IMG/VR virus record: IMGVR_UViG_3300015207_000448
Length of the DNA stretch: 64,000 bases
DNA from: a virus
Taxonomy: Duplodnaviria > Heunggongvirae > Uroviricota > Caudoviricetes
Strand: one strand, 5' to 3'
In this document: positions 1-64,000 of the stretch, piece by piece
Position numbering within the stretch: position 1 is the first letter of the stretch
Layout: each line of letters opens with the position of its first letter
The notes under the pieces: model-generated
Told to the model about the DNA's origin: nothing
Seen by the model: only the letters and a program-made list of their open reading frames with translations
Databases searched by the model: none
Made by a program: the position numbers and the translations under genes

Positions 1-99
1 AAATTGTGTGACTGCCCACAATATCTCGTGGAGGTCCATGCGATATGTGTGAGCATCCAAGAACCGCCTCGCCTTTGGCCTCCACACGATTGTATGGAC

Positions 100-445
100 G
101 CTCACAAAATTCGTGGGTGCCCAAATTCATGCGTGGTCGCCCATAATTTCGTGGCTACGCACATTATCACATGACCGCCCACAAATAATGTGGGTGTCCG
201 AACACACCGTTGGGTGCCCAGAAATTTATGGGCGTCAACTACGCAACGTGGGCGTGCAGATCATACGAGTGGTCGCCCACAAATTTACGCCTGAGTTGAC
301 GCCCATATCACAGACGTGGCCACATGTTTCGCAACGCAGCGTGAGCGTCCAGGCCGTGTGGAGGTGGGCGCCTAAAATGGGCGTACCCACATTCGTGCGT
401 CCATGCCCAGAAGTCTGGACGCGCCCATTTTTGCGCCTCCGTCCC
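100..445. repeat. Array of at least 8 degenerate 20-bp palindromic repeats spaced 36-40 bp apart, with a core close to CGCCCACAAATTTGTGGGCG. Candidate iteron/origin or operator array.
   Basis: Repeated cgcccacaaatttacg / gtgggcg units read directly; followed by an AT-rich stretch at 450-540; no convincing ORF (113..559 looks spurious). Confidence 0.5.
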
Positions 446-917
446 CACCAAACTTTTCACGCGCCAGCTTCGCTTCACGCGCCAAGTTTTTCAAAATTTT
501 CTTACACTAAAAACTTGACTTTTTGGCAGTTGGCTATATATTGTGAGTGTTGCCGCTGAGGTGAGCAAGACCGACAGCAAACGGCAACAAAGAGTTCTTT
601 GACATAATGCGATATGCGACAAGCGACGTATGAGCCTGTATGGCGTATGTCGTGAGCACAAAATGGCTCTCGGAGAGTGGCTGAAAACTACGTCTGACGT
701 AGCGAGTATGCGTAGGGTAACAGACGCCAAACTGCATATCGTTGCTGACACGCTTAATGCCCCCGAACATAGGCTCGTACTATGTCCGCTCGTGACAAGG
801 CGAAAATCGGTTTGTAACTCAACCGATAGGCAGAGTCAAGCGTAAAAATTCATACACAGGGCACACGGAAGCGGTGTGCGAGTTACCCTCAGGCACAAAG
901 GGCTTAGCGAAACGATT

Positions 918-1538
918 ATGGCAAAAGCAAATAACACCAACAACAGCGCAATCAAGTTCAATGTAACTTTCGGCACCAAGGGCACAGACGCGATGCCTGC
1001 AAACGCAGCGATACTCCTGCGCAACTGTCGCAAACGCATCGACGGCGAACTCGTAAAAGTGACCGAGTTTATGGCGGTCACTGGAGTACGTCGCACCAAG
1101 GGTGACAGCATTATGCTCCCGCTCCTCGCTCTTATGGTGGCAGACGCAAAGGTGCGTAACGGCTTTGCAACCAAGTTCGGCTCTGTGACCGTCAACGGCA
1201 AAAAAATCGACACCAAACTCGTCGCAAAGAGCACGTTCACTCGCTGGCTCTCCGGTGAGAGCGTGTACAAGACCGACTCCGACGGCGCACTCAGTAGCGA
1301 ACTCACTGTTGACGACGGAATGTTGCTCAAGCACACTGCGCTCAATGTCCGCAAGACATCGCCCCTGCTCACAGCCGAGGGTGACGAACTCACCGAACTG
1401 CTCAAACTGAACGCCAAGGCAATCGCCAAACAAGCCAACCTCCGCTCGCTTATCTTCAAGAAGGCAAAATCTATCTTCAACGCCGCCGACGGACAGGTTG
1501 ACACAGATACACAGGACGCCCCTGAAACTGAGGCGTAA
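918..1538 (+). CDS. Hypothetical protein encoded in a GC-rich island
   Basis: ORF 876..1538 with internal Met MAKANNTNN; plus-strand translation is protein-like while the overlapping minus-strand ORFs are Ser/Ala low-complexity; local GC about 55% against 42% elsewhere. Confidence 0.45.
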   Translation: MAKANNTNNSAIKFNVTFGTKGTDAMPANAAILLRNCRKRIDGELVKVTEFMAVTGVRRTKGDSIMLPLLALMVADAKVRNGFATKFGSVTVNGKKIDTKLVAKSTFTRWLSGESVYKTDSDGALSSELTVDDGMLLKHTALNVRKTSPLLTAEGDELTELLKLNAKAIAKQANLRSLIFKKAKSIFNAADGQVDTDTQDAPETEA

Positions 1539-1769
1539 ACATCGCCACACCGACTGATGCCACCCAGCCCTTCGGGGTTGGGTGGCTCACTTATGCAAGT
1601 GAGCGCGTCCACGACACAAACGCATCCACTTGCATATTGCGTCCATCGGTGCGACACACGACACATCACGTCCACATATACACATATTGCGTTGCTTGGG
1701 ACATTCCCAACTAAACGCGAAACTTCAAAAAATTTTCCCCGGCCCAGGGAGCCGGTTATCTCGATTATT

Positions 1770-2420
1770 ATGACACTTGGAAATTTATTTTCAGCACAAG
1801 ACATAGCCGCTCTTAAATCTGTAGCAACTGCACAGACAGATGCGGAAAAATATACAACCCACATAAGCGAAAAAGCGTGGGATATGCTCTATGAAACCGC
1901 CGCTAACCTTGGGCAAAAACTTACTCCGAAATGGTGGCGTGAGCTTGACCAAATCGTATCAACCGACTCTGAGGTAGTTGTGTGTATGCGAGGCAAACGG
2001 GAATGTGAAATTATATCCGTGACCTATCAAGCGTATTGGGCAAGACATTTGGGGCAGATGCTTAAAAGTGGTTACTCAATCGTATGGATTGGCAAATCTT
2101 TCAGCACTCAAGTAAATTGGGACAACTGGAAATGGGTTTATGCCGAATTAACCACTAAGCCGGAAACACAACAGTACGACCCTGAAATGACATTGACTGA
2201 AAAACGCGAAATGCGTGAGGCCCGCAGACTGAAAAAGCAGTTCAATGATGGAGCTGATGTGATACGTCGTCGAAAAAGTATGGTCCCCACAACAAACGAG
2301 GAAGCCGCAAATCAAGCATATTCCGTGGCTCGTGACCGTGAGTTCCGAGCAGCAGCCGAGCGAGATATGGCTATAAGCGGAACTGTGGCCCTCGCCAACA
2401 AGATATTTGCAATGGTGTAA
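1770..2420 (+). CDS. Hypothetical protein
   Basis: ORF 1557..2420, probable start at MTLGNLF; followed by a terminator. Confidence 0.4.
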   Translation: MTLGNLFSAQDIAALKSVATAQTDAEKYTTHISEKAWDMLYETAANLGQKLTPKWWRELDQIVSTDSEVVVCMRGKRECEIISVTYQAYWARHLGQMLKSGYSIVWIGKSFSTQVNWDNWKWVYAELTTKPETQQYDPEMTLTEKREMREARRLKKQFNDGADVIRRRKSMVPTTNEEAANQAYSVARDREFRAAAERDMAISGTVALANKIFAMV

Positions 2421-2441
2421 TATGTGTCATAATCGAGAGAT

Positions 2442-2478
2442 AGCCGCAACTGAGTGACATCGGTTGCGGCTATTTTTA
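2442..2478 (+). terminator. Rho-independent terminator
   Basis: agccgcaac ... gttgcggct hairpin followed by atttttata. Confidence 0.5.
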
Positions 2479-2831
2479 TATCCCTACTGAAGCAATGAAG
2501 CACGAATATATGGTGGAGGCGTTGGAAATCATAACCACCAACAATCAAATTACAGTGTCGTTCAATACGCCGGTGAATGACAATTATTCCCACACCCACA
2601 CACTTCTCATTCACAAAAGCAATGCTACGGTTCTGAAGAAGCTCCATGAAGCGGGCTTCTCCCTCAGTATGACTGAGAAGGGTCTGGCGGTCGATAAATT
2701 CTAATTCTCAAAATAAAACTGAAAATGGAAATTAAAACTTACACAATCTGCGGACGTCCTCGCCTCGCTGTCAAAGTTGCCTCCTGTGCTGGTGGCGTGT
2801 ACACTAACTATCAACACCCCAAAAGAAGGAA

Positions 2832-3239
2832 ATGAAATCGTCAACTGTATTTTGTGCTCTCATCGCGATAGTGGTGGGAGCACAGCTCATTCTCGCACAT
2901 ACCAATCAGCCCACTGTAAACGCGAAAGTCGAAGAAAATTATCTGGAAGACAATCGCGCATGGTCCGGAATGTTCTTTACCTCTGAATCAGTGGTGGAGG
3001 AGTACGAGTATGACGATGCTTATTGTTTGCTCTACGATGATGCTGATGCCAATATGTTTAACGTAGAAATCTGTGTGGATCTGGAAACGTATCAGGCAGT
3101 CATTGATGCCCACAAAACAGGTACTGAACTCATCGGGACGCTTGTTCTCAATGATGATTATTCCTACGAATGTGTAGATGTCTTCACCTATATGCCTGAC
3201 CCGGAGTTTGAAATGGCTGCGGCAAGCGCAAAACTCTAA
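2832..3239 (+). CDS. Small secreted acidic protein
   Basis: N-terminal signal peptide MKSSTVFCALIAIVVGAQLILA; D/E/Y-rich mature part. Confidence 0.45.
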   Translation: MKSSTVFCALIAIVVGAQLILAHTNQPTVNAKVEENYLEDNRAWSGMFFTSESVVEEYEYDDAYCLLYDDADANMFNVEICVDLETYQAVIDAHKTGTELIGTLVLNDDYSYECVDVFTYMPDPEFEMAAASAKL

Positions 3240-3259
3240 CCCAAATACTCAAACTGAAA

Positions 3260-3487
3260 ATGAAAACTCAAGTATTAAATCTTATAAAAGCACTGGCAAT
3301 GATAGTGCTTCTTTCAATCGGCGTGATGTACAAGTTTGGACGCCGTTGGTATCGTCGTTTCTGTATCAAAGTGCTCTGGAAGAAACTCCAGATACGCACA
3401 AGCGTGTACGAGCAATGGCACGCTAAACGTGCTGCCAAGCTCCAAACGGCCCTCAACATCGAACATTCTGAATACCCTTCATTCTAA
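3260..3487 (+). CDS. Small membrane protein
   Basis: Hydrophobic N-terminus LIKALAMIVLLSIGVMY followed by a basic tail. Confidence 0.35.
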   Translation: MKTQVLNLIKALAMIVLLSIGVMYKFGRRWYRRFCIKVLWKKLQIRTSVYEQWHAKRAAKLQTALNIEHSEYPSF

Positions 3488-3684
3488 TGTTTCACTACTA
3501 TCAGGCACCTGCAACTCTTGAGGTTGCCCGCTATCTGATGCAGGGCAACCGGGAGTTCTATACCCATAAATCATCAATGGATGCGCCGCTACAAATTCGT
3601 TTTCTTGCCTCTGAGGAGTATGTGAAGAAAATGCAAGCCCGGCCATTCCTGAAACACATCCCAATAACAATAAAAGCATAGGTT

Positions 3685-4005
3685 ATGTACGTATCAGAAA
3701 AAGATATTGAGTTCGCTAAAACCACCCTTAGCGATTTCGTAAATGGTGGAATGAGTTCACCAAAAACAGTTGCCGCTCAAATGAGCCTCGACCACTGCTA
3801 CCTCCAGAATGAAATGTTCAAAATTTGCCTGGAATACATCAAAGTTCTCGCAATGAACTATCAGCATGGCAGATTTGACCCTCGCAATGAATGGGCTTGT
3901 TCTCAGGCAAATAACATTGTGTGCTGCACATCGACCATCCCCGATCTCACAGAAATTGATTGGGAGGAATATCAAGAACGTCTCAACTCAATATACTACA
4001 AGTAA
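3685..4005 (+). CDS. Hypothetical protein
   Basis: ORF track only. Confidence 0.3.
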   Translation: MYVSEKDIEFAKTTLSDFVNGGMSSPKTVAAQMSLDHCYLQNEMFKICLEYIKVLAMNYQHGRFDPRNEWACSQANNIVCCTSTIPDLTEIDWEEYQERLNSIYYK

Positions 4006-4268
4006 TGTGGAAACGTAAATTTCGATTTGTGACCGAGAAAAGCGACGAGGTTGCACTGGCTAATCCAATGCACCTACCGCAAATCTGTATCACAATCCTT
4101 GCAGAGAAAGAAGCTCGCTTTATTGCTGTGTACGAAGTTGAAGACGGGTCTGCTCAAACAATTTTCGTGGCTCATTACAACTGCGAAGCCAAAGGCGACG
4201 TAAAAGACCGATACACATACTGTTTCTTCGATGGTTCAAAAAACACGCATCTAAAGCAGTACAGATAA
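3960..4268 (+). CDS. Hypothetical protein
   Basis: ORF track only. Confidence 0.3.
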   Translation: MGGISRTSQLNILQVMWKRKFRFVTEKSDEVALANPMHLPQICITILAEKEARFIAVYEVEDGSAQTIFVAHYNCEAKGDVKDRYTYCFFDGSKNTHLKQYR

Positions 4269-4363
4269 TATTACATTTTCAGTTTGGAGTTTGATAAGCC
4301 TCGTGACCTAAAAGGTTGCGAGGCTTCTTTTACTCATTCACTGAAGTTCAAAAACATAAGATA

Positions 4364-5227
4364 ATGAATGATTTGTTGATTGAAACCAGAGAAATTGGTA
4401 ATCATCGCATAAAGATATACTACGACACTAACAACACCTGTCCGGTCAAGGATTGGGATATGGGAGGTTGTTATGTTTTTGAGCATCTTGAAAACGGTCG
4501 TTACTGGCTATCATCAGACTGTGATTGGAAAGAATACAGTGGTGGTTACAGCCTCAGAGATAATTCTATGTCTGACATACTTCAGCGAATGGCTGCTGAT
4601 GTGGTAGAACAGAAAGACATCATAGCCCACTACAAAGCCGGGAAGATGAAAGACGTGAGATTCATCTATAATCGCCACACCCGTATGTGGGAACTCCAGC
4701 ACTACCTCCGATGGAAAGGCGCCAACGCTAACTGGGAAACGCAGTTGGAAATAGAACCCTATGAATTAAAAGCCGATGCCGACTATCGCATGGAATTGCT
4801 TGAAGGTCTTGAAGAGGAAGATATGTTGGCCATTATTCAAAAATACGCCAAAGATTTCGTCATCAAAGAATGGTCTTCGTCTGGCTATTCGCAAGGAGAC
4901 CACATGAGGGGTATCGCCTATATGTCCAAAGAACATTTCGACAAAACATGTGGCTTTAGTCATGGCCATTATAAAGACTGGAAGGAGCAGGCTCTACATG
5001 TAATCGACGGTGAAGTCAGATGCATCGAAATGTGGGCTTGGGGCGATGTCAAAGGCTATGTTCTGGAAAAGAAAGTACCGTTCACAAAAGTCTATGCCGA
5101 CGAAGATCGTGAAGACGAGGAAGACATTGAGTGGGAAGAGGTCGATTCTTGCTGGGGCTTCTATATGGAAACCGAGGAACTGATTGCCGAGGTAATTGCT
5201 GAACATGACCTGAAAGAAGTTGCATAG
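4364..5227 (+). CDS. Hypothetical acidic protein
   Basis: ORF 4316..5227, probable start MNDLLIETR; acidic C-terminus (EDEEDIEWEE). Confidence 0.45.
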   Translation: MNDLLIETREIGNHRIKIYYDTNNTCPVKDWDMGGCYVFEHLENGRYWLSSDCDWKEYSGGYSLRDNSMSDILQRMAADVVEQKDIIAHYKAGKMKDVRFIYNRHTRMWELQHYLRWKGANANWETQLEIEPYELKADADYRMELLEGLEEEDMLAIIQKYAKDFVIKEWSSSGYSQGDHMRGIAYMSKEHFDKTCGFSHGHYKDWKEQALHVIDGEVRCIEMWAWGDVKGYVLEKKVPFTKVYADEDREDEEDIEWEEVDSCWGFYMETEELIAEVIAEHDLKEVA

Positions 5228-5266
5228 CATAATTATCTATGAATGAACGCAGGCCGAATTAATCAA

Positions 5267-5330
5267 TGTTAAAGTGTACAAGTTTTCACCCCATACTCAC
5301 ACTACAATCTCTATTCGTAAACAAACAACA
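5267..5330 (+). promoter_or_regulatory. Conserved promoter/leader motif, copy 1 (tgttaaagtgtacaaNttttcacNcc ... ctattcgtaaacaaacaac)
   Basis: Near-identical 26-mer and a CTATTCG-TAA-CAAC element recur at 11843-11905; the CTATTC part recurs in reverse complement near 59650-59690, upstream of target 3. Confidence 0.4.
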
Positions 5331-5339
5331 AACTGAAAG

Positions 5340-5618
5340 ATGAATACAGAAATTCAAACAACGAAGTTGGATGGCACTATCTCATACATGATTGATAAGG
5401 CATCAGCCTTATCGTCCAACTTGGAAGTGCTGAAAATGGCTCTTCCAAAAGAAACACAAAACTTAATGGTTGGACGGGCAAATCCCATAACCATTAGAGG
5501 TATTCTTGACAACCAGACCGCTTGTCTTGATGAACTCAACTCTCTCATTACGGAACTAAGAACTGAACTTAAATGCCTTACCACGTCATCCTCTCAGATT
5601 CAGACGGCGAATCAGTAG
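5340..5618 (+). CDS. Small hypothetical protein, first gene of the target-1 operon
   Basis: ORF immediately downstream of the conserved motif. Confidence 0.3.
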   Translation: MNTEIQTTKLDGTISYMIDKASALSSNLEVLKMALPKETQNLMVGRANPITIRGILDNQTACLDELNSLITELRTELKCLTTSSSQIQTANQ

Positions 5619-6031
5619 TCGGAATCTGTGGCACCCTTGAAGCTGCTAAAGAGCATCTTCGTAGTGTTCGATATTACCCCTCTTATATGAGAAGCGTCGA
5701 GAGTTTGGATATTTCCGATGACGAAATGTCTGGTACCGGCTATGATGAGAGTGGGCATTTCACATACTCAATCAAAACAGCATAACATGAATGAGCGCCA
5801 ATACTTTGTGATTATGCCCAACGGACATCTCTTGTTCGTGGAAATCACCCCAGAACGTAAAAGCGTGATTGACGATGAATTTTCCGGAGACGAAGAAGAA
5901 TACCTCTATACGGTTCTATCTGAAGAATTTGACTTTTCAGTCAACGATGTTGACTGGTCAATTGTGCCGGATTCATGTATCACTTGCTTCGGCAGAAACC
6001 CTTCGATAACAAAACTATAAACATTATAACA

Positions 6032-6829
6032 ATGGAATTGAAAAACGAACTTAAAAAGTTTATCGTTGACCGTACCACCCGGTACAACGTAATGGCTAAG
6101 AGCCAGGAAGCCGCTGAACTTGCTGCGGCAGGAGGAGTGATTTTCGGCAATCTGTCTGCGGATGCCGACCAGTTCTCAGTTTACCCTGAGGGAACAGAGG
6201 GTCAAGACGGCCTCAATCTCACGTCCAAGGACAATTCAACGCTTGACAACATCAAAGCTGAGGTCAAGCGTACCGGTGAAACACAAATTCTCATTGCGAT
6301 AGTTGGTGGAGGCTTTCTCACGAGAGACGAATATGCACACGCCAATGGAACGGACTTTAAGGATGCCGTCATCGGTATCGCTGTCATCACTCCGCTTATT
6401 TCTTTCATCGTGGGGCTCACTGAATGGAAGGAGCGCTGGAGTGAAGATGACGAGCATGTCGTGACTGAATCTCACACCGAAGCTCAAGCCTTCCAGGTTG
6501 TTTCCGGTCTGGAGCATACCCGTCAACTTGTCGATTGGCAAGAAGATGAAGGCAATACTGCCGCAAAAATGTGCTGGAACTACAAGCATAAAGGGCTTCA
6601 GTGGTATCTCCCGTGCCTGCTGGAGCTCAATGCCATCTGTGCAAACAAAGAAGAAATCAATGTGCTTCTGAAACTCGTCGGCGGTACGCCGCTCAGTTTG
6701 GATGAATGTTATTGGTCGTCCACTGAGCACTCGGCTGGCTACTCGTGGTTCGTCTACTTTGGCAGTGGTCTTAGCTACTACGGCAGCAAGTGCGGCACTA
6801 ACGTGGTTCGCCCTGCTGTTGCCATATAA
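6032..6829 (+). CDS. DGR-type target protein 1 with a DUF1566/C-type-lectin-like C-terminal domain
   Basis: C-terminus ECYWSSTEHSAGYSWFVYFGSGLSYYGSKCGTNVVRPAVAI is a DUF1566 signature (W-LP ... YWSST ... VR-V); paralogue of 11922..12590 with identity concentrated at the 3' end. Confidence 0.7.
   Translation: MELKNELKKFIVDRTTRYNVMAKSQEAAELAAAGGVIFGNLSADADQFSVYPEGTEGQDGLNLTSKDNSTLDNIKAEVKRTGETQILIAIVGGGFLTRDEYAHANGTDFKDAVIGIAVITPLISFIVGLTEWKERWSEDDEHVVTESHTEAQAFQVVSGLEHTRQLVDWQEDEGNTAAKMCWNYKHKGLQWYLPCLLELNAICANKEEINVLLKLVGGTPLSLDECYWSSTEHSAGYSWFVYFGSGLSYYGSKCGTNVVRPAVAI
6710..6826 (+). repeat. Variable region VR1, 117 nt
   Basis: Nucleotide-identical to 12471..12587 except at 7 codons, where only positions 1 and 2 differ and position 3 is fixed (cac/ggc, ttc/cgc, ctt/ggt, tac/ggc x2, ggc/tac, aac/tac). 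This pattern indicates adenine-specific mutagenesis of AAC codons. Confidence 0.6.
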
Positions 6830-6850
6830 GCTCAATCTTTAATCTTCACT

Positions 6851-6875
6851 GCCGGGCCAGTTTCTCTGGCCCGGC
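6851..6875 (+). promoter_or_regulatory. GC-rich hairpin 21 nt downstream of the VR1 stop (gccgggccag-tttctc-tggcccggc)
   Basis: Perfect 9-10 bp stem with no U-tract; identical copy after VR2; resembles the hairpin needed for DGR target recognition. Confidence 0.5.
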
Positions 6876-6894
6876 TATAAATCAAATCTCGATT

Positions 6895-7101
6895 ATGAAT
6901 AAATACCTGATATATACTGGACAGGGTTGGACAGAAGACCCCAATGGGGAGCGTGTTGAAAATTGCCAAATTCTTGGCAGAGCCGAAGGTGAAAATGAGG
7001 ATGATGCTCTTGATAGTTTCCTCAAAAATAACCCTTGGGTGGAAGAAAGTGGGTTTGATGAGTTTGATTTGGCCCAGCTTCACGACACAGAATGGGTATG
7101 A
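6895..7101 (+). CDS. Small acidic protein
   Basis: ORF track. Confidence 0.3.
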   Translation: MNKYLIYTGQGWTEDPNGERVENCQILGRAEGENEDDALDSFLKNNPWVEESGFDEFDLAQLHDTEWV

Positions 7102-7276
7102 AACAGAGATATACCGTCAACGTCCATTATGATGCAGTTGTCACAGTGGACGTAATTGCTAACTCGGAAGAGGAAGCTGTCCAAAAAGCACTATACAAAG
7201 CTGAGGACATTTCGCTCGAAGATGCTGAGGTATTCGACATCAACTGCTGTGTGACAAATATAGAAGATTTATACCC

Positions 7277-7852
7277 ATGAGAATCTACGAAGAAAAAGCG
7301 CTCAAAGATTTCGATTTTTGGAGCGGTGGCGCAGATAGAGCAGCCAACTTAACTGATGAAGAGTTTGACTCAGTGGAGCGATTGTTTGAGGAACTATATC
7401 CGGACGGTATGAGTGATACCGAAATCAACGACTTTTTCTGGTTCGATTTCGACACAATCGCGCAGCATCTTGGCTACGAGGACGAGGAAGATTTCGACCG
7501 GAAGCACGACCCCAACTACATTGAAGATGATGACCTTGAAGAGTATATTGAGGAGTATTGGAGAGAATATCTCGATACAATCTTTGAAGAACAAGGTGAA
7601 GATGGTCTTAGATTCATCGTGACTGACTTGTTCGGGGACGATCCGGAAGAAGTTTTAGTGGACTACAAAGAAGAGGCATTTGACGAATCACCCAGAGGTA
7701 TCTTCTATCATTATCTCAATGTTCGCTACGATAGCAGCGAACTTATGGAAACGCTCTTTGACAACGATCAGGGTTGGGATGTGCTCGACAATTTTCCCAC
7801 AAAAGAAGAGTTCCGCGACGAGATGATGGATAAAAAGAAAACATCAAAATAA
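7277..7852 (+). CDS. Highly acidic hypothetical protein; paralogue of 62669..63274 (minus strand)
   Basis: Shared FWSGG-DRA-N-T-EE and WFDFDTIAQHLGYEDEEDFDR-HDPNY blocks; D/E-rich. Confidence 0.5.
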   Translation: MRIYEEKALKDFDFWSGGADRAANLTDEEFDSVERLFEELYPDGMSDTEINDFFWFDFDTIAQHLGYEDEEDFDRKHDPNYIEDDDLEEYIEEYWREYLDTIFEEQGEDGLRFIVTDLFGDDPEEVLVDYKEEAFDESPRGIFYHYLNVRYDSSELMETLFDNDQGWDVLDNFPTKEEFRDEMMDKKKTSK

Positions 7853-7859
7853 TACGACT

Positions 7860-8501
7860 ATGTTAATGACATTTAATGAATATGTCATCGACTGGTGGAA
7901 AGACTATCTTTCCTTTATCGATGAGAGTACTGCCAAACGAATCATGGAAAACGAGTTCATTGGCGAAGAAGAAACTGTAGAAGATTACATCCCTGAAGAT
8001 GCTGAAAGCGTGATTGACTGGCTTGACAAACAGGACGACGATGGTGAGAAAATTTACAAGATTTTCTTCGGCCCTGAAGCTACCGATTGCGTGTACGACA
8101 ATGTCCCCGATACTGATACGTTCCTCACAGATATGTTTATGCACTGTGCTGGTTGGTACAACAATCCAGACAGCGAATCAAAGCCCAGCTTTGCTGAAAG
8201 TTTTGTAGCAGATATGGCCTATCACGCTGAAGATTACGAAACTCCGCTCGGCTTTTTTCAAGACCTGACCCACGGATGTCAATCCGGTATGATTGGTATG
8301 CTCATCTACAACTCCGACTGCAAGGAAATCTACATCAAGCATATTGACGATATGGAAGAGTGGAAGTTAGAGGAAGAGGAAAGCCTCGGAGAATCAATTC
8401 GTAACAAAAATCATATTCCACACTATACTTGGATGTGCTGGCTGTGTTACGAAGAACTTGGTTTCCAGATAGCTCGAATATTATTCCCTGATACATTTTG
8501 A
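7860..8501 (+). CDS. Acidic hypothetical protein
   Basis: ORF track; D/E-rich. Confidence 0.4.
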   Translation: MLMTFNEYVIDWWKDYLSFIDESTAKRIMENEFIGEEETVEDYIPEDAESVIDWLDKQDDDGEKIYKIFFGPEATDCVYDNVPDTDTFLTDMFMHCAGWYNNPDSESKPSFAESFVADMAYHAEDYETPLGFFQDLTHGCQSGMIGMLIYNSDCKEIYIKHIDDMEEWKLEEEESLGESIRNKNHIPHYTWMCWLCYEELGFQIARILFPDTF

Positions 8502-8504
8502 TCG

Positions 8505-8879
8505 ATGGAACTACAAGAATGTATTGACCTAATCACTCAATGTGCTGAAAACAATGGGTGGGGAGTCTATGCCACTCCTGATGACAGAGATGGTAGTGTT
8601 TGCTTTGAATTTAACACATCCACGCCTTGCGGACAAGACTTTTGGATTACCTGCTATTTGGCAGACAACGACCCTCATACTCTTGTTCAAAATGTCTATG
8701 ATTACTGGCAAAGTTATGATCCTGACTATGAAGCAACTTTTTGGATTGGCGATGACGGCCATGGAAAGAATGGTGCTCCATATCATATCATAGATATAGT
8801 TCGTGACATGGAGGCCGCTGAAAAGCGAATAGCAGAACTTTATGATGCCCTCAGTGAATTAGATTTCGATGAGGATTAG
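8505..8879 (+). CDS. Acidic hypothetical protein; homologous to the middle part of 50416..51345 (minus strand)
   Basis: Shared Y-SYDP--EA--WIGDDGHG-NGAP motif. Confidence 0.45.
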   Translation: MELQECIDLITQCAENNGWGVYATPDDRDGSVCFEFNTSTPCGQDFWITCYLADNDPHTLVQNVYDYWQSYDPDYEATFWIGDDGHGKNGAPYHIIDIVRDMEAAEKRIAELYDALSELDFDED

Positions 8880-8900
8880 TCAACAAATAAACTCCAAACA

Positions 8901-9767
8901 ATGAAAACAGAACTTGAAGCGCTTGGCTTTACCGGATTTTACCAAGGAATATGGGACCAAGGTGAAAACGAATATGGCGCCATGCAGATGCTGAAGTATG
9001 GCGATTATGACGACATTGAAACCCTTGAGTTTATCGAATATTGGGGTTTCGGAGAGGATTACCGTGAGAAGGTGATGAAGGAGTATGCAGAACGTTACGT
9101 TGAATTTGTGAATGATGTGCTTGGAACTGATTTCGCATTGACATCTCAATCGTTGTGGTCTCCGAAAGAATATAATTTCCAGACGGACAAAGTATTTTGC
9201 GATGTCGAAATTGAGGATTTTGATGGACTCGTGGACAGGCTTGTCAAAATGGTTTCAACAGACCTCGATCTCTACAATGTTATGCGCAAGACCATCCACG
9301 ATAATCACACCAGTTGCAGCGGTTTCATTTCGTTTATGGATAACGATATTGATGAATGGTTTGGCCTCATTCAAGACCCTGAGAACACAACCTATTTCTC
9401 ATATTTCATCGCTTATTTGGTTAATGCCATCCAGCCTGGTTCTCTGCGTCAACTCAACGAAGACATCTATGGGTACGTATCAGAAAACACAGATTGGCAT
9501 TTACCAGTGCCTGAGACCGACGAGGCAAAAGAAGAGTACCAGTTATACTCTGAACATCGTGACACCTACACTGAGTTTCTTAAAGAGTACCGGAAGAACC
9601 ATGTGGATCCTACAAGACAAGATTGGCCGGAGGATGATCGCCGCCGCTACGATGTGGATTGGGACGAGTTCAAGGAAGCCTTCTCGGAACACCTTGAATT
9701 TCTTGAGGCAGAAAGAAAACGCCTCGAATATCTGAGAAATCAACCTGTAATACCCGGATTAGAATGA
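8901..9767 (+). CDS. Acidic hypothetical protein; paralogue of 61492..62199 (minus strand)
   Basis: Shared blocks FTGFY, PKEYNF--D-V, WF--I-DP-NT, TDEAKEE, LRNQP-IPGL. Confidence 0.5.
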   Translation: MKTELEALGFTGFYQGIWDQGENEYGAMQMLKYGDYDDIETLEFIEYWGFGEDYREKVMKEYAERYVEFVNDVLGTDFALTSQSLWSPKEYNFQTDKVFCDVEIEDFDGLVDRLVKMVSTDLDLYNVMRKTIHDNHTSCSGFISFMDNDIDEWFGLIQDPENTTYFSYFIAYLVNAIQPGSLRQLNEDIYGYVSENTDWHLPVPETDEAKEEYQLYSEHRDTYTEFLKEYRKNHVDPTRQDWPEDDRRRYDVDWDEFKEAFSEHLEFLEAERKRLEYLRNQPVIPGLE

Positions 9768-10069
9768 AACTGATATTTCCTCTCCCAAATGGAGAGCAGC
9801 TTGACCTTTTTGACGAGGGGCCAAACGGAATGGATTACATCTGTACTGTTAGCGGCGAATACAAAACCGGAGTGATTGGTCTTGTGGAAGAATACGAGCG
9901 AGAAAAGAATCCGCAGCGTCGCCTCAAAATCGATGATGAGATTCACGACCAAGCTTACTACTATGTCGATTCGATAGCCATGTGTGATGAAGAGCTTCAG
10001 TCAATGATAAGTTTAACTGATCTGGCTGAACAAATCTATCGTGCTATCATAACATTTGCCAGAATATGA
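9764..10069 (+). CDS. Hypothetical protein
   Basis: ORF track. Confidence 0.3.
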   Translation: MKLIFPLPNGEQLDLFDEGPNGMDYICTVSGEYKTGVIGLVEEYEREKNPQRRLKIDDEIHDQAYYYVDSIAMCDEELQSMISLTDLAEQIYRAIITFARI

Positions 10070-10632
10070 CGGAGAAAAGAAAACTCGCCGACTGTTTTGA
10101 AAACGGTTGGTTCAAAGCGGAATACCTTTGGGAACTTCGCCAAGAGATTGTTCTTGGTAGTCTGTATTACGCTGACTATCGCAACTCATTTGGAATTGAT
10201 GAACACAAAGTGCGTGACTTTTTCACAAGTTTTTGGGATAGCTTCTGTGAGGAGCTTGCCAAGGAAGACAATCTGTGGGAAGAAGCTTGTATTATCACCC
10301 GTGACCATTTTGAAGGCGACACGAATGTAAGTCCTGGCAAATACGATTTGTTTCGCGAAGAGACGTATCAAGAATTATTTCAGAAACGCTACGATAACGA
10401 AGATACACTCAAAAATTGGTATGGCTGTTTCTGTGATGATTGTCCACTTCCTCCCAAGATGGTTAATGTGGACATTTACTGGCAATTTCACCGTTCAATT
10501 CATGTTATTGCTGGGACCGAAGATGAAGCGGAAGAAATCGTGAATGAAATGATGAGAAACCGCGAGATTCCGACAGAATCGTTTGAACCGGATGACGATT
10601 GGGATCTCGACACAACCTATCAACCTGATTGA
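10066..10632 (+). CDS. Acidic hypothetical protein
   Basis: ORF track. Confidence 0.4.
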   Translation: MTEKRKLADCFENGWFKAEYLWELRQEIVLGSLYYADYRNSFGIDEHKVRDFFTSFWDSFCEELAKEDNLWEEACIITRDHFEGDTNVSPGKYDLFREETYQELFQKRYDNEDTLKNWYGCFCDDCPLPPKMVNVDIYWQFHRSIHVIAGTEDEAEEIVNEMMRNREIPTESFEPDDDWDLDTTYQPD

Positions 10633-10984
10633 CATGGACAAAAACTTACAAACAAGATACTGCACCGAATGTGGTTCATCTGACGTCAGTTCAATGGCTT
10701 GGGTAAACAATGCCACCGGAGAAATTGAAGAATACATCGGATATGACAGAGACCCCGAATATAATTTTTGCCATCACTGTAATTGCTCGGTAGCAATTAT
10801 GACTCTCGAAACTATGTGGAAACACTTCAGTGAAATACCCATAGATTCTGAGGATTGCATCGAAACTGATTTTCTCTTTTTTGAGAAAGATACCGACCGA
10901 AATCATATCTGGCACTGGTTCGATGAAAGATGCCCGAATGGTCTTGCAATAGATCTGATGGGCGAGCAACCTAAACAACAATAA
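10583..10984 (+). CDS. Cys-rich hypothetical protein; its C-terminus is paralogous to 60902..61495 (minus strand)
   Basis: Shared C-terminal IWHWFD--CPNGLA-DLMGE; CTEC ... CHHCNC cysteine pairs. Confidence 0.45.
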   Translation: MNRMTIGISTQPINLIDMDKNLQTRYCTECGSSDVSSMAWVNNATGEIEEYIGYDRDPEYNFCHHCNCSVAIMTLETMWKHFSEIPIDSEDCIETDFLFFEKDTDRNHIWHWFDERCPNGLAIDLMGEQPKQQ

Positions 10985-10985
10985 T

Positions 10986-11579
10986 ATGAAATGTACATAT
11001 TTTCACTCTAAATACAAGGAGCTGGAGGCACAAGAGTACCGAGAGCTTGCTGCTGCGGTCAAAGCGCATGGCGGCGAATATGTCTTCTTTGATTGTAATC
11101 AAGAAGATGCTGATGATAAATGGCGCGAAGCTGATGGCCATGATGACATTCCAGTCATCAATGGTTGTCATCAGTGTATGGACAAAGACGATAGCTTCTA
11201 TGTAACTCGTGTCTCACTCGATGAGTATGGAAATCCTCAAATATTTGGATTCCGAGATGAATACGGATGCCCTTCAGATGAGGATAGGCTGTATAACATT
11301 CAATTTGGCTATCTCGACAACATCATCACGGAAATTCCTGAGACCGAGGAAGTACATGATGTACGAGAACTGCCCAAGCTAAATTCGATGCCGGTGCTGG
11401 TTCTCAGTCGAGAAGACCTCGAAGTGAAGGGTTACGACCCTGAAATGACTGACGATGAGTTTTTCACACTTGGAAATTCCGTAGCCAAACATCTTGATAT
11501 GGATGACTTTTGGCTGGCACTGGAGTATGCTTGTGATTACTTAGGTGTAAAACGATTAAACGAAGCAGACGATGAATAA
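10986..11579 (+). CDS. Acidic hypothetical protein; paralogue of 59733..60116 (minus strand)
   Basis: Shared AAVKAHGGEYVF / AAIKAHGNEYVF and IPETEEVHDV / IPETDEVQDV. Confidence 0.5.
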   Translation: MKCTYFHSKYKELEAQEYRELAAAVKAHGGEYVFFDCNQEDADDKWREADGHDDIPVINGCHQCMDKDDSFYVTRVSLDEYGNPQIFGFRDEYGCPSDEDRLYNIQFGYLDNIITEIPETEEVHDVRELPKLNSMPVLVLSREDLEVKGYDPEMTDDEFFTLGNSVAKHLDMDDFWLALEYACDYLGVKRLNEADDE

Positions 11580-11847
11580 AGATTTTAATCGCTGGGAGTT
11601 CATTGAAAAGTGGCTTCCAAACTATTCATCCGATCAAGATGTGGCATGGTCAAACGACTTGTCAAAATATCTTGCCGGAGAATACGACTATCAAGACCCG
11701 TATGACAGAGACCGTATCAATGCAATAGCAGAAGTTTGTGCTACTGCTGAAGACGCCAAAATTGAGCTCGAAAGGGTTGACTGCGGATTGTTTTTGGAAG
11801 CACTGGAAGCATACCAAAGACAGAAAGAGAAAATTAACGAGTGTTAA
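11572..11847 (+). CDS. Small acidic protein
   Basis: ORF track. Confidence 0.3.
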   Translation: MNKDFNRWEFIEKWLPNYSSDQDVAWSNDLSKYLAGEYDYQDPYDRDRINAIAEVCATAEDAKIELERVDCGLFLEALEAYQRQKEKINEC

Positions 11848-11905
11848 AGTGTACAACTTTTCACACCTCTAATACAAAACAAATCTATTCGATAATAAAC
11901 AACCA
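11843..11905 (+). promoter_or_regulatory. Conserved promoter/leader motif, copy 2
   Basis: tgttaaagtgtacaacttttcacacc ... ctattcgataataaacaacc about 20 nt upstream of the target-2 start. Confidence 0.4.
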
Positions 11906-11921
11906 ATTAAATCAAAGACAA

Positions 11922-12590
11922 ATGTCACAGTTAAATGTACTTCAGGAGCTGAGGGCTTCACTTGCCTTCGCCAACCGCTTTGACATCGCCAAAGCAAAAG
12001 ATGCCTACGATTTTATCATAGGCGAAAACGAGGAACAGCCTACCCTAAATGTGAACGTAGCGCCGCTTTCAGATGGAATCTACTATGTTATCAACGACAA
12101 AACGCTCGTTCCGGTAGCTCACCTTGAAACCGTCAACAAAGCAAGAGTTATCGGCGTCGCAGTTAAGATGTCCGACAAGATTGCGACTGTTGCTCTTCAC
12201 GATGCAGCTGATGGAGAAGAAGTCGCGCTTACCACAACAGAGAATAACGGCTCGTCAGAGTTTTTCCGTCCCGACTTTTGGGATGCGATGTCTGACTGGA
12301 ATGGCGAGGCCAACACCAAGGATTACGGCGACGACCTCAATCCGGCAATCAACCTTCAGCCTGGACAGTACATCCCGTCGCTCGCTCAGCTTCATCTGAT
12401 TCTCCTTAACATCAAGGAGGTCAATGCTGCTCTTGAAGCAGTGGGCGGCACACCGCTTCGCAAAGAGTGGTATTGGTCGTCCACTGAGGGCTCGGCTGGC
12501 TACTCGTGGCGCGTCTACTTTGGCAGTGGTGGTAGCGGCGGCGGCAGCAAGTGCTACACTTACGTGGTTCGCCCTGCTGTTGCGATATAA
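11922..12590 (+). CDS. DGR-type target protein 2 with a DUF1566/C-type-lectin-like C-terminus
   Basis: ORF 11841..12590 (GTG start) with probable Met start MSQLNVLQEL; C-terminus EWYWSSTEGSAGYSWRVYFGSGGSGGGSKCYTYVVRPAVAI. Confidence 0.7.
   Translation: MSQLNVLQELRASLAFANRFDIAKAKDAYDFIIGENEEQPTLNVNVAPLSDGIYYVINDKTLVPVAHLETVNKARVIGVAVKMSDKIATVALHDAADGEEVALTTTENNGSSEFFRPDFWDAMSDWNGEANTKDYGDDLNPAINLQPGQYIPSLAQLHLILLNIKEVNAALEAVGGTPLRKEWYWSSTEGSAGYSWRVYFGSGGSGGGSKCYTYVVRPAVAI
12471..12587 (+). repeat. Variable region VR2, 117 nt
   Basis: See VR1; the region from the VR through the downstream hairpin (about 12458-12651) is about 90% identical to 6697-6890, whereas the upstream coding sequence has diverged synonymously. 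Confidence 0.6.
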
Positions 12591-12611
12591 GCCTTACTCT
12601 TCATTCTTTCT

Positions 12612-12636
12612 GCCGGGCCAGTTTCTCTGGCCCGGC
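12612..12636 (+). promoter_or_regulatory. GC-rich hairpin 21 nt downstream of the VR2 stop
   Basis: gccgggccag-tttctc-tggcccggc, identical to the copy after VR1. Confidence 0.5.
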
Positions 12637-12659
12637 TATAAATCAAAATCTGAGATTAG

Positions 12660-12977
12660 ATGCCCTATAAGAGCGAGAAAATCAATATCGCCGGAACAAA
12701 ATACGATAGGCGTCGTAAACTCAGTCCCGATCAGGTCAAAGCAATCAAACTTCTCAAAGAAGAAGGATATAGTTATCGTCAACTCGCTGCCATGTTTAAT
12801 TGCAGTAAATGGACGATTCAAAACATAATCAATCCACAAATTAACAAACAACCAATCAAACGACCTACATCATATTGGACTGAGAAAAAGCGACAATATC
12901 GACAAAGAAAGGAAGCACTTTTCAAATCCGGAAAAATCAATGCGAAAAACAAAAGAAGTCGAGCCTATAAGAATTGA
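12660..12977 (+). CDS. Small, very basic helix-turn-helix protein lying between target 2 and RT1; possible DGR accessory or regulator
   Basis: SPDQVKAIKLLKEEGYSYRQLAAMFNCSKWTIQNII is an HTH motif; K/R-rich tails; it occupies the position where Avd usually sits, but no Avd-like features were recognised. Confidence 0.45.
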   Translation: MPYKSEKINIAGTKYDRRRKLSPDQVKAIKLLKEEGYSYRQLAAMFNCSKWTIQNIINPQINKQPIKRPTSYWTEKKRQYRQRKEALFKSGKINAKNKRSRAYKN

Positions 12978-13182
12978 AGATTTCATACAATCAGTATTAG
13001 CACTCAATGGTCTGAAACGCGGAAGAGATTTCAAAGTTTCCGGTAGGCAGTTATGGATTAAGAAAAATCCACTCCGAGGTAAACTGATTGTAATGTTGAA
13101 AAATACGTTCTCTGAGTATAGCTATTACTGGGAATCACCTCAAATTCTTAGATGGTTTTAACCCACAAAAACAGGAAATTAC

Positions 13183-14442
13183 GTGGACAAGATATTAGAA
13201 AAATTCTTCGAGCTTGAACGATGGGAATATGCCATTGACAAAGGCTTGGGAAAAGGAATTTCAAAAGCACAACTCTACCAGCTAACGAAGCCGGAAACAA
13301 GGGTTGCGATGTATGAGGCCATTCGAGATGGTAAGTACGAAATAGCACCACCTCACACTGCCAAAATACCCAAAGATAATGGCGAGTTCAGAACAGTTTA
13401 TATCAATGAACCGGCTGATCGAGTTTTATTGAGTATTGCCAATGATCTTCTGTTTGAATTGATGCCTGAGATGGTTCATCCGCAGTGTCAGTCATACCAG
13501 AAGGGAATTGGTTGTGGTAAGATTGTACAAGAAGTATCTCGAAAAATATGCGACACGAAGGGCGAAGTCATCGGTTGGAAGGCCGACTTTAGCAAGTATT
13601 TTGATAGTGTGCCGGTAAGGTTCATTGATGAAGCCTTTGACAAAGTTGAAGCGAAACATGGACATTCGGCACTGATTGATGTATTGCGAAAGTATTATCA
13701 TTCCGACTATTTCTTCACTCCTGAAGGTGAGCTGATGCAATCGTACCAATCATTGAAGCAAGGGTGCTCCGTCGCATCTTGGCTGGCTGATGTGGCCCTA
13801 TGCCACCTCGATGAACGGCTGTCTCAACTGGATGGCTACTATATTCGCTACTCTGATGATACGCTATTTGTCGGAGCTGATTACGAGAAAGCTATGGTGA
13901 TTATGGAAGATGAATTACATCAGATGGAAATGAAACTCAACCCCAAGAAAGTTGAGTATCTGACTCCTACGAAGTGGTTCAAATTTCTGGGGTTCTCAAT
14001 CAAGGGGGCTGCAATCTCACTCAGTTCAACCCGCATAAAGAAATTCCAAAAAGAGATTGAGAGGTTGACGATCAAAGCAAAGGATATTACGCTCCAAAAG
14101 GCTATCAATTCTGTAAATCGTTTTCTTTATAAAGGCTACGGTGAACATAGTTGGGCCACTCAAATATTACCTATTTGCAATGTCCACTCTGACATCCACG
14201 AATTGAATTGTTTTGTGATGGATTGTCTGAGAGCAGTAAAGACTGGTAAGAAGAAAATAGGCGGTCTTGGTTATGTGGTCACACAGGAGCAAGGCTGTAT
14301 TTCACGAGGCATTGGAAAGAACGTCAAGGCTAACCGTGAGAAAACAGCTAATATGATAAACCGATATTTGACGCTCTCTTGTATGCAAAATGCAATGCGT
14401 ACAAGCCGAGACGCTTATCGGACTTTGGTCGCTTCTCTCTAA
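13183..14442 (+). CDS. Reverse transcriptase RT1, of group II intron-like / DGR-type
   Basis: RT motifs present: PKDNGEFRTVYINEP, WKADFSKYFDSVP, LKQGCSVASWLADVAL, YIRYSDDTLFVG (YxDD), LNPKKVEY, FKFLGFSI; about 100 aa of C-terminal extension beyond the thumb. Confidence 0.85.
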   Translation: MDKILEKFFELERWEYAIDKGLGKGISKAQLYQLTKPETRVAMYEAIRDGKYEIAPPHTAKIPKDNGEFRTVYINEPADRVLLSIANDLLFELMPEMVHPQCQSYQKGIGCGKIVQEVSRKICDTKGEVIGWKADFSKYFDSVPVRFIDEAFDKVEAKHGHSALIDVLRKYYHSDYFFTPEGELMQSYQSLKQGCSVASWLADVALCHLDERLSQLDGYYIRYSDDTLFVGADYEKAMVIMEDELHQMEMKLNPKKVEYLTPTKWFKFLGFSIKGAAISLSSTRIKKFQKEIERLTIKAKDITLQKAINSVNRFLYKGYGEHSWATQILPICNVHSDIHELNCFVMDCLRAVKTGKKKIGGLGYVVTQEQGCISRGIGKNVKANREKTANMINRYLTLSCMQNAMRTSRDAYRTLVASL

Positions 14443-14444
14443 CT

Positions 14445-15800
14445 AAGTATGTGGAGGCAAAGAATGATTGAGCAATCATTTAGTCATTGCGGCAGAATCC
14501 ACCGAGGAGAACGCGCTGATACCGCGTGCTCCTCCCGTTACGCCCGCCGCCAGACATCAAACAGATATAGCAACATACAATTCAATCTGACTTTGCCAAA
14601 AACCAAGTGTATGGATATATTCAACGGCTGCACACATTTAAGTGTCAGCAGGCAAATCGGGAACCGTTCTGTAAACTTGAGATTCCGAAACGGAATCCAA
14701 GTTCCTACAGAGCGGGACACCGATAGCCTGCTGCCTATATCGAAACTATATAGCAATACACCAAGTGCAGTGATGAATACTAAACTGAGTATGCAGACGA
14801 AGTTGAATGGCGTACCGTTTCAGGACATGATCATATATCACCTGAGTCTTGACCAGGTTAGCACCGTGGTCAGACTCAAGTTCCACGATCATGTCTACAT
14901 CAAACTGATAAAGATACATACAAAGCGCATGACAACTTCAAATTTCGCCGGGCGTGCGGCTCACGATTGTAAATCTGCAATCTTCAATGTTAGACGAGTT
15001 GTATTCGAGCTGTTCACGGACACACTGGGTCCAGTTTCCAGCTCGAAACACTCGTCAACATATCGAGAAAATAAAGATACACGTAACAGGAACGCAATCG
15101 TACAATTGATAACAGCGTCGAGTATGAGGCAGGTGCTTAATCTTGAAAATTTCAATGGATCAGACATAACCAGAAGTTCGTCGATTCCATCCAATCGACG
15201 AACTTCTGGCTGTACTGATTTCATATCAAGCAGATTACAGAAACATACAAACTCAAGTGAAAGTGCCTCCGGTATGCGCCGGGCTAAAATCCAAGCAGAC
15301 GAGTTTAGAGATACAGTTATCAATAAGCCAGGTACGGGACATTCCGACCGGCCAACTAAGCCGGTTCTCCGTGTCCCGTGCCTGGCTTCTGAATACTGTA
15401 TTCATCAAGCCTATAAAGCACCGCATTGTGTCTGACAGGATTGAAAATAGCGCAAATGGGCCATCGGGATCAGAACATTTATCGTAGCTGGTTTCAACGT
15501 AAGGTCGTCATCTCCCAGTAGATAACTGGATATGACGTCCTTCGCTCACCAGCTTCTGAATCGAAGAGATATAGCAAGCGCCGCTCTGATGAGATTGTCC
15601 GTAAAAGTGTAACGTAACATTTATATGCAAGAGGCCAAACTTCAATAACCCGCCGAGTCGAAGCCCTCCTGGATACAGGTAGGACCGACTACACAACGTT
15701 TCGTGGTCCATACCTGTATCCAGGAGGCCGCTGAACGGCGGGTTACATCTAAATCAATAGAGCAATACGTCATTGGCTTTGAGCATCTAATTTTTTAATC
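14445..15800 (+). other. 1.35-kb hairpin-dense noncoding region 3' of RT1; candidate RT-associated structured RNA or regulatory region
   Basis: Perfect or near-perfect long stems, e.g. ccagaagttcgtcgatt/aatcgacgaacttctgg (17 bp) and cctcctggatacaggta/tacctgtatccaggagg (17 bp) nested inside cccgccg/cggcggg, ggagaacgcgc/gcgtgctcctcc, gagtcttgacc/ggtcagactc. The only ORF here (14449..15435) is low-complexity and has no paralogue. Confidence 0.4.
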
Positions 15801-15805
15801 AACAA

Positions 15806-16264
15806 ATGAAAAATATCTATAAAGAAACACTGGCTAAAGTTGCTGAAGGAGCACGATTCTCAGTCAATTTTGAGAAACGAAACCTAAAAGTTAATGGCAA
15901 GTATGTCATTAAGGAGGGTAAATATGAAGGTGAACTGGGTGTCAGTCCACTTCCCGTAGTTGAAACACTGAAAGACATCGAAAGACTCTATCACCGCTAC
16001 CGTCACAGCATACCGTCCGAAAGGTCAGATGCAAGACGGAAAACATACTTTCAGGCAATTGCAGAGCATGAGCTGTCAGACGATGACATGCTTTATGGTG
16101 AGCGGAGAGATAACGCTCAGATTGCTTTGGAACTGTACGTCCTCTGCTCAATTCTCAATGGCTCTCTTGTATGGGAAGACTTCGCTCAGGGCAAATGGTT
16201 CTGGCAGTCTTCCAACGAAAAGGGCTTAATCATCTTGAAACAATGGATAAATAACAACAAATAA
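15806..16264 (+). CDS. Conserved hypothetical protein; paralogue of 53245..53706 (minus strand)
   Basis: Shared KYVIK-G-YEGELG, SLPSERSD-RRK-YF-A--EH-LSD-DMLYGE, KWFWQS blocks. Confidence 0.5.
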   Translation: MKNIYKETLAKVAEGARFSVNFEKRNLKVNGKYVIKEGKYEGELGVSPLPVVETLKDIERLYHRYRHSIPSERSDARRKTYFQAIAEHELSDDDMLYGERRDNAQIALELYVLCSILNGSLVWEDFAQGKWFWQSSNEKGLIILKQWINNNK

Positions 16265-16277
16265 GAAACGAATAACA

Positions 16278-17384
16278 ATGGCAAAGAAAAACCCCAACCC
16301 CAGTACAAAAATCGTATGCCCCGTGTGCGGTACAGAGTTTGCAATCCCCGAAAAAACTCACGTTGCTGTCGGTATCGTCGTAGGTGCAGACAGCGGTCTT
16401 GGCACCATCTACCCGGCAACGACAGGAGCCACCCAAACTCCGGCACCCAGTGCTCAATCTCAGAAGAAAGCGACTGAGAAGATTGAGGCTTTGCACATGG
16501 CCGGGGTTAATGTTGACAACCTCTTCAGTATGAAGAGCGCGTCCGGTCAGGAAATCATCGCCCGTATGGAAAACGGAAACCTCTCCGTTGTTCCCGACAA
16601 TGACCCGATTTTCGCAGTTATCATGGGACGTGGTACCGTGCCTAACCGCCGACTCTTCCGTCGCTGGGTGATGGCTCAGGTCTTCCACATGCTCAACTAC
16701 AAGTCCTATCGCGGAAACAAAACAGGTTTCGTTGCTGCACTCGAAGCCAAAGGTTACAAGTATCAGTGGAAGATGGTTCTTGAGGAAATGCGAGTACAGG
16801 CTAAGCTCGCCGCTGAAGACCCTGAGAACTTCGCACTCCGTAACCGCTGGTTCAACGATGGCCGCATCATGCAAATGGGCGTGGACTATCTGGAGCAGCT
16901 TGTGGCTCATATCAACAAGCTGAAGGTTCGTCACTGCAAAGGCGTGCCCTATGTTAAACTGGGCGGCAGAAACGTGTTTACTGCTGACATCCAGACTAAG
17001 GTCATTGACCCTATCGTGAAAGCGATGGCGAAAATAGGTGAGGCTGACACCCCTCAGAAACTTTACTACGCAGTCAATGCTGCTGTAAGATTCATTCAGC
17101 AATGGTGGTTCACCAACGACGCTTGTATGTCTCAGGCTTTCAAAGACGCATACAAGGGAGCTGGTGCATACTTCACTATGCAGAACCTTATTCTCTTCCA
17201 CGGGGCCAGTTTCAAAAATGGCTGCATCAAGCTTGGCCAGAAGAAATCTCTGGCTATGCTTGAGAACAAGGCTCACGAATATGCAACTTCACAGGAAGGC
17301 TGGCGTCTGTTCGGTGTGATGAAGAAACTCATCGCTGATTCTGGTATCAATATCGGAAAGAAGATGGAAGAATGGCGAAAATAA
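16278..17384 (+). CDS. Zn-ribbon-containing hypothetical protein; paralogue of 52182..53270 (minus strand)
   Basis: N-terminal CPVCGTEF; shared blocks AGVNV-NLFS, VVPD-DPIFA, RRLFRRWVMAQVFHM, FKDAYKGAGAYFT--NLILFH. Confidence 0.5.
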   Translation: MAKKNPNPSTKIVCPVCGTEFAIPEKTHVAVGIVVGADSGLGTIYPATTGATQTPAPSAQSQKKATEKIEALHMAGVNVDNLFSMKSASGQEIIARMENGNLSVVPDNDPIFAVIMGRGTVPNRRLFRRWVMAQVFHMLNYKSYRGNKTGFVAALEAKGYKYQWKMVLEEMRVQAKLAAEDPENFALRNRWFNDGRIMQMGVDYLEQLVAHINKLKVRHCKGVPYVKLGGRNVFTADIQTKVIDPIVKAMAKIGEADTPQKLYYAVNAAVRFIQQWWFTNDACMSQAFKDAYKGAGAYFTMQNLILFHGASFKNGCIKLGQKKSLAMLENKAHEYATSQEGWRLFGVMKKLIADSGINIGKKMEEWRK

Positions 17385-18157
17385 CATCCAATGAAATCCT
17401 CCGAGAGCAATCGCTCGAAAAGCTCACGGAGGCTTACTACGAACAGTATAAGTACGATAATCGGTTGCCGGATCTCTTTGAACTAATTGAACCTGAGAAG
17501 TTGTATGAGTGGCTTGTCGAACAGTTTGACAACGATTTCTCGTACAAAGAAATTAAAGAGTTGTTTGACTATCAGCCTGACTATTTGCAAATTGGTGAAG
17601 TTGAATACATCAATGGGATTCCTCATTTCTTGTTCGACCAGTCATCAGAAGGACTCATTTTCAAAGATGAGGAGGCGTATCAAGAAAACTGGGATGCTCC
17701 GTGCTATGTTCCAAAATACGCTGCTGAAGATGCTGCCATTACAGTTAACGACATAGAATATGAGTGTGCTGGAGACAAAGAGCATTGCGATTGGTTCTCT
17801 CATAACGACTTGCTTGAAATTTGCCACGGCAATAAAGTGCTATGTGATGAGGTGTTCCGGGAACTTGATTGGACATATCCGTCAACGTGGCTGGAAGACC
17901 GAGATATGCACGACAGCATTGATTGGGAATACTTCTGGAACTATGTCGAAGTAGGCAATAAAGTCTGGTGGAATGATCCAGAGCAGAAAACCTGCGGATG
18001 GTGTACAGTGGTAGAAATCAAAGATCCGAAAGGAGAATGGGGAATAGACACTGTTGTATGGATTCTTCCTGAAGGTTATTCCATCGGTTCCGAAGCCGAA
18101 GTTCCGTTACGTGAATTGACAGACTATCCATATCTAACCAATATCGAAGAAAATTAA
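17372..18157 (+). CDS. Acidic hypothetical protein; its C-terminal domain is related to the N-terminus of 50416..51345 (minus strand)
   Basis: KVWWNDPEQKTCGWCTVVEIK ... SEAEV against DVWWKDPEGKTSGSFLVLEIK ... SEAEV. Confidence 0.45.
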   Translation: MAKITSNEILREQSLEKLTEAYYEQYKYDNRLPDLFELIEPEKLYEWLVEQFDNDFSYKEIKELFDYQPDYLQIGEVEYINGIPHFLFDQSSEGLIFKDEEAYQENWDAPCYVPKYAAEDAAITVNDIEYECAGDKEHCDWFSHNDLLEICHGNKVLCDEVFRELDWTYPSTWLEDRDMHDSIDWEYFWNYVEVGNKVWWNDPEQKTCGWCTVVEIKDPKGEWGIDTVVWILPEGYSIGSEAEVPLRELTDYPYLTNIEEN

Positions 18158-18162
18158 AGACC

Positions 18163-18810
18163 ATGCCAATCGATAATTTTGAAATCATAAAGAGCTTGTT
18201 CTACTTCAATGAAGGGAACGATATGTTCTTTCACTGCCAAATTCTGAGACGAGGTAAAGACCACCCTGAGCTTCCGGCTGCAAACAAACTTATTCAGTCA
18301 TGGCTGATTCGGAGCCGTGATCAGTTGGACAAGTTAAAAGATGAAATTATCTTCCTTTGCGAGCATTACAAGGCGAGAGCATACATCAATGTTGCTGGGA
18401 AGGATTTTGATCGGCTCAATGCCCTTATCTTAAAGAAACTGGCAGAGAATAACTATACAGGGAACGTCATCAATCCGTGGCATATATACAACAGTGCCTG
18501 CGGAGAGTTAACCAGCAGAAGAAAATGCTGGATAGTGGATGTCGATAGTAAACATCCTGATGATTCGTTTGAAGTTCTCGAAGAGCTGGATGGCATCTGG
18601 CTGGAAACACATCCAGAAAGCAAAGCGTTATTAGACGACTGTAGGCGAGATCGTGTCTATCTGTACGCTACCATTCCAACTCTGAATGGCTATCATTTCA
18701 TCACTCAGCCATTCAATCTTCAAAAGTTTCGAGAAAAGTTCCCTGAAGTGGACGTACATAAAAATAATCCAACGGTACTGTATGTGCCGGAAAGTATAAT
18801 AAACAAATGA
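18163..18810 (+). CDS. Hypothetical protein
   Basis: ORF track; no motif recognised. Confidence 0.4.
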   Translation: MPIDNFEIIKSLFYFNEGNDMFFHCQILRRGKDHPELPAANKLIQSWLIRSRDQLDKLKDEIIFLCEHYKARAYINVAGKDFDRLNALILKKLAENNYTGNVINPWHIYNSACGELTSRRKCWIVDVDSKHPDDSFEVLEELDGIWLETHPESKALLDDCRRDRVYLYATIPTLNGYHFITQPFNLQKFREKFPEVDVHKNNPTVLYVPESIINK

Positions 18811-19031
18811 GTAAACTAATCGACATAAAAATTGTACCGGAGTTTGACCGTATGGGGACCGGTGCATGTTGCTATCATCTGGTAACAATCCGAGAACACC
18901 GCTTTCTTTTCTGGAAGTGGAGAGACGAATCTGTAGTCGGCCCACCATATCAGACGAAGGTGGCTGCGAAAATAGCAAAGAAGAAAATGCTACAACAAGT
19001 TAACTGAAGTGGCACATAATATTAAACAAAA

Positions 19032-19823
19032 TTGTTTCAAATGAAAATCAAACGATTCAAGAAATTCAAAAATGGTATTGTTTATGCCCTTGCCCTGGAT
19101 GATGGAAGACTTATCGAAACCACCGATACATTCCTTCCTTTCTACACAAAGGATGCAATCGGGCGTAAGCAGAACAAACTCGACAATTCAAATCTCGGTG
19201 ATCGCACAGAGCGTTGGATGATAGGTGTATCAACTATGAGCGGATGTCCAGTTCATTGCAAGTTTTGCGCAACTGGAAATATGAAAGGTTGGCGCAATCT
19301 TACCGCTGATGAGATTGTCAGTCAAGTCATGTTTGCTATCGAACAGGCGGGTGCAGACCCGAATGAAGCAAAGGAGTTCAAGATTAACTATACTCGTATG
19401 GGCGAGCCTTTCCTTAATATCGAAAACGTCAAGGAGGCTATCCGCAGAATCACGGAGATTTACCCTAACACCCATCACTATGTCTCAACCATAGGTGTCA
19501 AAGACAGCGATTTTTCTTTTGTCAAGGGCAATGTCACACTCCAAATAAGTCTTCATTCGTTTGATGAGGCGCACCGAGACTGGCTGATTCCTTTCAAGAA
19601 GAAAATGAGTATTGAAGAACTCGGTCAGATTCGTACAGAGAGCAATCTCAAAACAACCATCAATCTTACTCTGGTGGAAGAAAGCGACTTTGACGCTGAC
19701 AAGCTACGTCAATACTTCGACCCGCGACACTTCTTTGTCAAGTTGTCTCCAATCAACCCTAACGAGGTTTCTGATGGGAACAATCTTGGCAAAGGTATAA
19801 TCGAGGGTGTAAACCTCGTATAA
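19032..19823 (+). CDS. Radical SAM protein related to RlmN/Cfr, short form
   Basis: MSGCPVHCKFCATG matches the RlmN/Cfr CxxxCxFCATG cluster; 263 aa is shorter than canonical RlmN. Confidence 0.55.
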   Translation: MFQMKIKRFKKFKNGIVYALALDDGRLIETTDTFLPFYTKDAIGRKQNKLDNSNLGDRTERWMIGVSTMSGCPVHCKFCATGNMKGWRNLTADEIVSQVMFAIEQAGADPNEAKEFKINYTRMGEPFLNIENVKEAIRRITEIYPNTHHYVSTIGVKDSDFSFVKGNVTLQISLHSFDEAHRDWLIPFKKKMSIEELGQIRTESNLKTTINLTLVEESDFDADKLRQYFDPRHFFVKLSPINPNEVSDGNNLGKGIIEGVNLV

Positions 19824-19987
19824 CACAATGTTTCATTATTAAAACAGAAAGGAGGACACTATGGAAGCTATCAAACGCTCTTTGGAAAGCATGGGCTACA
19901 GTTATGCGGTAGCCATTGCCACTCAGTCAGAGATTGAGAATGGCGCTGCTTGTGGACAGCTTGCTATTATCTGCGAGTAATCAGTTG

Positions 19988-20036
19988 GACGGAGGTGGAT
20001 AGAGACACCACCTTCTACCACCTCCGTCTTATTTCT
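19988..20036 (+). terminator. Rho-independent terminator
   Basis: gacggaggtgg ... ccacctccgtc followed by ttatttct. Confidence 0.55.
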
Positions 20037-20050
20037 AACAATCAACAAAT

Positions 20051-20260
20051 ATGGGCAAAACATTAAAACAGAAAGTGTACCACATCCTGTTCAACAAGGA
20101 TGGCAAAATGAACCTCAAAGTACCTCGGAAATTGCGTTGGAGCTATTTCAACAAGCTGCGCCGACATGATTTCGATCGAGACTTAGAGCGTGCAGAACTG
20201 GTAGATAAGCGAGACAAGGCGAGTCTGAAAGAAATGCGACAGCAAATCAATGATATATAA
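20051..20260 (+). CDS. Small basic protein
   Basis: ORF track; K/R-rich. Confidence 0.3.
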   Translation: MGKTLKQKVYHILFNKDGKMNLKVPRKLRWSYFNKLRRHDFDRDLERAELVDKRDKASLKEMRQQINDI

Positions 20261-20270
20261 GTAAGAAACT

Positions 20271-21479
20271 ATGAAAGTATTTCACAACATAATCGGTCAG
20301 GAGGTGAAGATTTTCGGGGATATACTCGAAGACGAAGCTCTGGCTCAAATACAGCGATTGGCTGATTTCAAGCCATACCAGAACTCGCATATCCGAATTA
20401 TGCCGGATGTCCACGCCGGTAAGGGTTGTACTATCGGTACGACTCTTGTATTGGATGACGCGGTTACACCCAACCTTGTAGGCGTTGACATCGGTTGCGG
20501 CATGTTCGTGGTTCCTCTTGGAAATGCAGAGATTGACCTTCCTTTGTTGGATCAAATCGTCAACGAAAAGATTCCCTCTGGATGCCACATTCACCCCAGT
20601 CCAATTGCACAATTCCCTATGTTAGAAAACTTAAAGTGCATCAAAGCAATTGACACTTATAAGGCATATTGTGCGTTAGGTTCTCTTGGTGGCGGTAATC
20701 ATTTCATTGAGCTGAATGAAGATGCAGAGGGTGGCAAGTTTCTTGTAATCCACTCAGGCAGCCGAAATCTCGGAGTGCGTGTATGTCAGTTCTATCAGAA
20801 GATTGCAGAAGAGCTGTGTCGCCAAGGATATGTGGACAGAAACGAAATTATTCAGCGATTAAAGGCTGAAGGTCGATCGCAGGAAATCCAGACAGAGTTA
20901 CAAAAGCTCAAGTCTAAAAATGAGCCAGTTCCCGATGGCTTGGCATATATCACTGGAGAAGTCAAGGATGACTATCTGCATGATATGTATATCGCTCAGG
21001 ATTATGCAAGGTTGAATCGCGAAACAATCGCCTACTTGATTTTGCAAGAACTGGGATTGAACTCTTGTATTGCCGCCAATGGGTTCCATACAGTTCATAA
21101 CTATATTGATACCAACGATAATGGTACAATATTACGCAAGGGTGCTGTCCGAGCCAACATGGGTGAAATGCTCATTATTCCAATGAATATGCGAGACGGT
21201 TCACTAATCTGTATCGGTAAGGGTAATCCAGACTGGAATTATTCCGCACCTCACGGAGCCGGTCGCTTGATGTCTCGTAAGAAGGCCAAGGAATCACTAT
21301 CTCTTGAAGAATTTGCAGATAATATGAAGGATGTATATTCGTCATCAGTCTGCGCTTTTACTCTTGATGAGGCTCCGATGGCATATAAGCCGATGCAAAG
21401 CATTGTGGATGCCATTCAAGAGACCGTTGATATTCAAAATATTATTCGTCCAATCTATAATTTCAAAGCTAAGGAATGA
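20271..21479 (+). CDS. rtcB: RtcB-family RNA 3'-phosphate ligase
   Basis: MPDVHAGKGCTIGT, GGGNHF and APHGAGRLMSR motifs; 402 aa. Confidence 0.85.
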   Translation: MKVFHNIIGQEVKIFGDILEDEALAQIQRLADFKPYQNSHIRIMPDVHAGKGCTIGTTLVLDDAVTPNLVGVDIGCGMFVVPLGNAEIDLPLLDQIVNEKIPSGCHIHPSPIAQFPMLENLKCIKAIDTYKAYCALGSLGGGNHFIELNEDAEGGKFLVIHSGSRNLGVRVCQFYQKIAEELCRQGYVDRNEIIQRLKAEGRSQEIQTELQKLKSKNEPVPDGLAYITGEVKDDYLHDMYIAQDYARLNRETIAYLILQELGLNSCIAANGFHTVHNYIDTNDNGTILRKGAVRANMGEMLIIPMNMRDGSLICIGKGNPDWNYSAPHGAGRLMSRKKAKESLSLEEFADNMKDVYSSSVCAFTLDEAPMAYKPMQSIVDAIQETVDIQNIIRPIYNFKAKE

Positions 21480-21760
21480 AAACAATATATAAATATCCAC
21501 TCGAATGGGCCGATGAACAGGCGATTGCGATGCCCAAAGGCGCAAAGATCTTATCTGTTCAGTGGATTAGAGGGCAAGTCTGTATTTATGCGCTTGTAGA
21601 TACTGATGAGAAAACGTGTGAGGCCCATCAGTTTCTCATTATCGGAACTGGACATCTCATCAGACCGAACACAGAACCGGCAGTGCATTACTTTTTAGGC
21701 ACTGTTCATAATGAGGATCAATCTTTAGTGTTCCACATTTTTGAAAAGAAAGAACAATGA
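21476..21760 (+). CDS. Small hypothetical protein
   Basis: ORF track. Confidence 0.3.
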   Translation: MKTIYKYPLEWADEQAIAMPKGAKILSVQWIRGQVCIYALVDTDEKTCEAHQFLIIGTGHLIRPNTEPAVHYFLGTVHNEDQSLVFHIFEKKEQ

Positions 21761-22368
21761 AAACAGGACAAACAATTCTTGTGGGCGCAGACGAAGCACC
21801 GAGCTTTCGCCCAATGAATTTCACCAACCCCAAAGTTGGCGTGATTCTGGCCCGCTTCCAGCCCATTCACAACGGCCACCTTGCCCTCATTGAGAAGGCT
21901 TGTAAAGAGAACGACCATGTACTGATACTCATAGGGTCAGCAGACAAGCTCAATGAACGCAACCCAATTCCGTGGACTATACGTCGTGAGCTGGTGACTG
22001 CGGCCATTGCAGAACGAGGCTTTGTCAATACATCCATCGAAGAACTCCAAGACCTTACTGATGAATCCGACAATAGCCATGATTGGGGTTTCTACCTCTA
22101 TGCTTCAGTGGTTTCCAAGACAAAATCGCCAGAGTTCACCATCTACTACTCTGATGGCTTCGAGATAATCACTTCGTGGTTCCCCGGCTTCCTTCTGAGA
22201 AACTGCGTATCATTATCGTTGCTGGCTCGAAATGCTTGTGAGGCCGGCATTTCTGCGACATCGGTGCGCGACATGATACTTTCAGATTCGCTTCCTGAAA
22301 GTGTGGTGCCAAAGTGTGTGTATGAGAAGCGAGAGTTGATTAAGGCATTTCTTAACGTGTTCAAATGA
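21757..22368 (+). CDS. NadM-type nicotinamide/nicotinate mononucleotide adenylyltransferase-like protein
   Basis: VGVILARFQPIHNGHLALIEKA ... LILIGSADK matches the NadM HxGH nucleotidyltransferase N-terminus (GRFQPFHxGH ... IGSA). Confidence 0.6.
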   Translation: MKTGQTILVGADEAPSFRPMNFTNPKVGVILARFQPIHNGHLALIEKACKENDHVLILIGSADKLNERNPIPWTIRRELVTAAIAERGFVNTSIEELQDLTDESDNSHDWGFYLYASVVSKTKSPEFTIYYSDGFEIITSWFPGFLLRNCVSLSLLARNACEAGISATSVRDMILSDSLPESVVPKCVYEKRELIKAFLNVFK

Positions 22369-22552
22369 AAAGTTCTATCAAAGCGATTAGGGCACAATGC
22401 GTTAATGATGTGGCTAAAAAGTATAAGCGAGACATTGAACGTCTGCAAAAAGAAAATGGAGAGCTAAAGCTCTTACTCGCCAAGTATCGTAACGAAATCT
22501 CGAAGCTCCAACACAGTTTGGAGCTTGAACGTAACCCTCAATTAAAAAGCAA

Positions 22553-22789
22553 ATGAAACCACAAATAATTCTAACAATATCAATCCTGGCAATAGCAATC
22601 CTTTCTGGGTGCGACAGCGATAAGGTACAACGTGTCAAAACCGCTAACGAGACCAAACTGATAGAAATTGACACACTGGACATTCATGGTACAAAGCACG
22701 AAGTTATCTTTTGGTACTGGAACTATAAAGGCGGCATGATGCACAGCCCAGAATGTTGGTGTAAAACAGATAGCACACAATGGAAATAG
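22553..22789 (+). CDS. Small lipoprotein
   Basis: Signal peptide plus lipobox (ILSGC). Confidence 0.4.
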   Translation: MKPQIILTISILAIAILSGCDSDKVQRVKTANETKLIEIDTLDIHGTKHEVIFWYWNYKGGMMHSPECWCKTDSTQWK

Positions 22790-23284
22790 AGTACACCAAA
22801 GAACAAGTTCGGGCCGCAAAACGTGCAGCAAAGGCATTAAAAGAGCTTGCGGACTCTGGGCTTTATCTAATCTGGCACGCTTCTTCTGGATATATATTGC
22901 TATCCATCTTCAGAAGATGTACCGGATAGAGGGTACGGCGATGATGTACTTGTCTGTGGTCATATTCACGAAGGTGGCGACTGGTAAACTGAAATAAACA
23001 AAAAACAATGGAAGATTTAATTAAAGCACTTCTGATATTTCAGAAATATATCAAGCCGGATGATTTGGCATATAAATATCCAACTGCGTGTGAACACGAT
23101 GAGCTGTATGTCAACGTCAACCCCGACATCGTTTCCATTGAGGATAAGAAAGCCTTGTATGCGTTGGGATTCTTTCCGAGCGAATATAGCGGAGACGAAG
23201 ATTACTACACACCGCCAACTGAGCCAGAAATGGAGGGCGACTGTTTCTTGTCATACAAATTTGGAAGTTGAACGAATTGAAGCA

Positions 23285-23677
23285 ATGAAAGCAAAAGTAA
23301 GAGCGACTGGAGAAATCGTGGATGTTTACAATGCACCGCATCACCCAGATGTTTGGTATGGAGCAAGCCTTCTCCCTTATGGCACACGTGAGCTGGAGTT
23401 CATCGCTTATTCTCGATCCTTAACCGATGGTTTGTTGGCTCAATTCTCTGATCAAGAACTTCGTGAAGAGCTGAAGAATCGTGTTGATCTCCGTAAAGCA
23501 GCCCATATTTTCCTCCGTTGTCGTGATTGTAAGCACTGTGGTGAGGGGTGCTGTCATAAGAGTAGCCGTTACAAGACCTCAGTGTGCTTCCTGAAACCCA
23601 AACCACAAGTCGGTCCTGACCGCTATTATGCGACTCTCCTTTCGAGGAAGGCATGTGAAAATTTTGAACCGAAATAA
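23285..23677 (+). CDS. Cys-rich hypothetical protein; paralogue of 38846..39244 (minus strand)
   Basis: Start at the internal Met of ORF 23060..23677; shared KATGEIVDV-N-P--PD-WYGA, RDCK-C-EG, KPKP--G--RYYAT-LS-K-CE-FEPK. Confidence 0.45.
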   Translation: MKAKVRATGEIVDVYNAPHHPDVWYGASLLPYGTRELEFIAYSRSLTDGLLAQFSDQELREELKNRVDLRKAAHIFLRCRDCKHCGEGCCHKSSRYKTSVCFLKPKPQVGPDRYYATLLSRKACENFEPK

Positions 23678-23678
23678 C

Positions 23679-24944
23679 ATGAAATCTATAATAATATACT
23701 CTGGTAAAGGCGGCGTAGGTAAAACTACGGTGACAGCTAATTTGGCCAGATTACTTGCATCGCAAGGCAAAAAAGTGTTCGTGATTGATGCAGACATCAA
23801 TACTCCATCCATGAATACAGAGTTTGATGGTGAGCATCCAACCGACAATATTTGGGTTCACTCCAGTGGTAACATTTTTCAAAAATTTATTTACCTGGAA
23901 AAATCAATGGTAAGAAGGTATTTGGAAGATGCTAAAAAGAAACTTAATAAACTGGATGTGGATTATGTACTGATTGACACACCACCCAGTGTTACAAATA
24001 TCCACATTGAGCTGCTAAAACGATTGAGCGTAAGTTATATTCTCTTTGTTACTCAGCCCACAAAACTTAGTATTGAAGATGTAACTCGCACAATGGATTT
24101 TTTTAGAACGCAATGCGGGAAATTTTGTAAGGCTGGGGTGGTTGAAAACATGTGTTCTAACGCTAATGCACATGAATATTCAATACCCCTTATTGCTCAA
24201 ATTCCATTTCAAAATGGATTAGATACCAGCAACCTTCTTGATAATGCTAAAGATGAATTTCAGAAGATAGCTAATGAGATTTCATCGAGTGGAGAAGTCG
24301 TTCTCACGTCTTTTTCAACAGATGGTGGGTATGATGAAAGCTTTGATGTGATCAGCATCCGAGAAACAATTCTAAAGAATAGTCGCACAATTTACGTCCT
24401 TGAATTGAAATATGACAATGGCGATTGTAAAGAATTAAAACTCCCGGCTTTGAAATTTCTATCATGTCGTACTTGGGCTGCAATTTATGAGTTCATACAA
24501 GAAGAGGAGGCTCAAATGCCATTTGGACATTGGGACAAACGTATGGAAGCGTGCGGCGTAGATAGGGTATCACGTTTAGTCAACGCTTTTGAAGGAGATG
24601 ACAATGCGTTGTTCATGGTCAATAACGCTCCAAGTACAGAAGTTCAGTTAATAACTGGCGAAATCGGTTTATGTTCTCTTTTGACCAACGAAACATCGCA
24701 TTTTGGCATACCAAGAGTCAAATATCAAACGTCAAAGGGAAGCATAACGCTTTTCCCCGATGAAGTGATACCTATCTCAATTAACGAATTACAGTATTAT
24801 CTCAATAACGGCTATACTCCATTATCTGACGGTCGATATATACCAAGTAAAGAAGATTTATCTGTGATATACAATACTTTTGGCGAGAGGGTCGGCTTAA
24901 TGGAAAATTGGGAAGAAGTGTATGATTCATGGGTAAATCCATGA
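23679..24944 (+). CDS. ParA/MinD-family P-loop ATPase with a C-terminal extension of about 170 aa
   Basis: Walker A box IIYSGKGGVGKTTVTANLA, and DADINTPS; 421 aa. Confidence 0.75.
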   Translation: MKSIIIYSGKGGVGKTTVTANLARLLASQGKKVFVIDADINTPSMNTEFDGEHPTDNIWVHSSGNIFQKFIYLEKSMVRRYLEDAKKKLNKLDVDYVLIDTPPSVTNIHIELLKRLSVSYILFVTQPTKLSIEDVTRTMDFFRTQCGKFCKAGVVENMCSNANAHEYSIPLIAQIPFQNGLDTSNLLDNAKDEFQKIANEISSSGEVVLTSFSTDGGYDESFDVISIRETILKNSRTIYVLELKYDNGDCKELKLPALKFLSCRTWAAIYEFIQEEEAQMPFGHWDKRMEACGVDRVSRLVNAFEGDDNALFMVNNAPSTEVQLITGEIGLCSLLTNETSHFGIPRVKYQTSKGSITLFPDEVIPISINELQYYLNNGYTPLSDGRYIPSKEDLSVIYNTFGERVGLMENWEEVYDSWVNP

Positions 24945-24972
24945 CCGCTTGAATTTATAGACAATCGATAAT

Positions 24973-25446
24973 ATGGAACAGGAAGAAAAGAAGCAAATAA
25001 TAGTTCCTTACGATGAATATATGGAACTGAAGCGTAAAGCAGATTCTCATTCAGTGTTCATCACAACTACTATAAAGTTAGATCGTGATGGTAGTTGTGA
25101 TTTGATGATTGAGAGAGCTGACTCAGAATGTGAACGCCAAGAAGATGTTGATAATTGGATGAAATCCTTAATGAGCAAATTCTTCTCTGAGCACAACCAG
25201 CGCATCCGCTATCACCAACAAAGGGCTGAATATTACGAAAACAAGAATTGTGGTCTTTCTCGTATCAATTCTCAGCTTTATGATCAAATCTCACGATTGA
25301 AAGATGAAGTTGCTTCACTGAAAGTCGCTCCTTCAGTTCAACCACAGGAGCCGGAGACAACATCACAACCTAAATGGTATTCGCTTTTGACCTATTTGGG
25401 TTGGGTTATGGCACTTGTTACGCTAATTCTTTGGATAATCAAATAG
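24973..25446 (+). CDS. Tail-anchored coiled-coil membrane protein
   Basis: C-terminal WYSLLTYLGWVMALVTLILWII; heptad-rich centre. Confidence 0.4.
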   Translation: MEQEEKKQIIVPYDEYMELKRKADSHSVFITTTIKLDRDGSCDLMIERADSECERQEDVDNWMKSLMSKFFSEHNQRIRYHQQRAEYYENKNCGLSRINSQLYDQISRLKDEVASLKVAPSVQPQEPETTSQPKWYSLLTYLGWVMALVTLILWIIK

Positions 25447-25456
25447 CATATATGCC

Positions 25457-25966
25457 TTGGGCGGCTTAGTAAAACCCAAACTGAACAAGATGAAACAATA
25501 CATCGGAACAAAGTTGGTGTCTGCCACGCCAGCGATTCGCAAAGGTGGCAAAGTTTATTCCCCGACAGATGAAATTCCTAAATCAATGGAGCCGGTCGAG
25601 GAGGGCTACAAAGTAATCTACGAGGGCGGTTATGAGAGCTGGAGTCCAAAAGACGTGTTTGAGAAGGCATATCGCCCTTGTGATGGCATGAACTTCGGAC
25701 TCGCCATTGAAGCTCTTAAACAGGGCAAGTGTGTCACTCGCAAAGGGTGGAATGGCAAAGGAATGTTCCTATGGCTCAAGCCCGGTGCAAACGTCAAAGC
25801 TGAGTGGTGCAAAGACCCCAAACTCTACGACCTCGCAATGCAGAACGGAGGCGAAATTGAAGCGCTCGGCACAATCTGTATGTTTACCGCTCAGAAACAA
25901 ATTCTCAGCGGTTGGCTCGCATCTCAGACAGACATGCTTGCTGAAGACTGGATGATTCTTGAGTGA
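25457..25966 (+). CDS. DUF2829-family protein (Tad2-like sponge candidate) with an N-terminal extension
   Basis: FGLAIEALKQGKCVTRKGWNGKGMFLWL ... WLASQTDMLAEDWMILE matches my recollection of the DUF2829 hallmarks. Confidence 0.5.
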   Translation: MGGLVKPKLNKMKQYIGTKLVSATPAIRKGGKVYSPTDEIPKSMEPVEEGYKVIYEGGYESWSPKDVFEKAYRPCDGMNFGLAIEALKQGKCVTRKGWNGKGMFLWLKPGANVKAEWCKDPKLYDLAMQNGGEIEALGTICMFTAQKQILSGWLASQTDMLAEDWMILE

Positions 25967-26354
25967 TATGGAAGATACTGTATTATATGGTCATGCTCTC
26001 GTTCTGAAAGAACTTGGATTTAACAGACCTACGGAGTTTTACTTCACGAAGGAAGACGCTCCTAAATCTATGGTTTGGCGTAAACGTGCTGAAGTGCTCA
26101 ATTATAATGGAGATACAGGGCTTCCTCCCAAAGTTTCTGCCCCCACTTTCTATGAGGCAGCGAAATGGCTTCGAGAAGTCAAAAACTGGAGTGTCCGAGT
26201 TAACTATTCCAGAGAAAATCGTGAATGGTTCTACGACATCCTCAATATGGAAACTGGGGATTATGATGACGGAGGTGATTGCTACTTCCAGTCATACGAA
26301 GAAGCGTTTTCTGCCGGCGTATCGGCAATATTGTCAAAACTTACGACAAATTGA
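25959..26354 (+). CDS. Hypothetical protein
   Basis: ORF track. Confidence 0.3.
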   Translation: MSDMEDTVLYGHALVLKELGFNRPTEFYFTKEDAPKSMVWRKRAEVLNYNGDTGLPPKVSAPTFYEAAKWLREVKNWSVRVNYSRENREWFYDILNMETGDYDDGGDCYFQSYEEAFSAGVSAILSKLTTN

Positions 26355-26406
26355 TATGGTGGCACAAGCCACAATAATCCACCTAAAATACATAATAGCC
26401 ATGTAA

Positions 26407-26667
26407 ATGAAATTCATAGAAGCCATTGGCCAGTGGTTCCGCAAAGTGCGGGAACAATACCACGAAGAAAGACAACAGAAGCGCTGTCACTATCTTGACA
26501 ACCTCAGTTGTGAGAGTATCAATGTAACAGAGTTTAACGGACGTTTACACATCTCCTACAAGGGTGTGCCTATCGTTAGAGTAGATGACCTCAAAGGCAA
26601 AGCCCCTGAAATACTGGCGCAATCCCGTGAGGACTATCTGGCATGGAAAGCTAAATTTAACGCATAA
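26407..26667 (+). CDS. Small hypothetical protein
   Basis: ORF track. Confidence 0.3.
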   Translation: MKFIEAIGQWFRKVREQYHEERQQKRCHYLDNLSCESINVTEFNGRLHISYKGVPIVRVDDLKGKAPEILAQSREDYLAWKAKFNA

Positions 26668-26919
26668 TTCGATATGAGACAATCGAACTTCAAGACAAAC
26701 GACAAGGTTATAATCGTGAGCAACGGTCTTCAACCTCAGTATCAAGGGAAGACCGGGAAAATCAAGAAAGTTTACCCCTCCTTCAGCGAGAACGATGCGG
26801 AAGAACACGAGTTCTTCTATCGCGTTGAAGTTGACGGCACTGTTCTAAAAGGAATTGCTCGTGATTCCGATTTGAAGCCGCAATAAAAGACTCAAATCAA
26901 AAGTAAATCTTGTTGACTG

Positions 26920-26965
26920 GACGAGAACCGGGAGCCTCCTAAACCTTCTGGTTCTCGTCTTTTTA
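26920..26965 (+). terminator. Rho-independent terminator, followed by a candidate promoter
   Basis: gacgagaacc ... ggttctcgtc ttttt; then ttgcaaagttagcaaatatttaattga. Confidence 0.55.
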
Positions 26966-27027
26966 TATTTGCAAAGTTAGCAAATATTTAATTGATAATC
27001 AAATAAATCATATAAAAAGAAACAACA

Positions 27028-27210
27028 ATGGCAAGAACTGCAAACAAGAAAGCACCTGGGAAATCAACACGTCCCACAGACTACGAACCTCAGCCTGGTC
27101 ACAAGGCAACTCTCAGCCTCGCTGATTTTACTGACAACGACTTATTCGCAGAGCTCCGGCGCCGTGGTTACAATGGTGAGCTTCGTTCACTTAAAGTTGT
27201 GACGGTATGA
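27028..27210 (+). CDS. Small basic protein with a C-terminal LFAELRRRGYNGELR motif; paralogue of 50226..50408 (minus strand)
   Basis: The 43 C-terminal residues are about 80% identical between the arms, far above the 40-50% seen for other paralogue pairs. Confidence 0.5.
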   Translation: MARTANKKAPGKSTRPTDYEPQPGHKATLSLADFTDNDLFAELRRRGYNGELRSLKVVTV

Positions 27211-27446
27211 GAAATTTCAACCCTAAGGCACTTTGCAACAAGTGTCAAATCAAGAAAGCCTCAGGTCTTCACTCTTGTCCTTTCGAGCAGAAACACATGT
27301 GTCCTGACTATCAGGCTTATGTCGCAGATAATGCGTTACAGTTTGAGGACTCTGCGCTCCAAATTCCAGTAGAGTCGTTGCTGACCGCATTGAGATTTCA
27401 CGGTTACTCTGGTGAGCTTCGCAAATCAGAGATCGTAGTAATCTAA
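27207..27446 (+). CDS. Small Cys-rich protein ending in GYSGELRK; paralogue of 49966..50229 (minus strand)
   Basis: CNKC ... CPF ... C cysteines; C-terminal GY-GELR motif shared with the upstream gene. Confidence 0.45.
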   Translation: MRNFNPKALCNKCQIKKASGLHSCPFEQKHMCPDYQAYVADNALQFEDSALQIPVESLLTALRFHGYSGELRKSEIVVI

Positions 27447-27519
27447 TAGTAGAATATTCAGTTGAATACATAGAATCTCCCTAATTTTTATTAACTTTGC
27501 AGCAGCTTTATTGCTAAGG

Positions 27520-27700
27520 ACATATTAGAAAAAGTGCCTCACACCTTGTGAAATCGCCAAAATAATCACGTAAGCACGAGGCACGGTGACAGCTCATATA
27601 TCGTGGGCTGCCTAACCGTGCGTGTTTACAGGTGTTTGGCGATACCTACAAGGAAAGCATGGGAGGGCAGTCCACTTTTCTTGTGCCTATGCTGCGAAAC
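27520..27700 (+). other. Candidate structured 5' leader RNA upstream of the membrane-protein genes
   Basis: Long-range pairing ccttgtgaaatcgccaaa / tttggcgatacctacaagg enclosing cacgaggcacggt / accgtgcgtg. Confidence 0.25.
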
Positions 27701-27718
27701 TTATAAAACAAGAAAACA

Positions 27719-28093
27719 ATGAGCAAAAAAATACCTGCCCCAAATGAGGATGGTAGAGAAATTGTATCAATGGTAATGATAGGGGCTCTTATGGGCTTCT
27801 TGCTCACTGGTATATTTCTGGGTACCATCGGATTTTTAATTGATTGTATGAGCGGTGAATGGGCCTGGCGATGGACAAATTTACTTGGAGGTGTTGTTTG
27901 CATAGGGCTTGGAGCTGTAGTAGCGTTATTGCTCTTTCTATATATCTACTTTTTTCTGCCACATAATATGGCAAAAGTGTTCCCAAGATTATGGGGATTC
28001 GGATTCATACCGGCACTCCTTGCATTATCTTCAGCAATGATTATTGGTATTCAAATATCGTCATGGGTTATTCCAAAATGGTTAGGCGTATGA
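27719..28093 (+). CDS. Polytopic small membrane protein
   Basis: Several hydrophobic segments. Confidence 0.4.
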   Translation: MSKKIPAPNEDGREIVSMVMIGALMGFLLTGIFLGTIGFLIDCMSGEWAWRWTNLLGGVVCIGLGAVVALLLFLYIYFFLPHNMAKVFPRLWGFGFIPALLALSSAMIIGIQISSWVIPKWLGV

Positions 28094-28542
28094 GAAAGAA
28101 GTTAATCATATTAGGTAAGACTTTAATTATCTTAGGCTTCCTGAATCCTATTCCTATCGGTTTTCTCGGATTGACACGTTCAGCTAAGATAATCTGGGAT
28201 GGTAGTGAATATTCCAGTCCTTACGATTATTGGTGGCCCGGCCTCATCCTGATCATGGTTGGGTTTATATTGTGTAGACTGTCGGGAGGCAAACCAATTG
28301 CACTATACAACAAAAAAATCTGGAAGGAAGAAGCAAGGTCGTGTGTTAAAGGATTTGCTTGGGCGATATTGGGTTCATTGGCGCTCGTTGCAGCGTTCTT
28401 GTTAGTAGTGTCATCGATTGTCGGCATATATTATGCTTTCTTCTCTAAATATATGCCGACCCTATTGCCTATATGCGGTGGAGTATGTGTTTTGGCCTAT
28501 TTAATTTATATAGGATTCCGAATCTATAAAAATACTAAGTGA
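28090..28542 (+). CDS. Membrane protein
   Basis: ORF 27991..28542, start MRKKLIIL; 4 predicted TM segments. Confidence 0.4.
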   Translation: MRKKLIILGKTLIILGFLNPIPIGFLGLTRSAKIIWDGSEYSSPYDYWWPGLILIMVGFILCRLSGGKPIALYNKKIWKEEARSCVKGFAWAILGSLALVAAFLLVVSSIVGIYYAFFSKYMPTLLPICGGVCVLAYLIYIGFRIYKNTK

Positions 28543-28543
28543 T

Positions 28544-28945
28544 ATGACGCGGCAAGATTTTTCTCAAATGTTAGCAATCGCATCAGAAAACGCTACAGTG
28601 AAAATCAATGATTGCTTGCCTCATATCTTCAAACTCTCTAAACATAAAATTGATGTTCTCCTAACAGGAAGCGAGAGTTTCAATATGACTGATTGTTTTC
28701 ATTTCATCCAAGCGTGTGATTTCACGATGGAGTTTGAAGGGGAATATTGTACAGAGCTTTCAGACCTAAGAGCTGCCATAAAGAAAACTCGCCAAGACTA
28801 TAAAATGTCTCGTAGAGATCTGTCAATTAAATCTGGAGTCCACACCAATGTCATTAGTGCGTTTGAAGATGGAAGCTGTACTCTGAAAATCGACAGTCTG
28901 CTCAGAATCACAGATGCTCTTAATGCCACTATAACAATAGAATAA
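28544..28945 (+). CDS. Protein with a C-terminal XRE-type HTH
   Basis: LSIKSGVHTNVISAFEDG. Confidence 0.4.
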   Translation: MTRQDFSQMLAIASENATVKINDCLPHIFKLSKHKIDVLLTGSESFNMTDCFHFIQACDFTMEFEGEYCTELSDLRAAIKKTRQDYKMSRRDLSIKSGVHTNVISAFEDGSCTLKIDSLLRITDALNATITIE

Positions 28946-28954
28946 CAACTAACC

Positions 28955-29209
28955 ATGAACAAAGAAAGACGTGAGGAGCTACTGGAGGTCATCCAGTCGC
29001 TTGATGACGCTATAGATAAACTGAATGAAATTCGTGATGATGAACAGGATGCTTTTGACTCTTTGCCGGAAGGATTTCAGTATTCTTCAAGGGGTGAGGC
29101 TATGATAGATGCAGTAAGCACTCTTGAGGGCTTTGGCGAAGAAATTGCTCAAATTAGTGCAAAGATTGAAGCCTTTTCCAAGCCACCAAAGAAAAAGAAG
29201 AAGACATGA
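28955..29209 (+). CDS. Small acidic protein; paralogue of 47666..48070 (minus strand)
   Basis: DAFDSLPEGFQYSSRGEAMIDAV against NRPESFQWSAANDAMTDNV. Confidence 0.4.
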   Translation: MNKERREELLEVIQSLDDAIDKLNEIRDDEQDAFDSLPEGFQYSSRGEAMIDAVSTLEGFGEEIAQISAKIEAFSKPPKKKKKT

Positions 29210-29568
29210 AAAGATTTCAGTTCAGTAATGACGAATATCAGAAATTAAGCACGATCACCGGTATAGCGATGGTGGATCTTCAGAAGCTGGATGCTCAAGG
29301 GCTTTTAGCGAATGAAGTAGCGGTCAAACTGGTTTTTGAATACGAATATCAGTTACAGAAAAAAGAAAATAAGGTGCTTCCAAAACTTGTAATCAGAGCA
29401 ATTGCACGAAAGTATGGTCTTTCTGTTGCACGAGTAAAAAAATACTTGTTCGCAAAGGAAAGTCCAATTTATTATTGCGAGAAATGCCGACAAGAAATTT
29501 CAAGTTTGGAGTTCCGACGCAATAACGGTATCTGCGATCAATGCGTAGTTGAAAGTATTACCCTTTAA
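29206..29568 (+). CDS. Protein with a C-terminal zinc ribbon; paralogue of 46492..46893 (minus strand)
   Basis: CEKCRQEISS ... NGICDQC against CNRCGRRIGK ... KGFCSNC. Confidence 0.4.
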   Translation: MKRFQFSNDEYQKLSTITGIAMVDLQKLDAQGLLANEVAVKLVFEYEYQLQKKENKVLPKLVIRAIARKYGLSVARVKKYLFAKESPIYYCEKCRQEISSLEFRRNNGICDQCVVESITL

Positions 29569-29579
29569 TATTTGATAAT

Positions 29580-29885
29580 ATGAACGCAAGACAAATTGAG
29601 GTGCAAAGCTACTTCAAGCAACAGCACCCTGAAGCGCTCATACTGTATCATCTACCAGGACAATATGTGTTGCTGGGTGAGGATGTAGATCGAGCGTCAA
29701 AATCCTTTCCGACCATTCAAGTGCCGGAGCCTGGTGTGGGCATCCTTCCAGATGACATCACTATACTATCAACATTAGGAGAAGATGGGTCCGAAATACA
29801 GCTCATTTCTTACCGAAATGATGCTGGAACGCTTGATTTTCCTGATGTAAAACGCCTGATTGAAGAAAAAGAGATGGACTATTAA
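29580..29885 (+). CDS. Hypothetical protein
   Basis: ORF track. Confidence 0.3.
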   Translation: MNARQIEVQSYFKQQHPEALILYHLPGQYVLLGEDVDRASKSFPTIQVPEPGVGILPDDITILSTLGEDGSEIQLISYRNDAGTLDFPDVKRLIEEKEMDY

Positions 29886-30068
29886 AAATTTTTTCGTCTT
29901 AACATGAATCAGGAAATACATAATCGTCTTAATATGCTTATATACAGTAGGAAATTATAAGTTTATACCATACATTCAAACTGACAGTAAATACACTGAT
30001 AATCAGTATGTTATGTGAAAATTTTAACACTTTTCCTTGCTGGTTTTAGGCATTTTAGAATTAACTTT

Positions 30069-30114
30069 GTACCACCGGGTCGCACTTTTAGTCGGCTCGG
30101 TGGTACTTTATTTT
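30069..30114 (+). terminator. Hairpin terminator
   Basis: gtaccaccg ... cggtggtac followed by tttatttt. Confidence 0.45.
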
Positions 30115-30144
30115 GAATAATCAATAAAACGCAATTGAATAATC

Positions 30145-30744
30145 ATGGTACAAGAGACCAACAATTCCGAAACCGTCACCAAGACGCCTGTGGAGAAAAT
30201 CCACACGAAGCTTAAATTCATAAAGTCTGAGCGGAATGGAGCGCTCATTAGCTTTGTTTCTCAAAACCCTGTTAACAAAATTGTATGCGGGGTACGTCAA
30301 GACTCTCCTTACCCCAAGAAGATTGTAATCATCGATCGCGAGATTGCGCATAATCTCATTGTAGATATGCTATACGATTGCACTCTCATCCCTATGACTG
30401 AAGTGAAAAATCCCAAGACAGGAGAGATGCACGTTCCCGGCTTCATCGCAATAGAAGCGAATCCGGTTCAGTTCAAAGCAACCATCCAGACTAACTACAT
30501 TCGCGGAGTCAAATATAATGTCGAAGTAAGTTTCGGCAACAAGGTCATCCGCTTTGACCCGTTCCGTGGAGTCAAAGAAACAACCAAATCACTTCCGGCT
30601 TGTCGGGCGGTACTGGAAAAGCGTTGTGACATCCGAGACCTTTTGGATGTTGTGGAGCAGTTCAATATCGCAGCTAACAATCTGCTTGCTCTGATGAAAA
30701 AGGATATGGCTGACATCAACAATAAGCGCAGAGGTAAACGATGA
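30145..30744 (+). CDS. Hypothetical protein encoded immediately upstream of RNase H; paralogue of 45589..46083 (minus strand)
   Basis: Shared KIV--D--IA---I--MLY-CTL-PM and SFGNK-I--DP; its stop overlaps the RNase H start. Confidence 0.45.
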   Translation: MVQETNNSETVTKTPVEKIHTKLKFIKSERNGALISFVSQNPVNKIVCGVRQDSPYPKKIVIIDREIAHNLIVDMLYDCTLIPMTEVKNPKTGEMHVPGFIAIEANPVQFKATIQTNYIRGVKYNVEVSFGNKVIRFDPFRGVKETTKSLPACRAVLEKRCDIRDLLDVVEQFNIAANNLLALMKKDMADINNKRRGKR

Positions 30745-31136
30745 GAAGACCGACAGAGGGCATTGCAACCGACGCGGCTCATTCAATGAAGAATGGGAAG
30801 ACTGAGTATCAAGCAATAAACCTTGCCACCAGAGAACGAATCTTTTACCGTAATCTTGGGAACCAAACTACAAATATCGGTGAATTTCTGGCGGTTGTCG
30901 AAGCAGTCAAATATATCATAGAGAATGATTTTCAGCCTCGTGTGATATTTACAGACTCTATGACGGCAATAGCATGGTTTAAGGCTAAGAAAACATCATC
31001 TACCAAACCTAACAAAGACCTTCAGCGGGCTGAAATGTTTCTTAGAGCTTTGTCAGCAGATGTTGATACCATAGAAGTTATTCACTGGGACAACAAGCGT
31101 TGGGGAGAAACCCCGGCAGACTTCGGTAGAAAATAA
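30741..31136 (+). CDS. rnhA: RNase H (type 1)
   Basis: Catalytic residues in order: ATDAAHS, NIGEFLAVVEA, IFTDS, HWDN. Confidence 0.7.
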   Translation: MRRPTEGIATDAAHSMKNGKTEYQAINLATRERIFYRNLGNQTTNIGEFLAVVEAVKYIIENDFQPRVIFTDSMTAIAWFKAKKTSSTKPNKDLQRAEMFLRALSADVDTIEVIHWDNKRWGETPADFGRK

Positions 31137-31215
31137 ATGTCGGATTTATTCACCTTCGATTGTTCCAATGACTATTCTTTGATGAGACCAATCTCATAAA
31201 CTCAAATTAAACAAT

Positions 31216-31428
31216 ATGGAAGCTATTTTCAACAACCGCCGTGACTCTGTTCTGAAGTCACTTCAGGAGAACCAATCCGAGATCGCAATCTTAAACGCTG
31301 ATATTGAAGCCAAGATTGCTGCCCACAAGAATGAAATCGCAAAGCTCAAGCTCCAGCAGAAAGAGCTGAGGCAGACTAAAATGAAAGGCGGCTGGTTGCT
31401 GTCCTTGCTTATCCGATGGCTCAAGTAA
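31216..31428 (+). CDS. Small coiled-coil protein with a C-terminal TM segment
   Basis: GGWLLSLLIRWLK. Confidence 0.3.
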   Translation: MEAIFNNRRDSVLKSLQENQSEIAILNADIEAKIAAHKNEIAKLKLQQKELRQTKMKGGWLLSLLIRWLK

Positions 31429-31478
31429 CATATAAGCCTCAACGAAAGAATGACAAAATCTAAGTTGAGGCGCCAACA

Positions 31479-31563
31479 GGGTTAATGACGGAATTGGTAG
31501 ACGTGTCGGTCTCAAACACCGATGTTGAAAGACGTCCGGGTTCGACTCCCGGTTAGCCCACCA
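31479..31563 (+). tRNA. tRNA-Leu (CAA), type II with a long variable arm and an encoded CCA
   Basis: Acceptor gggttaa/ttagccc, anticodon loop ctCAAac, T-arm ccggg-ttcgact-cccgg. Confidence 0.7.
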
Positions 31564-31595
31564 AGAGAACATTTACATTTTAATCACCAAACATT

Positions 31596-32420
31596 ATGAA
31601 ACATTTCATTAAACTGTTTCTCGCACTGATTGTGTGCGTTGCAGTCTCCAGCTGTCATGGTGTCCGGCCTGAAGCTGACGAGGAAGCTGTGTTAATCAAA
31701 AAGCCGTGGTTCTTTGGGCATGGCGGTGTTGACTTGGAGCCGGTAAATACTGGCCTCACATGGTGCTTCTGGAGCACATCCTCAGAGTCGTTCAAGATTA
31801 CTCCTGTGCGTTATGAGGAAACCCTCGATGACATCATCTCTAACGAAAACACTCCGCTCGACTTCAAGACGCAGATTATCCTGCGCATTAAGAAAGGTAA
31901 GAGTCCGGTGCTTTTGCAGAACTACGGAGTCAACTGGTATGAGAACAACGTCAAAGAAGTTTACAACAACCTTACTCGACATTATGTCTCCCAGTATTCG
32001 CCATTTGATTTGACCAGTAACCGAGAAGTTGTCGCTCATATTGATTCTTGTGTGAAAGCCGACATGATCCGTTACATTGACCGACTATCTGTGGAGAAAG
32101 AATTTCCCATTGTTGTCGAGAATGTCATTACCGGTCGAGCGATTCCTAATGCAGCGCAGCTGAAGGAGATGAACAACACTGCGGCTCAGATTCAGGCAAA
32201 GCAAACTCAGGAGCGACGATACGAAACGGAGGTTGCACGAGAGCAGGCTGAACGACAACGCGCAGTATCAGATAAAGCCTATCAGCGAGAAATGGGTCTG
32301 ACTGCGGAACAGTTCATCAGTTTGAAAGCATGGGACGTAATCAACTCTAAGCAGGGTGCAAACATTGATGTCCTCTTCGATGGAGGCGCTTCCAGTACCA
32401 TGTGGAATATCAAGCGATGA
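31596..32420 (+). CDS. SPFH/band-7-like lipoprotein
   Basis: Signal peptide plus lipobox (VSSC); central beta-rich domain; C-terminal Ala/Gln/Arg-rich coiled coil. Confidence 0.45.
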   Translation: MKHFIKLFLALIVCVAVSSCHGVRPEADEEAVLIKKPWFFGHGGVDLEPVNTGLTWCFWSTSSESFKITPVRYEETLDDIISNENTPLDFKTQIILRIKKGKSPVLLQNYGVNWYENNVKEVYNNLTRHYVSQYSPFDLTSNREVVAHIDSCVKADMIRYIDRLSVEKEFPIVVENVITGRAIPNAAQLKEMNNTAAQIQAKQTQERRYETEVAREQAERQRAVSDKAYQREMGLTAEQFISLKAWDVINSKQGANIDVLFDGGASSTMWNIKR

Positions 32421-32496
32421 CAGTAATCCGCAATTAGAGATCACTATTAAACAAGAAACCGCAAAGAAGCAATATCCTTTGAGCCTTTGCGGATTT

Positions 32497-32569
32497 GGGG
32501 CCATAGCTCAGTTGGTAGAGCATCTGCTTTGCAAGCAGAAAGTCCGCAGTTCGAGTCTGCGTGGTTCCA
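32497..32569 (+). tRNA. tRNA-Ala (TGC)
   Basis: ggggcca acceptor with a G3-U70 pair, D-arm tagctcagttggtagagc, anticodon loop ttTGCaa, T-arm cgcag-ttcgagt-ctgcg. Confidence 0.75.
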
Positions 32570-32644
32570 CGAAAGGGTGGTGGGAGTTCGAGTCTCCCTG
32601 GAGTTCGCAAGGACTGCATAGTTTAGCGGTAGAACACCCTTTAT
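32570..32644 (+). other. tRNA-like fragments: an isolated T-arm (gggagttcgagtctccc) and an acceptor/D-arm-like segment (gcatagtttagcggtagaaca)
   Basis: No complete cloverleaf can be formed; flanked by intact tRNAs. Confidence 0.3.
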
Positions 32645-32718
32645 GGACTTGTAGCTCAGTTGGTCAGAGCAGCGGCCTCATAAGCCGATGGCCTCAGGTT
32701 CGATTCCTGACTTGTCCA
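32645..32718 (+). tRNA. tRNA-Met/Ile2 (CAT), with an imperfect acceptor stem
   Basis: D-arm tagctcagttggtcagagc, anticodon loop ctCATaa, T-arm tcagg-ttcgatt-cctga; two mismatches in the acceptor stem. Confidence 0.45.
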
Positions 32719-32720
32719 CA

Positions 32721-32791
32721 CATCCTTTGGCCGAGTGGTTAGGCGGCGGTCTGCAAAACCGTACACGCCGGTTCGAGTCCGGCATGGATGT
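32721..32791 (+). tRNA. tRNA-Cys (GCA) candidate
   Basis: D-arm gccgagtggttaggc, anticodon arm gcggt-ctGCAaa-accgt, T-arm gccgg-ttcgagt-ccggc; unusual C1 and one acceptor mismatch. Confidence 0.45.
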
Positions 32792-32796
32792 CTATT

Positions 32797-32869
32797 GGCT
32801 TCGCAGCTCAGTTGGTAGAGCGGTACGCTGTTAACGTAATGGTCGCAGGTTCGAGTCCTGCCGGAGCCG
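32797..32869 (+). tRNA. tRNA-Asn (GTT)
   Basis: Acceptor ggcttcg/cggagcc, D-arm gctcagttggtagagc, anticodon loop ctGTTaa, T-arm gcagg-ttcgagt-cctgc. Confidence 0.7.
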
Positions 32870-32885
32870 CAAATTGATATAGAAT

Positions 32886-33422
32886 ATGAGGAAAAGAACA
32901 GCATACATACGACAATACATTCAAGACCACCTTGACAAGACCAATGCAGAATTGGCTGATGATTTGCAAATGGAGAAGGGCTCGGTTCGGTATCACATCA
33001 GAGCATTAAAATTGCAAGGAGTGCGAAAGACATTGGGTTATTATCCACGTACCCCACATGATGAGTATATCAGAGAGCATTACCCCAACAAGTCTGCTTC
33101 TCTTATCGCTAAAGAAGTCGGAATGACCCCTGGCGGTGTACGATGCGCTGCTTACAGGTTAGGCATTAAACATAACCCAGGCTATGCAAGAGTGCAATGT
33201 AGTCATCGCCAAATTGGAGAAAATTTAACAGGTCAGCGTTTTGGGTATTTGGTAGTCAAGAGGCAATTAGGAACAAACAAGTATGGGCAAATGAGATATG
33301 AATGTTTATGTGATTGCGGAAAGATGACCGAATCGACAGCTGGGAATCTAAAACATGGACATAAAAAGTCTTGTGGCTGCTATCGTAGGCAACTGGCCGG
33401 GTTCAAGCGTAAGAAGCGCTAA
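32886..33422 (+). CDS. Protein with an N-terminal HTH and a C-terminal Cys-rich zinc module (homing-endonuclease-like); the domain is shared with 43821..44468 (minus strand)
   Basis: LTGQRFGYLVVKRQLG ... YECLCDCGK ... GHKKSCGC against LTGQRFNRLVAQKRDP ... WICQCDCGK ... GHTGSCGC. Confidence 0.45.
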   Translation: MRKRTAYIRQYIQDHLDKTNAELADDLQMEKGSVRYHIRALKLQGVRKTLGYYPRTPHDEYIREHYPNKSASLIAKEVGMTPGGVRCAAYRLGIKHNPGYARVQCSHRQIGENLTGQRFGYLVVKRQLGTNKYGQMRYECLCDCGKMTESTAGNLKHGHKKSCGCYRRQLAGFKRKKR

Positions 33423-33431
33423 ATAATATAC

Positions 33432-33503
33432 TGAGGCGTAGTTCAGTGGTAGAACAGTGGATTTTGGTTCCACGGGTCGTCGGTTCGAGCCCGACCGCCT
33501 CCG
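33432..33503 (+). tRNA. tRNA-Gln (TTG)
   Basis: D-arm tagttcagtggtagaac, anticodon arm gtgga-ttTTGgt-tccac, T-arm gtcgg-ttcgagc-ccgac. Confidence 0.7.
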
Positions 33504-33630
33504 CAACAATTTACTTTTTCCAAGAAGTGTTTAGATTTGAGAGCGGCGTGCGTGAGCATTATCCGCTCTTTTTTCATCAATCATAAAACTTCTGGTCAAT
33601 AAAATCTCTATTCGTAATAAAAGACAGATT

Positions 33631-33885
33631 ATGACACGATATTTCAAATGGCTTACTGAAAGCAACCGTCCCAAGCATATCCTAGTCGGCTTCCTGATAG
33701 GGCTCGCATTTGGCATTACTGGTGCCTTTGTGGCAGCCACTACAGCCGAAGTTAAAGATTGGCTGTGGAATGGTCAGAAAGGCGGTATCTTCGGCTGGAT
33801 CAAAGGTAATGGTTTTGACTGGCTTGACTTTGCTGCAACAATGATTGGTGGTGCCATCGGATTTGGCATACAGTGTATATTCTAA
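33631..33885 (+). CDS. Small membrane protein with a glycine-zipper motif, possibly holin-like
   Basis: ILVGFLIGLAFGITGAFVAA and IGGAIGFGIQ. Confidence 0.35.
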   Translation: MTRYFKWLTESNRPKHILVGFLIGLAFGITGAFVAATTAEVKDWLWNGQKGGIFGWIKGNGFDWLDFAATMIGGAIGFGIQCIF

Positions 33886-34300
33886 CATCATTATGGAAGC
33901 AAATAATAAAAAAGACATTCCGACCATAATTGAATGGCTGGGAGACGATAGAGGCGATAATCTTGCTATCAGATTCGGGCTCCGTGTATATACCGTTGAC
34001 CGATATGGAAATCTCAACTCCCAGCGTTATAAGCGGGCTTTGGCAAGTCCGTTGCCAGAAGGAACATATACAGCTCCAATTGAGGGTTTATCTGACCTCA
34101 AACCAGGCCATACGTTTGTTATCTCCAACACTGAGATAGTAGTAGGCAAGCTGATCGAATCTCATCTGTTTGGTTATCGCTTCTTATGTGTAACCCCTGA
34201 AGGAAAGATTGTGATTACAGATGTGAGTTATGAAGACATTATACGCCATCATAAAGATGGTGACATCAAGGCAATTTTTAAGGTAAGAATCGAAGATTGA
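33845..34300 (+). CDS. Hypothetical protein
   Basis: ORF track. Confidence 0.35.
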   Translation: MVVPSDLAYSVYSNIIMEANNKKDIPTIIEWLGDDRGDNLAIRFGLRVYTVDRYGNLNSQRYKRALASPLPEGTYTAPIEGLSDLKPGHTFVISNTEIVVGKLIESHLFGYRFLCVTPEGKIVITDVSYEDIIRHHKDGDIKAIFKVRIED

Positions 34301-34338
34301 TTTTTAGGTTTAGGCATTTCTTTTTTCATTGTTGTTTT

Positions 34339-34367
34339 TCCTCCCGTTGTGAAACGGGAGGTTTTTA
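34339..34367 (+). terminator. Rho-independent terminator
   Basis: cctcccgtt-gtgaaa-cgggagg followed by tttttat. Confidence 0.55.
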
Positions 34368-34848
34368 TTTAGATATGTTGAGTATTGTAGGTTATATGTG
34401 TACACATAAACGTGTTAAGATGAAAATAATCAGAAGATAGGTATAAAGAATTGACCTGATTGGCATTGACTCAATTTTGTCAATTCCAATTATTGTTCTA
34501 TCTTTGCAACAGCAAATGAGAGCCGTTTGCCAAGTGAGTGTGCTAAAAGTGTGCGTTCACTACCCAAGACAAGTCTAAAACTGTACTATATATCAATCAG
34601 TTAGATTGTCAGAGTTTGTGGTGGCCTGGTGGCACCACGAGATTGATGAAACTCAGTTTACACTGTACACTAAGTGTTTACTGAGTTTCTCTTTTTATAG
34701 CTGATTATCTTAGAGTTAGCCCACTCTAAGTTCTGTCAATACCCTGTACACTTTGGGGTATTTTTGCAGTGTAGTGGCTTGGGTCAGTCAATGATGTGCA
34801 TATTTTGTGACAGACAATGCGCCAACATTAACTGATTAAAGCAACGTA

Positions 34849-36111
34849 ATGATTACAATCAACTATCAGATGTTCGGGACCAAAGGGTTCCAACTAAGAT
34901 TGAGGCTCTATCAGGATGGCGAGACAAAGTTTATCAACGTCACCAAAATGCTGAAAGGAGCCATCCAAAAGAAACACTGGAATCAGAAGAAGCAGCTCTT
35001 TATCCCAAGCTGCCCCTTCAGTGATGAGAACAATGCCATGCTGGTTCAGTTCCGGCAGAGGTACGATGAAATGGCAATCAACTGGACTGGCAGCGTGTTT
35101 GGTATGATAGCTGCTATGGAAACGGCCACAGAACCCTCTCAAAAGGCCCTGACGGTCTCAGAATTTATCCAGTATGTAGTTGACCAGCTCAACAAAAACA
35201 AGCACGCAGACGGCTCTGGAAAGGGCAGTTTTGAGAACTACCTGAAATGTGACAAAAGACTTCAGGAGTTCTGCAAGGCAAAAAAGATTAAATACTCAAA
35301 ACTGTTGATTACGGAGCTTAATGCAACTTTCGTGAATAACGTGTTTGAATGGGTCGAGCGCGCGCGTAAAGGCACAGGAATGTGCTATGTCTCAAAGATA
35401 CTCCATTCTTTGATTATGAAAGCTGATAAGGAGGGGTATCTGAAAGCTGAGGATTTCAAGAAATGCAACTGGTTCAAGAAACCAAGCTCCAGCTCCCAGA
35501 AGTTCCACACACTGACTGAAGAGCAATGTAAGAAGTTTACCACTCTGGATTTGTCATCAATCTCCAAGTCACCTCTGAATGAGCTGTACCGGGATTTCTG
35601 CCTCTTCATTCTCTACACCGGCCAGTCTGCTTGTGACGCGATCGCTCTCCGATATTCGGACATCAAGAAAATAGGCGGGATCAGTCACTTTGTGTTCAAC
35701 CGAAGAAAGATTGCTGAGAAGCAGGCGGTGCCTTGCTCTGTTCCAATCAATACAGAGCTTGACCGTATAATGCTCCGTTGGAGAAGGTTGGCAAAGGATG
35801 GGTACATTTTCCCCATCCGAAATAAGGAGAAGTTAAAAACTCAGACCACCAATAATGGGGATATAAAACACTTTATAGGGAATTTGAACAACTGGCTCAA
35901 AAAAGTCGGCAAGGCGCTGGGTTGTTCGTTTCCGCTGCATACCTACACTTTCAGGCACACAGCGATAACACATTATATCAGTAAGGGAGTGCCGGTCATA
36001 TATGTGTCGAATATGATGGGCACCAGTATAGAGAACTGTGAGAAGATCTACTACAACAATCAAGGTGATACTGCCAGCCGTAACAAAGTATTGGCAGCTA
36101 TGAAGTTCTAA
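34849..36111 (+). CDS. int: Tyrosine site-specific recombinase (integrase)
   Basis: C-terminal catalytic box HTYTFRHTAITHYISKGVPVIYVSNMMGTS; 420 aa; preceded by about 550 bp of noncoding DNA carrying the palindrome gtggtggcctggtggcaccac. Confidence 0.8.
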   Translation: MITINYQMFGTKGFQLRLRLYQDGETKFINVTKMLKGAIQKKHWNQKKQLFIPSCPFSDENNAMLVQFRQRYDEMAINWTGSVFGMIAAMETATEPSQKALTVSEFIQYVVDQLNKNKHADGSGKGSFENYLKCDKRLQEFCKAKKIKYSKLLITELNATFVNNVFEWVERARKGTGMCYVSKILHSLIMKADKEGYLKAEDFKKCNWFKKPSSSSQKFHTLTEEQCKKFTTLDLSSISKSPLNELYRDFCLFILYTGQSACDAIALRYSDIKKIGGISHFVFNRRKIAEKQAVPCSVPINTELDRIMLRWRRLAKDGYIFPIRNKEKLKTQTTNNGDIKHFIGNLNNWLKKVGKALGCSFPLHTYTFRHTAITHYISKGVPVIYVSNMMGTSIENCEKIYYNNQGDTASRNKVLAAMKF

Positions 36112-36150
36112 AAAAGATTAGGGGCAGCTACTGATTGACTGCCCCTATTC

Positions 36151-36567
36151 TTACTTTTCTGGTCTCACAAACTTAAAGTCAATTTTATATACCTGACAGT
36201 GTTTGCGGAATATCTTGAAGATTTTATCAAACTCACGTTTAATAGCTCGACGCTCACGCCTTGGTGTTCCAGGGGCGTGATACTCTTCAATCAAGTCGTT
36301 CAGCTCATCAGTAAGCCGACAAGCGGTTTTATATCCTGGGCTATCAAAGAGCAAATCCTTTGCTACCTCATTCATTAGAGATACGTTGACACTACATTCA
36401 AATTTATATGAATGATGAATGTCTATCGGATGAGTATCTTTGTCAGTCCAAGATATTTCAACAGTACCGGGGAGAATTTCAAGTTCCTCCCCAGTATTCA
36501 TATCTCTGAGAAAAACCTTACTCGTTTCCATTGTTAAGAAATTCCTCATCAGTGGGAACCTCGTCAA
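36151..36567 (-). CDS. Hypothetical protein
   Basis: ORF track. Confidence 0.3.
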   Translation of the reverse strand: MTRFPLMRNFLTMETSKVFLRDMNTGEELEILPGTVEISWTDKDTHPIDIHHSYKFECSVNVSLMNEVAKDLLFDSPGYKTACRLTDELNDLIEEYHAPGTPRRERRAIKREFDKIFKIFRKHCQVYKIDFKFVRPEK

Positions 36568-36778
36568 GAGTCCAGTATGAGAGTATGTAACAGACTCCGT
36601 TTCCCATATTTCCTAACTCAGCTTCAAGAATTACCGTCTGGCCTTTGGCAATCTTTTCTTTCAAAGGTTCTACACAATACTTCAGGAAAGTCTGATTTTC
36701 TTTACCAATAGGCCAATCCTTATCGAGTTTTGTGAGTACCTTATCGAGCATTGCGGGATTTGTCAGGCGGATTTTCAT
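36518..36778 (-). CDS. Small hypothetical protein
   Basis: ORF track. Confidence 0.3.
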   Translation of the reverse strand: MKIRLTNPAMLDKVLTKLDKDWPIGKENQTFLKYCVEPLKEKIAKGQTVILEAELGNMGNGVCYILSYWTLDEVPTDEEFLNNGNE

Positions 36779-37224
36779 TCGGGTTCGGAGATAACAACCC
36801 AGTCCTCAGCAAACACATCACTGATGGTTGGGGTCCATGAATTTGCTTCTCCAGTGTCTTTATTGTAGATTAGACACTGGTCTGTGTAGTCCACGAATGT
36901 TGCGTGTTCCATCACAAATTTCTTGGCTGCATCAGGAAGAGATTGCATCTTTGGAATGATCTCACCAGTGATATGAGCTGGAACTTGCTTGAACACTACC
37001 AGACTGAGACAATCCCAGCCACGTCTGCGAACCACCAGTCCTCGTTTCAGAGCTTTGATGGCATCGCCGAAGTCCATAACTTCAAGCTGTAACCAAGCGT
37101 TGTCATGGCCATAATCCACGGCAAACATGATCTGTTCTTCACTTTCTTTGTAGGTAGGATTGGCTTTTACAGCTTCCTGTGCAAAAGCCTTTGAAACTCC
37201 TACGATTGAATCAAACTTTTTCAT
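36775..37224 (-). CDS. DUF2829-family protein (Tad2-like candidate); paralogue of 25457..25966
   Basis: FGDAIKALKRGLVVRRRGWD ... SDVFAEDWVVI. Confidence 0.45.
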   Translation of the reverse strand: MKKFDSIVGVSKAFAQEAVKANPTYKESEEQIMFAVDYGHDNAWLQLEVMDFGDAIKALKRGLVVRRRGWDCLSLVVFKQVPAHITGEIIPKMQSLPDAAKKFVMEHATFVDYTDQCLIYNKDTGEANSWTPTISDVFAEDWVVISEPE

Positions 37225-37235
37225 TACTTCTCAGT

Positions 37236-37511
37236 TTAGTTTTGAACTTTGTCTTTGAGAGACTTGCTGGGTTTGAACACCGGCATCTTTCGGGCAGCGA
37301 TGTTTACGACTGTGCCAGTGGCGGGATTGCGACCCACCTTTGCTGCTCTTTCTTTTACCATGAAGTTGCCGAAGTCACGAAGCTCGATACGACCACCGCG
37401 AGCAAGTTCTTCAGTTACTGTTTCCATGAAGGCTTCTACACACTCGGTGACAGCCTTCTTCTCACGCCCGGTCTTTTGGGCGATCTCGTTTACAATGTCT
37501 GCTTTTGTCAT
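37236..37511 (-). CDS. hup: HU/IHF-family DNA-binding protein
   Basis: MTKADIVNEIAQKTG ... RIELRDFGNFMVKERAAKVGRNPATG ... signature; 91 aa. Confidence 0.8.
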   Translation of the reverse strand: MTKADIVNEIAQKTGREKKAVTECVEAFMETVTEELARGGRIELRDFGNFMVKERAAKVGRNPATGTVVNIAARKMPVFKPSKSLKDKVQN

Positions 37512-37725
37512 TGTTCTTTTTGTTTTGAGGTTATTTATAATGTGAACTCTATATCAAGTATGTTGGAAAGCCATTGAATCCACGCCTTTCCAGCATAGAA
37601 GATAATTTCTGATATAATAGCCAATGCTACGAATGGTACAGCTATTAATAGTCCAGTTCCGAAAATTAATAGATACAGCCACTCCAGAGCCTTGGGCTTT
37701 TTCTGGATGAATCGAACATCGAATT

Positions 37726-37998
37726 TCATTGATCGTTGTTTTTAGTTAAGATTGCTCTGAAAATTTCATTGCCATTTTGATCAGTTATGCCAAGATGAGT
37801 AGTGTTGTTTTCTTCGCACCATCTTTTCAGGTAGTGTTCAAACAGACCTATAATTTCATCATCTGTCACAACTCTACGGTCTTGCGACATCAGATTGGGT
37901 GTCTTAGTTTTCTTTGTGAGATAGATTGTACCTAATCCACTTTCAACAAATACATAATCTTTTGCTGCCATACATTTATTTTTTACACCAGACTCCAA
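37726..37998 (-). CDS. Hypothetical protein
   Basis: ORF track. Confidence 0.3.
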   Translation of the reverse strand: MESGVKNKCMAAKDYVFVESGLGTIYLTKKTKTPNLMSQDRRVVTDDEIIGLFEHYLKRWCEENNTTHLGITDQNGNEIFRAILTKNNDQ

Positions 37999-38240
37999 TC
38001 CAGTATATCTTTAGTATGTTGTTTGAGCTCTTCTGTTGACATACAGCCGTCAAAACCACCTCCTATATTTTCAGCATAGATGATTTTTTCGTTGGGGCCA
38101 TCGAAATCAAAGGTTAATGTTAAGCCGCCCCAGCGGTATCTGACGTAAATATATTGATCATCAGTAGTGAAGATATCCCACTAACTCGGACAAGCAGAGC
38201 AAGTTTGTTCACAGCTTTTGACTTTGAATTTTTGTGCCAT
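37983..38240 (-). pseudogene. 85-codon ORF interrupted by a single in-frame TAG at codon 20
   Basis: Reading the minus strand by hand gives MAQKFKVKSCEQTCSACPS-TAG-WDIFTTDDQYIYVRYRWGG ... DILDWSLV; no ORF of 60 aa or more is called here; position within about 2 nt. Confidence 0.3.
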
Positions 38241-38241
38241 A

Positions 38242-38628
38242 TTATATTATTTTAGAGTCATTTTTCAGTTTGATTAAATCTCGATTAAATTTTGTTTTAT
38301 ATGTGCGATTTATTATGTCTAAAACTCCACTGAAGAGTTTGTATGCTTCAGTCTCGTTATCCGGGATGTCGCCCAGATACCAGCCTTGTCGTTTGGTTGG
38401 ATCTAAGCTAACCACTACATACCAGTTATCTTGAAGAATTTGATGGACTACTTCAGATTTTTCTTCAATATTTTGTGAAGAGCATACTAAACTGAAGGCT
38501 TCTTCAGCCCCTTTAAGAAATAACTTTTTTAATGTCTCAAAGTGATCGGTATGCTCTTCTATACGGCCAAGATACACATTGGCATAATCGGCCGCCTTTT
38601 GTTCAAGGTTAGATTTTATCGTATCCAT
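38242..38628 (-). CDS. Hypothetical protein
   Basis: ORF track. Confidence 0.35.
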   Translation of the reverse strand: MDTIKSNLEQKAADYANVYLGRIEEHTDHFETLKKLFLKGAEEAFSLVCSSQNIEEKSEVVHQILQDNWYVVVSLDPTKRQGWYLGDIPDNETEAYKLFSGVLDIINRTYKTKFNRDLIKLKNDSKII

Positions 38629-38845
38629 ACTTAATGAATTTACTTGTTCAATGTTCCATTGTACTTCTCGATATTCGTTAGTCGCTCACGGATAAACCAG
38701 AAAAAATGATTTTCTCTCCAGTTTTTTGATACTACCCACGAAAATGTGGGTACGGTCAACCACGTTGGGTCAGGAGCAGCTTCTTTGAAAGTGAATACTG
38801 CATACTGGTGAGCCCATAGGATTTTCCAGATTGCAATCAGTTTGC

Positions 38846-39244
38846 TCATTTTGGTTCAAATTTTTCACAAATCTTACAAGATAAGGAGGTTGCATAATAG
38901 CGTTCAGACCCCATTTTGGGTTTAGGTTTAGCAAAACAAACCGTTGTAGTCCATAAATGGTGTTTGAAAGTACGACCTTCTCTGCAATACTTACAATCAC
39001 GACAATGGAGATTACTGGGATATTGAGATTGACGCTCTTTATCTCTACGTTTTAACTCATCTTTTAATTCCTGATCGGTAAAATGAGTTAAAAAATCTAA
39101 GCGATGACATTTATTTTTTGAAGTTGAAATAAATTCAAGTTCCGACGTTCCATAAGGTAAGCCAGCCCCATACCAAATATCTGGATAAAATGGTGAATTA
39201 TGAACGTCAACAATTTCACCAGTCGCTTTAACCTTTGCAATCAT
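38846..39244 (-). CDS. Cys-rich hypothetical protein; paralogue of 23285..23677
   Basis: See 23285..23677. Confidence 0.45.
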   Translation of the reverse strand: MIAKVKATGEIVDVHNSPFYPDIWYGAGLPYGTSELEFISTSKNKCHRLDFLTHFTDQELKDELKRRDKERQSQYPSNLHCRDCKYCREGRTFKHHLWTTTVCFAKPKPKMGSERYYATSLSCKICEKFEPK

Positions 39245-39422
39245 TGGGAGTAGTATCGTTTTTAATAAGTTTAATCTTATTCAGATAGCCACAATTACAG
39301 CGATATTCAGCTTCTCCATTTATATCAAACCAAGGCATTGCATAATACACTTGCTGACAGCACGGACAACGTATCACAATAGTTTGCGGATATTTTCGGA
39401 ATTGACGAGAGGAATTACTCAT
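39228..39422 (-). CDS. Small zinc-ribbon protein
   Basis: CPCCQ ... CNCG. Confidence 0.35.
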   Translation of the reverse strand: MSNSSRQFRKYPQTIVIRCPCCQQVYYAMPWFDINGEAEYRCNCGYLNKIKLIKNDTTPNDCKG

Positions 39423-39765
39423 TTTCAGTTTGAATAATTGGGGGAACTACCATATAATGTGTTGGATGATAGGAGTCACAATGCTCATTGAAGAAATCCT
39501 CTCCATCATATCTACAGAGGTGCATAAACCAGCCGTATCGGTTCTTTTTTGCACATAGCAGTTGAGGGCCTTGTGGAACATTAGATTTATCATCGACACG
39601 TTCCCAATGAGCAGTAGAAGCACAGGCCGCTCCCGCTAAAAACGCTTGTGCCAGCATTTCTACAAGCCAAGTTTCTTTAATGAACCCTTGTCGATATAGC
39701 GTTTTGGCTGCTGGTCGAGCATAATCATACGCCTTTTCTTCTGTGATTTTTATCTCAGTTTCCAT
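39415..39765 (-). CDS. Hypothetical protein
   Basis: ORF track. Confidence 0.3.
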   Translation of the reverse strand: METEIKITEEKAYDYARPAAKTLYRQGFIKETWLVEMLAQAFLAGAACASTAHWERVDDKSNVPQGPQLLCAKKNRYGWFMHLCRYDGEDFFNEHCDSYHPTHYMVVPPIIQTENE

Positions 39766-40060
39766 CTTGTAATTTCTTAGAAAATCTTAGATGTATTCAT
39801 CATTTTGATATGTATGTACCAAGACAGAGTTATCTTCCGCCACAATCCTGATAGATGTTTTCCAGGGGCAAATATGTTTGATATCGCTTCTGGAGATTCC
39901 TGCATTTCGTAGTATATGATATAAATTAGTGCACGGGTCATAATCGCAACTCAGACCATATCTGTGTGTGAAATCCTGATAATATTGGATTATCCCAGAT
40001 TTGACTTTATCCTTTATCTCTTGGGGAATATCTTGCATTGCTTTGATAGCAGCCCATATA

Positions 40061-40735
40061 TTATAATTTATTGGATTTATTATTCACTGTTTCTGTCTCG
40101 GTATAAGGGGTGAGATATTCTTCTCTGGCAGTCGCAACCCCTTTAGGTTCAATCTTTAGATGATAGAATATGCCATCTTCTTCCTCATTGTAGCCCATAA
40201 CAATATCTATTGTTCCGACCATGTTAAGATACTTGATATACATCTGATCTCCAACCTTATATTTGGGAATGGGTGTCTCAAATTCCTCTTCCTCCTTCAA
40301 AGGAATCTCACCAGTTAAATCTCTCCAGATTTCTTCATCAGTGGGTCGATTAGGATTGCATAAAATCCGTTCCTGAAACTCGGTTTGTTCCTTTGGAACA
40401 TCAGAGGCTTTTAGATTTGAGACTGGAGTGAGCTTGATTTCTACGCAAAGTGGCTCAGAACCATATTGAACTTCCGGGAATAGGTCTGGAGGCAATAGAT
40501 TGAAGTTTTTTGCCATACTGGGATGGCAATGAGTCAGTCTTAATTCGCCACACAAATCTCGTGATACATATCCAAGCATAACGAAAGATGTTGGCTCGTC
40601 TTTGGCCGGGCAAAGTGGACCACAGTGCTTCTGAAAATTTTGTTTCATAACCTCAAAATCTTCTTTAGTATATGGATGATTTTGTCTAAAAAGAAGCATC
40701 CCATCATAGGGTTTGGGTTGTGTATTTTTAGCCAT
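40061..40735 (-). CDS. Hypothetical protein
   Basis: ORF track. Confidence 0.35.
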   Translation of the reverse strand: MAKNTQPKPYDGMLLFRQNHPYTKEDFEVMKQNFQKHCGPLCPAKDEPTSFVMLGYVSRDLCGELRLTHCHPSMAKNFNLLPPDLFPEVQYGSEPLCVEIKLTPVSNLKASDVPKEQTEFQERILCNPNRPTDEEIWRDLTGEIPLKEEEEFETPIPKYKVGDQMYIKYLNMVGTIDIVMGYNEEEDGIFYHLKIEPKGVATAREEYLTPYTETETVNNKSNKL

Positions 40736-40747
40736 AATTGAATCCCC

Positions 40748-41233
40748 TTAGTTTTTAGTCAGGTTGAATATTCTTTTCACGATTTTTCTAAAAAACTCAA
40801 ATTTCTTTAGTCGTTTTTTAGATGGTTGAAGCTCAGGATTTGAAATATTCCCTTGCGCGTCCATTATTTCACCAGACAAAATATAGTGGTATCGAACACT
40901 ATAGGAAGTAATTTCTACCATATAATCTATATAGGCGAATTTTCCACCTTCACCTGCATTTCCAAGAAAAATCTTATCACCACTTTTAAGCTGTCTATTC
41001 CCCCAGTAATATCCAGGGGTTCGATCGTCTGGATGGAAGGTAACAATATTATGTTCCCTATTCACCCAACCGTCATTACACCGATATGCTTTTACGCCCA
41101 ATTCCATCATTTTAGCGTGAAACGCATCACACTCAGCATAAAATTTTCTGTCAGCTTCCAGTATATCGTCCAAAACTGATAAGTCATTCACAATGGAGAC
41201 ACCACCATTTCTATGTTTTATTTCTACGCTCAT
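40748..41233 (-). CDS. Hypothetical protein
   Basis: ORF track. Confidence 0.35.
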   Translation of the reverse strand: MSVEIKHRNGGVSIVNDLSVLDDILEADRKFYAECDAFHAKMMELGVKAYRCNDGWVNREHNIVTFHPDDRTPGYYWGNRQLKSGDKIFLGNAGEGGKFAYIDYMVEITSYSVRYHYILSGEIMDAQGNISNPELQPSKKRLKKFEFFRKIVKRIFNLTKN

Positions 41234-41478
41234 ATTTTCTTCTGGTGTTTCAGACGAGTTATGGCGTCCTTTTTGGAATATGCCATAACTTTATGCCCTT
41301 TGATTGAAAACTCACGCAACTGTCGGCTATCTACAGCCCTTGGAGGGGTTTTTGAAAAGCCGTTGCCAGAATCCGGCACAGGATAACGCTTACGCTCACC
41401 ATACCGATAGAAATTATCGGATTGTTGGGCCATCATTGCAGTGGCACACAACATTGCGAATAATGCTTTCTTACTCAT
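41230..41478 (-). CDS. Small secreted protein
   Basis: Signal peptide MSKKALFAMLCATAMMAQQ. Confidence 0.35.
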   Translation of the reverse strand: MSKKALFAMLCATAMMAQQSDNFYRYGERKRYPVPDSGNGFSKTPPRAVDSRQLREFSIKGHKVMAYSKKDAITRLKHQKKI

Positions 41479-41802
41479 CGTTATTGAATTGGGTTAAGAC
41501 AAAAGACAGCATCGCCGATTCAGCAGCTTCTTTTGTGGGATAATATTCACTGGTATCATCATATTCAGAGGTGCTTAGGTTTAACCAATCAGCAAACCAA
41601 TCACGAGCGATATAGCGATAATTAGCCCGGATATTAATGCCTTTGTTTTCTCTTATCCATTTGATTGCGGAGCTGAGAGGGAATAGGTAGTGACCCGATT
41701 GCTCTTCATAGTACAATCGCTCAGTTCCCATCCCTAAAGTCAGCAAAGCGTCAGTCTGCTCCAATGTGCAAAGCTCATCTATTGAAAGATAGAAGTTCTC
41801 GT

Positions 41803-42156
41803 TCATTGTCTCTCTTGTTTTACACCGACATACATTTCACCTTCCAACATCACCTCATTGTTATAAGCCTTTCTGATGTTGAATGTGATGATATTCCTTT
41901 CAAGGAAATGTTTAGCAAACTCTTCAGCTATATGCCGATAGGCCCATTCCATTTGACTTTGCGGAATGTTGTTAGGATTGATGATCTCTCCAAATTTATG
42001 TGGGAAAATATAGCCACATTGTACTGGGGTGATTTTGTAAACCGATTTGATTGGTATGTAGGAACATTCACGCGGATCTTCACCATGACAAGTAATGACT
42101 TGTGGGTTAAGTTTATTTGCCCATTTCCTAAGTAGAGCTGCTATTTTCTTTTTCAT
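41803..42156 (-). CDS. Hypothetical protein
   Basis: ORF track. Confidence 0.3.
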   Translation of the reverse strand: MKKKIAALLRKWANKLNPQVITCHGEDPRECSYIPIKSVYKITPVQCGYIFPHKFGEIINPNNIPQSQMEWAYRHIAEEFAKHFLERNIITFNIRKAYNNEVMLEGEMYVGVKQERQ

Positions 42157-42713
42157 ACGATTAGTGGTTACGATAGTATTCTTTTACATACGCATCCATC
42201 TGTCGGCGAGCTTCTGCCTTGGCCGCTTCAACAGAGGTAAAGTAATCCAGAGGAACTTCAACCTTATGTATAACCTTACGCACAAGGCGTTTCAGGATTT
42301 TTGTTCGACGAGTATAATATACTTCACCGATAACACATAGCTCCATTAAGCCATCAAAACCGCGAGGAACACCGGCCACATCTATGGAAGTTACAAGTTG
42401 TTTTTTCATTGTTCTGAATAGTCTTTGCACGGTCTTTTTCGTGCGGTTATACATTTATGAGATTTGAAGCAATACATTTTCTTGTCTTTAAGGACATCGT
42501 AATGCTTACACTGAGAGCAGTGAGGCGAGAACACTTGTGGAAGATTCTCATCTTCAGGAGTGGCATCACGAACCGGTACCCAGCCGATACCGACATATTG
42601 ATGCACTACACCATCCAGTACAATGTGGAAGTTGGCATCAACAATACATTGAGGCGGGTTAACAGACATCTTAATCTGACCTCTCATTCCGAAGATGTCA
42701 TAATATTTGACTC

Positions 42714-43529
42714 TCATTTTTCTTCCTCCTTAAAACCTAATAAGTTACGGGCCACCACAATTTTGATATTGTCCGACTTCAGGAACTTCTTTCCTAAAGC
42801 ACACTGACAACACGGTTTAGCCTCCCTGAGATTGTTGAATATGTCAAGCATATAGTCATCATTGACATTTCCGAATGAGGGGCATAGGCAGGATTCTGAA
42901 AGATGCACATTGCCTTTGTAGTCAATACAAGGCTTACACACCACTCCCGGTGTATGATCCAAGCCAGTGAGTTTTCTGGTGGGGCTGGTTTGCTTGAAAA
43001 GTAAGTGCCCATTCAGACAAGACATATAGTGAGGATTGTCCGCTATTTCTTTCTGAGCCTGCTCATTTGTTTTGGCTCTACCCAAGTCCTGCATACTTCT
43101 GATTTCATCAGTAGTAAGAATAATCTTTGGTATGGCACTGAGTTCTTTGCTGTGCTCAATGATGAATGAGGCGTCTTTATACCACTTTGAATTAGTATAA
43201 ACTTGCATACCTACATAAGATTGGAGCTTTGCAAGTTTTATCATTTCTTCAGTGCGCTCCGGGAACCAAGTGCCATTTGAGGTCACTGTAAAGCCTCCAG
43301 GAGTCTTACTTTGTTTAACAAAGCGGTCGAGATACTGACAGAACTCGGTGAATTTAGGATGCTCTGTCGGCTCTCCACCAGTAATGATGTAGGCACTGGC
43401 ACCTAAGAATTGTCCGAATCTCAGGGCATTTTTGAAGGTGGTTTCGCTCATGTGTTCCCCATTGGGATTGGAGCAGTGCATACAATGAGCGCATCCTTCA
43501 TGGCATTTATTCGTTATCTGGATCAGCAT
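42714..43529 (-). CDS. Radical SAM protein with a C-terminal Cys-rich auxiliary (SPASM/twitch-like) region
   Basis: N-terminal CHEGCAHC (CxxxCxxC); C-terminal CKPC ... C-C ... CCQC cluster. Confidence 0.55.
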   Translation of the reverse strand: MLIQITNKCHEGCAHCMHCSNPNGEHMSETTFKNALRFGQFLGASAYIITGGEPTEHPKFTEFCQYLDRFVKQSKTPGGFTVTSNGTWFPERTEEMIKLAKLQSYVGMQVYTNSKWYKDASFIIEHSKELSAIPKIILTTDEIRSMQDLGRAKTNEQAQKEIADNPHYMSCLNGHLLFKQTSPTRKLTGLDHTPGVVCKPCIDYKGNVHLSESCLCPSFGNVNDDYMLDIFNNLREAKPCCQCALGKKFLKSDNIKIVVARNLLGFKEEEK

Positions 43530-43820
43530 AGTATGTATATTAGATGTTTATTTTTAGGATAGTGTCAGGAGCACTAAATCTTATGCCCATTTGTGAGCAA
43601 ATTATATCACGCTCCATTTCGGAAATTGATTTTGAGTAAGAATAAGTCTGAGACATCAACTCCGCATTGGATATTTCAATAGCGTTTGAGGGTTGCTGAA
43701 TCTGGTCTGAAAGATCTTCATACTCTACATCAATGATTTCACGAGGTTCTTCTCTGTAAGGCTTGAATAGCTGCTGTATAGATATGGCACCTATACCATA
43801 GGCTTCAATTATATGGCGTA

Positions 43821-44468
43821 TCATATCATATTGTTTTGGAAATTAATCATATCTTCGCCAGATAGACCTTCTTTATATAGTTTTCTTACCAGTTGATATT
43901 CGATTCCGAATTGGATTGAAAACTGTTTACCTGAATACCTTGTACCCTGATAATTAATTTTTAAGTTGCTTCTGCGATTATTCGATTGTTCTCGCATTGT
44001 GGCCCATCGACAGTTTTCTTTTGAATAGTCTTGATTGCAGTTTATTCTATCTAAAGTTTGATCAGGATTAGGATCACCCATATCCTCGTAAAACTTATGA
44101 TAGTTGTGCCAAGCAGTAGATACTTTTATACCTCTCCCACCATAGTAAGCATAATATTTATTTATAGGACTGTAACAGCGATTCATCATCGCTCTCCAAC
44201 TTCTATATGCTTTTGTTTTTGTAAGATGGAAGTTAGCATTTTTGCTTTTTATGGAAGTAAGAAATGATGATGCTTGTGATTTTTGATAACAACCACAACT
44301 TCCTGTATGTCCTGTAACTAAATCAGAACTACAAACACTAACTATTTTTCCACAATCACATTGACATATCCATTTAATGCGTCTACTCCCAATAGGTGTA
44401 AGAGGATCTCTTTTTTGGGCAACAAGCCTATTAAAGCGTTGTCCTGTCAAATCATTGAATCGCCCCAT
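43821..44468 (-). CDS. HNH/AP2-type homing-endonuclease-like protein with an N-terminal Cys-rich module
   Basis: YRSWRAMMNRCY ... YYGGRGIKVSTAWHNYHKFYEDMG ... LDRIN ... ENCRWAT; N-terminal module shared with 32886..33422. Confidence 0.5.
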   Translation of the reverse strand: MGRFNDLTGQRFNRLVAQKRDPLTPIGSRRIKWICQCDCGKIVSVCSSDLVTGHTGSCGCYQKSQASSFLTSIKSKNANFHLTKTKAYRSWRAMMNRCYSPINKYYAYYGGRGIKVSTAWHNYHKFYEDMGDPNPDQTLDRINCNQDYSKENCRWATMREQSNNRRSNLKINYQGTRYSGKQFSIQFGIEYQLVRKLYKEGLSGEDMINFQNNMI

Positions 44469-44470
44469 TT

Positions 44471-44866
44471 TTATTTTCTATTGAAGTCAGCAGGGATTTC
44501 TCCCCAGGCTCTGTTATCCCATTTCACTACCTTAATCTCATCCACCCAATAAGCCATAGCTCTTAGGTATATTTCAGCTTTCATCAGTCTCGCATTACGC
44601 TTGCCGGATGCAGTACGTTTATTCTTGAACCAACTTATAGCAGTCGTACTGTCTGAGAAAATGACTTTAGGCTGAAAGTCATTGTCAATGATGTATTTGA
44701 CAGCCTCAACTATCGCAAGGAACTCACCGATATTAATGGTCTGATTACCCAAATCGGAATAGAATAGCGTTTTCCCAGTATTCAGGTCAACTCCCTGAAA
44801 TTCTGTCTTACGATTCTTCATTGAATGGGCCGCGTCAACTGCGATACCCTCATTGAGACTAATCAT
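44471..44866 (-). CDS. rnhA: RNase H (type 1); paralogue of 30741..31136
   Basis: Conserved in order: VDAAHS, IGEFLAIVEA, IFSDS, KWDN. Confidence 0.7.
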   Translation of the reverse strand: MISLNEGIAVDAAHSMKNRKTEFQGVDLNTGKTLFYSDLGNQTINIGEFLAIVEAVKYIIDNDFQPKVIFSDSTTAISWFKNKRTASGKRNARLMKAEIYLRAMAYWVDEIKVVKWDNRAWGEIPADFNRK

Positions 44867-44891
44867 ATTAAGATAGTTATGTTACACTGCG

Positions 44892-45596
44892 TTAATCATT
44901 TGAGATGAAATCCGGGAAACGGAATTTCTTTCTTTGTGCTTTGGAGAGAGAAAAGTATATTTTGGCATACTTCACCATTTCTGTCTGCTTCTCATCCAGC
45001 ATATCCATTGTCACAAATGTGTTGGCCTGAAGCAGTTTACGTTGCTTATCCCACTGAAGAAGAGCTACACCATCATTGACCGGTCCGAATATGTGAACCT
45101 TATTACGAAAGACCGATTTAGTTTCGATCCAAGTCATCGTCAGGTTGCGCTTCATATAGATAGCAATCACATCAATAATGTTTTTTGAAGCTGTGAGTTG
45201 ACCTCTGATCTGCCAGTCACAAACCTCCATAAATCGCTCTTTATAGCGATGAAAGAAATGAGGATTGAATTTGATAGCTTGTCTGCTCTCAGTATAAAAG
45301 GCAATAGCTGATATGCCCTTGCTAGTATTCATCAGACCGATATGGAATGATGACCAATCCCATTTCTTAGATTTGCCGGCGCCAGTCTGAAAGTAGATGA
45401 GTATTCCGAGATAGCTGTTACCACGAAACGAGGTAAAGACTTTGGTCAGAATCACAGTTGGCTGTTTATGGCGTTTCCATAAATATCGTGTGACATATTC
45501 AGAGTTGTCGAAACGGACAGTCTTTTCCTGAATATCTGCAAGGTCTAAGCGATACTCATCAAGCAGCTCATTACTTGACATTCCTTCTTCAAACAT
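44892..45596 (-). CDS. Hypothetical protein
   Basis: ORF 44892..45773, trimmed to the Met that removes the overlap with the upstream gene. Confidence 0.35.
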   Translation of the reverse strand: MFEEGMSSNELLDEYRLDLADIQEKTVRFDNSEYVTRYLWKRHKQPTVILTKVFTSFRGNSYLGILIYFQTGAGKSKKWDWSSFHIGLMNTSKGISAIAFYTESRQAIKFNPHFFHRYKERFMEVCDWQIRGQLTASKNIIDVIAIYMKRNLTMTWIETKSVFRNKVHIFGPVNDGVALLQWDKQRKLLQANTFVTMDMLDEKQTEMVKYAKIYFSLSKAQRKKFRFPDFISND

Positions 45597-46083
45597 TGCC
45601 CTGAGATTGTTCGTAAAGCCTTCTAACCATAAAGGCATTGTCAATGAAATCTTCGGCAGTGGCAATGGCGTTTTCAAGGTCATTTCTACCACGAAGAAGC
45701 TGGGCGATAACTTGAATGTCATTCTTACGCTTCTCCTTGCTGGAGGGGTCGTAGATGATTTCTTTGTTACCAAAAGTTATGCGCACAACGAATACGTTTT
45801 TGCGGCAAATGGTTTTAATGGTGGCGGGGAACCGGAGAATGGTTGCAGATTTGGCTATGAAGCCAGTCTCGCTACGCATTGGCATCAGAGTGCAGCTATA
45901 AAGCATATTGGGGATGATGTCTTTTGCGATAGACGGATCTACGAACACGATTTTTTTCTTGCTCTCAGTTTCCCGACACCCTTTCCAACTTCCGTTGGTC
46001 TTGGTGACGAAACCATAGAGCCGGTCTGCAACATTTTCAAGCCCTTTGTAGAACTTGATGTTAGTTTTTATTCTTTGTGCCAT
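45589..46083 (-). CDS. Hypothetical protein; paralogue of 30145..30744
   Basis: See 30145..30744. Confidence 0.45.
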   Translation of the reverse strand: MAQRIKTNIKFYKGLENVADRLYGFVTKTNGSWKGCRETESKKKIVFVDPSIAKDIIPNMLYSCTLMPMRSETGFIAKSATILRFPATIKTICRKNVFVVRITFGNKEIIYDPSSKEKRKNDIQVIAQLLRGRNDLENAIATAEDFIDNAFMVRRLYEQSQGNV

Positions 46084-46194
46084 AATATATTGCTGTTATC
46101 ATTTGAGGGCATACAAAAAGGCCCTGCACCGAGTAATAGTGCAGAGCCTTCAGAAAGATTTATTAATAAATCTTAAAAAGCCTATTTATTTTGG

Positions 46195-46491
46195 TTAATA
46201 ATCGCTAACCTTGTCATTGATTAACTGAGTTACTGATGGGATTATGAACTTCCCGGATGAGTCACGTTGCTGAACGATTTGGAACTTCATGTCAGTTCTC
46301 AGCTCCGGAAGAGTGTCAGTTGTGGTGATTGTGAGACCATTCTGGGTTGCTTCAACGATTAAGAACTCATCTTTATCATCAGACTGGTTGTAATGTCGAA
46401 TGATTAGGATTTCGTCATCCTGAACCCCTAAATATTGCCATAATTGTTGGATTTGGAATGTCGCGTTCATATAAATACTGCTTTTAATCAA
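46195..46491 (-). CDS. Hypothetical protein
   Basis: ORF track. Confidence 0.3.
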   Translation of the reverse strand: MIKSSIYMNATFQIQQLWQYLGVQDDEILIIRHYNQSDDKDEFLIVEATQNGLTITTTDTLPELRTDMKFQIVQQRDSSGKFIIPSVTQLINDKVSDY

Positions 46492-46893
46492 TTATAGTTC
46501 CAACGTGTCTGAGAAGCAGTTGGAACAGAAACCTTTTGTCCTGTTATACTGAGCCTTACCAATGCGTCGGCCACAACGGTTACAGAACAAGAGTGATTCA
46601 TTCTTTCCGTGAAGAATGTCTTTGAGACTTTGTTTGCTTATATTGTATTCGCGCGATAACGCTCTCAACACTTCAGGGAAGTTATAATTCTTGTCCTGAT
46701 GTTCCAGCCAATGCAATCCGCTTGTCAGTCTTTCGTAGTCGGCCCTGATTAAGAGATTGCGAATGTATGTGGCATTGAGAAGTCGCTGGGCGTTGAGGCG
46801 TTCCAGCAAGGCAATCTCAATACCAAACATATCACTCGCTTTCTCCAAGTCTTTAGGGCGTAGTGTAAATTGAACTGTATCGGCCAGGCCCAT
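46492..46893 (-). CDS. Zinc-ribbon protein; paralogue of 29206..29568
   Basis: See 29206..29568. Confidence 0.4.
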   Translation of the reverse strand: MGLADTVQFTLRPKDLEKASDMFGIEIALLERLNAQRLLNATYIRNLLIRADYERLTSGLHWLEHQDKNYNFPEVLRALSREYNISKQSLKDILHGKNESLLFCNRCGRRIGKAQYNRTKGFCSNCFSDTLEL

Positions 46894-46894
46894 A

Positions 46895-47194
46895 TTATTC
46901 AGCTTTTTTGAAGGAGATGGTCAGGACTGCATCGTAATGCTCATCCGGCTCAATAGCGGCAAAAGCATCTGCGAGCATATTGATCATAACTCGATTGCTG
47001 TCCTCATGCGACATATTTTCCCAATCCAGCTCCATCTCATCTGAGATAGCTTTTGCACTCTCATAGAATGGGCTGTCTTGTGGAATTTCATTTACGTCGT
47101 AAGGAGCATCCTCACTGAATAAAAACTTTGATAATTGGAAGTAGTTTGCGATTGCTTCCTGAGATTTTTGAAGAACCTCTTTCTTAGTTGCCAT
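46895..47194 (-). CDS. Small acidic protein
   Basis: ORF track. Confidence 0.3.
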   Translation of the reverse strand: MATKKEVLQKSQEAIANYFQLSKFLFSEDAPYDVNEIPQDSPFYESAKAISDEMELDWENMSHEDSNRVMINMLADAFAAIEPDEHYDAVLTISFKKAE

Positions 47195-47225
47195 AAATAT
47201 TGATCATATTATGACACTGCTTTCA

Positions 47226-47669
47226 TCATTTTGGGTCAAACGTCAAATCACAATGAATCACCTCACAGACGGCCAACAAGGTTTTGATGGAAAGTGGAAT
47301 GACATATTTACGCCCCTCTGCCTCTTCTTTCATTCGTTCCAGATCTTCTGGAATGAAAGATTTGGGAGGGGTATAATGTATTCCGGTCTTTCGATAGACT
47401 AACTTAGGATCGACTTGGTAGCGTCTCATAAGCAAATCCAACACCTTGTGAACACCAAGCACAGAATCGGGATAGAAGCGATCCTCAGTAGCCAAATCTG
47501 TCATCACAAATTTCAAGTTCATATCTTGACAAAATATGATAAGATTTTGGACTGGATAGTTACTTCTTGATAACTCTATGGATTGTACGGCATAAGCTGT
47601 CAAACTACCTGTATAGGCAGCTCCATTTACAGCTTCCTTTATTCTGTCTGCGAGTTGTTCCTGGTTCAT
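47226..47669 (-). CDS. Hypothetical protein
   Basis: ORF track. Confidence 0.3.
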   Translation of the reverse strand: MNQEQLADRIKEAVNGAAYTGSLTAYAVQSIELSRSNYPVQNLIIFCQDMNLKFVMTDLATEDRFYPDSVLGVHKVLDLLMRRYQVDPKLVYRKTGIHYTPPKSFIPEDLERMKEEAEGRKYVIPLSIKTLLAVCEVIHCDLTFDPK

Positions 47670-48070
47670 CTATGAATAGTCTGTTTGATGGTGTTCACTA
47701 TCTTAATAACGTCACTTTTGACCGATTGGTACGAAAACTTATCGGCAGATTGACAGTTTTCGATAAGCACCTCCAGATCTCCACTGGCATCAGTGAGGTC
47801 AGACACATTGTCGGTCATCGCATCATTGGCAGCAGACCACTGGAATGATTCGGGCCGGTTATCAAGAGCTTCTTCCTCTTCATCGGCACATTTCTGAACA
47901 TCAGATTGAGCTTTCTGAAGGATTTTCAGGGCCTCTGCCTTATCAACCGGGTCTCTCAGTCTTGCTAAACCGTCAAGAACGGCATGAAGAACACTTCGTC
48001 TTTGTCTATTCATACTATTGGTTTTTGCTTTTAGAGCTGAAAGACACTGCAAAATTACGAAAAAATGCAA
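47666..48070 (-). CDS. Hypothetical protein; paralogue of 28955..29209
   Basis: See 28955..29209. Confidence 0.35.
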   Translation of the reverse strand: MHFFVILQCLSALKAKTNSMNRQRRSVLHAVLDGLARLRDPVDKAEALKILQKAQSDVQKCADEEEEALDNRPESFQWSAANDAMTDNVSDLTDASGDLEVLIENCQSADKFSYQSVKSDVIKIVNTIKQTIHR

Positions 48071-48114
48071 TGCCTTTCAGCATAAAAATTACTCCGATAT
48101 ACTTAGATTGCAGA

Positions 48115-48693
48115 TTATTCGCAAATTATCAACTCCTTTGCATAAGGAAGAGTGGCAATCCATTCACAGAACATTCTCCACTCAGGGAGTTTGTGGCTCT
48201 TGCGCTGGAGGTAGATTGTGCGAAGCTGCTCATAGTTGGTGGAAACTCTCATAAAGAGCATTACACCCTGGGGGCAGTTGGAAAGAACAGTCATAAAGTT
48301 CTCTTCGGACTTGTCCTCATTGTATTTGGCGATCAGTCGCTTCATTTGAGCGATTGTTTCCTGAGTGACCCATTGGTTGCAGCACTTGTCGAAATCCATT
48401 TGCATTATGCGGTGCATTTTGGATGATGAGGTCACGATGTCAAACCAGTGGTAACGCTGCATTTCGGGAGAGATGTAGTTGGGGTATTTTATATCGAAGC
48501 TGACACGAATACCAGTGCGGAAATTGGCGTGACACTTGACCGGCCCCTTAGAGGCTTCACATAGTTTTATGGCCCGTTTCAAACTTGCCTCAAACTCTTC
48601 ATCCGTATATTCCGGAACCTCCAGACGCATTGCATTTCTGCAAGCAATAACGGATTCTTTAAGGTCATAGACCTTTACATTAGATATATCCAT
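48115..48693 (-). CDS. Hypothetical protein
   Basis: ORF track; no motif recognised. Confidence 0.35.
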   Translation of the reverse strand: MDISNVKVYDLKESVIACRNAMRLEVPEYTDEEFEASLKRAIKLCEASKGPVKCHANFRTGIRVSFDIKYPNYISPEMQRYHWFDIVTSSSKMHRIMQMDFDKCCNQWVTQETIAQMKRLIAKYNEDKSEENFMTVLSNCPQGVMLFMRVSTNYEQLRTIYLQRKSHKLPEWRMFCEWIATLPYAKELIICE

Positions 48694-48799
48694 AATATTA
48701 TGTTGAGAATGAAACTGCTTTTATCAGATATAACATAATAGAGGGATTAACCCTCCACAGTTTGTGAAGAAAAGTTAATCCCTCTAATATTTGTTGGCT

Positions 48800-49144
48800 T
48801 CATCGTCTGCTATCCGGATCCCAGCCACAGCAAACTGCAATGAAACCGAAGATAAATCCGAGAAAGACTAAGGACATTAAGCCACACACGACCTTATCCC
48901 AGAACGGCTGATCCTCAAATATGAGGAAGCCTCCACAGAAGAAATACCAAATCCATCCGATTGCGTACATCGCCAGGATTAGGAGTCCGAGGCCAATCAA
49001 GCCTGCAAAGCAGTACATAACTATGGTAGCAATCTTCTGTTCCTTGCTACCTTTGGTGGATGACTTCTCAATCTGGTAGAAAATGTTACACATCACTCCA
49101 CAGAAAAGATAGCCGACAAAAATTATCCAGCCCATATTATTCAA
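48800..49144 (-). CDS. Small polytopic membrane protein
   Basis: Hydrophobic throughout. Confidence 0.35.
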   Translation of the reverse strand: MNNMGWIIFVGYLFCGVMCNIFYQIEKSSTKGSKEQKIATIVMYCFAGLIGLGLLILAMYAIGWIWYFFCGGFLIFEDQPFWDKVVCGLMSLVFLGFIFGFIAVCCGWDPDSRR

Positions 49145-49526
49145 TCAAATTTTCGTAAATACATCTCATACAACAGTCACCAATGGCTCCCGACTCAATA
49201 CGAGCGATTACTTCAGGATCTTCATATTCTCCCCACTCTCTGAAAAGCCTCATAGACTTTCTTTTCTTCCGGTAAGTGCCGAAACACTCCAGTTGATGAG
49301 GCTTCAGCTTAAAAGAAATGGTGACACGATTACCATCCTTATCAAACCAAAATATGCGTTGGTTCTGAAGGAAAATGGCTATACTGAATGGTACGGTATC
49401 AGGAGAAAGTCCCATTTTCTGAAGCATCATCTTTCCCTCATTCTGTTCTCCGAAAAATCCTCTGATAAGCTCGTTGATGTAAAAACCCTTTACTCTGGTC
49501 GAGTCATTGGTTTGTTTCTTTTTCAT
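49137..49526 (-). CDS. Hypothetical protein
   Basis: ORF track. Confidence 0.3.
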   Translation of the reverse strand: MKKKQTNDSTRVKGFYINELIRGFFGEQNEGKMMLQKMGLSPDTVPFSIAIFLQNQRIFWFDKDGNRVTISFKLKPHQLECFGTYRKKRKSMRLFREWGEYEDPEVIARIESGAIGDCCMRCIYENLIE

Positions 49527-49564
49527 TATTTGTTATTGACAATACTCACTGCTTGTCATCAATA

Positions 49565-49969
49565 TTATGCTTCATAGACCCATTCTGTTACTTCACAGGA
49601 ATCAGGGTTAATATAGCACAAGAGATCGGCGATATACTCTCCAGATGGTTCGGATGAATAGAGAGCAACTTTGTCAATCATACCGGCATCAGCTTCATCA
49701 TACCATTTGATATAGAAACAGACACCAACATAATCTCCTTCGGTTTCCATGTGGCTTCTGTCAAGTTCGACCTCACACGTTATAATAGTAAAGTCATCCT
49801 CATATTCCACATCACGGTCATAGTTTTTTATTCTTTCCCAAAGCTCATCAAAGTTTTTGGACTCCGATATAGCTTTCTGAATTGGCTCTTTAGCTTTATC
49901 ATAAGCTCGCCGATTAAAGTTCGCATTGAACAGAGTTTGCTGCTCAGGGGTTAGATTACTCTTTTTCAT
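49565..49969 (-). CDS. Hypothetical acidic protein
   Basis: ORF track. Confidence 0.3.
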   Translation of the reverse strand: MKKSNLTPEQQTLFNANFNRRAYDKAKEPIQKAISESKNFDELWERIKNYDRDVEYEDDFTIITCEVELDRSHMETEGDYVGVCFYIKWYDEADAGMIDKVALYSSEPSGEYIADLLCYINPDSCEVTEWVYEA

Positions 49970-50229
49970 ATCATTACAACCTTAGTTTGTCTCAGCTCTC
50001 CAGTAAACTTGTGAGCCTGAAGTCCTTTGACGATAGCATTAATGGGAATACCTTGCAAATCCCAAGAGGAATAGTTGTTGAGGACCATCTCTGTTATTAT
50101 GAGATTGCAATCCGTACACTCCAATTTATTAGAGAACGGGCACTCACCCTTCTCCTTTTTCAACTCGCAAGTCTTACAGAGTCGGGTGAGTTTTGCCTGT
50201 ATCTTCTTGTTGGTGGCTTGATTTTTCAT
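49966..50229 (-). CDS. Small Cys-rich protein ending in FTGELRQ; paralogue of 27207..27446
   Basis: CKTC ... CPF ... CTDC. Confidence 0.45.
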   Translation of the reverse strand: MKNQATNKKIQAKLTRLCKTCELKKEKGECPFSNKLECTDCNLIITEMVLNNYSSWDLQGIPINAIVKGLQAHKFTGELRQTKVVMI

Positions 50230-50408
50230 ACCGTTATCACTCTGGAGTAGCGGAGTTCGCCATTATAACCACGCCGTCTAAGTTCGGCAAAAAGGTTCTC
50301 ATCAGTGAAATCCGCAAGAGTGAGAGTAGCCTTATTGCCGGGTTGAGGATTATAGTCGGCAGGGCGTTTTTCGTTAGTGTCTTTGACACTGCTTTTCTTT
50401 CCAGCCAT
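50226..50408 (-). CDS. Small basic protein with LFAELRRRGYNGELR; paralogue of 27028..27210
   Basis: Start at MAGKKSS inside ORF 50226..50459. Confidence 0.5.
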   Translation of the reverse strand: MAGKKSSVKDTNEKRPADYNPQPGNKATLTLADFTDENLFAELRRRGYNGELRYSRVITV

Positions 50409-50415
50409 AGGATGA

Positions 50416-51345
50416 TTAAAGTTTGTCACGATAGTTTTCCAGATACTCCAGAATATCAATCAGAGTATCAGTATAGATGTTTTCTCCATTGTTAGAAGTT
50501 GGAGCCTCACAATATGTAGCGAAGGTAATGAAAAACTCATCCTCATTGTCAGATAAGCCTATTGTATCAGGCAATACATTCCAGGGGCCGGAGTCTTTCT
50601 CATAACATATGTCCGGATTCTCATGGCCTGTAATGCGATCCCAGAGAATTGTATAAGTTTTGGTGGACTGAAGAATATCTTTGACAGTGTGAACGATGCT
50701 CTCGATGATTTCATTGCGAAGATTATATAGACGCTCTGAATATCGAGAATGAAGAATTTGTTTGGGTATTTTTACACCTTTCAGTTCCTGGTTAAGCAAG
50801 TCAATCAGGCTTCTTACATTCTTTTTACACTCCTTCATATCATCCAGAATGTCTGCAAGGTCATGTGGCGCACCATTTCGGCCATGACCATCCTCTCCAA
50901 TCCAGAGAGCGGCCTCTTCACACGGATCATAGCTCTCATAATATGCTTCGATGGTATTGATGAGACCCTTTACATCGCCAGAGTCGTAATCAACATAGAA
51001 GCCGAAGTCCTGACCGCGAGAAGAGCTTTTGGAGAAATAGAGGTCAATATTATTGAAGTTTTCATCGTGGTTGTGAATACTCCAATCATCTTCTTCTACT
51101 ATTTCAGTCACCCGGTCAACCAGTTCTTTGATTTTCTGACGGCGTAAAGTCAAGTCTTGAAGCTCGCAAGCCTCGACCTCAGCTTCCGATACACCATTGC
51201 TGATTAGAACGATAGTATCATCATAGAGACCGCCATCTTCATCATATTTTATCTCCAGTACCAAAAAGGAGCCAGATGTTTTGCCTTCGGGATCTTTCCA
51301 CCAAACATCCTGTCCGATGGAAAGGGTATTAGTATTTTCGCTCAT
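50416..51345 (-). CDS. Acidic multi-domain hypothetical protein, related to 17372..18157 and 8505..8879
   Basis: See those features. Confidence 0.45.
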   Translation of the reverse strand: MSENTNTLSIGQDVWWKDPEGKTSGSFLVLEIKYDEDGGLYDDTIVLISNGVSEAEVEACELQDLTLRRQKIKELVDRVTEIVEEDDWSIHNHDENFNNIDLYFSKSSSRGQDFGFYVDYDSGDVKGLINTIEAYYESYDPCEEAALWIGEDGHGRNGAPHDLADILDDMKECKKNVRSLIDLLNQELKGVKIPKQILHSRYSERLYNLRNEIIESIVHTVKDILQSTKTYTILWDRITGHENPDICYEKDSGPWNVLPDTIGLSDNEDEFFITFATYCEAPTSNNGENIYTDTLIDILEYLENYRDKL

Positions 51346-51349
51346 TGGG

Positions 51350-51856
51350 TTAATTTTTTGAATTATCTTTAAGGGTCCAGGATGTTGTTACATCACAATG
51401 ATCAATAGTGTTATGTTGCACAGCTGCTCCAGTGGCAATCAGCTCTTCAAGATATTCTTTACCGACATAAATGCCTGAGCGATTACCCCAGTTGTTTTTG
51501 CCGGTAAACAAAACTGAATCGGTAAGAATTTCAATGCCATCTACTACAATAGTCATTGAAGAGCCATTCCAAGAATCGTAAGTAAATAGAGTTTTACCAA
51601 TCACTGCTAATCGCAGGCCATTCAACTCTGAAGAGAGGTTAAGCTGGGAAACCACAACGTGAGTTTCCACTATCTTATTGAGTGCTTCAAGAACATTGTT
51701 CTTATCTAACATCTTAACCGCACCTAACTTATTGATAAGTGCTTTCAGTTTTTTATAAGCCTTTTCTCCTGATGGTGTTAATCCGCCGGTGGTATTGTCA
51801 AAAATTGGTTGAGTGGCACCAAAATAATTGACAAGTATATCTTCAAATTTCTCCAT
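51350..51856 (-). CDS. Hypothetical protein
   Basis: ORF track. Confidence 0.35.
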   Translation of the reverse strand: MEKFEDILVNYFGATQPIFDNTTGGLTPSGEKAYKKLKALINKLGAVKMLDKNNVLEALNKIVETHVVVSQLNLSSELNGLRLAVIGKTLFTYDSWNGSSMTIVVDGIEILTDSVLFTGKNNWGNRSGIYVGKEYLEELIATGAAVQHNTIDHCDVTTSWTLKDNSKN

Positions 51857-52181
51857 ATTTGATGATTATTGTTTTGAGTCAAATATCAAGAGTATCGGTT
51901 ATAGCGAATGAAATCATATAATTGTTATCCAAACCATAAGTTTGTTTATTGATTTGCAATTCGCGTATATCGGACTCCCATAACCGACTATTATGTTTTT
52001 TAGAGTGTTCGACAGCTAATTCGACAGCTTTTTCAAATGATGTGCATACTGCCAACAATTCTAAACTGGAATTACTTAACCAAGCATCTCCAATATAAAG
52101 TAAGTGAAGTTTCATTGGATGAAATGTTTTTAATCGTGTCAACACAATCTCTTATGCTGACACGATTAAGTGAGGAGAATC

Positions 52182-53270
52182 TTATTTTCGCCATTCAGCT
52201 CGCATGGCCTCAATATTGATACCATTGACGACCAGAAAATCCTTCAGGATACCGAAGAGCTTATATCCCTCTAAATCTTTTTGAGATGCAAGCTCATAAA
52301 GATATTCCCGTGACATTTTTTGACTCATCTTTGGAAATCCACAATCGTGGAAGAGAATGAGGTTCTTCAGAGTGAAGAAGGCGCCGGCACCTTTATAGGC
52401 ATCTTTGAAAGCTCTGGACTGTTCCATATCAAAGAACAGACAAGTTTCTTTGACTGCCTTATAGAAATTGGTTGTTGCACGATATAGTGCGGCCGGTTGA
52501 CGGGTATTCCTGATTGAGCGGAGCAGCTTTTCAAGAGGCTCATACACCTTAGTCGGCAGGTCTTTAATGAAGATATTGGTGCCATCCAAGCGAACATAAG
52601 GAACACCCTTGCACGATCTGATACGGAGCTTTGTCACAATGTTTCTGACCAACTTAATGTAGTCGGTGGCCATCTGAACGACAACGCCACGATTGAACCA
52701 GCGATTGCGCTCTGCGAAGTTTTCCGGGTCAGTGACATTGAGCCTTGCCTGAACACGCAGTTCTTCAACAACCATTTCCCACTGATACTTGTAACCCTTG
52801 CGACGGAGGGCGGCAGTGAAGCCGATGGGCTGGCCGGTCTTGTAATCGGTTTCGGTCATCATGTGAAAGACCTGAGCCATAACCCAGCGACGGAAGAGGC
52901 GGCGGTCAGGAATCGTTTTGCTGGCACGAATTGCAGCGAAGATAGGATCGTCATCGGGAACTACAGCAAATTGACCGTCAGTGAGGCGACCGACTTCGTA
53001 GCTGCCGTCAGTGCCACGAATAGAGAAGAGGTTGGCCACGTTGACTCCGGCATTACGGAGAGCTTCGATTTTGGCCTCAGCTTCATTGAGCTTGTTGGCC
53101 GGAACGGGGATTTCTACGGCGATTGATGTTGGTACGCAGTGAACTGGCATTACAACATTCACTTCAGCTGCTTCTACTTCGAGATTGGCGCCACACTTGG
53201 GGCATTTTACGCTTACTTTCTTCATATTGGTTTTTATTTTGATGTTATTTGTTTTCTGATTTGGGTTCAA
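52182..53270 (-). CDS. Zn-ribbon hypothetical protein; paralogue of 16278..17384
   Basis: N-terminal CPKCGANL; shared blocks listed for 16278..17384. Confidence 0.5.
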   Translation of the reverse strand: MNPNQKTNNIKIKTNMKKVSVKCPKCGANLEVEAAEVNVVMPVHCVPTSIAVEIPVPANKLNEAEAKIEALRNAGVNVANLFSIRGTDGSYEVGRLTDGQFAVVPDDDPIFAAIRASKTIPDRRLFRRWVMAQVFHMMTETDYKTGQPIGFTAALRRKGYKYQWEMVVEELRVQARLNVTDPENFAERNRWFNRGVVVQMATDYIKLVRNIVTKLRIRSCKGVPYVRLDGTNIFIKDLPTKVYEPLEKLLRSIRNTRQPAALYRATTNFYKAVKETCLFFDMEQSRAFKDAYKGAGAFFTLKNLILFHDCGFPKMSQKMSREYLYELASQKDLEGYKLFGILKDFLVVNGINIEAMRAEWRK

Positions 53271-53706
53271 TCCATTCTTTCAGGATGATGAGTTCTTTTA
53301 CGGTAGGACTTTGCCAGAACCATTTATCCTTAGCAAATTCATACCATTTGAGAGAGCCGTTAAATATCATTATCAGGATATGGAGTTCCAACTTGATTTG
53401 AGCAACTTCTCGTGGTTCGCCATAGAGCATATCCTCATCTGAAAGCTGATGCTCAGACAGAGCATTGAAGTATTTTTTACGCTTATGATCACTTCGTTCA
53501 GATGGTAGGCTATGCTGATAGCGAATGAACAGCTGAGTAATAATAGTGAGCGGATCGTCAAATACCGGAAGCCCTAACTCACCCTCATACTCACCTTGTT
53601 TGATGACATATTTACCATCAATTTTGAGCGTGCGTTTCTGAAAGTCTATATGGAATTTTGACCCACACTTGACTTTATTAACACATTCATTATAAATGTT
53701 TTCCAT
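53245..53706 (-). CDS. Conserved hypothetical protein; paralogue of 15806..16264
   Basis: See 15806..16264. Confidence 0.5.
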   Translation of the reverse strand: MENIYNECVNKVKCGSKFHIDFQKRTLKIDGKYVIKQGEYEGELGLPVFDDPLTIITQLFIRYQHSLPSERSDHKRKKYFNALSEHQLSDEDMLYGEPREVAQIKLELHILIMIFNGSLKWYEFAKDKWFWQSPTVKELIILKEWIEPKSENK

Positions 53707-54553
53707 TTCTATTTGAATTAAAAAATTATAATCTCACTGACTTGGCACATTACTTTATCGTATTGATTAAAGAGCTGGTGACAAGGTTCCGAATCGAACA
53801 AGCCAGGTGGCTAACCTGGCTGTCGATTCGAGTCCCTTGGTTAAACCAGCTCTATTGAACTTGCCAGTCTTGATTAAATCCTCTGTGCTGAGGTTTATCA
53901 GTTCTCAAAGCATTGATGCGTAACTCTATTCGGTTGATGGAATCCAGATAAGGACTCAGGTAGAACCGGCTGAAACATCCCAGGCAAGGATGTGAAAGCC
54001 GGTGGAACCTGAGTCCTATTCAGGTCTGGATGACTAAACAGTTGCTTTCTTGAACTGAGGTGCCGCATTACATTGGCTACTGAAGATGATTTGGTATATC
54101 GCTTTAAGAGGTTGATGTTTGGGCTTTACGGCTGCTGATGGAGGGTTGATAGAGCCTCCTAACAGCAGCTTAATGAAGCCAAAACTAAAATTATCATCTC
54201 TCAGATTGCTGCCATATACTTGGCTTGATGTATCTGTCATGTCACTGATATGTTTCTTTACTATCTTGATATTCTTCAGAAGTTACAGATGGACCAGGAT
54301 GAGTCATCTACGATAGGAGATGAATCTACTGGTCCATCTGCTATTAATTCTGAATAATTGAATGATTGACCCTTCAGATAAGACCGCATATTCGGTAATT
54401 GGTAGTCAGACAATATCGTGTGTGGCTATAAGGATTTGATGTCAGAAGGATCTGAGACTGTTGGCCAAAGGCGATAGCATGGCCCACAGTTCGATGATCC
54501 TTCTCTGAAAGGATTGCCGTTCTACCATTCATTGCACACTCAATCTATATCGG
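53707..54553 (-). other. 0.85-kb hairpin-dense noncoding region 3' of RT2, the positional counterpart of 14445..15800
   Basis: An 83-nt quasi-palindrome agagctggt ... accagctct at about 53771-53853; ggactcaggt ... acctgagtcc with nested accggc/gccggt; gctgctg ... cagcagc; gatggaccag ... ctggtccatc; no ORF of 60 aa or more. Confidence 0.4.
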
Positions 54554-55828
54554 TTATCCGTACTGATGAAGAGAGGAAACCAGCGTTCTGTAAACATCCT
54601 TACTGGTCAAGAGTGCATTTTGCATACACCCTATCGTAAAAAAGCCGGAGAACATCTTGTCTGTCTTTATACGGTTAGCTTTCACATTCCGTCCTATGCC
54701 TCGCTGTATGCAGCCATCGGATTGATTGGCAATATATCCCAGTCCTCCGATTTTAGTCTTGCCAGTCACGACAGCCCTCAAACAATCCATCACAAAGAGT
54801 GTGAGAGTTTGAATGTCTTTCTTCACGTTGATGACCGGCAACACCTGAGTGGCCCAGCTATACTCACCATTTCCGCAATAGAGATAATGATTTATATCAT
54901 TCGTGGCTTTGATGAGGCTTTTCTTTTTGGCTTTGATAGTGCGGGATTCAATCTCTTTCTGGAAGGCTTTTATTCGGGTTGAGCTGAGAGAAATGGAGGC
55001 TCCTTTGATTGAAAACCCAAGGAATTTGAACCACCGAGTATGAGTAAGAAACTCTATCTTTTTGGGATTGAGTTTCATTTCTCGCTTCGTGACCTCTTCA
55101 GTCATTATCTCCATTGCTTTCATATAGTCCGGCCCGACAAATAAGGCATCATCAGAATATCGGACATACTCGCCATTCAGTTGGCTCAGTCTTTCATCCA
55201 GGGTAAACATTACTACATTTGCCAACCAAGAAGCGACCGAACAGCCTTGTTTGAGTGACTGATAGGCTTTCTGGAGTTTGCCGTCAGTATCAAAATACCA
55301 GTCCGAATGATAATACTTTCGGAGAACATCTATGATAGCGGAATGGCCGTGTTTTGCCTCGACTTTATCAAAGGCTTCGTCAATAAATCTGATAGGTACA
55401 GAATCGAAATACTTACTGAAATCAGACTTCCACCCAATCACTTCGCCCTTGGTTTGGCAAATTCTCTTGGAGATCTCTTTCACAATCTTGCCACAACCGA
55501 TACCTTTCTGATAAGATTGACAAGTGGGATGAATCATCTCAGGCATCAGCTCAAATAAAAGGTCATTAGCGATACTGAGAAATATGCGGTCAATCGGCTC
55601 ATTGACATAGACTGTCCGGAACTCTCCGTTATCCTTGGGGATAAGAGCCGTGTGGGGCGGTGCTATCTCATATCGGCCGTCTCGTATAGCAGCGTACATA
55701 GCAGCTCTGGTATCAGGTTTTGTAAGCTGATAGAGATGAGCCTTATTGATGTGCTTCCCGACACCTTTTTCAATGGCATATCGCCATCTCTCAGTATCGA
55801 AAAACATTTCTAATATCTTATCATTCAT
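54554..55828 (-). CDS. Reverse transcriptase RT2; paralogue of RT1 (about 75% aa identity by eye)
   Basis: Same motif set, including YVRYSDDALFVG and FKFLGFSI. Confidence 0.85.
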   Translation of the reverse strand: MNDKILEMFFDTERWRYAIEKGVGKHINKAHLYQLTKPDTRAAMYAAIRDGRYEIAPPHTALIPKDNGEFRTVYVNEPIDRIFLSIANDLLFELMPEMIHPTCQSYQKGIGCGKIVKEISKRICQTKGEVIGWKSDFSKYFDSVPIRFIDEAFDKVEAKHGHSAIIDVLRKYYHSDWYFDTDGKLQKAYQSLKQGCSVASWLANVVMFTLDERLSQLNGEYVRYSDDALFVGPDYMKAMEIMTEEVTKREMKLNPKKIEFLTHTRWFKFLGFSIKGASISLSSTRIKAFQKEIESRTIKAKKKSLIKATNDINHYLYCGNGEYSWATQVLPVINVKKDIQTLTLFVMDCLRAVVTGKTKIGGLGYIANQSDGCIQRGIGRNVKANRIKTDKMFSGFFTIGCMQNALLTSKDVYRTLVSSLHQYG

Positions 55829-56075
55829 GGACTGGTTCTTTACTTATTGTGACATTGTAAGACTCGCTATAATATTCATCTATTGTAGCGGAAAAACGGT
55901 CATCTTCATCTGCTTCAATGGTATCTTCAGACCATCCGGGCTTTTTAAGAATGTCCTTACGTTCTTGCTTTAAGGCGCGTCTGGCACCTTCAAGTGTTGC
56001 CCACAGAGTGAAAGAAGTATAGTTGTCTGAAGGTCGAACACCCTCATATTCAACTGTTACACAGAATACTTCCAT
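55821..56075 (-). CDS. Small acidic protein whose stop overlaps the RT2 start
   Basis: ORF track. Confidence 0.3.
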   Translation of the reverse strand: MEVFCVTVEYEGVRPSDNYTSFTLWATLEGARRALKQERKDILKKPGWSEDTIEADEDDRFSATIDEYYSESYNVTISKEPVHE

Positions 56076-56077
56076 AG

Positions 56078-56395
56078 CTATGAGAATAAAGGCTTTTCGC
56101 CGTTATAGTTTTGGATAATCCATTCCAGCAAGAGCTTGCGATTCTTATCGTCAAGGTCTGCATAGAACTTGACCATATAGGTGTCAGGATCCTGAGTTCT
56201 GGTAGCGTGTTGCCACTTTCCCAGCATGTGACTGATATGACAAGTCCATTTCACTTCTTTGAGAAATTCCGGCACATTTACCGTATCTGCACCACCACCG
56301 GGAAAGGTGACAGTCATTGGAACTACCTTGTAATTCCAGCCATGAAACAGCCATTTATTGATGGCTATCATAGCGATTTTAAGATTTTCAGTCAT
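56078..56395 (-). CDS. Hypothetical protein
   Basis: ORF track. Confidence 0.3.
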   Translation of the reverse strand: MTENLKIAMIAINKWLFHGWNYKVVPMTVTFPGGGADTVNVPEFLKEVKWTCHISHMLGKWQHATRTQDPDTYMVKFYADLDDKNRKLLLEWIIQNYNGEKPLFS

Positions 56396-56400
56396 AGCTG

Positions 56401-57696
56401 TTATGCGATTTTTGATATAATTTTTGAAGTATTAGACTTAATCAATGATACTATTCTGTCAAAGTGTTCTGGAACCTGGTTGTATTTGCCACGGCATTGG
56501 AGGACCGAGAAGTCCTCTAAAGAAAATTCTATAGTTGCGATTGACACACCATTAACCAGGGCATGAAAAATAAGCACATTGTCGTCAGAATAATACCTAT
56601 TAGTGAAGACACAGTGGTGCATATATTCACCCTCTTCTACAAATTCTTTTACCGACTGAAGAGGTTTGACCACAATTTCCTTATCGACAAATTCCAGATC
56701 TAAAAATATTGATTTGGCTTTCTTATATCGAGCTTCATCAACTTTGTGATTAACCTCATAGCGTTGTAAAGGTGTCATTTGTCTCTCGCGCTCTCTTCGT
56801 CTATCTGCTTCATCCATCTTAGCTCGCTTTTTAGCAATCCATAAATCATGAGCCTCTTTAAGATTGTCAGGACAGATGAATTTTGGATTTCTCAAATCTT
56901 TCCCACAGTATTCAAGAGCGTCGAGCATATCATACCAAGTTGAAGCATCGGTAATCTTATAATTGTGCCGGAAAGCGACCTTAGCGGAGGGCCAATATTT
57001 CTCAAACTCATACTTTTTAGCCAATGAGAAAGCTACCATTTTGTATTGCCTTAATTTCCATGCCGTCTCAGTTTTATTGCAAGTGAGTAAGCGTTGGAAC
57101 AAAGTATATGGGGAACAGTTATGAAAATCACCGTTATATCCGTTTCTTCGGATTTCTGGAATCACTGAAGATTGCCCGATAACTTTGTAAGGCGTGACAT
57201 AGTGGCCATAGTTTTCTGTTCGGATTTCCATTTCGCTGTCATAGTTCCATATATCGCAATAACTGCACATCCAATGTCGAGCACGACCAACTATCACTTC
57301 TTTGGCATCTGGAGTAAGCCAGCGTTGAAAAGCCTCACTAATCCAGTATGTAGCCTTCTCGCCTCTTCTCAGATTTGTCTGCATAAAGAACATTCTAACA
57401 ACCTGACAACCTCCACGCTTGGTTACGATTGCGAAATAAGCTCTATCACAAAAATTCCACTTGCGAGTTTTGTCAACATCCAGCTTTGCGGAGCAGTGAG
57501 GACATACAACCTTAGTAGCCTCATCACCTTTCCAAGAGTGACCACAATCCAGACACACATATTCTTTCTTAGAATTGTACTTGGCAATATGCGGAGCCAC
57601 TTTCCTGACAGCTTCCTTATATTGATGTTCGTTCAAAGGAGAGAGTGTTTTGGATAACTCCAAAATTTTTCTTTGAAATTTGTTTCTGGGTTTCAT
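56401..57696 (-). CDS. PcfJ-like protein
   Basis: N-terminal zinc ribbon CLDCG ... CPHC and the C-terminal MHHCV motif that I recall for the PcfJ family. Confidence 0.5.
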   Translation of the reverse strand: MKPRNKFQRKILELSKTLSPLNEHQYKEAVRKVAPHIAKYNSKKEYVCLDCGHSWKGDEATKVVCPHCSAKLDVDKTRKWNFCDRAYFAIVTKRGGCQVVRMFFMQTNLRRGEKATYWISEAFQRWLTPDAKEVIVGRARHWMCSYCDIWNYDSEMEIRTENYGHYVTPYKVIGQSSVIPEIRRNGYNGDFHNCSPYTLFQRLLTCNKTETAWKLRQYKMVAFSLAKKYEFEKYWPSAKVAFRHNYKITDASTWYDMLDALEYCGKDLRNPKFICPDNLKEAHDLWIAKKRAKMDEADRRRERERQMTPLQRYEVNHKVDEARYKKAKSIFLDLEFVDKEIVVKPLQSVKEFVEEGEYMHHCVFTNRYYSDDNVLIFHALVNGVSIATIEFSLEDFSVLQCRGKYNQVPEHFDRIVSLIKSNTSKIISKIA

Positions 57697-57717
57697 ATTG
57701 TGAAAGAGCTGAAAGGA

Positions 57718-58122
57718 TTAGAAAATCGGAATATCCAGCGGCTCCGGGATATTGGGGTCAACAGCAGCTTTGGGCTTTCTTGGTTTGCGCTGCTTAGGCT
57801 TTTCTTCTGAAGTGATCTGCTCAGGGGAGGCTGGGGGTTCTGGAGAAGGACTCTGTACGGCTTCCACTTTATTCTTGGGGCCTTCTACTACGATGTCATC
57901 TTCATCATAGTAGTGGACTGCCAGTCCAAATACCTCATCGTCGGAAACACCGACACAACGCTCACCCTTGGGCTTGTTCTTTTCGACTTGCTGGAAGATG
58001 TACTTGCAACACTCTTTGATATTTTTGTTGGGTTTTGCGTATGTTGTTGCGAACTGAGCATCATCTTCAGCGCGCTTGTCAAGATAGTTCTTGATAGCAG
58101 TTTCAAAAGTGGTAAATTCCAT
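57718..58122 (-). CDS. PcfK-like protein, tentative
   Basis: Small acidic protein with a Pro/Lys-rich tail adjacent to the PcfJ-like gene; the assignment rests on the typical pairing. Confidence 0.35.
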   Translation of the reverse strand: MEFTTFETAIKNYLDKRAEDDAQFATTYAKPNKNIKECCKYIFQQVEKNKPKGERCVGVSDDEVFGLAVHYYDEDDIVVEGPKNKVEAVQSPSPEPPASPEQITSEEKPKQRKPRKPKAAVDPNIPEPLDIPIF

Positions 58123-58134
58123 ATTGAAAGATTT

Positions 58135-58659
58135 TTAGGAGTTAAAGAAAAAGAATGTATATCTTGTGTTTACATTCTCCTTTGGGGGAGAAGTCAACTG
58201 TCTGATTGCGAATTTGAAGGTGTTAGCTTTGAAAGTATGCTCAAAGCCATTCATAGGTTCGTGATGAGTGTACCGTATTTCAACTTTGGCATCATCAATT
58301 ACTTTATTGAGGATTACCGGGTTGGTATGCCATTTGCCTTTATGTTTCCAGCAATATAAGGTTACATCATCAGTCTGGAGGGATTTGAAGTCATCTATTT
58401 TGACTAATCCATATTCACTCATAAGCTCATCTAACAGACCTAATAAATAGTCTGGTAATGGGTCAGTTGAGTCTTTTTTCTTGCCATTATAAAGAGATTC
58501 AAACGTAAGTAGAAATGCCTGTTTTATCTCTATCGAGTCAATGCACTTACTTAATTTGTACTTACAGAATTTAATGATTTGAGGTTCTATTTCTTTGACG
58601 GCCTCATTATTCTTTGCTCGTAATAACTGACGAACATGATCAAGATTGGGGCGTTCCAT
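58135..58659 (-). CDS. Hypothetical protein
   Basis: ORF track. Confidence 0.35.
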   Translation of the reverse strand: MERPNLDHVRQLLRAKNNEAVKEIEPQIIKFCKYKLSKCIDSIEIKQAFLLTFESLYNGKKKDSTDPLPDYLLGLLDELMSEYGLVKIDDFKSLQTDDVTLYCWKHKGKWHTNPVILNKVIDDAKVEIRYTHHEPMNGFEHTFKANTFKFAIRQLTSPPKENVNTRYTFFFFNS

Positions 58660-58664
58660 AGAAG

Positions 58665-58745
58665 TAAAAGTTAAACCCCTTTATCCCTAACTCGCTACGC
58701 TCGTGTCGCTACGCTCCAAGGGTTAAAGGGATAAAGGGGTTAAGG
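58665..58745 (-). promoter_or_regulatory. Large hairpin immediately 3' of the VR3 stop: a 15-bp stem (aacccctttatccct / agggataaaggggtt) and a 38-nt loop containing a gagcgtagcga direct repeat
   Basis: Read directly from the sequence; could be the DGR target hairpin or a terminator. Confidence 0.4.
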
Positions 58746-58746
58746 G

Positions 58747-59460
58747 TTAATGAAATGCTGCCACAGCGCGGACGTAGAGGCTGCTCGTGGCCTTAGTGCC
58801 CCAGCCGTTGAGGCTGCCGCCGTACAGGGACAAGCCCCAAGCGTACGTCGCCGAGCCCTCAGTGCTGGTCCAATACCAGCCATCCTTAATGCGGCTACCG
58901 CCGCTAAGTTCGATGGCGGCATTGATTGAACGCTTGTTGAGATAGATGAGATAGAGTTCAGCAACTGAAGGGATCCACTCGTCATCCTCCAGCTCTATGC
59001 CGGTGCCGATAGACTTGATATGCTCAGTGTTTGACTGGCCGTTCCAATCAGCAACAGCATCATCATATTCAGTGATGTAACCGTCATAACCGCCGGGGTC
59101 TTTCTGGTTGGTAAGGGGCTGTTCCGGATAATCCTCCAGATTGACTGCGAGAGCATGGCGACCCATCACTACGCCGATACGCTTTACCGTCTTTGTCGGA
59201 GCATTGCGCTTCTTGTAGTCGAACTTTTCAACTGTGTTATCCTCGTAGATGTAGTACACTCCATCATTCAGAATGGCTTGATGAGAGCCTTCAGTCTGCT
59301 GAATGTCGATTTTGATTTGCTCAACCTCCTTTATCGGAGATTTGATGAAGTCATACACAGCCTGTGCTTCTTCACCGAAGTCACTGAAGAGAGCAAGTTT
59401 CAGCTTCTCATCCATCGGAAGAGAAGCGTAGATGGTTTTTGCGATTTCGTCTGAGATCAT
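58747..59460 (-). CDS. DGR-type target protein 3 with a DUF1566/C-type-lectin-like C-terminus
   Basis: EWIPSVAELYLIYLNK ... DGWYWTSTEGSATYAWGLSLYGGSLNGWGTKATSSLYVRAVAAFH. Confidence 0.7.
   Translation of the reverse strand: MISDEIAKTIYASLPMDEKLKLALFSDFGEEAQAVYDFIKSPIKEVEQIKIDIQQTEGSHQAILNDGVYYIYEDNTVEKFDYKKRNAPTKTVKRIGVVMGRHALAVNLEDYPEQPLTNQKDPGGYDGYITEYDDAVADWNGQSNTEHIKSIGTGIELEDDEWIPSVAELYLIYLNKRSINAAIELSGGSRIKDGWYWTSTEGSATYAWGLSLYGGSLNGWGTKATSSLYVRAVAAFH
58750..58875 (-). repeat. Candidate variable region VR3
   Basis: GC-rich (about 62%) C-terminal segment homologous to VR1 and VR2 at the protein level; boundaries inferred. Confidence 0.45.
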
Positions 59461-59732
59461 ATTTTTATATTTTTGATGATGTGTTACTTACCTTTGCTGA
59501 GGCAGACGGCCAGCTTGTCAAGGTCGTTGGTGCCAAAGTGATTTTTCAATTCCTCTAAGACAGAGGGCTTCTGGTTTTTTAGCAACTGCTTGATAGTAGC
59601 AGGATTGCCACCTCGATATAATTCAAGGCAGTTCGTAGCTTGTGGTGTCATACGTTTTTGGTTGTTATGTTTTTATGGGAATAGTCTCATTGTAGAAGAA
59701 AATTAGAATGAGAACGAGATTTTTAAGAGTTT

Positions 59733-60116
59733 TTAAGGAATAGTCACATCCTGCACCTCATCAGTTTCCGGGATAAGGTCGATGACATATTCCAACTGAC
59801 CGTGTGCTATGCTGGTCAGTTCCTGCTCATCATCTGCCCACCCCTCCTTGGGGAAGCCATAAATGACCAGACAACCAAATTCTTCAATGGCAACGCGAGA
59901 GATATAAAAATCCTCATAAGTATCCATCCATTTGGTAGAAGCGGCGATGATAGGGGCATTGTTCTTTTCCTCTGAGATTTTCTCGTCATCTCCATCATCT
60001 TCATCGGTGTGAATAAACACATATTCATTACCGTGAGCCTTAATTGCTGCTTTAAGCTCTTCACGAGTACAATCGTCAAGATGCTTGTATTGATTGTAAA
60101 AATCGGTATGTCTCAT
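59733..60116 (-). CDS. Acidic hypothetical protein; paralogue of 10986..11579
   Basis: See 10986..11579. Confidence 0.45.
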   Translation of the reverse strand: MRHTDFYNQYKHLDDCTREELKAAIKAHGNEYVFIHTDEDDGDDEKISEEKNNAPIIAASTKWMDTYEDFYISRVAIEEFGCLVIYGFPKEGWADDEQELTSIAHGQLEYVIDLIPETDEVQDVTIP

Positions 60117-60640
60117 TTTTGAAAATCTTTAACTGTAAGTCGTTTGAATTTTGTATCGGCCGGCACGATATGCCAGTGAAGTCTGTTCTGACTATATCCA
60201 CAGTACACGAAAAGGAAATGCTCAATCAGTTCATCTTCCTCATCAGGGATTTCATAGAAGTAGTCGTATTCTTCGTTGTCAATCAACCATTGGGGTAACT
60301 GACAGTGAAGCCACTCTCTCTTCACTTTAATGATTGCGACAACCGGAGTATCAGTATCACAATCAATGATTGCAATGTGGATTTCTTCGTTCATTCGTTT
60401 TTGGAAGGCTTCTCCCCATTCTCCCAGCACCCTTTGATTGACTGGAAGCTGAACCGGGAAGTCGGGATGATATTCGAGGTCAACGGTTTCTTGGAAAGCC
60501 TGACCAATCGCTTCAGCTGTAGGATTACCTGCCTTTCTTTCGCGCTCATAACACTTTTTGAAGTATTTATCAAAAGTGTGACGCCAGGCTATATCAGATT
60601 GAGGGGGTATTGCCATATCACCAACAATTATTTGAAACAA
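60113..60640 (-). CDS. Hypothetical protein
   Basis: ORF track. Confidence 0.35.
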   Translation of the reverse strand: MFQIIVGDMAIPPQSDIAWRHTFDKYFKKCYERERKAGNPTAEAIGQAFQETVDLEYHPDFPVQLPVNQRVLGEWGEAFQKRMNEEIHIAIIDCDTDTPVVAIIKVKREWLHCQLPQWLIDNEEYDYFYEIPDEEDELIEHFLFVYCGYSQNRLHWHIVPADTKFKRLTVKDFQK

Positions 60641-60899
60641 AATCAGCTATTTCACTCGCCTCTCCATATTCCAGCTCATCAGGAATGTAGAAGAAAATCT
60701 CTTCATCAACGGCGGCTGCTTCAGCATTAAGTGGATTGCCTGAAGAGTCTATCAACAATCCTTCAAGGGACTCAACCGATACAGAAACCTCAATGGTTTT
60801 CATATTTTGTGCCGAATCCTCATCGCTTTGGTCAACGATATAGATGTCAAACACTGGATAGTGTTCGCCATTATATTCTATGTATCTATCGGGTATCAT
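60618..60899 (-). CDS. Small acidic protein
   Basis: ORF track. Confidence 0.3.
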   Translation of the reverse strand: MIPDRYIEYNGEHYPVFDIYIVDQSDEDSAQNMKTIEVSVSVESLEGLLIDSSGNPLNAEAAAVDEEIFFYIPDELEYGEASEIADFVSNNCW

Positions 60900-60901
60900 A
60901 A

Positions 60902-61495
60902 TTAAAAGGGTAAAGACTTAGAAGTTTCGCCCATCAGGTCAACTGCAAGACCATTTGGGCAGAGTTTATCAAACCAGTGCCAGATGTCAAAGCGGGATGT
61001 TCCAGCTTCCCAGAAATAGAAAGGGGTTTCAATCTCATCTTCATCATTGATTGGAGTATTAGCGAATTTGCTCCACATCTCCTGAAGTTCCCATAAGTAA
61101 GCGTCCTTTTCAATGCGAGCTTTTATTCTTGCTAATATGTAAGGACTTCTTGGGGCATCTGGATCGAAGAAGCAACCCTCTTCAGAAAAAGTGGGAAGGC
61201 GTTGATTGTCTTTTGCCTCATAATATCTCGTCAACCACCAAGGCTCCATACCAAAAAGGGATTCTTGATATTCTAAGACCACCATAAACTGACGGATTGG
61301 GCAATCGTCATCTTCCATTCGGTAGTAATGCCCATTTGGTCCATCACAATCTCTGCTATAATGACCAGGAACTTTGCAATCAGCAATCCATTCTCCCCAA
61401 TCATTTTGGCGAACCGCAATCACCTTGCCACCCCAAGGAAAGTAACTCAGGGTGTTATTAAACTGCTGTTCCACCAGTTCTTTCGTTATTATCAT
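60902..61495 (-). CDS. Hypothetical protein; its C-terminus is paralogous to 10583..10984
   Basis: FDIWHWFDKLCPNGLAVDLMGE. Confidence 0.45.
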   Translation of the reverse strand: MIITKELVEQQFNNTLSYFPWGGKVIAVRQNDWGEWIADCKVPGHYSRDCDGPNGHYYRMEDDDCPIRQFMVVLEYQESLFGMEPWWLTRYYEAKDNQRLPTFSEEGCFFDPDAPRSPYILARIKARIEKDAYLWELQEMWSKFANTPINDEDEIETPFYFWEAGTSRFDIWHWFDKLCPNGLAVDLMGETSKSLPF

Positions 61496-62199
61496 AATCC
61501 AGGAATTGTTGGCTGGTTGCGCAAAGCCTCCAGACGTTCTTGTTCTTTGAAATAAGCATCAAGCTCTTCTTTAGCCTCATCTGTGGTGGGAACAAGTGTC
61601 ATTGTATCTCTGCTGCAACTCAGTTCTTCATAAATTTGGTCAGCCATACCCCAATCACCATCGCCGGAGATTGACTCCTGAGTTTTGAGGCAATAGAGAT
61701 ACCAAAGAACACACTCCAGATAATTGGTGTTATCTGGGTCGATAATGGCACCGAACCAATCTTCTATATCGTTGCTCATCCAGCTCCAGAAACCGGGGCG
61801 ATCAGAATGATTTTCTTTGATGATTTTTGCAAGTTCAACACGAATGTCAAGCTCGCTCATCAGAGAGATAATCTTTCGAGTGTACTCATCCCAGTCACCA
61901 ACCTCTACATAGCAGATTACTTGGTCGTTTGTGAAATTATATTCTCTGGGAGATTCTACGGACTCTTTGGTAAGCTCCATTTTGAGTCCGAGCTTGTCAT
62001 TCAGTTCACTTACATACATTTCAGCGAACTCTTTTGCAACCTCAGAACGATAATCTTCAGGCAACTCCCAATCTGAGAGATGCTTGAAGTCGGGATATTG
62101 CTCTTCCAGTCTTTCCCGACCGTCATACTCGACATATTCTTCCCCGAACATACTGCCGTAAAATCCGGGAAAGCTCTTAACAGCTATTGAAGTTTGCAT
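61492..62199 (-). CDS. Acidic hypothetical protein; paralogue of 8901..9767
   Basis: See 8901..9767. Confidence 0.5.
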   Translation of the reverse strand: MQTSIAVKSFPGFYGSMFGEEYVEYDGRERLEEQYPDFKHLSDWELPEDYRSEVAKEFAEMYVSELNDKLGLKMELTKESVESPREYNFTNDQVICYVEVGDWDEYTRKIISLMSELDIRVELAKIIKENHSDRPGFWSWMSNDIEDWFGAIIDPDNTNYLECVLWYLYCLKTQESISGDGDWGMADQIYEELSCSRDTMTLVPTTDEAKEELDAYFKEQERLEALRNQPTIPGL

Positions 62200-62210
62200 A
62201 GTGATATGGA

Positions 62211-62672
62211 TTATTTCTTTTCTCCCAGCTCACGCTTTGCGATTTCATTGGTGGTGTACCAATCCACGTAGCTCCAGCCGGTTCCGAAATGTGTGACACA
62301 GAGGATATAGCAATCAAGGAGGTCACTGTAAGTAAAAATCAGACCAAAAGCATTGGTGAGATATTCCACATCAAATTTGGAGCAATCAGTTATGTACCAC
62401 TGATAGATTTCCACCGGCTCATCGCAATATCCACATTCAGGACATTCCATATTGGGACCATACTGCGATAGCTCTGCACCACATTCAGGACACTTGGGTT
62501 TTATTTCCTCGCCCTCTTCATCATATTCTGGCTCATACTCCAGATTTACAATAGGTTCAAAGTTATCCCATATTGAATCATCAATGTTAGGGATATTGTT
62601 GCAGAGAACCAGTGCATTGTTGCACCAGCTCACCGCAACCGCGAAGTTGGTATGATATAATTCCTTTTTCAT
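62211..62672 (-). CDS. Hypothetical protein with zinc-ribbon pairs
   Basis: CPECGAEL ... CPECGYC. Confidence 0.35.
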   Translation of the reverse strand: MKKELYHTNFAVAVSWCNNALVLCNNIPNIDDSIWDNFEPIVNLEYEPEYDEEGEEIKPKCPECGAELSQYGPNMECPECGYCDEPVEIYQWYITDCSKFDVEYLTNAFGLIFTYSDLLDCYILCVTHFGTGWSYVDWYTTNEIAKRELGEKK

Positions 62673-63274
62673 TGTTCTTCAGATTTTTTGTGAACTCTCA
62701 TCATTTCATCACGGAACTGTTCTTTGGTCGGGAAATCTGTGAGATTTTCGTGACCGTTATCATCTTCAAAAAGAGCTTCCATAAGGTCGGATGCACCATA
62801 CTCTTTCAGAAGATGATCGTATATTCGCTCACCTATCCAGTCAGGATAATCAGGAGCGTTTTGAGCTTCTTCCTCTTCCGCTTCAGTTGAGGCGAAATCA
62901 AGATAATCGCCACCAAAGCAATTCTCATAGAGATAGACGATAGCATCAGTGCCTTCTCGTTCTTTGACAGTCTGGAGGAATGAGGCAAACCACTCTTCAA
63001 CATATTCTTCCAAATCATCATCATCGAGATAATTGGGGTCGTGCTGGCGGTCAAAATCCTCTTCATCTTCGTAGCCGAGATGTTGGGCGATTGTATCGAA
63101 ATCGAACCAGAACATATCGTTGATAGCGGTGTCAGTCCACCCGTCAGCCGGCTCAATTTCTTCGAGAAATTCCTCTATGCGGTCAAGTTCATCAGCAGTG
63201 CAATTATCAGCTCTGTCCTTACCTCCGCTCCAAAATTTGAAGTTCCGGAGACTTTCTTCAACTGTATATTTCAT
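62669..63274 (-). CDS. Highly acidic hypothetical protein; paralogue of 7277..7852
   Basis: See 7277..7852. Confidence 0.5.
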   Translation of the reverse strand: MKYTVEESLRNFKFWSGGKDRADNCTADELDRIEEFLEEIEPADGWTDTAINDMFWFDFDTIAQHLGYEDEEDFDRQHDPNYLDDDDLEEYVEEWFASFLQTVKEREGTDAIVYLYENCFGGDYLDFASTEAEEEEAQNAPDYPDWIGERIYDHLLKEYGASDLMEALFEDDNGHENLTDFPTKEQFRDEMMRVHKKSEEQ

Positions 63275-63279
63275 TATAT

Positions 63280-63561
63280 TTAGGGGATATTTGATAAATT
63301 ATCTCTTTCATAATCCTCTGGCTCACCGTCATTAATGGACCGATAAAAATGATCTCCCTCGATATAACTCATCAATGTCATATAGACATAAAACCAATCC
63401 TCTACGGTCAGAGAATCAATATTTGGAATATCTTTGGCAATCAGTGCCCCCAAAAGATCCCCAATACAAACATCATCGTTATGATAGATATGATAAATAT
63501 ATTCTACCACTTTCTGAGCTTCTTTAGAAAGCGTTTGATATAATTTATTATTACTAATCAT
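63280..63561 (-). CDS. Hypothetical protein
   Basis: ORF track. Confidence 0.3.
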   Translation of the reverse strand: MISNNKLYQTLSKEAQKVVEYIYHIYHNDDVCIGDLLGALIAKDIPNIDSLTVEDWFYVYMTLMSYIEGDHFYRSINDGEPEDYERDNLSNIP

Positions 63562-63566
63562 AGATT

Positions 63567-63896
63567 TTATTTTAATTGGTGGTTATTATGCCAATCTATT
63601 TCAGTTTCAGTAGCTTCTCGATAAAGCATAAAACACCCGCCCAAATTTGAATTATATAAGAGAGTGTAAATGCCATTCTTATCAGCATAAGACGTGTCGC
63701 CTATCTTGCCAATCATCGGCTCTTCTTCAGAAAGCTCATTTTCTTCATCATCCCAATCACTGAGATAGTCAATGACTGGTTGAGAATTACCTTCGCAATA
63801 GTATAGGCTAATACCTGAGAACACAGCCTCAATGCGATTATAGTCATCATCTGCGCTTTGCACAAATCTGACAATGGAATATATTTTGTTTTTCAT
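63567..63896 (-). CDS. Acidic hypothetical protein
   Basis: ORF track. Confidence 0.3.
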   Translation of the reverse strand: MKNKIYSIVRFVQSADDDYNRIEAVFSGISLYYCEGNSQPVIDYLSDWDDEENELSEEEPMIGKIGDTSYADKNGIYTLLYNSNLGGCFMLYREATETEIDWHNNHQLK

Positions 63897-64000
63897 TTTG
63901 TGGCGAAATAATAATTTCCATCAATTTTGAATATCCACCAGAAACTCTCGTGATACCGATATGCTTTCTTTCCATTGATGCTGAGTTCAATCCAATCTAC

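Follow-up and report, generated by a model that had tools for sequence, protein, structure and literature searches.

Mirror-symmetric arms in a 64-kb viral sequence: a probable junction between two BS-TP1-like prophages at a tRNA-Phe gene

In tandem polylysogeny, several elements with integrases of their own lie in series at a single attB in a tRNA gene. After site-specific integration each of the two hybrid att sites again contains a usable core, and a second element can therefore insert alongside the first. Bacteroides phage BS-TP1 (PQ571274.1) is a cultured temperate phage of Bacteroides salyersiae (Liu et al. 2025, Gut Microbes, PMC12694917). Its genome of 111.7 kb has one arm, followed by leftward genes for an integrase (int) and the terminase TerL. 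Reverse transcriptases (RTs) of the UG27 class, another component relevant to this study, are common in gut viruses of Bacteroidetes, where gene clusters associated with them and a predicted ncRNA have been described (Mestre et al. 2022, NAR, PMC9226505). The window analysed here, that is, the whole stretch of 64 kb, includes two arms that face each other. It very probably covers the site at which the prophages of a tandem double lysogen adjoin: two related phages would share one tRNA-Phe(GAA) gene, in a host that is probably a Muribaculaceae bacterium from the mouse gut.

The two arms and the core between them

All open reading frames of the window with a length of 50 aa or more were compared all-against-all by blastp. 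The first-pass annotation had listed 17 paralogous gene pairs, all of which were recovered (E 1e-7 to 0), as was their anti-diagonal arrangement, the left copies being always on the plus strand and the right copies always on the minus strand. With each pair named by its left (+) and right (-) coordinates, the amino acid identities were 49% for 7277/62669 (E 2e-59), 33% for 8901/61492, 57% for 10583/60902, 40% for 10986/59733, 32% for 11841/58747, 74% for the RTs 13183/54554 (E 0), 60% for 15806/53245, 46% for 16278/52182 (E 4e-108) and 48%, over 64 aa only, for 17372/50416. Further along the left arm they were 57% for 23060/38846, 24% for the DUF2829/Tad2-like pair 25457/36775, 69% for 27028/50226, 34% for 27207/49966, 28955/47666 and 30145/45589, 25% for 29206/46492 and 64% for the RNase H pair 30741/44471. 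Additional pairs were found at 8505/50416, 25959/41471, 32886/43821 and 5975/58747. The identity of 40-60% given at first was slightly generous; the values range from 24 to 74%, with a median of about 42% for 19 pairs and of 46% for the 17 listed ones. At the nucleotide level, just 2.5 kb of the left arm (34.6 kb) can be aligned with the right arm, at 68-85%.

The left and right coordinates of the 19 pairs are inversely correlated (Spearman rho -0.81, p 3e-5), and rho is exactly -1.0 for the 16 pairs left when one displaced block is omitted. Nine pairs form a collinear block at 7277-18157 (+), in strictly inverted order with respect to its counterpart at 50416-63274 (-), and seven pairs form another at 27028-33422 (+), likewise inverted with respect to 43821-50459 (-). 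The displaced block, 23060-26354 (+), which contains the left one of the two genes assigned to the Pfam family Tad2-like (DUF2829; 25457-25966, +, and 36775-37224, -), has its homologues out of order at 36775-41806 (-), where the right arm is nearest to the att core. Both arms extend past the ends of the window.

Transcription converges, as had been proposed, and GC and AT skew change sign at about 36 kb. The centre of symmetry was misplaced in the original description of a central integrase/HU region at 34-37 kb. Since the right prophage begins with the integrase and HU genes, they do not form a separate centre, and the real one is a 14-nt att core, CCTGGTGGCACCAC, at 34625-34638 (+), where the two prophages meet. 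Homology to the left arm in other assemblies ends at 34638-34640 and homology to the right arm begins at 34625/6. Past the core, contigs of the left type diverge into several different terminator-like host flanks, and an intact tRNA-Phe(GAA) gene lies upstream of the same core in contigs L013, L014 and L029. The 14 shared nucleotides are identical to the 3' end of this host tRNA gene, which identifies them as the att core.

The paired RTs and their neighbours had been taken for parts of diversity-generating retroelements (DGRs). This assignment did not hold for the RTs, which are of the UG27 class. The left copy (13183-14442, +) is a full-length match to the PADLOC profile RT_UG27 (E 8e-229) and its translation has no SQ-type DGR motif; the right copy (54554-55828, -) matches the same profile with E 1e-230. 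The variable regions are real. One, 6712-6801 (+), lies at the 3' end of the Lcl_C/DUF1566 gene 5975-6829, and mismatches with respect to otherwise about 99% identical contigs cluster there at paired codon positions. The same positions vary in a second one, 12473-12562 (+), at the 3' end of the Lcl_C/DUF1566 gene 11841-12590. A third is located approximately at 58750-58900 (-), at the 3' end of gene 58747-59460, where mismatches cluster in comparison with L002 and L006. Neither the 64-kb window nor the retrieved loci that surround the arms had a copy of a DGR template repeat. BS-TP1 has a matching DGR template at a distance of about 50 kb, next to another RT.

Each prophage in other assemblies

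The proposal that two related elements had been joined gained support from contigs of many independent assemblies in which one arm is present by itself, single-arm versions existing for both arms, and from the coincidence of the junction with the att core. The left portion of the window (1-34624, +) is the final 34.6 kb, an accessory or early 'arm', of a BS-TP1-like temperate prophage. Contigs L007-L012, L021-L028 and L092, none of which has the right arm, match it at 95-99.8% identity. The left-arm protein encoded at 7277 is indexed, as an exact match, in 117 collection blocks and the right-arm protein encoded at 62669 in 1797, and the contigs listed for the two do not overlap. Just upstream of the core is an attP-derived non-coding arm (34301-34624, +) conserved in all left-type contigs. 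Six phage tRNA genes (Leu, Ala, Met, Cys, Asn and Gln; 31479-33504, +) were identified with ARAGORN in the left type only, and the identical set is present in the left-type contigs L021 and L022.

The left-type attR was found in L021, L024-L028 and L092, and attL in L233 and L234, which are 98% identical to each other; in L233 the order is tRNA-Phe, core, 261 nt and then the integrase gene. A whole left-type prophage of about 114.5 kb is contained in the IMG/VR contig 3300045988_132205 (119,342 bp). One end of this contig consists of the end of the left arm and the host flank (L092), 98.6-99.5% identical to the window. The other end has a BS-TP1-type integrase gene followed by leftward gp122 and leftward TerL (L234). 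This genome end was located through an integrase-alignment scan of IMG/VR; the list of TerL homologues had not singled out the left-type TerL. The left-type attP was seen in relatives only (L230-L232), where it is uninterrupted and the order is rightward arm, core, rightward int, leftward gp122 and leftward TerL.

A 384-aa integrase encoded after the left arm in L022 and L023 was considered as the left-type integrase and rejected, contig 132205 having the BS-TP1-type enzyme instead. The 384-aa protein is distant from int420, the integrase of the right prophage (25% identity over 188 aa), and heads IMG/VR contigs of 17-50 kb that were read as a smaller prophage, with a giant DGR target adjoining. 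Because of this distance, of the size of these contigs and of the other integrase in contig 132205, it was assigned to a third phage, one that shares this core.

The right portion of the window (34639-64000, -) is the first 29.4 kb, integrase and arm, of the other prophage, which runs past the right window end. It is mostly 99.3-99.99% identical to L013-L020 and L002-L006, with a small number of segments in L013 and L020 at 95-99%, and is 92% identical to L001. In right-type contigs the opposite side of the core consists of tRNA-Phe and host genes. The tyrosine integrase int420 (420 aa; 34849-36111, +; Pfam Phage_integrase and Phage_int_SAM_5) is encoded beside right-arm genes in eight of the eight neighbourhoods listed (23 contigs read), with host genes or other elements on its other side. 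The gene for an HU-type DNA-binding protein (37236-37511, -; Pfam Bac_DNA_binding, E 8e-33) adjoins the integrase gene in L013-L019. The right-type attL is present in L013-L017 and attR in L047, L048, L050 and L052-L055, in the order TerL, a 401-aa gene, core and a host flank that reads CCCAAG..AAATCGCTAATTC. The attP form (TerL side, core, int420 side) was found in L020 and L051. The window has no capsid or terminase gene, and PcfJ/PcfK had hinted at a conjugative element. That the arms might be non-phage integrative elements of about 35 kb was ruled out by the attP contig L020 and by BS-TP1, in which the structural genes belong to the off-window part.

Several features of site-specific integration are found here: the two elements meet at a short core whose sequence is that of the 3' end of a tRNA gene, each element occurs singly and bounded by this core, a tyrosine recombinase gene adjoins the att site of each (that of the left type lies off-window), and an attP form joins the prophage ends in the right type and in the relatives of the left type. 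The left-type attR in L025 and L026 has the same family of host flank as the right-type attR, and the flank of L026 is nearly identical to that of L054, which indicates the same attB locus for both types. The tRNA-Phe gene is carried by at least 120 IMG/VR contigs and its site is used by at least four types of element.

Integration in tandem and the alternatives

The structure of the window is best explained if two distinct temperate phages, of about 107-115 kb each, used their tyrosine integrases to insert, by site-specific recombination, at the 3' end of tRNA-Phe(GAA). The left part of the array would consist of tRNA-Phe, core, rightward left-type int, a leftward block of TerL, replication and tail genes, the rightward left arm and the core at 34625-34638. 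The right part would continue with rightward int420, the leftward right arm, a rightward replication/TerL block, core and host flank. We infer the succession in which the two phages integrated, and likewise where the array ends on either side, about 80 kb past each window end. The arms would be orthologous accessory regions, one per phage genome, facing each other because the left-type integrase-attP cassette is inverted relative to the rest of its genome. The inversion is with respect both to the right type and to BS-TP1; the cassette orientations were observed directly, like the att forms, the core at the junction and the independence of the arms. As the tRNA gene sets the direction of the core, the two genomes would have been inserted in opposite orientations.

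A misassembly, by which two single lysogens or free phage populations of one sample were joined at the att core, is improbable. Assemblers do break at this point, as many left-type contigs stop 60-260 bp past the core (L024-L028), and JGI sample 3300029297 has both the near-identical left-type L010 and the right-type-like attR L054 (TerL 95% identical). The junction was recovered from no other dataset: an exact 43-nt search of JGI metagenome contigs and IMG/VR gave no match to left arm, core and int420, an exact-pattern scan of JGI metagenomes and IMG/VR gave none to the left-arm end, and the junction was absent from the neighbourhoods listed for the integrase (eight, 23 contigs read) and for the left-arm end (eight, 24 contigs read). 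As an exact sequence, the arrangement thus seems so far unique to the source DNA. Against a misassembly, only 14-16 nt are common to both sides of the junction, which makes an artefact unlikely; the k-mers that assemblers usually employ are longer. The exact hybrid of attR and attL type is what sequential integration predicts, and equivalent tandem junctions at the same core occur in independent assemblies. In L022 and L023 the left type is followed by the phage with the 384-aa integrase (13 of the 24 contigs read), in L018 and L019 another integrative element is followed by the right type, and there are 10 similar places.

Still less probable is an extrachromosomal co-integrate, which would form if the circular genomes of the two phages recombined with each other, attP x attP. 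It would have an identical junction sequence, and the window is without host DNA. A molecule of about 220 kb would, however, be over the packaging size of phages of about 110 kb, and each phage is documented as a single prophage integrated at tRNA-Phe. The other reading of the symmetry had been that a segment of one element was duplicated in inverted form long ago and that the copies then diverged. It is the least tenable, since the fit of at least 19 paralogous pairs on an anti-diagonal is outweighed by the many contigs with one arm but not the other, a boundary that is a tRNA-derived att core, and the single arm per genome of BS-TP1 and of relatives of about 109-119 kb, the copies being neither within one element nor closest to each other (in about 10 of 12 shared genes the similarity of the left arm to BS-TP1 equals or exceeds its similarity to the right arm, with 87% versus 64% for RNase H, 59% versus 25% for gene 29206 and 59% versus 32% for gene 11841).

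With a tandem double lysogen as the preferred explanation, the 60-kb mirror symmetry would be ordinary double lysogeny, for which neither a palindromic genome nor an ancient duplication should be claimed, and prophage callers should divide the region at 34625-34638. The attB (tRNA-Phe 3' end), the att forms and extents of about 107-115 kb are hereby defined for two uncultured Muribaculaceae relatives of BS-TP1, and tRNA-Phe is shown to be a crowded integration site in Bacteroidales. It is a speculative and rather doubtful idea that the opposite cassette orientation is more than a neutral rearrangement and could let both phages share tRNA-Phe stably, as a heritable 'twin prophage' of about 220 kb and a platform for module exchange. 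If this were true, the 2.5 kb or so of shared nucleotide homology would form inverted instead of direct repeats under convergent insertion, and homologous recombination would invert DNA and swap modules, not delete a prophage.

Comparison with BS-TP1 and other known systems

Megablast of each arm against GenBank phages gave no match, and the relation to BS-TP1 was found by protein-level search only. Thirty-five left-arm genes are collinear with BS-TP1 67.4-100.6 kb, and 15 right-arm genes match the BS-TP1 arm in order. On this synteny and homology, to which TerL and integrase homology in the off-window parts is added, both prophages are relatives of BS-TP1. In the BS-TP1 arm the genes follow each other in the same order: DUF1566/Lcl_C proteins, UG27-type RT, a 368-aa protein and DUF2829/Tad2-like, then RtcB, ParA, radical SAM, cytidylyltransferase, HTH and RNase H. 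As in the window phages, this arm converges on the gene for a tyrosine integrase, beyond which TerL and DNA pol III alpha are encoded. The TerL of BS-TP1 is 89.6% identical to that of the left type and 50.5% to that of the right type, and its integrase is 60% identical to the left-type enzyme and 29% to int420 (full length, E 4e-42).

Unlike the window prophages, BS-TP1 is without the CTGGTGGCACCA core, which was searched for and not present in its integrase-proximal gap. The integrase-attP cassette of the left type is inverted relative to BS-TP1, so this cassette can take either orientation within the group of BS-TP1-like phages. Gene content is mosaic: the left type alone has the six tRNAs and gene 14449-15435, and the right type alone has PcfJ/PcfK and HU. 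With respect to UG27 systems, both RTs of the window match the profile end to end, a likeness that concerns one gene pair and not the mirror arrangement. In comparison with tandem polylysogeny, a shared attP organisation would give head-to-tail stacking, whereas the pair in the window is oppositely oriented because the integrase-attP cassettes are oppositely placed in otherwise syntenic genomes.

Mirror symmetry and gene content of the arms

Window genes lie on the plus strand up to about 36.1 kb and on the minus strand from 36.15 kb onward (ORF listing), and GC and AT skew flip sign at the same ~36.1-kb strand switch. An all-against-all blastp of the window ORFs recovered all 17 paralogous pairs named in the first-pass annotation and several extra pairs (identity 24% to 74%, E-values 1e-7 to 0). 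The left member was on the plus strand without exception and the right member on the minus strand. Left and right coordinates were anti-correlated (Spearman rho -0.81, 19 pairs), with rho -1.0 for the 16 pairs forming two collinear blocks in inverted order, 7277-18157 (+) versus 63274-50416 (-) and 27028-33422 (+) versus 50459-43821 (-). A displaced block, 23060-26354 (+) versus 36775-41806 (-), is out of order. Nucleotide-level alignment between the arms covers 2.5 kb only, at 68-85%. The anti-diagonal is genuine and well past chance expectation, and this self-comparison bears out the inverted pairing claimed earlier.

Scans with Pfam, PHROGs and PADLOC showed functions of accessory and early type in the arms, including Lcl_C/DUF1566 proteins, one reverse transcriptase (RT) per arm, radical SAM, RtcB, cytidylyltransferase, ParA, Tad2-like/DUF2829, HTH regulators and RNase H. 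HU is in the right arm only, and the sole tyrosine integrase of the window is at 34849-36111. No capsid, portal or terminase genes were found within the window in these scans. Six tRNA genes (Leu-CAA, Ala-UGC, Met-CAU, Cys-GCA, Asn-GUU and Gln-UUG) occupy 31479-33504 (+); this cluster belongs only to the phage carrying the left arm (left type) and is kept in contigs L021 and L022. PcfJ-like and PcfK-like genes at 56401-58122 (-) are found in the right arm only, between the RT and an Lcl_C gene. These families were first named from conjugative plasmids.

Reverse transcriptases and variable regions

The paired RTs at 13183-14442 (+) and 54554-55828 (-) had been taken for diversity-generating retroelement (DGR) enzymes. 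Both align with the PADLOC RT_UG27 profile over its full length (E about 1e-229), which assigns them to the UG27 class of UG/Abi RTs instead. UG27 RTs are described as common in gut phages of Bacteroidetes, with an as yet unassigned and probably non-defence role; UG27-associated clusters and ncRNA were described by Mestre et al. 2022 (PMC9226505). The conserved RT neighbours 15806/53245 (152-153 aa) and 16278/52182 (362-368 aa), with the gaps to the RTs, may represent such clusters and ncRNA. In one metagenome assembly (L009, 17360-18688, near window position 14449), an IS with a DUF772-type transposase directly follows the left-type UG27 RT and replaces or breaks the downstream arm.

Three Lcl_C/DUF1566 genes showed mismatch clusters at their 3′ ends when compared with otherwise ~99% identical contigs. 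The clusters are at 6712-6801 (+) and 12473-12562 (+), where the varying paired codon positions are common to both, and at about 58750-58900 (-). By their substitution pattern these 3′ ends are identified as true DGR variable regions. Neither the window nor the retrieved loci surrounding the arms contained a DGR template repeat. In the cultured relative BS-TP1, the arm variable region (78411-78522) is 90% identical to 27399-27510, about 50 kb away, which adjoins an RT gp25/Avd cassette that also serves the 2187-aa gp27, a giant tail protein. Because this template-like copy sits beside the distant RT gp25/Avd, the arm Lcl_C/DUF1566 genes are, by analogy, probably remote targets of a DGR in an off-window structural block.

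Two prophage types at a tRNA-Phe gene

Single-arm versions of the region are present in related contigs, and are the rule. In an exact-protein look-up, right-arm gene 62669 was indexed in 1797 collection blocks and left-arm gene 7277 in 117, with no overlap between the contigs listed. Homology to single-arm contigs reaches both window ends; therefore, both elements continue outside the window. The 420-aa integrase (int420) adjoins right-arm genes (a 116/126-aa gene, an 86-aa gene, Tad2-like and HU) in 8/8 neighbourhoods shown, of 23 contigs read, with host genes, another integrative element or phage TerL-side genes on its opposite side. Therefore, integrase and HU, previously described as a central region, are part of the right element, and there is no neutral centre.

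The match of left-type contigs to the window stops at 34638-34640, followed by several differing terminator-like host flanks, and that of right-type contigs starts at 34625/6. The 14 nt common to both types, CCTGGTGGCACCAC (34625-34638), make up the 3′ end of an intact tRNA-Phe(GAA), which stands before the integrase in L013-L017 and L029. Since L029 is from Muribaculaceae bacterium Isolate-104 and one TerL homologue likewise carries the label Muribaculaceae, this is the likely host family. In L029 (6212-6478), a 99% match to the window right-type P′ arm extends for 143 nt past the tRNA-Phe core, after which the sequence diverges; this pattern suggests that different phages have exchanged attP-arm segments in mosaic fashion. 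Right-type attL (tRNA, core, int420) was found in L013-L017, attR (TerL, 401-aa gene, core, host flank CCCAAG..AAATCGCTAATTC) in L047, L048, L050 and L052-L055, and attP (TerL side, core, int420 side) in L020 and L051. The left-type attR in L025 and L026 has the same host-flank family, with near-identity between the flanks of L026 and of L054, a right-type attR. Therefore, both phages use the same attB. A 167-kb contig has its attL core at position ~107,554 and two further contigs have the same right-arm gene at a similar distance, ~79-80 kb, from the contig start; we infer a right-type prophage of about 107 kb.

The IMG/VR contig 3300045988_132205 (119,342 bp) carries the left-arm 368-aa gene at 97% identity. 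At one end (L092) the left arm finishes, and the att position and 4.8 kb of host flank follow. The other (L234) begins with an integrase 60% identical to that of BS-TP1 and 29% to int420, followed on the opposite strand by gp122-like and TerL genes, the latter 89.6% identical to BS-TP1 TerL. These ends therefore delimit a left-type prophage of about 114.5 kb. L233, 98% identical to L234, shows the left-type attL (tRNA-Phe, core, 261 nt, integrase), and the relatives L230-L232 have the uninterrupted attP configuration: arm->, core, int->, <-gp122, <-TerL.

A protein-level search of GenBank phages found one cultured relative, the temperate Bacteroides phage BS-TP1 (PQ571274.1, 111,694 bp), whose host is Bacteroides salyersiae (PMC12694917). 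It has a single plus-strand arm at about 66-100.6 kb, with the gene order of both window arms, which converges on a minus-strand integrase; beyond this is a long minus-strand block with TerL, lysis, DNA pol III alpha, replication and tail genes. In tblastn, 35 left-arm and 15 right-arm genes map in order onto this arm. For about 10/12 shared genes, the left-arm copy is no less similar to BS-TP1 than to the right arm (RNase H, 87% versus 64%; 29206, 59% versus 25%; 11841, 59% versus 32%).

Orientation, alternatives and comparison with known phages

The arrangement is best read as ordinary double lysogeny, whose one peculiarity, the orientation, can be explained. Drawn with the arm left to right, BS-TP1 and the right type read arm->, <-int, <-attP, <-TerL block, and the left type reads arm->, attP->, int->, <-TerL block. 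Judged from this gene order, the left-type integrase-attP cassette is inverted relative to the rest of its genome. Because the tRNA fixes the core direction, the two genomes would insert in opposite orientations. Once the second phage had integrated at one of the hybrid att sites flanking the first, the order would be tRNA-Phe, core, int(left)->, <-block, left arm->, core, int420->, <-right arm, block->, core, host. Of this tandem array, the window would be the middle 64 kb, and either order of entry would yield the identical product. On a 98-kb IMG/VR contig of a relative (L214, 1-4348), int->, TerL-> and gp122-> share one strand; as this is a third arrangement, the region seems rearrangement-prone in the family.

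An attP x attP co-integrate is expected to have the same junction, but it is less likely in view of its size and because both phages are documented as integrated in the chromosome. An assembly chimera is unlikely. It would fit the absence of the exact 43-nt window junction from JGI metagenome contigs and IMG/VR, and of the left-arm/int420 junction from the shown neighbourhoods of the integrase and the left-arm end. However, only 14-16 nt are common to the two sides, and comparable tandem junctions recur independently at the same core: the left type is followed by a third phage with a 384-aa integrase in L022, L023 and 11 similar places (13/24 contigs read), and another integrative element precedes the right type in L018 and L019. 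The ancient inverted duplication proposed earlier, taken as an in-situ event, is excluded by the prevalence of single-arm contigs, the one-armed BS-TP1 and the BS-TP1-like left-arm genes; the other proposal, two related elements, was right, since each arm occurs alone and the junction is the att core.

The tRNA-Phe is crowded, with at least 120 IMG/VR contigs matching in an exact search. The third phage type (L022 7557-16181, L023, L032-L043) uses the same core; its integrase is distant from int420 and lies beside a 159-aa gene, a 477-aa RT and a 2282-aa CotH-like giant gene. The L018/L019 element (1-9800; 481-490-aa integrase, Fic/RhuM, DUF3987, HTH_17) ends in CTGGTGGCACCAC and is placed between the tRNA side and the right-type prophage. 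Thus, tRNA-Phe collects arrays of unrelated elements. That integrative elements stack at a single tRNA attB is well established in phage biology, and the convergent orientation produced by the inverted cassette is a minor variation, not a new type of system.

For BS-TP1, BLAST is reported to have given no homologous sequence in NCBI bacterial chromosomes at coverage of at least 85% and identity of at least 95% (PMC12694917). We found 755 TerL homologues at E <= 1e-50, and the IMG/VR relatives include prophage-sized contigs of 98-140 kb. Many of these TerL homologues (P0003-P0120) are about 890 aa versus 527 aa, and their LAGLIDADG/Hom_end domains (PF05204, PF14528) mark them as terminases with inteins; weak intein/HNH matches also occur in the L020 DNA pol III alpha. 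The many Muribaculaceae and gut-metagenome relatives enlarge the BS-TP1 group modestly.

Follow-up and report, generated by a model that had tools for sequence, protein, structure and literature searches.

The window analysed here, a 64,000-nt stretch of phage DNA (IMG/VR record IMGVR_UViG_3300015207_000448), contains two paralogous genes, T1 and T2, which share nearly identical 3' ends, and downstream of T2 a small basic HTH protein, a reverse transcriptase (RT1), a long spacer and two further genes; a third such target, T3, and a second reverse transcriptase, RT2, lie on another element in the right arm (Table 1). The longest ORFs of T1 and T2 begin at 5975 and 11841, respectively, and for T1 we use the 265-aa form, whose start is the one called in near-identical contigs. 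An earlier note on this DNA had described T1, T2 and RT1, a YSDD enzyme, as a local DGR-like cassette, and the locations it gave for the reverse transcriptase and the HTH ORF are correct. Genes for RtcB, radical SAM and Tad2-like proteins are found near T1 and T2. The region 5900-16300 has no megablast match among GenBank phages.

Table 1. Features discussed in the text (window coordinates, except for the TR of the relative).
Feature	Position	Strand	Remarks
T1, remote DGR target	6032..6829	+	265 aa; from ORF list; C-terminal domain DUF1566/Lcl_C-like
VR1, variable repeat of T1	6713..6822	+	18 mismatches to L017 TR, all at adenines, 0 non-A
GC-rich hairpin past VR1	6851..6875	+	10-bp stem, 5-nt loop, 29 nt beyond VR1 end
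T2, second remote DGR target	11922..12590	+	222 aa; T1 paralogue
VR2, variable repeat of T2	12474..12583	+	21 mismatches to L017 TR, all at adenines
Hairpin past VR2	12612..12636	+	same sequence as VR1 hairpin
Small basic HTH protein	12660..12977	+	105 aa; Pfam HTH_38 E = 2.6e-8
RT1, UG27-group RT (UG/Abi class 2)	13183..14442	+	PADLOC RT_UG27 E = 8.3e-229
UG27 spacer	14443..15805	+	1363 nt; place of ncRNA predicted for UG27 systems
UG27-associated protein, cluster 346	15806..16264	+	PADLOC RTas346 E = 7.4e-68
UG27-associated protein, cluster 337	16278..17384	+	PADLOC RTas337 E = 3.8e-136
RT2 partner homologues 346/337	53245-53706 and 52182-53270		right-arm element
RT2 spacer	53707-54553		right-arm element
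RT2, second UG27 RT	54554..55828	-	PADLOC RT_UG27 E = 1.1e-230, full length
T3, DGR target on right-arm element	58747..59460	-	VR3 matched to L050 TR
VR3 of T3	58751-58865	-	18 mismatches to L050 TR, all at adenines, 0 non-A
TR in relative 132205	L017 12967-13076		after 2184-aa target and 171-aa ORF, before RT

T1 matches Pfam Lcl_C with E = 1.7e-6, under the family cut-off, and PHROG 4245 with E = 3.7e-15; Lcl_C is also the sole Pfam family matched by T2 (2e-3) and T3 (1e-4), again below the gathering score, and by 65 of the 77 scanned sequences among the 283 T2 homologues found. A profile gives weak PDB matches to 8q4e and 4eps, and an AlphaFold2 model of T2 built from the 77 homologues has a mean pLDDT of 51.6 (below 50 at the C-terminus), too poor for fold comparison. 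A literature search for the PDB molecule "HbP1" yielded nothing but the human transcription factor. Thus, the DUF1566/CLec assignment made in the earlier note is favored by the Lcl_C matches and weakened by the fact that all of them fall below threshold and by the low confidence of the model. By inspection, T1 and T2 possess no signal peptide; they are small products of the early region that are apparently cytoplasmic and have a putative DUF1566/C-type-lectin-like end.

The 3' repeats of T1 and T2 are real according to the alignment of the gene ends, a repeat finder (6704-6886 versus 12465-12647) and direct counting; the copies are spaced 5761 bp apart in direct orientation, and within the VR pair 97 of 110 bases are identical. 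The seven variable codons listed in the earlier note account for all 13 differences, which affect codon positions 1 and 2 throughout, the third never being variable. Its statement that only these codons differ over 117 nt holds for the 110-nt block, whereas the 117 nt include an eighth difference, gcC/gcG at 6823/12584, which is synonymous, located at a third position and placed just beyond the end of homology to the template (TR) described below. The upstream regions have not diverged by "ordinary synonymous changes", as had been supposed, the proteins sharing only ~35% identity. Downstream of each VR, a diverged 26-nt spacer (14/26 identical) is followed by a 38-nt block (6849-6886 and 12610-12647) identical at 38/38 positions, which contains a GC-rich hairpin (dG of the DNA fold -14.9 kcal/mol, z = -8.4). 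In the related loci L002 and L010 pairing in the stem is preserved by a compensatory change from C-G to G-C, and hairpins are found also past VR3 and, with a different sequence, at the equivalent place past the main VR of a relative. By analogy, the hairpin may serve as a cis element for target recognition.

No TR was detected within the 64-kb window with blastn (word size 7), with an ungapped, adenine-tolerant sliding scan using the whole VR and 39-nt pieces, or in a scan with real TRs; the TR search proposed in the earlier note gives a match in relatives instead. An exact IMG/VR search with the constant parts of the window's VRs returned no matches, and a search with the variable codons set to AAC recovered the predicted TR pattern in 13 contigs. 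The TR predicted in the earlier note is close to the real one, with mismatches only where both VRs are mutated. One TR carrier, IMGVR_UViG_3300045988_132205 (locus L017), also possesses the T1/T2/UG27 block, with 95.7% nucleotide identity to window positions 1847-18135. Its DGR core comprises, in this order, a 2184-aa tail-fibre-like target with a VR, a 171-aa ORF at the position of Avd, the TR and an RT with the motif IGNLTTQ, and lies on the opposite strand, 46-52 kb away from the homologues of T1 and T2; at such a distance, the lack of a core in the window is to be expected. A metagenome scan for a TR of the window's type revealed nothing beyond the L017 sequence.

Comparison of the VRs with this external TR reveals a strict pattern. 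All 39 mismatches of VR1 and VR2 fall on TR adenines, and none on the other 77 positions; correspondingly, VR1 and VR2 are identical to each other at 77/77 non-adenine-templated positions and at 20/33 adenine-templated ones. Given 33 adenines in the 110-nt TR, the location of 18/18 VR1 mismatches at adenines has p ~5e-12, and 13-14 random differences among 110 positions, 33 of them A-templated, would match the VR1/VR2 pattern with p ~1e-8. At TR position 108 both VRs of the window carry T (GCTGTTGC versus GCTGTAGC in the TR), which may be a variant already carried by the window's own TR and not a result of mutagenesis, as the TR of locus L168 has T there; TR and VR sequences part directly after GCTGTAGC. 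The variable positions coincide across dozens of relatives, and among 34 T2 homologues at >=89% identity all positions with at least four residue types lie in aa 190-214. Across 10 genomes the TR is invariant, and the changes in the main VR fall on A positions. These data bear out the proposal of adenine-specific mutagenic homing, as opposed to paralogue drift. They also bear on gene conversion between the paralogues, the alternative raised in the earlier note, here taken together with diversifying selection acting on a handful of codons and without any retroelement: the direct repeats would permit it, and the deletion of the interval between them in L029 indicates that recombination between the T1 and T2 repeats does occur, but it would account neither for mismatches confined to adenines of an external TR, nor for constant third codon positions and the same variable positions in dozens of relatives, nor for a TR that is AAC-rich, present in a relative and itself invariant. 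As far as sequence comparison can tell, the adenine-only pattern has already refuted this explanation, to which we assign hardly any probability.

The identity of the enzyme was another point in which our analysis departs from the earlier note, according to which RT1 would serve a local cassette. The RTs adjoining TRs in the relatives possess the motif IGNLTTQ or IGNLPSQ; for the DGR RT in L021 and L148 (IGNLTTQ) the best PDB match is the 328-aa RT of 8ub7 (E = 1.9e-14), which we take to be the Bordetella DGR RT. RT1, with no TR in its window, is instead a full-length UG27 RT: its residues 1-419 align to positions 2-420 of the 420 in the UG27 profile, QGCSVAS stands in place of the IGxxxSQ of DGR RTs, its closest relatives in the PDB are RTs of group II introns, and neither the relative's true DGR RT (BLASTP E = 3.8) nor the 8ub7 RT, which that DGR RT does match, shows similarity to it. 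UG27 systems comprise an RT, a spacer predicted to encode an ncRNA, and cluster 346 and 337 proteins (Mestre et al. 2022, PMC9226505), and this order of RT, 346 and 337 is kept in L001-L010. RT1 is a separate retroelement that shares the neighborhood of T2, and not the DGR enzyme.

The spacer of RT1 contains long internal inverted repeats (e.g. ~15646-15745) and is poorly conserved among relatives. A 328-aa ORF within it was rejected as a gene: it has no Pfam match, is broken in the closest relative (97% identical RT), shows no clear codon-position bias in its substitutions (19/23/35), and has no consistent counterpart in 56 UG27 loci with spacers of 709-1934 nt. The HTH protein is likely a neighbour and no Avd-type DGR accessory: its Pfam matches are to HTH_38 and further HTH families, with none that is Avd-like, and the Avd position in the relatives is taken by the different 171-aa ORF, for which no match was found in Pfam, NCBIfam or PHROG. 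The HTH protein is found upstream of UG27 in L001, L002 and L010 only, and the 105-aa ORF that occupies the equivalent place in the right arm shows no similarity to it.

A role of RT1 in diversifying T1 and T2, via a template hidden in the 1.36-kb spacer or a distant TR RNA, could nevertheless be imagined, as T2-type targets lie 0.6-1 kb upstream of the UG27 RT in 10/10 T2 relatives examined, T3 lies ~3 kb upstream of RT2, and UG27 has no assigned function (Mestre et al. 2022, PMC9226505). Yet the spacer shows no similarity to the VRs even with any base allowed opposite A, the spacers of the two arms resembling neither the VRs nor each other; the same genomes hold a matching TR adjoining a DGR-type RT, to which RT1 is unrelated beyond the RT fold; in 63 of the 80 UG27 loci surveyed, no T-like gene lies within 6 kb; and the same TR also diversifies the main tail-fibre VR, which is distant from any UG27. 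We therefore regard diversification by RT1 as very improbable.

Diversification is recent in the lineage, as shown by the different VRs in genomes with an identical RT1 protein. Contigs encoding identical RT1 exhibit 99.3-99.5% DNA identity to the window over 8.6-18.6 kb; their VRs differ by 0.13-0.20 per base and the sequence outside by 0.003-0.006, i.e. differences are 23-69 times more frequent in the VRs than in the flanks. One of the exact-RT1 contigs appears to carry also the 171-aa core ORF: the longest contig with a member of the 90% cluster of this ORF (P0166) is 425,990 bp long, the same as the exact-RT1 contig. The relatives and these matching contig sizes lead us to infer that the core is present in the genome of the window itself, where it is expected on the opposite strand, ~40 kb to the left of the 64 kb. 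The alternative is that this genome has lost its core, leaving VR1 and VR2 as frozen relics of earlier diversification. Neither TR nor DGR RT is present in the 64 kb, the left phage is interrupted by another element at 34625, which makes rearrangement possible, and the exact T2 protein was found on only three short contigs; against this stand the different VRs of the genomes with identical RT1, the location of the relative's core, which makes its absence from the window expected, and the exact-RT1 contig that apparently bears the 171-aa ORF. On balance, loss of the core is quite unlikely.

Taken together, the sequence comparisons indicate that T1 and T2 are very probably remote (trans) targets of a canonical DGR, the core of which lies outside the 64-kb window. 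By analogy with BPP-1, the DGR-type RT would copy the TR RNA with random misincorporation opposite adenines, and the cDNA would then take the place of the 110-nt VR with which each target gene ends; homing would be directed by the GC-rich stretch at the VR 3' end (GTGGTTCGCCCTGCTGT[A/T]GC) and probably also by the hairpin ~29 nt downstream. A single TR copied into each target VR would thus rewrite, in at least three genes, ~14 codons that read AAC, AAT or TAC in the TR, and each genome would gain its own versions of the T1 and T2 proteins.

The right-arm element provides a parallel case. RT2 is 74% identical to RT1 at the amino acid level, and tblastx reveals synteny between the arms. VR3 is hypervariable among near-identical copies, and by its match to the L050 TR, T3 is a third orphan VR, served by a different TR and a second DGR. 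Thus, T2 beside RT1 and T3 near RT2 represent a similar placement on two mobile elements with two different DGRs. An obligate link between T proteins and UG27 is argued against by the survey of 80 UG27 loci cited above; that a hypervariable lectin-like protein is functionally linked to UG27 in a lineage-specific partnership is unlikely, albeit worth stating. If true, the T protein would be an adaptable binder that gives UG27 programmable specificity in phage-host or phage-phage conflict.

The locus offers a clean example of one phage DGR that would rewrite several genes at long range, and the two non-structural, early-region targets support the notion that diversification by phage DGRs extends beyond receptor-binding proteins. 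As T proteins of a very common lineage of gut Bacteroidales phages, they are candidate adaptable binders of factors of the host or of rival phages. For annotation, our findings warn that an RT found beside a variable repeat need not be the DGR enzyme: DGR callers using a 10-kb window around the RT would miss T1 and T2 or assign them the wrong RT.

With the prototype, the BPP-1 DGR (mtd-avd-TR-brt), the present system shares adenine-specific flow of information from TR to VR, a VR that makes up the final ~110 nt of the target ORF, is GC-rich at its 3' end and is followed by a GC hairpin, and, in the relatives, the core order of target, small accessory ORF, TR and RT, with an RT that matches the 328-aa RT of PDB 8ub7. 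In contrast to BPP-1, T1 and T2 are separated from the core (46-52 kb, other strand, in relative 132205), there are at least three VRs per TR, the remote targets are small early-region proteins instead of tail fibres, ~29 nt separate the hairpin from the VR end, and the accessory ORF could not be matched to any family. A precedent for a Bacteroidales phage with a distal, opposite-strand, non-structural DGR target has been described by Benler et al. (2021, PMC8008677). Like our system, this Quimbyvirus ("Quimbyviridae") DGR combines a structural target at the core with a distal opposite-strand target, which is placed among counter-defence-type genes, to be compared with the RtcB, radical SAM and Tad2-like genes here (PMC8008677). 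The differences are that there are two paralogous distal targets here versus one, and that the RT of our relatives is a single ORF and not frameshifted; the likeness is drawn from arrangement, not from sequence. Finally, RT1 and RT2, each with an end-to-end profile match, a non-coding spacer and the 346 and 337 proteins, in DNA of gut phages or mobile elements, show no departure from the description of UG27 systems (PMC9226505), the sole addition being a DGR target ~1-3.7 kb upstream in a sub-lineage with RTs at least 73% identical.

The left arm of the window carries two paralogous target genes, T1 and T2, whose products share only ~35% identity and whose final ~110 nt are near-identical, as revealed by pairwise alignment and a repeat search. 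The 13 differences between these variable repeats, VR1 and VR2 (6713-6822 vs 12474-12583), fall in exactly the seven codons listed in the earlier note, all at codon positions 1 and 2, which bears out its description of the repeat; a further difference (gcC/gcG at 6823/12584) lies immediately beyond the 110-nt block. The 26 nt beyond the VRs have diverged (14/26 identical), and they are followed by a stretch of 38 nt that is identical at 38/38 positions and contains a hairpin. The T1 and T2 proteins have no signal peptide by inspection, and their genes belong to a stretch of early-region ORFs that are small and acidic, with RtcB, radical-SAM and Tad2-like genes close by. The sole Pfam match of the C-terminal domain is Lcl_C (DUF1566), below threshold every time, and the AlphaFold model of the target protein was of too low quality for a test of the fold.

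Features of the window and of the DGR core in contig IMGVR_UViG_3300045988_132205 (L017 positions where so marked)
Feature	Position	Strand	Remarks
T1	ORF 5975-6829, likely start 6032	+	paralogue of T2
T2	ORF 11841-12590, likely start 11922	+	paralogue of T1
Hairpin	6851-6875 and 12612-12636		10-bp GC stem within the 38-nt stretch; dG -14.9 kcal/mol, z ~-8
HTH_38 protein ORF	between T2 and RT1		Pfam match
RT1	13183-14442		matched end to end by PADLOC RT_UG27, E = 8e-229
UG27 spacer	directly after RT1		1363 nt; followed by RTas346 and RTas337 matches
RTas346 match	15806-16264		after UG27 spacer
RTas337 match	16278-17384		after RTas346 match
Right-arm element	34625 rightwards		integrase, PcfK/PcfJ, RT2 (second UG27 system)
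Integrase	34849-36111		right-arm element
T3	58747-59460	minus	right-arm DGR target; VR3 at 58751-58865
Core, element 1			2184-aa ORF with own VR and hairpin at its end
Core, element 2			171-aa ORF at the position of Avd, the DGR accessory protein
Core, element 3	L017 12967-13076		TR
Core, element 4			RT

About eleven small ORFs, most of them very acidic, occupy the 5 kb from T1 to T2 (6895-11847, plus strand); in relatives they bear only DUF-type Pfam labels (AF_1447, DUF7222, DUF6926). Several of them have homologues on the right arm, hence the left and right elements share a mosaic early/accessory region. One relative (L029 8380-9476, set against window 5800-6895 and the sequence from 12465 on) has lost the 5.76-kb T1-T2 interval, with the body of T1 fused at the VR to sequence downstream of T2, as expected from recombination between two direct VR-hairpin repeats.

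No template repeat (TR) is present in the 64-kb window: the two VRs were all that was recovered by blastn (word size 7), by a gap-free scan that forgave any mismatch opposite an adenine of the candidate, or by a search with the true TRs. In IMG/VR, a query with the variable codons set to AAC, AAYAACTCGTGGAACGTNAAYTT, matched thirteen contigs. One of the thirteen, the 119-kb IMGVR_UViG_3300045988_132205, also has T1, T2, the HTH gene and the UG27 block, in a segment that is 95.7% identical in nucleotide sequence to window 1847-18135 and collinear with it. Its TR sits within a canonical DGR core, on the opposite strand from the homologues of T1 (46.6 kb away) and T2 (52.4 kb away). Complete copies of the core RT (L021 and L148) are ~493 aa long, possess the motif IGNLTTQ and have as best PDB match the 328-aa RT of 8ub7 (E = 1.9e-14); BLASTP detects no similarity between them and RT1 (E = 3.8). 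In three relatives (L021 693-2174, L148 10503-11984, L016 1073-2542) the TR lies in frame within the 5' part of the annotated DGR RT ORF. This ORF also runs over the end of the 171-aa accessory ORF, and the true start of the RT may be downstream of the TR.

Comparison with the TR of this contig reveals 18 mismatches in VR1 and 21 in VR2. All 39 are at TR adenines and none at the 77 other positions, which confirms the DGR signature proposed for these repeats in the earlier note; with 33 adenines in the 110-nt TR, p is ~5e-12 for 18/18. The exact RT1 protein is present in hundreds of assemblies. Among near-identical contigs (99.3-99.5% identical to the window across 8.6-18.6 kb) the rate of differences per base is 0.13-0.20 inside VR1 and VR2 vs 0.003-0.006 outside, the changes in the VRs being at A-templated positions, and among 34 homologues of T2 (at least 89% identity) all positions with four or more residue types are within residues 190-214. 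Ten further genomes all have the same TR, save for one polymorphic base and one variant longer by 3 nt (L168), and the main tail-fibre VR adjoining it varies. Hypervariation of the VRs among near-identical genomes, together with an invariant TR, thus shows that in the lineage of the window the DGR is active now or was very recently.

The RT encoded downstream of T2, RT1, had been proposed as the enzyme of a local DGR cassette. Among solved structures it is closest to group II intron RTs, and it reads QGCSVAS at the motif position where DGR RTs carry IGxxxSQ. The full-length UG27 match, this motif and the UG27 partners downstream refute the assignment; the earlier note therefore correctly recognized a real DGR signature and attributed it to the wrong enzyme. 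The arrangement is that of the UG27 system, described from gut phages, with function unknown, an ncRNA predicted in the spacer, and no enrichment in defence islands (Mestre et al. 2022, PMC9226505).

Most of the UG27 spacer is filled by a 328-aa ORF (14449-15435, plus strand), which public assemblies annotate as a gene. The ORF is unlikely to be a real gene, because a stop breaks it in a relative with a 97%-identical RT, the substitutions relative to that sequence are distributed 19/23/35 over the codon positions without indels, and no comparable ORF is present in other UG27 spacers, 56 loci having been compared. In another assembly (L034 11261-21260; ENA ERZ27272608 k141_64095, 425,990 bp) identity to the window ends right after the RT1 stop codon and gives way to a DUF772 transposase, beyond which lie host genes of SusC/SusD type, a pattern pointing to a prophage junction, or to a break caused by an IS, within the spacer.

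A T2-type gene is located 0.6-1 kb upstream of the UG27 RT in 10/10 T2 relatives. Among 80 surveyed UG27 loci, a T-like gene within 6 kb occurs only in the 16 closest (RT at least 73% identical) and is absent from 63; the linkage therefore reflects lineage synteny, and the survey rules out a T-like gene as a UG27 requirement.

By the BPP-1 model, the DGR RT would copy the TR RNA, inserting random bases wherever the template has A, and the cDNA would then take the place of each VR. Divergence between TR and VRs starts directly after GCTGT(A/T)GC, the end of which would set the 3' limit of homing. The block with the hairpin lies outside the TR, and its T1 and T2 copies are identical though the preceding spacer has drifted. 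A C-G to G-C swap in two relatives (L002 and L010) preserves the pairing, and both the main VR and VR3 have a hairpin of different sequence in the corresponding downstream position. The hairpin fits the role of a target-recognition element.

The window's own genome probably carries the DGR core, for which two observations speak: the 95.7%-identical contig has it, and the longest contig of one member of the 171-aa ORF's cluster (P0166, annotated in Xylanibacter muris) equals in size, 425,990 bp, the contig with the exact RT1. Judging from collinearity, the core should be situated ~40 kb to the left of the window, its TR (TGGTC[G/A]TCCACTGAGAACTCGGCTAACAACTCGTGGAACGTCAACTTTGGCAGTGGTAATAGCAACAACAACAACAAGTACAACACTAACGTGGTTCGCCCTGCTGT[A/T]GC) on the minus strand beside an ORF of ~2184 aa and an RT of ~490 aa. 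TR position 108 is T in both window VRs, which may represent the window's own TR allele, since a T-bearing TR variant exists in L168. Window-type and related TRs are present in genomes of Muribaculaceae, Palleniella muris and Prevotella sp.; the hosts are Bacteroidales, with Muribaculaceae or Prevotellaceae indicated.

The window is composite, its right arm being a separate integrative element, which elsewhere is found in Bacteroidales chromosomes adjoining host genes. In other assemblies it meets host genes at exactly the point equivalent to 34625, and in the window it meets the left phage just after the tRNA cluster of the latter, six genes at 31479-33504 on the plus strand (Leu-CAA, Ala-TGC, Met-CAT, Cys-GCA, Asn-GTT, Gln-TTG). 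Copies that are otherwise near-identical are hypervariable in VR3, whose matching TR is a different one, present in 18 viral contigs (L050 and 17 others) next to an RT bearing IGNLPSQ. All 18 positions at which VR3 departs from this TR are adenines of the TR; a scan of the window with the true TRs did not find this template. Taken with their TRs, VR1, VR2 and VR3 make the window a carrier of three orphan VRs from two DGRs, along with two UG27 systems.

Multi-target and remote-target DGRs are already known, and UG27 is already described. The nearest described case to the T1/T2 DGR is that of Quimbyvirus, in which a structural target is paired with a distal, non-structural one on the opposite strand (Benler et al. 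2021, PMC8008677).

Follow-up and report, generated by a model that had tools for sequence, protein, structure and literature searches.

A hairpin of the kind analyzed here is known from the diversity-generating retroelement (DGR) of Bordetella phage BPP-1, where a GC-rich inverted repeat past the variable repeat (VR) folds into a hairpin or a cruciform (Guo et al. 2011, PLoS Genet 7:e1002414; PMC3240598). The structure is needed for efficient retrohoming and is missing from the template repeat (TR); it is the pairing of the stem that counts, not its sequence, and the loop sequence mattered as well, with a 4-nt GRNA consensus. Among other phage DGRs, the same study lists stems of 7-10 bp at distances of 4-34 bp to the VR. 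The GRNA consensus was drawn from the phage examples listed by Guo et al. and is not a criterion in the survey of Wu et al. (2018, NAR 46:11; PMC5758913), which reported such repeats in 34% of DGRs, some of them terminator-like; downstream repeats are thus not universal among DGRs. The same survey describes phage DGRs with non-adjacent targets within ~50 kb, as well as DUF1566-type VRs. A preprint on Bacteroides DGRs does not discuss inverted repeats, and the 'hairpins' of the Tentaclin paper are protein beta-hairpins and irrelevant here.

We analyzed a 64,000-nt stretch of phage DNA, referred to below as the window, in which the 25-mer GCCGGGCCAGTTTCTCTGGCCCGGC occurs exactly twice, both times on the plus strand (Table 1). 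It forms the hairpin GCCGGGCCAG-TTTCT-CTGGCCCGGC, with a perfect 10-bp stem (9/10 G/C) and a 5-nt loop. No further copy with up to 3 mismatches was found in the 64 kb, for a shuffle expectation of 0. The first-pass annotation had described an identical hairpin 21 nt past two stop codons, and this was borne out: there are two exact copies, each beginning 21 nt past a TAA. Its division of the hairpin into 10, 6 and 9 nt was off by one. Folded as single-stranded DNA, the hairpin reaches -14.9 kcal/mol (z = -7.2 and -5.8, respectively, for the two copies against shuffles), and a scan for strong GC hairpins (perfect stem of 9 bp or more with a GC content of 70% or more, loop of 3-8 nt) returned solely these two sites in the window, which has a GC content of 42.6% (shuffle mean 0.01). 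The annotation was also right that a U-tract is lacking. No T-run lies 3' of the hairpin on either strand: the plus strand continues with TATAAATCAAA, the minus strand with AGTGAAGATTAAAG at locus 1 and AGAAAGAATGAAGAG at locus 2. A terminator scan of 5500-13500 gave no call there. An Rfam scan at gathering thresholds found six tRNAs only, with no family at either hairpin.

Table 1. Features of the two hairpin-bearing loci and of the third lectin-type locus in the 64,000-nt window.
Feature	Position	Strand	Basis or remark
Target gene 1, 284 aa, small protein	5975..6829	+	C-terminal Lcl_C/DUF1566-type C-type-lectin domain
VR1, 112-nt variable repeat	6711..6822	+	Ungapped alignment to TR of L022, L129 and L174-183
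Spacer 1, 28 nt, pyrimidine-rich	6823..6850	+	From end of TR homology to hairpin; holds last codon and stop 6827-6829
Hairpin 1	6851..6875	+	Arms 6851-6860 and 6866-6875; loop TTTCT 6861-6865
TATAAATCAAA tail, locus 1	6876..6886	+	Same sequence as locus 2
Target gene 2, 249 aa, GTG start	11841..12590	+	ORF list, Pfam, PHROG
VR2, 112-nt variable repeat	12472..12583	+	Aligns to relatives' TR
Spacer 2, 28 nt	12584..12611	+	Includes stop 12588-12590
Hairpin 2	12612..12636	+	Arms 12612-12621 and 12627-12636; loop TTTCT
TATAAATCAAA tail, locus 2	12637..12647	+	Same sequence as locus 1
Third Lcl_C gene	58747-59460	-	Ends in adenine-poor segment VR3
VR3, served by another template family (TR2)	58757..58864 (about)	-	Mismatches at adenines
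Inverted repeat after VR3	58674..58741	-	15-bp arms AACCCCTTTATCCCT (58727-58741) and AGGGATAAAGGGGTT (58674-58688); 38-nt loop

Like its BPP-1 counterpart, this hairpin is a GC-rich inverted repeat located just past the TR/VR homology, with none at the TR and no T-tract. It also resembles the phage set of Guo et al. in its 10-bp stem, its distance of 26-28 nt and the conservation of pairing while the sequence varies. It differs from BPP-1 in its loop (the one tested trait out of line with the BPP-1 description), which is 5 nt long and T-rich on the sense strand rather than a 4-nt GRNA, in the presence of an invariant TCTTnAnTCTT in the spacer, and in having two stem classes (primary and remote), each conserved across diverged phages. 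On the evidence presented below, both hairpins are very probably cis-acting elements that mark target sites for the mutagenic retrohoming of a DGR.

The two genes that precede the hairpins share little but their ends. The N-terminal parts of their products are unrelated, and a lectin-type C-terminal end is common to both. Target gene 1 matches PHROG 4245 and PF07603, the latter with E = 1.7e-6, below the gathering score; the C-terminus of target gene 2 matches the same Pfam family (Lcl_C, PF07603, formerly DUF1566), likewise at a sub-gathering score. VR1 shows 18-19 mismatches to the TRs of related elements and VR2 shows 21-22, in each case exclusively at TR adenines (0/78 at non-adenines). 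In the reading frame of VR1, the TR adenines fall in codon positions 1 and 2. The two VRs are identical to each other at 99/112 positions, and their 13 differences are all located at the 34 template-adenine sites (0 at the other 78) and all in codon positions 1 or 2. Set against orthologues with 92-100% identical flanks, the window loci show differences in 17-22 of 34 adenine sites, compared to 0-1 of the 78 others. For VR2 and its orthologues L007, L086 and L115, the corresponding numbers are 21/34 and 0-1/78, and the following 120 nt are 100% identical. Since orthologues with near-identical flanks differ at adenine sites, both loci are undergoing rewriting. Judged by this substitution pattern, VR1 and VR2 are genuine DGR variable repeats that are currently diversified.

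The sequence shared by the two loci is less uniform than the nearly identical 195-bp segment of the first-pass annotation; we find instead a mosaic repeat (6704-6886 vs. 12465-12647) that is 183 nt long and 85% identical. The 21-nt spacer following the stop codon is conserved at 10/21 positions (48%) between loci 1 and 2, and the hairpin with the following 11 nt (TATAAATCAAA) at 36/36. Outside the repeat, identity between the loci falls on both sides to the level of unrelated sequence (20-25%; 25% for the 100 nt upstream at locus 2).

We looked for the template and the homing machinery in the window itself. Neither blastn (word size 7) nor an adenine-tolerant sliding scan of both strands detected a TR for VR1, VR2 or VR3 in the 64 kb, and tblastn detected no homologues of Avd (gp26) or of the DGR RT (gp25) of Bacteroides phage BS-TP1. 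Contigs found by exact-protein matching extend beyond the window ends (99.8% identical at the right end, 96% at the left), and showed no TR, Avd or DGR RT in ~8 kb to the left and ~10 kb to the right. The idea that the machinery resides inside the window thus fell away, and the RT encoded beside VR2 (13183-14442, plus strand) was rejected as a DGR RT: it matches RT_UG27 (PADLOC) over its full length (E = 8e-229), its finger motif is of the QG type and not the I/LGxxxSQ of DGR RTs, and it is unrelated to gp25. The RT at 13183-14442 is 74% identical to gp79 of BS-TP1. An RT adjoining a VR therefore need not be a DGR RT.

Among GenBank phages, similar DNA is present only in Bacteroides phage BS-TP1 (PQ571274.1, 111,694 bp). 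Its tail module contains a cassette composed of the 6.5-kb target gene gp27 (VR 28198-28345), the four-helix-bundle protein gp26 (Avd), the TR (27399-27510) and the RT gp25. A remote DUF1566 gene, gp76, carries a VR (78404-78535) that is ~51 kb from the TR and 90% identical to it. A hairpin is found 3' of both VRs, primary and remote, and none is found 3' of the TR. BS-TP1 and the window share the same TR family, with VRs ~80% identical; the gp76 stem is identical to that of the window, has a TTTTT loop and lies 28 nt past the VR end, with the UG27-type gp79 as neighbour. Unlike the window, which has two, BS-TP1 has one remote DUF1566 target and no VR3/TR2-type sequence. The part of the BS-TP1 paper available to us (Gut Microbes 2025, PMC12694917) names gp27 as the DGR target and leaves gp76 unmentioned.

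TRs with no non-adenine mismatch to the window VRs occur in IMG/VR contig 3300045988_132205, in the metagenome contig OLOX01000164.1 and in ten mouse-gut contigs, the latter holding an RT assigned by NCBI to Duncaniella muris. The relatives' TR is located between Avd and DGR-type RT homologues, just 3' of a target of ~2,185 aa. No TR has the GTTGC variant of the window; 14/14 full-length metagenome TRs and 10/10 mouse-gut TRs read GTAGC. A single TR of the relatives fits both VRs, in support of the annotation's suggestion that both loci are serviced by the same homing machinery. With the cassette outside the window, it is from the relatives that we deduce a single TR servicing both loci in this particular genome. 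The arrangement, one TR for several VRs in trans, recalls the non-adjacent targets of Legionella LdtA and Treponema, and the VR is C-terminal in a DUF1566-type lectin fold, as in DUF1566/CLec2-type remote targets (PMC5758913). As in the phage DGRs of Wu et al., the targets would lie tens of kb from the RT in the same phage. Unlike the remote targets of that survey, those described here are small proteins encoded in the non-structural arm of a ~100-140-kb phage, directly 5' of UG27 RT modules and with the cassette off-window.

We then asked where else the hairpin occurs. In low-GC sequence, whether Bacteroidales or viral, there are 18 occurrences, all of them 27-28 nt past a VR end. When 2.9 million viral contigs were searched for this stem around any loop of 5 nt, 11 loci were recovered, each with the hairpin at this distance (11/11) and each preceded by a VR 3' end reading GT(G/T)GTTCGCCCTGCTGTAGC. 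The same query in 596 Gb of bacterial genomes yielded 55 loci. Four of these are in Bacteroidales contigs of 41-44% GC (two in Muribaculaceae Isolate-002, one in a Prevotellaceae MAG and one in Prevotella sp. MGM2) and all four follow a VR end. The remaining 51 are unrelated sequences of 53-75% GC (at least 60% in 48/51), some with T-tracts and resembling local terminators; high-GC matches of this kind are expected by chance, since 18/20 fixed bases of the palindrome are G or C. Broad use as a terminator or REP-like element, which would have spoken against the first-pass reading, was not observed, the low-GC occurrences lying only after VR ends. We also discarded a REP/MITE-like dispersed palindrome: there are two copies in 64 kb, and all 18 low-GC occurrences follow VR ends.

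A converse search with the 3' end shared by VR and TR separated recipient from donor copies. In all relatives' TRs, the sequence continues into TCATCCGACAAAGG... or TCATCCGACAAAGGCTTGG... without a hairpin. All primary VRs recovered have a different 10-bp stem, GGCGAGCTGC/GCAGCTCGCC, at 26 nt, and all remote DUF1566 VRs have GCCGGGCCAG/CTGGCCCGGC or a variant of it at 27-28 nt. The distance from the end of TR/VR homology to the hairpin is therefore constant (26-28 nt overall, 28 nt at both window loci), whereas the distance from the stop codon is variable (21 vs. 15 nt, respectively, in the window and BS-TP1). The expectation that every DUF1566 VR carries the hairpin at a fixed distance holds within this TR family; it fails for VR3, which is followed by another inverted repeat.

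To assess covariation, we aligned 24 distinct VR 3' flanks from primary and remote targets in register. In the 10-bp helix, 99.2% of cells are paired; sliding the 3' arm by 1-3 columns lowers this to 21-51%. Compensatory changes affecting both sides are seen in 6/10 stem pairs and involve no fewer than three distinct variants of the stem. Between the primary and the remote class, five pairs differ and each is compensated; a C-G to G-C exchange is present in remote flanks (three distinct ones, representing at least four viral contigs), and a C-G to T-A exchange in one distinct primary flank, at two loci. The remote copy at L027 has two mismatched stem pairs. This pattern indicates that the stem's structure, rather than its sequence, is conserved. 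The spacer motif TCTTnAnTCTT (TCTTTAATCTT at 6836-6846 in locus 1, TCTTCATTCTT at 12597-12607 in locus 2) is invariant in the 24 flanks, and a TA(T/A)AA following the stem is nearly so, at primary and remote targets alike; both motifs are missing from TR flanks. Remote VRs have the loops TTTCT, TTTTT, TTTT or TTCTT, and primary VRs have TTAAA, TTTAA or CTCTG. The spacing, the absence from TRs and the covariation lend support to the annotation's proposal of a BPP-1-type target-recognition hairpin.

Could the hairpin instead act mainly as an RNA element, either a terminator dispensing with a U-tract or a stabilizer of the mRNA 3' end, and be linked to the VR simply by its position at the end of the gene? 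It is very stable, lies in a 3' untranslated region and stands alone in a hairpin-poor region, and some DGR repeats are indeed terminator-like (Wu et al. 2018, PMC5758913). We nevertheless consider this improbable. A T-run is missing on both strands and the terminator scan was negative; the next ORFs (starting at 6895 and 12660) begin 19 and 23 nt past the stem, which leaves no room for a promoter were transcription to end there; and no other gene of the window has such a hairpin. The spacing, moreover, is constant with respect to the end of VR/TR homology (27-28 nt) and not with respect to the stop. The short distance to the next gene would also suit an operator or other regulatory site for the downstream genes, such as that of the HTH protein (12660-12977) after hairpin 2, unrelated to retrohoming: at both loci a perfect palindrome sits directly 5' of a gene start. 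The chances of this are very slim in our view, as the downstream genes are themselves unrelated (a 68-aa ORF after hairpin 1, the HTH ORF after hairpin 2), the primary VR of the tail module, which precedes avd, repeats this architecture with another stem sequence, and an operator would conserve sequence, whereas it is pairing that is conserved here.

The identity of the two copies could also be passive and functionless, inherited from a VR-bearing gene end that was recently duplicated or spread by gene conversion, given that the shared segment begins within the coding region and stops 11 nt past the hairpin, and that the loops of the two copies within one genome often match (in the window and in SCEG01000003.1). 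We find this hardly credible. Conservation of 48% in the spacer vs. 100% over the 36 nt of hairpin and tail argues for selection rather than recency, the hairpin is kept even where the phages' target proteins share only 57-63% identity, and the stem changes by compensatory pairs, with no free build-up of stem mismatches in relatives.

The reading we prefer, that of a target-site marker, would work as follows. The canonical cassette of this phage would lie outside the window and comprise a giant target that resembles a tail fibre and bears a VR of its own, followed by Avd, TR and RT. Reverse transcription of the TR RNA would misincorporate at adenines, and the resulting cDNA would replace any VR endowed with the right 3' signal. 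We propose that this signal consists of the GC-rich stretch in which TR/VR homology ends (GTGGTTCGCCCTGCTGTWGC), a non-homologous, pyrimidine-rich spacer of 26-28 nt with the invariant TCTTnAnTCTT, the 10-bp GC stem-loop, which could be extruded as a DNA hairpin or cruciform, and finally TA(T/A)AA. The TR would never be a recipient because it has neither spacer nor hairpin. VR1 and VR2 would be non-adjacent targets, with one TR diversifying the lectin-type tips of two small proteins that are unrelated in other respects. The anatomy of the sites, the adenine-only variation, the exclusive location at VR ends, the fixed spacing, the absence from TRs and the covariation are direct observations; by analogy with the BPP-1 and Legionella experiments, the hairpin may raise homing efficiency by acting at the DNA level.

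VR3 provides a second case. It is a target of the TR2 template family, and within the homologous part its mismatches to the TR2 of L144 are all at TR2 adenines. VR3 is hypervariable: contigs 99.85% identical in the flanks differ strongly here, including by a one-codon deletion, so this locus is active too. The inverted repeat that follows it (fold z = -3.9) has a counterpart, TATCTCTTCAACCCT ... AGGGTTGAAGAGATA, at the corresponding place in primary VRs of the TR2 family; across the VR3 repeat and these primary VRs, the positions are 100% paired, with five compensatory pairs. TR2 flanks in other viral contigs have no inverted repeat. The pattern of a VR with a structure-conserved inverted repeat and a TR without one is thus true of two independent DGR families. 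The repeat element is specific to each DGR, and not to the DUF1566 fold.

The window contains two UG27 RT modules, RT1 (13183-14442, plus strand) and RT2 (54554-55828, minus strand), whose RTs are 74% identical and which have homologous downstream genes. The lectin proteins of the two modules share 31% identity, and a different TR family addresses the target gene of each. At all loci with sufficient flank, a remote VR of either family has a UG27 RT 0.6-3 kb downstream on the same strand. UG27 is an RT group of gut phages with a predicted ncRNA, and we found no mention of a DGR-targeted neighbour in the portion of that paper available to us (Mestre et al. 2022; PMC9226505). It is possible, if doubtful, that the hairpin-tagged DUF1566 genes are the conserved first gene of UG27 RT modules and not stray extra targets. 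If so, DGRs would have been recruited at least twice by a transplanted cassette of VR, spacer and stem, the UG27 system would gain a hypervariable ligand-binding partner, and the remote and primary stems could be an address code tuning which targets get rewritten.

This kind of hairpin was already known from BPP-1, and the present one adds a further example; the outcome confirms existing knowledge more than it surprises. It provides a covariation-supported instance of a DGR target-recognition hairpin in abundant phages of gut Bacteroidales (Muribaculaceae/Bacteroides). The combination of spacer motif, stem and fixed spacing offers a search key for orphan VRs whose cassette is off-contig, and the minimal cassette (homology end, spacer of 26-28 nt and 10-bp stem) is a candidate for DGR retargeting in Bacteroidales. 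For the phage itself, the tag would extend the range of a tail-fibre DGR to small proteins of lectin type, non-structural and encoded tens of kb away.

The two UG27-type reverse transcriptases of the window, RT1 and RT2, are each preceded on the same strand by a DGR-targeted gene with an Lcl_C (PF07603) domain. This proximity of Lcl_C/VR to UG27 RT (0.6-3 kb) was seen again in all related loci with enough flanking sequence (L008, L014, L015, L027, L031, L086, L106, L159, L163 and L168), and applies to the two TR families' VRs alike. The genes downstream of RT1 (16278-17384) and RT2 (52182-53270) are 46% identical.

Features of the UG27 RT regions of the window
Feature	Position	Strand	Remarks
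UG27-type RT1	13183-14442	+	PADLOC RT_UG27 match, E = 8e-229
Perfect 17-bp inverted repeat	15170-15209		arms CCAGAAGTTCGTCGATT / AATCGACGAACTTCTGG, 6 nt between; inside ORF 14449-15435
UG27-type RT2	54554-55828	-	74% identical to RT1
PcfJ-like gene	56401-57696	-	between VR3 and RT2
PcfK-like gene	57718-58122	-	between VR3 and RT2

No family was matched by the ORF that contains the inverted repeat. In Bacteroides phage BS-TP1, the corresponding 1,350 nt downstream of the UG27 RT carry no annotation, and all ORFs in the window's region after RT2 (53706-54553) are shorter than 70 aa. A UG27-associated ncRNA is proposed by Mestre et al. 2022 (PMC9226505), and the region 14443-15800, especially the inverted repeat, may correspond to this RNA.

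VR3, at the end of the third Lcl_C gene, belongs to a different DGR family, TR2 (site 58674-58864, minus strand). Its own inverted repeat has 15-bp arms and a 38-nt loop, in which the direct repeat GAGCGTAGCGA occurs twice. VR3 is strongly divergent between contigs with 99.85% identical flanks, a codon deletion being among the differences. TR2 itself is absent from both the 64-kb window and BS-TP1. The PcfJ and PcfK families, members of which lie between VR3 and RT2, are usually associated with conjugative plasmids.

VR1 and VR2 share a variant (positions 6820 and 12581, respectively): both have GCTGTTGC, while all related TRs and VRs seen, including all other distinct VR flanks, the 14 full-length metagenome TRs and the 10 mouse-gut TRs, have GCTGTAGC. 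This GTA-to-GTT change is synonymous, both codons encoding Val. Either the phage's own TR has a T here that was copied into both VRs, or VR1 and VR2 changed in parallel.

The plus strand is coding at about 1-37 kb, where an array of six tRNA genes (31479-33503) precedes a gene for a tyrosine recombinase (phage integrase; 34849-36111); after the integrase gene, coding shifts to the minus strand (about 42-64 kb). In the public collection, right-arm proteins have exact matches in 1,723 blocks vs. only 13 contigs for one left-arm protein, which suggests that the window is a mosaic of one rare and one very common arm.

In the DGR family of BS-TP1, the annotated DGR RT ORFs (BS-TP1 26168-27649; proteins P0002, P0006, P0029 and others) span the TR, translating it as ...HWSSTENSAHNSWNVNFNNGNSNNNNKYNANVVRPAVA..., probably owing to an over-extended start codon. 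Because the annotated ORF runs through the TR, many of these RT proteins carry a precomputed Lcl_C match, which could mislead domain-based annotation.

Follow-up and report, generated by a model that had tools for sequence, protein, structure and literature searches.

Tandem pseudoknotted modules predicted downstream of two UG27-type reverse transcriptases in a temperate Bacteroidales phage

Retrons are characterized by one msr-msd ncRNA that bears a1/a2 repeats and a branching G and yields msDNA. UG27 reverse transcriptases (RTs), which rank among the most abundant RTs of gut viromes, belong to class 2 of the UG/Abi RTs and are carried by gut phages with Bacteroidetes or Firmicutes hosts; they are present in 1447 dereplicated phage genomes and are associated with protein clusters 346 and 337, a structured ncRNA occupying the region from the RT to cluster 346 (Mestre et al., 2022, NAR 50:6084; PMC9226505). 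DRT2 (UG2) and DRT9 (UG28) are likewise small class 2 UG/Abi RTs with no fused domain, but each has one ncRNA copy, placed upstream of the RT gene (PMC9226505), in contrast to the downstream array found here; the ncRNA of DRT10 is single-copy as well. DRT2, DRT9 and DRT10 all serve in host defence, whereas UG27 RTs are carried by phages and show no enrichment in defence islands (PMC9226505). DRT2 is reported to copy part of its pseudoknotted ncRNA, the template region, into DNA, and DRT10 to produce tandem-repeat DNA from its ncRNA. The UG27 system, including the structured intergenic ncRNA, is already known, and the locus described here is a typical member. A preprint of 24 September 2026 (10.64898/2026.09.22.753630), which uses the terms 'UG27 ncRNA' (11 times), 'ncRNA array' (10), 'pseudoknot' (12) and 'cDNA' (24), probably already describes UG27 ncRNA arrays.

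The window (the whole stretch of DNA that was analysed, 64 kb in length) contains one copy of the system in each of two arms, with the following features.

13183..14442, + strand: RT-L, UG27-type RT, 419 aa, YSDD active site (PADLOC RT_UG27, Pfam RVT_1)
14438..15785, + strand: left ncRNA array, eight tandem modules of ~155-180 nt (folding segmentation, motif, pseudoknot partners, z = -20.7)
15806..16264, + strand: RTas346 family protein, 152 aa, UG27-associated (PADLOC RTas346, E = 7.4e-68)
16278..17384, + strand: RTas337 family protein, 368 aa, UG27-associated (PADLOC RTas337, E = 3.8e-136)
52182..53270, - strand: RTas337 paralogue, 362 aa (46% identity to the left copy)
53245..53706, - strand: RTas346 paralogue, 153 aa (60% identity to the left copy)
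53734..54548, - strand: right ncRNA array, five modules (folding, motif, pseudoknot partners, z = -8.8)
54554..55828, - strand: RT-R, second UG27-type RT, 424 aa (Pfam RVT_1, RT-L homology)

The two RT genes recognized in the initial annotation, one per arm, are both intact. Their products share 74% identity, retain the YSDD sequence, match Pfam RVT_1 (E = 9e-21 for RT-L and 3e-21 for RT-R) and are covered end to end by PADLOC RT_UG27. For RT-L, residues 1-419 align with profile positions 2-420 of 420 (E = 8.3e-229, 757.6 bits), the next-best PADLOC profile being UG26 (E = 2.5e-37), and RVT_1 is the only Pfam domain in its 419 residues, with no fused extra domain. The unusual motif 4 that had been pointed out (QGCSVASWLAD) is present, as are some 100 residues past the thumb: the alignment with the closest solved structure, the GsI-IIC group II intron RT (E = 2.6e-10), stops at residue 317 of 419. 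Resemblance to group II RTs/maturases extends through the thumb/X region, and the GsI-IIC RT is also ~420 aa in length, but TIGR04416 (group II RT) gives 98.7 bits against a cut-off of 300, and no group II intron RNA domains were detected by Rfam in 12800-16300, even at E <= 10. The RT is not of the retron type (best PADLOC retron profile E = 1.5e-9; NCBIfam 4.5e-10, 39 bits against a cut-off of 235), and its similarity to Drt9 (E = 9.1e-29, residues 42-298 only) and Drt2 (E = 1.8e-12; 41.5 bits with the NCBIfam Drt2 model against a cut-off of 390) is below the family level. Judged by these profile matches, RT-L and RT-R are UG27 enzymes that stand alone and share their class with DRT2 and DRT9.

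The conserved gene pair previously noted after each noncoding region corresponds to RTas346 and RTas337, which lie directly downstream in both arms. The N-terminus of RTas337 contains a CPxC element that is kept across homologues. Neither protein has a recognizable fold, and the accessory proteins thus give no hint of the mechanism. The locus agrees with the UG27 system of Mestre and coworkers in its RT, its cluster 346 and 337 proteins and their order, in the structured ncRNA of the intergenic region and in its setting in a gut Bacteroidales phage. The carrier is a temperate Bacteroidales phage, with Muribaculaceae as the probable host. The exact RT protein was found in 318 blocks of a public assembly collection, a 99%-identical RT is present in Muribaculaceae Isolate-002, and prophage copies occur in Alistipes, Phocaeicola and Bacteroides chromosomes.

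The gaps between the RT and RTas346 genes measure 1363 nt on the left (14443-15805) and 847 nt on the right (53707-54553), in agreement with the 1.35 and 0.85 kb of noncoding DNA initially described. The perfect stems of 10-17 bp with which they were said to be packed are also present (9-17 bp by our count), together with longer, imperfect stems of 24-37 nt. The minimum free energy of 14806-15805 is -370 kcal/mol compared with -257 +/- 5.5 kcal/mol for shuffled sequences (z = -20.7), folding windows at 15151-15750 lie ~4 SD below the window-wide mean, and the right gap gives z = -8.8. DNA similarity between the arms ends at the RT stop codon and restarts at the next gene. The arms had been described as conserving the position of these regions and not their primary sequence, which holds for the gap as a whole but not for a ~45-nt motif that recurs in every module. 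Only tRNAs pass the Rfam gathering thresholds in the window, and at E <= 10 the best matches in 12800-16300 are spurious miRNA models far below threshold; no Rfam family matches the arrays, GOLLD, ROOL, HEARO, ribozyme and retron/DGR RNA families included, which is the outcome of the Rfam search suggested at the outset. A scan for sigma-70 promoters and terminators gave results at chance level, sigma-70 models being ill-suited to Bacteroidales.

Each gap is occupied by a tandem array with a unit of ~165 nt (eight modules on the left, five on the right and one to nine across relatives). From 5' to 3', a module starts with a 4-bp mini-hairpin with a 6-nt loop, followed by the first strand of P1, a small purine-rich internal loop (RAGG facing UGA), P1b and AUUYAA. 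P2, a long lineage-variable hairpin of 53-103 nt and ~29 bp, comes next. On its 3' side is the conserved single-stranded core YAUCRR-N5-UAAAG-NN-A, and the 5 nt after the core pair with the loop of the mini-hairpin to form a pseudoknot before P1b' and P1' close the module. Module borders were taken from folding-based segmentation, a rigid regular expression for the motif having given only chance-level matches, and right module 3 was assigned by eye. The modules and their pseudoknot (PK) pairs are as follows.

14438..14597, + strand: left module 1; motif ATCAAACAGATATAG at 14556-14570; P1 GGCAAAG/CTTTGCC; PK 5' GTATG 14447-14451, 3' CATAC 14574-14578
14603..14778, + strand: left module 2; PK GTGTA 14607-14611/TACAC 14757-14761; motif 14739-14753
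14785..14939, + strand: left module 3; PK GTATG 14789-14793/CATAC 14917-14921; motif 14899-14913
14947..15101, + strand: left module 4; PK GCGTG 14952-14956/CACGT 15080-15084 (one G-U pair); motif 15062-15076
15116..15268, + strand: left module 5; PK GTATG 15122-15126/CATAC 15244-15248; motif 15225-15240
15170-15186/15193-15209, + strand: perfect 17-bp stem of left module 5
15269..15442, + strand: left module 6; PK ATGCG 15274-15278/CGCAT 15422-15426; motif 15404-15418
15443..15602, + strand: left module 7, the weakest; motif 15560-15574; at most a 4-bp GCGC/GCGC PK, read from the sequence
15605..15785, + strand: left module 8; PK ACGTA 15612-15616/TACGT 15766-15770; motif 15747-15762
15665-15727, + strand: hairpin of left module 8 with 30-nt arms
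~54548-54400, 54396-54231, 54224-54080, 54077-53899 and 53897-53734, - strand: right modules 1-5, with PK pairs GTGTG/CACAC, ATATG/CATAT, GTATA/TATAC, ATGCG/CGCAT and GCACA/TGTGC, respectively

The left array starts inside the RT gene, 4 nt from its end, and stops 20 nt short of the next ATG. A profile HMM of the motif matches the arrays only, both in the window and in the complete 111.7-kb genome of phage BS-TP1, whose host is Bacteroides salyersiae. Covariation, assessed by custom pairing statistics and by pair counts on one orthologous module, is strong. The pseudoknot is perfect (five of five Watson-Crick pairs) in 198 of 246 modules for the cognate partners (80%) compared with 9% for non-cognate partners, and of the 29 distinct 5-mers at this site 16 occur with an exactly complementary loop in at least one module. 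The duplex energy of P1/P1b is -17.2 kcal/mol for cognate strands versus -10.2 kcal/mol for non-cognate strands (p = 7e-30). In the alignment of the orthologous module, 91% of cells are paired, as opposed to 33-45% with the partners slid, ten pairs have both partners altered, and pairing in the pseudoknot is complete (100%) and includes an A-U/G-C switch. The regions are thus more than mere spacers. Strings resembling CUGAUGAG were seen in some modules, and RtcB is encoded nearby; the idea that the modules are ribozymes remains speculation, since no ribozyme model in Rfam matches 12800-16300 at E <= 10.

A gap of 276 to 1494 nt is present in every locus that has both the RT and the 152-aa gene, i.e. 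in 72 of 81 loci from 80 IMG/VR contigs and BS-TP1 and in 20 of 30 loci from Bacteroidales genomes, the remaining loci ending before the 152-aa gene. No similar array was found in the INPHARED phage collection, apart from the RT part of BS-TP1. One natural variant (L101) is devoid of module 8 and of both RTas genes. We have very little doubt about the UG27 identity and the array architecture. The UG27 ncRNA was described as one conserved RNA 'with three long stem-loops' (PMC9226505), whereas here it consists of one to nine tandem pseudoknotted P1/P1b/P2 modules, and it is better modelled as an array of variable length. The array model supplies a precise search model and clear mutational targets (pseudoknot, P1 and UAAAG core). 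BS-TP1 with B. salyersiae BG8 offers a cultured system for direct functional tests.

The reading that we favour, and consider likely, is that each arm carries a UG27 module (RT, co-oriented tandem structured array, RTas346 and RTas337) that is independent of the diversity-generating retroelement (DGR) discussed below. Its proposed mechanism is modelled on the characterized class 2 relatives DRT2 and DRT9 and on DRT10, a further RT-ncRNA system, which also have a dedicated structured pseudoknotted ncRNA adjoining the RT gene. The array would be co-transcribed with the RT, and each module would be an RT-binding scaffold, part of which templates cDNA synthesis; P2 itself could be the template, or else the single-stranded segment that P2 and the pseudoknot enclose. 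The RTas346 and RTas337 proteins might be cofactors or effectors with a role beneficial to the phage, for example in anti-defence, exclusion or addiction. By this analogy, we put the prospect that the modules are RT scaffolds or templates yielding cDNA at about even. Among the options listed in the initial annotation, a DRT- or retron-like ncRNA used by a free-standing RT is the one supported by a full-length UG27 RT of the class of DRT2 and DRT9. Like retron msr-msd RNAs, the modules lie near an RT and have a terminal stem that connects their 5' and 3' ends as well as a long variable hairpin; they differ in lying downstream of the RT in tandem and in their internal order, the long hairpin being followed on its 3' side by the conserved single-stranded core and the pseudoknot, and no branching G was identified in them.

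The structured RNAs could instead act without reverse transcription, as processed decoys or sponges, RNase III substrates or a cis-acting leader for RTas346 and RTas337, with only a genetic link to the RT. The conserved gene pair follows the array at once, its long near-perfect hairpins would make good dsRNA substrates, and we know of no cDNA product of a UG27 RT. The hairpin sequences have no matches beyond chance elsewhere in the phage genomes (longest exact matches in the window and BS-TP1 of 14-16 nt, within the range of shuffled controls), so that they are not obvious templates for phage-encoded sequence. The RT and the array nevertheless occur together in every complete locus examined, every module has a conserved pseudoknot-clamped single-stranded core of the kind expected of a template or scaffold, and a leader would have no need of one to nine repeated modules; UG2 and UG28, which are related RTs, are moreover reported to work with an ncRNA next to them. 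We regard this explanation as unlikely. A spacer-like or antisense origin of the hairpins was also considered and was rejected, the exact matches being no longer than in the shuffled controls.

The two strands of P2 differ little in their capacity to fold, with 85 G-U pairs in the sense strand and 113 in the antisense strand, and folding energies of -41.2 and -45.3 kcal/mol, respectively; among imperfect pseudoknots, 22 are rescued by G-U and 15 by A-C. These wobble statistics favour neither strand, and the complementary strand may thus have a part to play, be it as cDNA or as DNA. Since its folding is no weaker than that of the RNA, the figures fit a bolder version of the RT-dependent mechanism, to which we give little credence, in which the modules would be self-contained telomerase- or DRT-like template units producing one to nine hairpin cDNAs per transcript, an msDNA-like 'library'. 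P2 would then serve as boundary or payload, the RT would dock at or copy the pseudoknot-clamped AUCRR-N5-UAAAG, and the cDNAs, together with RTas346 and RTas337, might neutralize host defences or exclude rival phages. The same strand symmetry, with stems that are nearly all Watson-Crick and A-C 'rescues' nearly as frequent as those by G-U, would also fit hairpins that act as DNA, in the form of cruciforms, single-strand initiation sites or promoters, origin-like repeats or recombination sites. However, covariation between a loop and a distant strand and the conserved asymmetric internal loops indicate a folded single strand rather than a duplex, the orientation of the arrays follows that of the RT operon in both arms and all relatives, and the motif was found nowhere else in the complete BS-TP1 genome, all of which makes action at the DNA level very improbable. 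The modular build with its pseudoknots speaks against the single-stranded DNA promoter or leader element that had been suggested, the wobble statistics being neutral in this respect.

The UG27 modules reside in a phage that, like DGR-bearing phages, also has C-type-lectin-like target genes with variable regions (VRs), located at 12471-12583, 600 nt upstream of RT-L, and at 6710-6822. That no template repeat (TR) was detectable, as stated initially, was confirmed by a word-9 self-BLAST of the window, which gave matches between the VRs only and no similarity of the array to them; two scans of IMG/VR for exact patterns taken from the VRs were uninformative (0 and 2 hits). The proximity of the VRs and the missing TR could suggest that the region is a divergent template RNA or spacer of a DGR-type RT. 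Relatives, however, have in the tail module, ~50 kb away, a canonical DGR that is separate from the UG27 locus and consists of an RT, a TR and an Avd-like four-helix bundle, which explains why the TR is missing from the window. In BS-TP1, the DGR of which was reported by its authors (PMC12694917), the Avd-like four-helix-bundle gene accompanies this other RT (gp25-gp26). The matching TR was located through the DGR RT of BS-TP1, on the 119-kb contig IMGVR_UViG_3300045988_132205, which has a UG27 RT 97% identical to that of the window (L006) as well as a DGR RT and TR (L099). The window VRs differ from this TR by 18 and 21 mismatches, all at TR adenines, with 0 of 78 other positions changed. From this sequence comparison, the VRs appear to be explained by the TR of the separate DGR and not by the UG27 RT. 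The proposed assignment of the RTs to the phage DGR was thus incorrect, their best profile being UG27 and not one of DGR-type RTs, and the option of a divergent DGR RNA or spacer falls as well; we judge it to be already refuted. Plain intergenic spacer had been envisaged in the event of a conventional TR elsewhere combined with a lack of covariation: the former was found in relatives, but the covariation is not absent. An RT adjoining DGR targets is not necessarily the DGR RT, and a DGR can reach targets ~50 kb away.

The left gap contains a mechanical ORF of 328 aa (14449..15435, + strand, over modules 1-6, no Pfam match) that is annotated by gene callers and whose uninterrupted 987-nt frame is improbable by chance, but that it encodes a protein is scarcely credible, as it matches no family, crosses the paired stems, is broken in L006 (94% identical DNA) and has no comparable ORF in the right arm, BS-TP1 or any other lineage. 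With the frame interrupted in L006 and missing elsewhere, the left gap is non-coding, and the description of both gaps as noncoding stands, no conserved ORF being present. In public assemblies this ORF is annotated as a gene, and the array is routinely mis-annotated as a 328-aa protein.

The window encodes two reverse transcriptases (RTs), RT-L in the left arm and RT-R in the right arm, which share 74% identity:

13183–14442 (+), RT-L, intact reverse transcriptase with a Pfam RVT_1 match
54554–55828 (−), RT-R, intact reverse transcriptase with a Pfam RVT_1 match

RT-L was matched end to end by the PADLOC model RT_UG27 (E = 8.3e-229), and the 152-residue and 368-residue proteins encoded downstream were matched by the PADLOC models RTas346 (E = 7.4e-68) and RTas337 (E = 3.8e-136), respectively. 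Profiles of retrons, group II introns, DRT2 and DRT9 gave only weak matches to RT-L that were under the family thresholds, and the nearest solved structure is the GsI-IIC group II intron RT (420 aa). The family identity and the operon-like arrangement are established. According to Mestre et al. 2022 (PMC9226505), UG27 is a class 2 UG/Abi RT that occurs commonly in predicted gut phages of Bacteroidetes and Firmicutes, shows no enrichment in defence islands, is associated with protein clusters 346 and 337, and is followed by an intergenic region with a "putative conserved ncRNA ... with three long stem-loops". In the right arm, a PcfJ-like protein (56401–57696; Pfam E = 3e-35) is encoded upstream of RT-R; at the corresponding position of the left arm, no such protein was detected.

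The initial annotation called the RT atypical and noted that no template repeat (TR), which a canonical DGR keeps close to its RT, could be detected. The latter observation extends to the whole window, in which a search found no TR. Variable repeats (VRs) are present at the C-termini of Lcl_C/DUF1566-like ORFs, with a weaker relative in the right arm:

about 6710–6822, VR 1, C-terminus of ORF 5975–6829
about 12471–12583, VR 2, C-terminus of ORF 11841–12590
58834–59061, weaker VR relative, in the Lcl_C/DUF1566-like ORF 58747–59460

A DGR RT, Avd and a TR are all absent from the window. A 119-kb IMG/VR contig encodes both a UG27 RT that is 97% identical to RT-L (locus L006) and, about 50 kb away, a DGR RT with a TR (L099:3848–3959, a locus on that contig). 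Relative to this TR, VR 1 has 18 changed positions and VR 2 has 21, every one a TR adenine, and all 78 C, G and T positions of the TR are unchanged, which indicates that they are served by a conventional DGR outside the window. The cultured Bacteroides phage BS-TP1 (PQ571274, 111.7 kb), a relative of the window, has the same arrangement, in the order DUF1566 target gene, small ORFs, UG27 RT (gp79), 1349-nt gap and homologues of the downstream genes. Its UG27 RT (PQ571274 79351–80613, equivalent to L001:8995–10257 in our locus numbering) is misannotated in GenBank as a 'tail protein', and the array in the 1349 nt that follow carries no annotation there. A separate canonical DGR lies in the BS-TP1 tail module and consists of an RT (gp25), a four-helix-bundle protein (gp26) and a 2187-residue target (gp27), as also reported by the phage's authors (PMC12694917); its TR (27399–27510) matches the gp27 VR and, at 90%, a remote VR in gp76, which adjoins the UG27 RT. 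With their own DGR about 50 kb away, the window VRs are thus remote targets, and the UG27 identity of RT-L and RT-R, together with the separate DGR RT and TR in relatives, rules them out as the DGR RTs of the phage.

The very large, hairpin-dense noncoding region noted earlier after each RT is confirmed. The gap to the next conserved gene is 1363 nt after RT-L and 847 nt after RT-R, and DNA similarity between the arms ends at the RT stop codon and restarts at that gene. Both gaps are filled with inverted repeats (perfect arms of 9–17 nt, imperfect arms of up to 37 nt), and their folding stability is far beyond chance, with z = −20.7 for the final 1000 nt of the left gap and z = −8.8 for the right gap against dinucleotide shuffles; in a scan of the 64 kb by 300-nt windows, they are among the most stable. 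The lowest energies of all (−126 to −135 kcal/mol) fall at 1–450 and 1351–1650 in a GC-richer stretch that has no match in Rfam or Pfam; it carries GTGGTCGCCCAYAAWTT as a direct repeat at 133 and 269, as well as inverted repeats across 133–307. Mechanical translation of the left gap yields one long ORF:

14449–15435, 328-aa ORF over modules 1–6 of the left array

This ORF is listed as a 'protein' in the gene calls of public assemblies. It matches no family, is broken in a relative that is 94% identical, and no other lineage has an equivalent; it is a nonconserved chance ORF and not a gene, and its annotation conceals the ncRNA array from protein-centred analyses.

Span-limited folding divided the left gap into eight modules and the right gap into five, with a spacing of about 155–185 nt. 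A common plan, drawn from 72 non-redundant modules of the window, BS-TP1 and IMG/VR loci, comprises the following elements from 5′ to 3′:

1, mini-hairpin: ~4-bp stem, 6-nt loop, e.g. AGCACA
2, stem P1, 6–8 bp
3, small internal loop, RAGG (5′ strand) opposite (A)UGA (3′ strand)
4, stem P1b, 4–6 bp
5, AUUYAA
6, P2, long hairpin of 53–103 nt, mean 29 bp
7, single-stranded YAUCRR-N5-UAAAG-NN-A
8, 5 nt complementary to the mini-hairpin loop
9, 3′ strands of P1b and then P1

In the window as in the complete BS-TP1 genome, a profile of the 3′ motif has matches in the arrays and nowhere else. The mini-hairpin loop pairs with the 5 nt complementary to it as a pseudoknot that covaries within arrays and between lineages (pairs include GCACA/UGUGC, GUAUG/CAUAC, GUGUA/UACAC, AUGCG/CGCAU, ACGUA/UACGU, GUACA/UGUAC, ACGCA/UGCGU and GCACG/CGUGC). 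A perfect 5/5 cognate pairing occurs in 198 of 246 modules, compared with 9% of non-cognate combinations, and the P1/P1b duplex is more stable between cognate 5′ and 3′ flanks (−17.2 kcal/mol) than between non-cognate flanks (−10.2 kcal/mol; p = 7e-30). For a single orthologous module from 11 lineages, the full model including the pseudoknot is 91% paired (33–45% in slid controls), with ten pairs changed on both sides. The modular, covarying fold is established. Alignment of five-module arrays from six lineages gives 58–85% identity with compensatory changes in P2; the hairpins therefore evolve by substitution under structural constraint and not by replacement. The hairpin sequences have no above-chance match in the rest of the phage genomes and so are not antisense to phage genes.

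The array is present in every locus that contains both the RT and the 152-residue protein gene (72 of 81 loci from 80 IMG/VR contigs and BS-TP1, and 20 of 30 from GTDB species genomes; the sequences of the others end before that gene); the gaps range from 276 to 1494 nt, equivalent to 1–9 modules. Hosts include Muribaculaceae (a 99%-identical RT on a 143.6-kb contig of isolate-002) and also Alistipes, Phocaeicola and Bacteroides chromosomes. In L101 (Logan SRR10090126), the equivalent of window position 15599 is joined to 19306, which retains the RT and modules 1–7, removes module 8, RTas346, RTas337 and three further ORFs and brings RtcB near the array; the deletion is natural, or possibly a variant that arose in assembly. 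The RtcB RNA ligase gene (20271–21479; Pfam E = 6.7e-62; homologous to BS-TP1 gp87) is located 4.5 kb downstream of the left array, and a role in processing or circularising the array RNA would be pure speculation.

The UG27 system was published in 2022, and a bioRxiv preprint of 24 September 2026 very probably reports the array architecture already, judging from its index term counts (UG27 74, "UG27 ncRNA" 11, "ncRNA array" 10, hairpin 33, pseudoknot 12, cDNA 24). We therefore regard the array as already known, and its remaining interest lies in its biological role. Our best reading, by analogy with UG2 (DRT2), UG28 (DRT9) and DRT10, is that each module would act as a scaffold for the RT, with part of the module as template. 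UG2 and UG28 are class 2 relatives, each with its own structured ncRNA (Mestre et al. 2022, PMC9226505); DRT2 is described as copying a template region of a pseudoknotted ncRNA, and DRT10, another RT–ncRNA system, as making tandem-repeat DNA from its ncRNA. In layout, the conserved single strand between the P2 helix and the pseudoknot resembles a template with a boundary helix on one side and a pseudoknot on the other. P2 itself may instead be copied, as a retron msd is. In P2, G-U pairs number 85 on the sense strand and 113 on the antisense strand, the antisense fold is slightly more stable, and pseudoknot pairs are rescued by G-U in 22 cases and by A-C in 15. These wobble statistics do not tell which strand is functional; they are unusual for a purely RNA-level structure and leave room for the complementary strand to function as cDNA, or for a role at the DNA level.

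Two phage 'accessory arms', related but distinct, make up the window and are arranged tail to tail (1–36111, +; 36151–64000, −). They have 27 paralogue pairs in common (24–74% amino-acid identity) in a partly rearranged order, and a tyrosine integrase (34849–36111) is encoded precisely where they meet. The left array matches contigs L005 and L006 and the right array a different contig, L007, and the exact RT-L protein is found elsewhere on single-arm contigs of 102–116 kb; two explanations would fit this layout, a pair of adjacent prophages in inverted orientation or a chimeric assembly. The left arm also carries six tRNA genes at 31479–33504 (Leu-CAA, Ala-UGC, Met-CAU, Cys-GCA, Asn-GUU and Gln-UUG).
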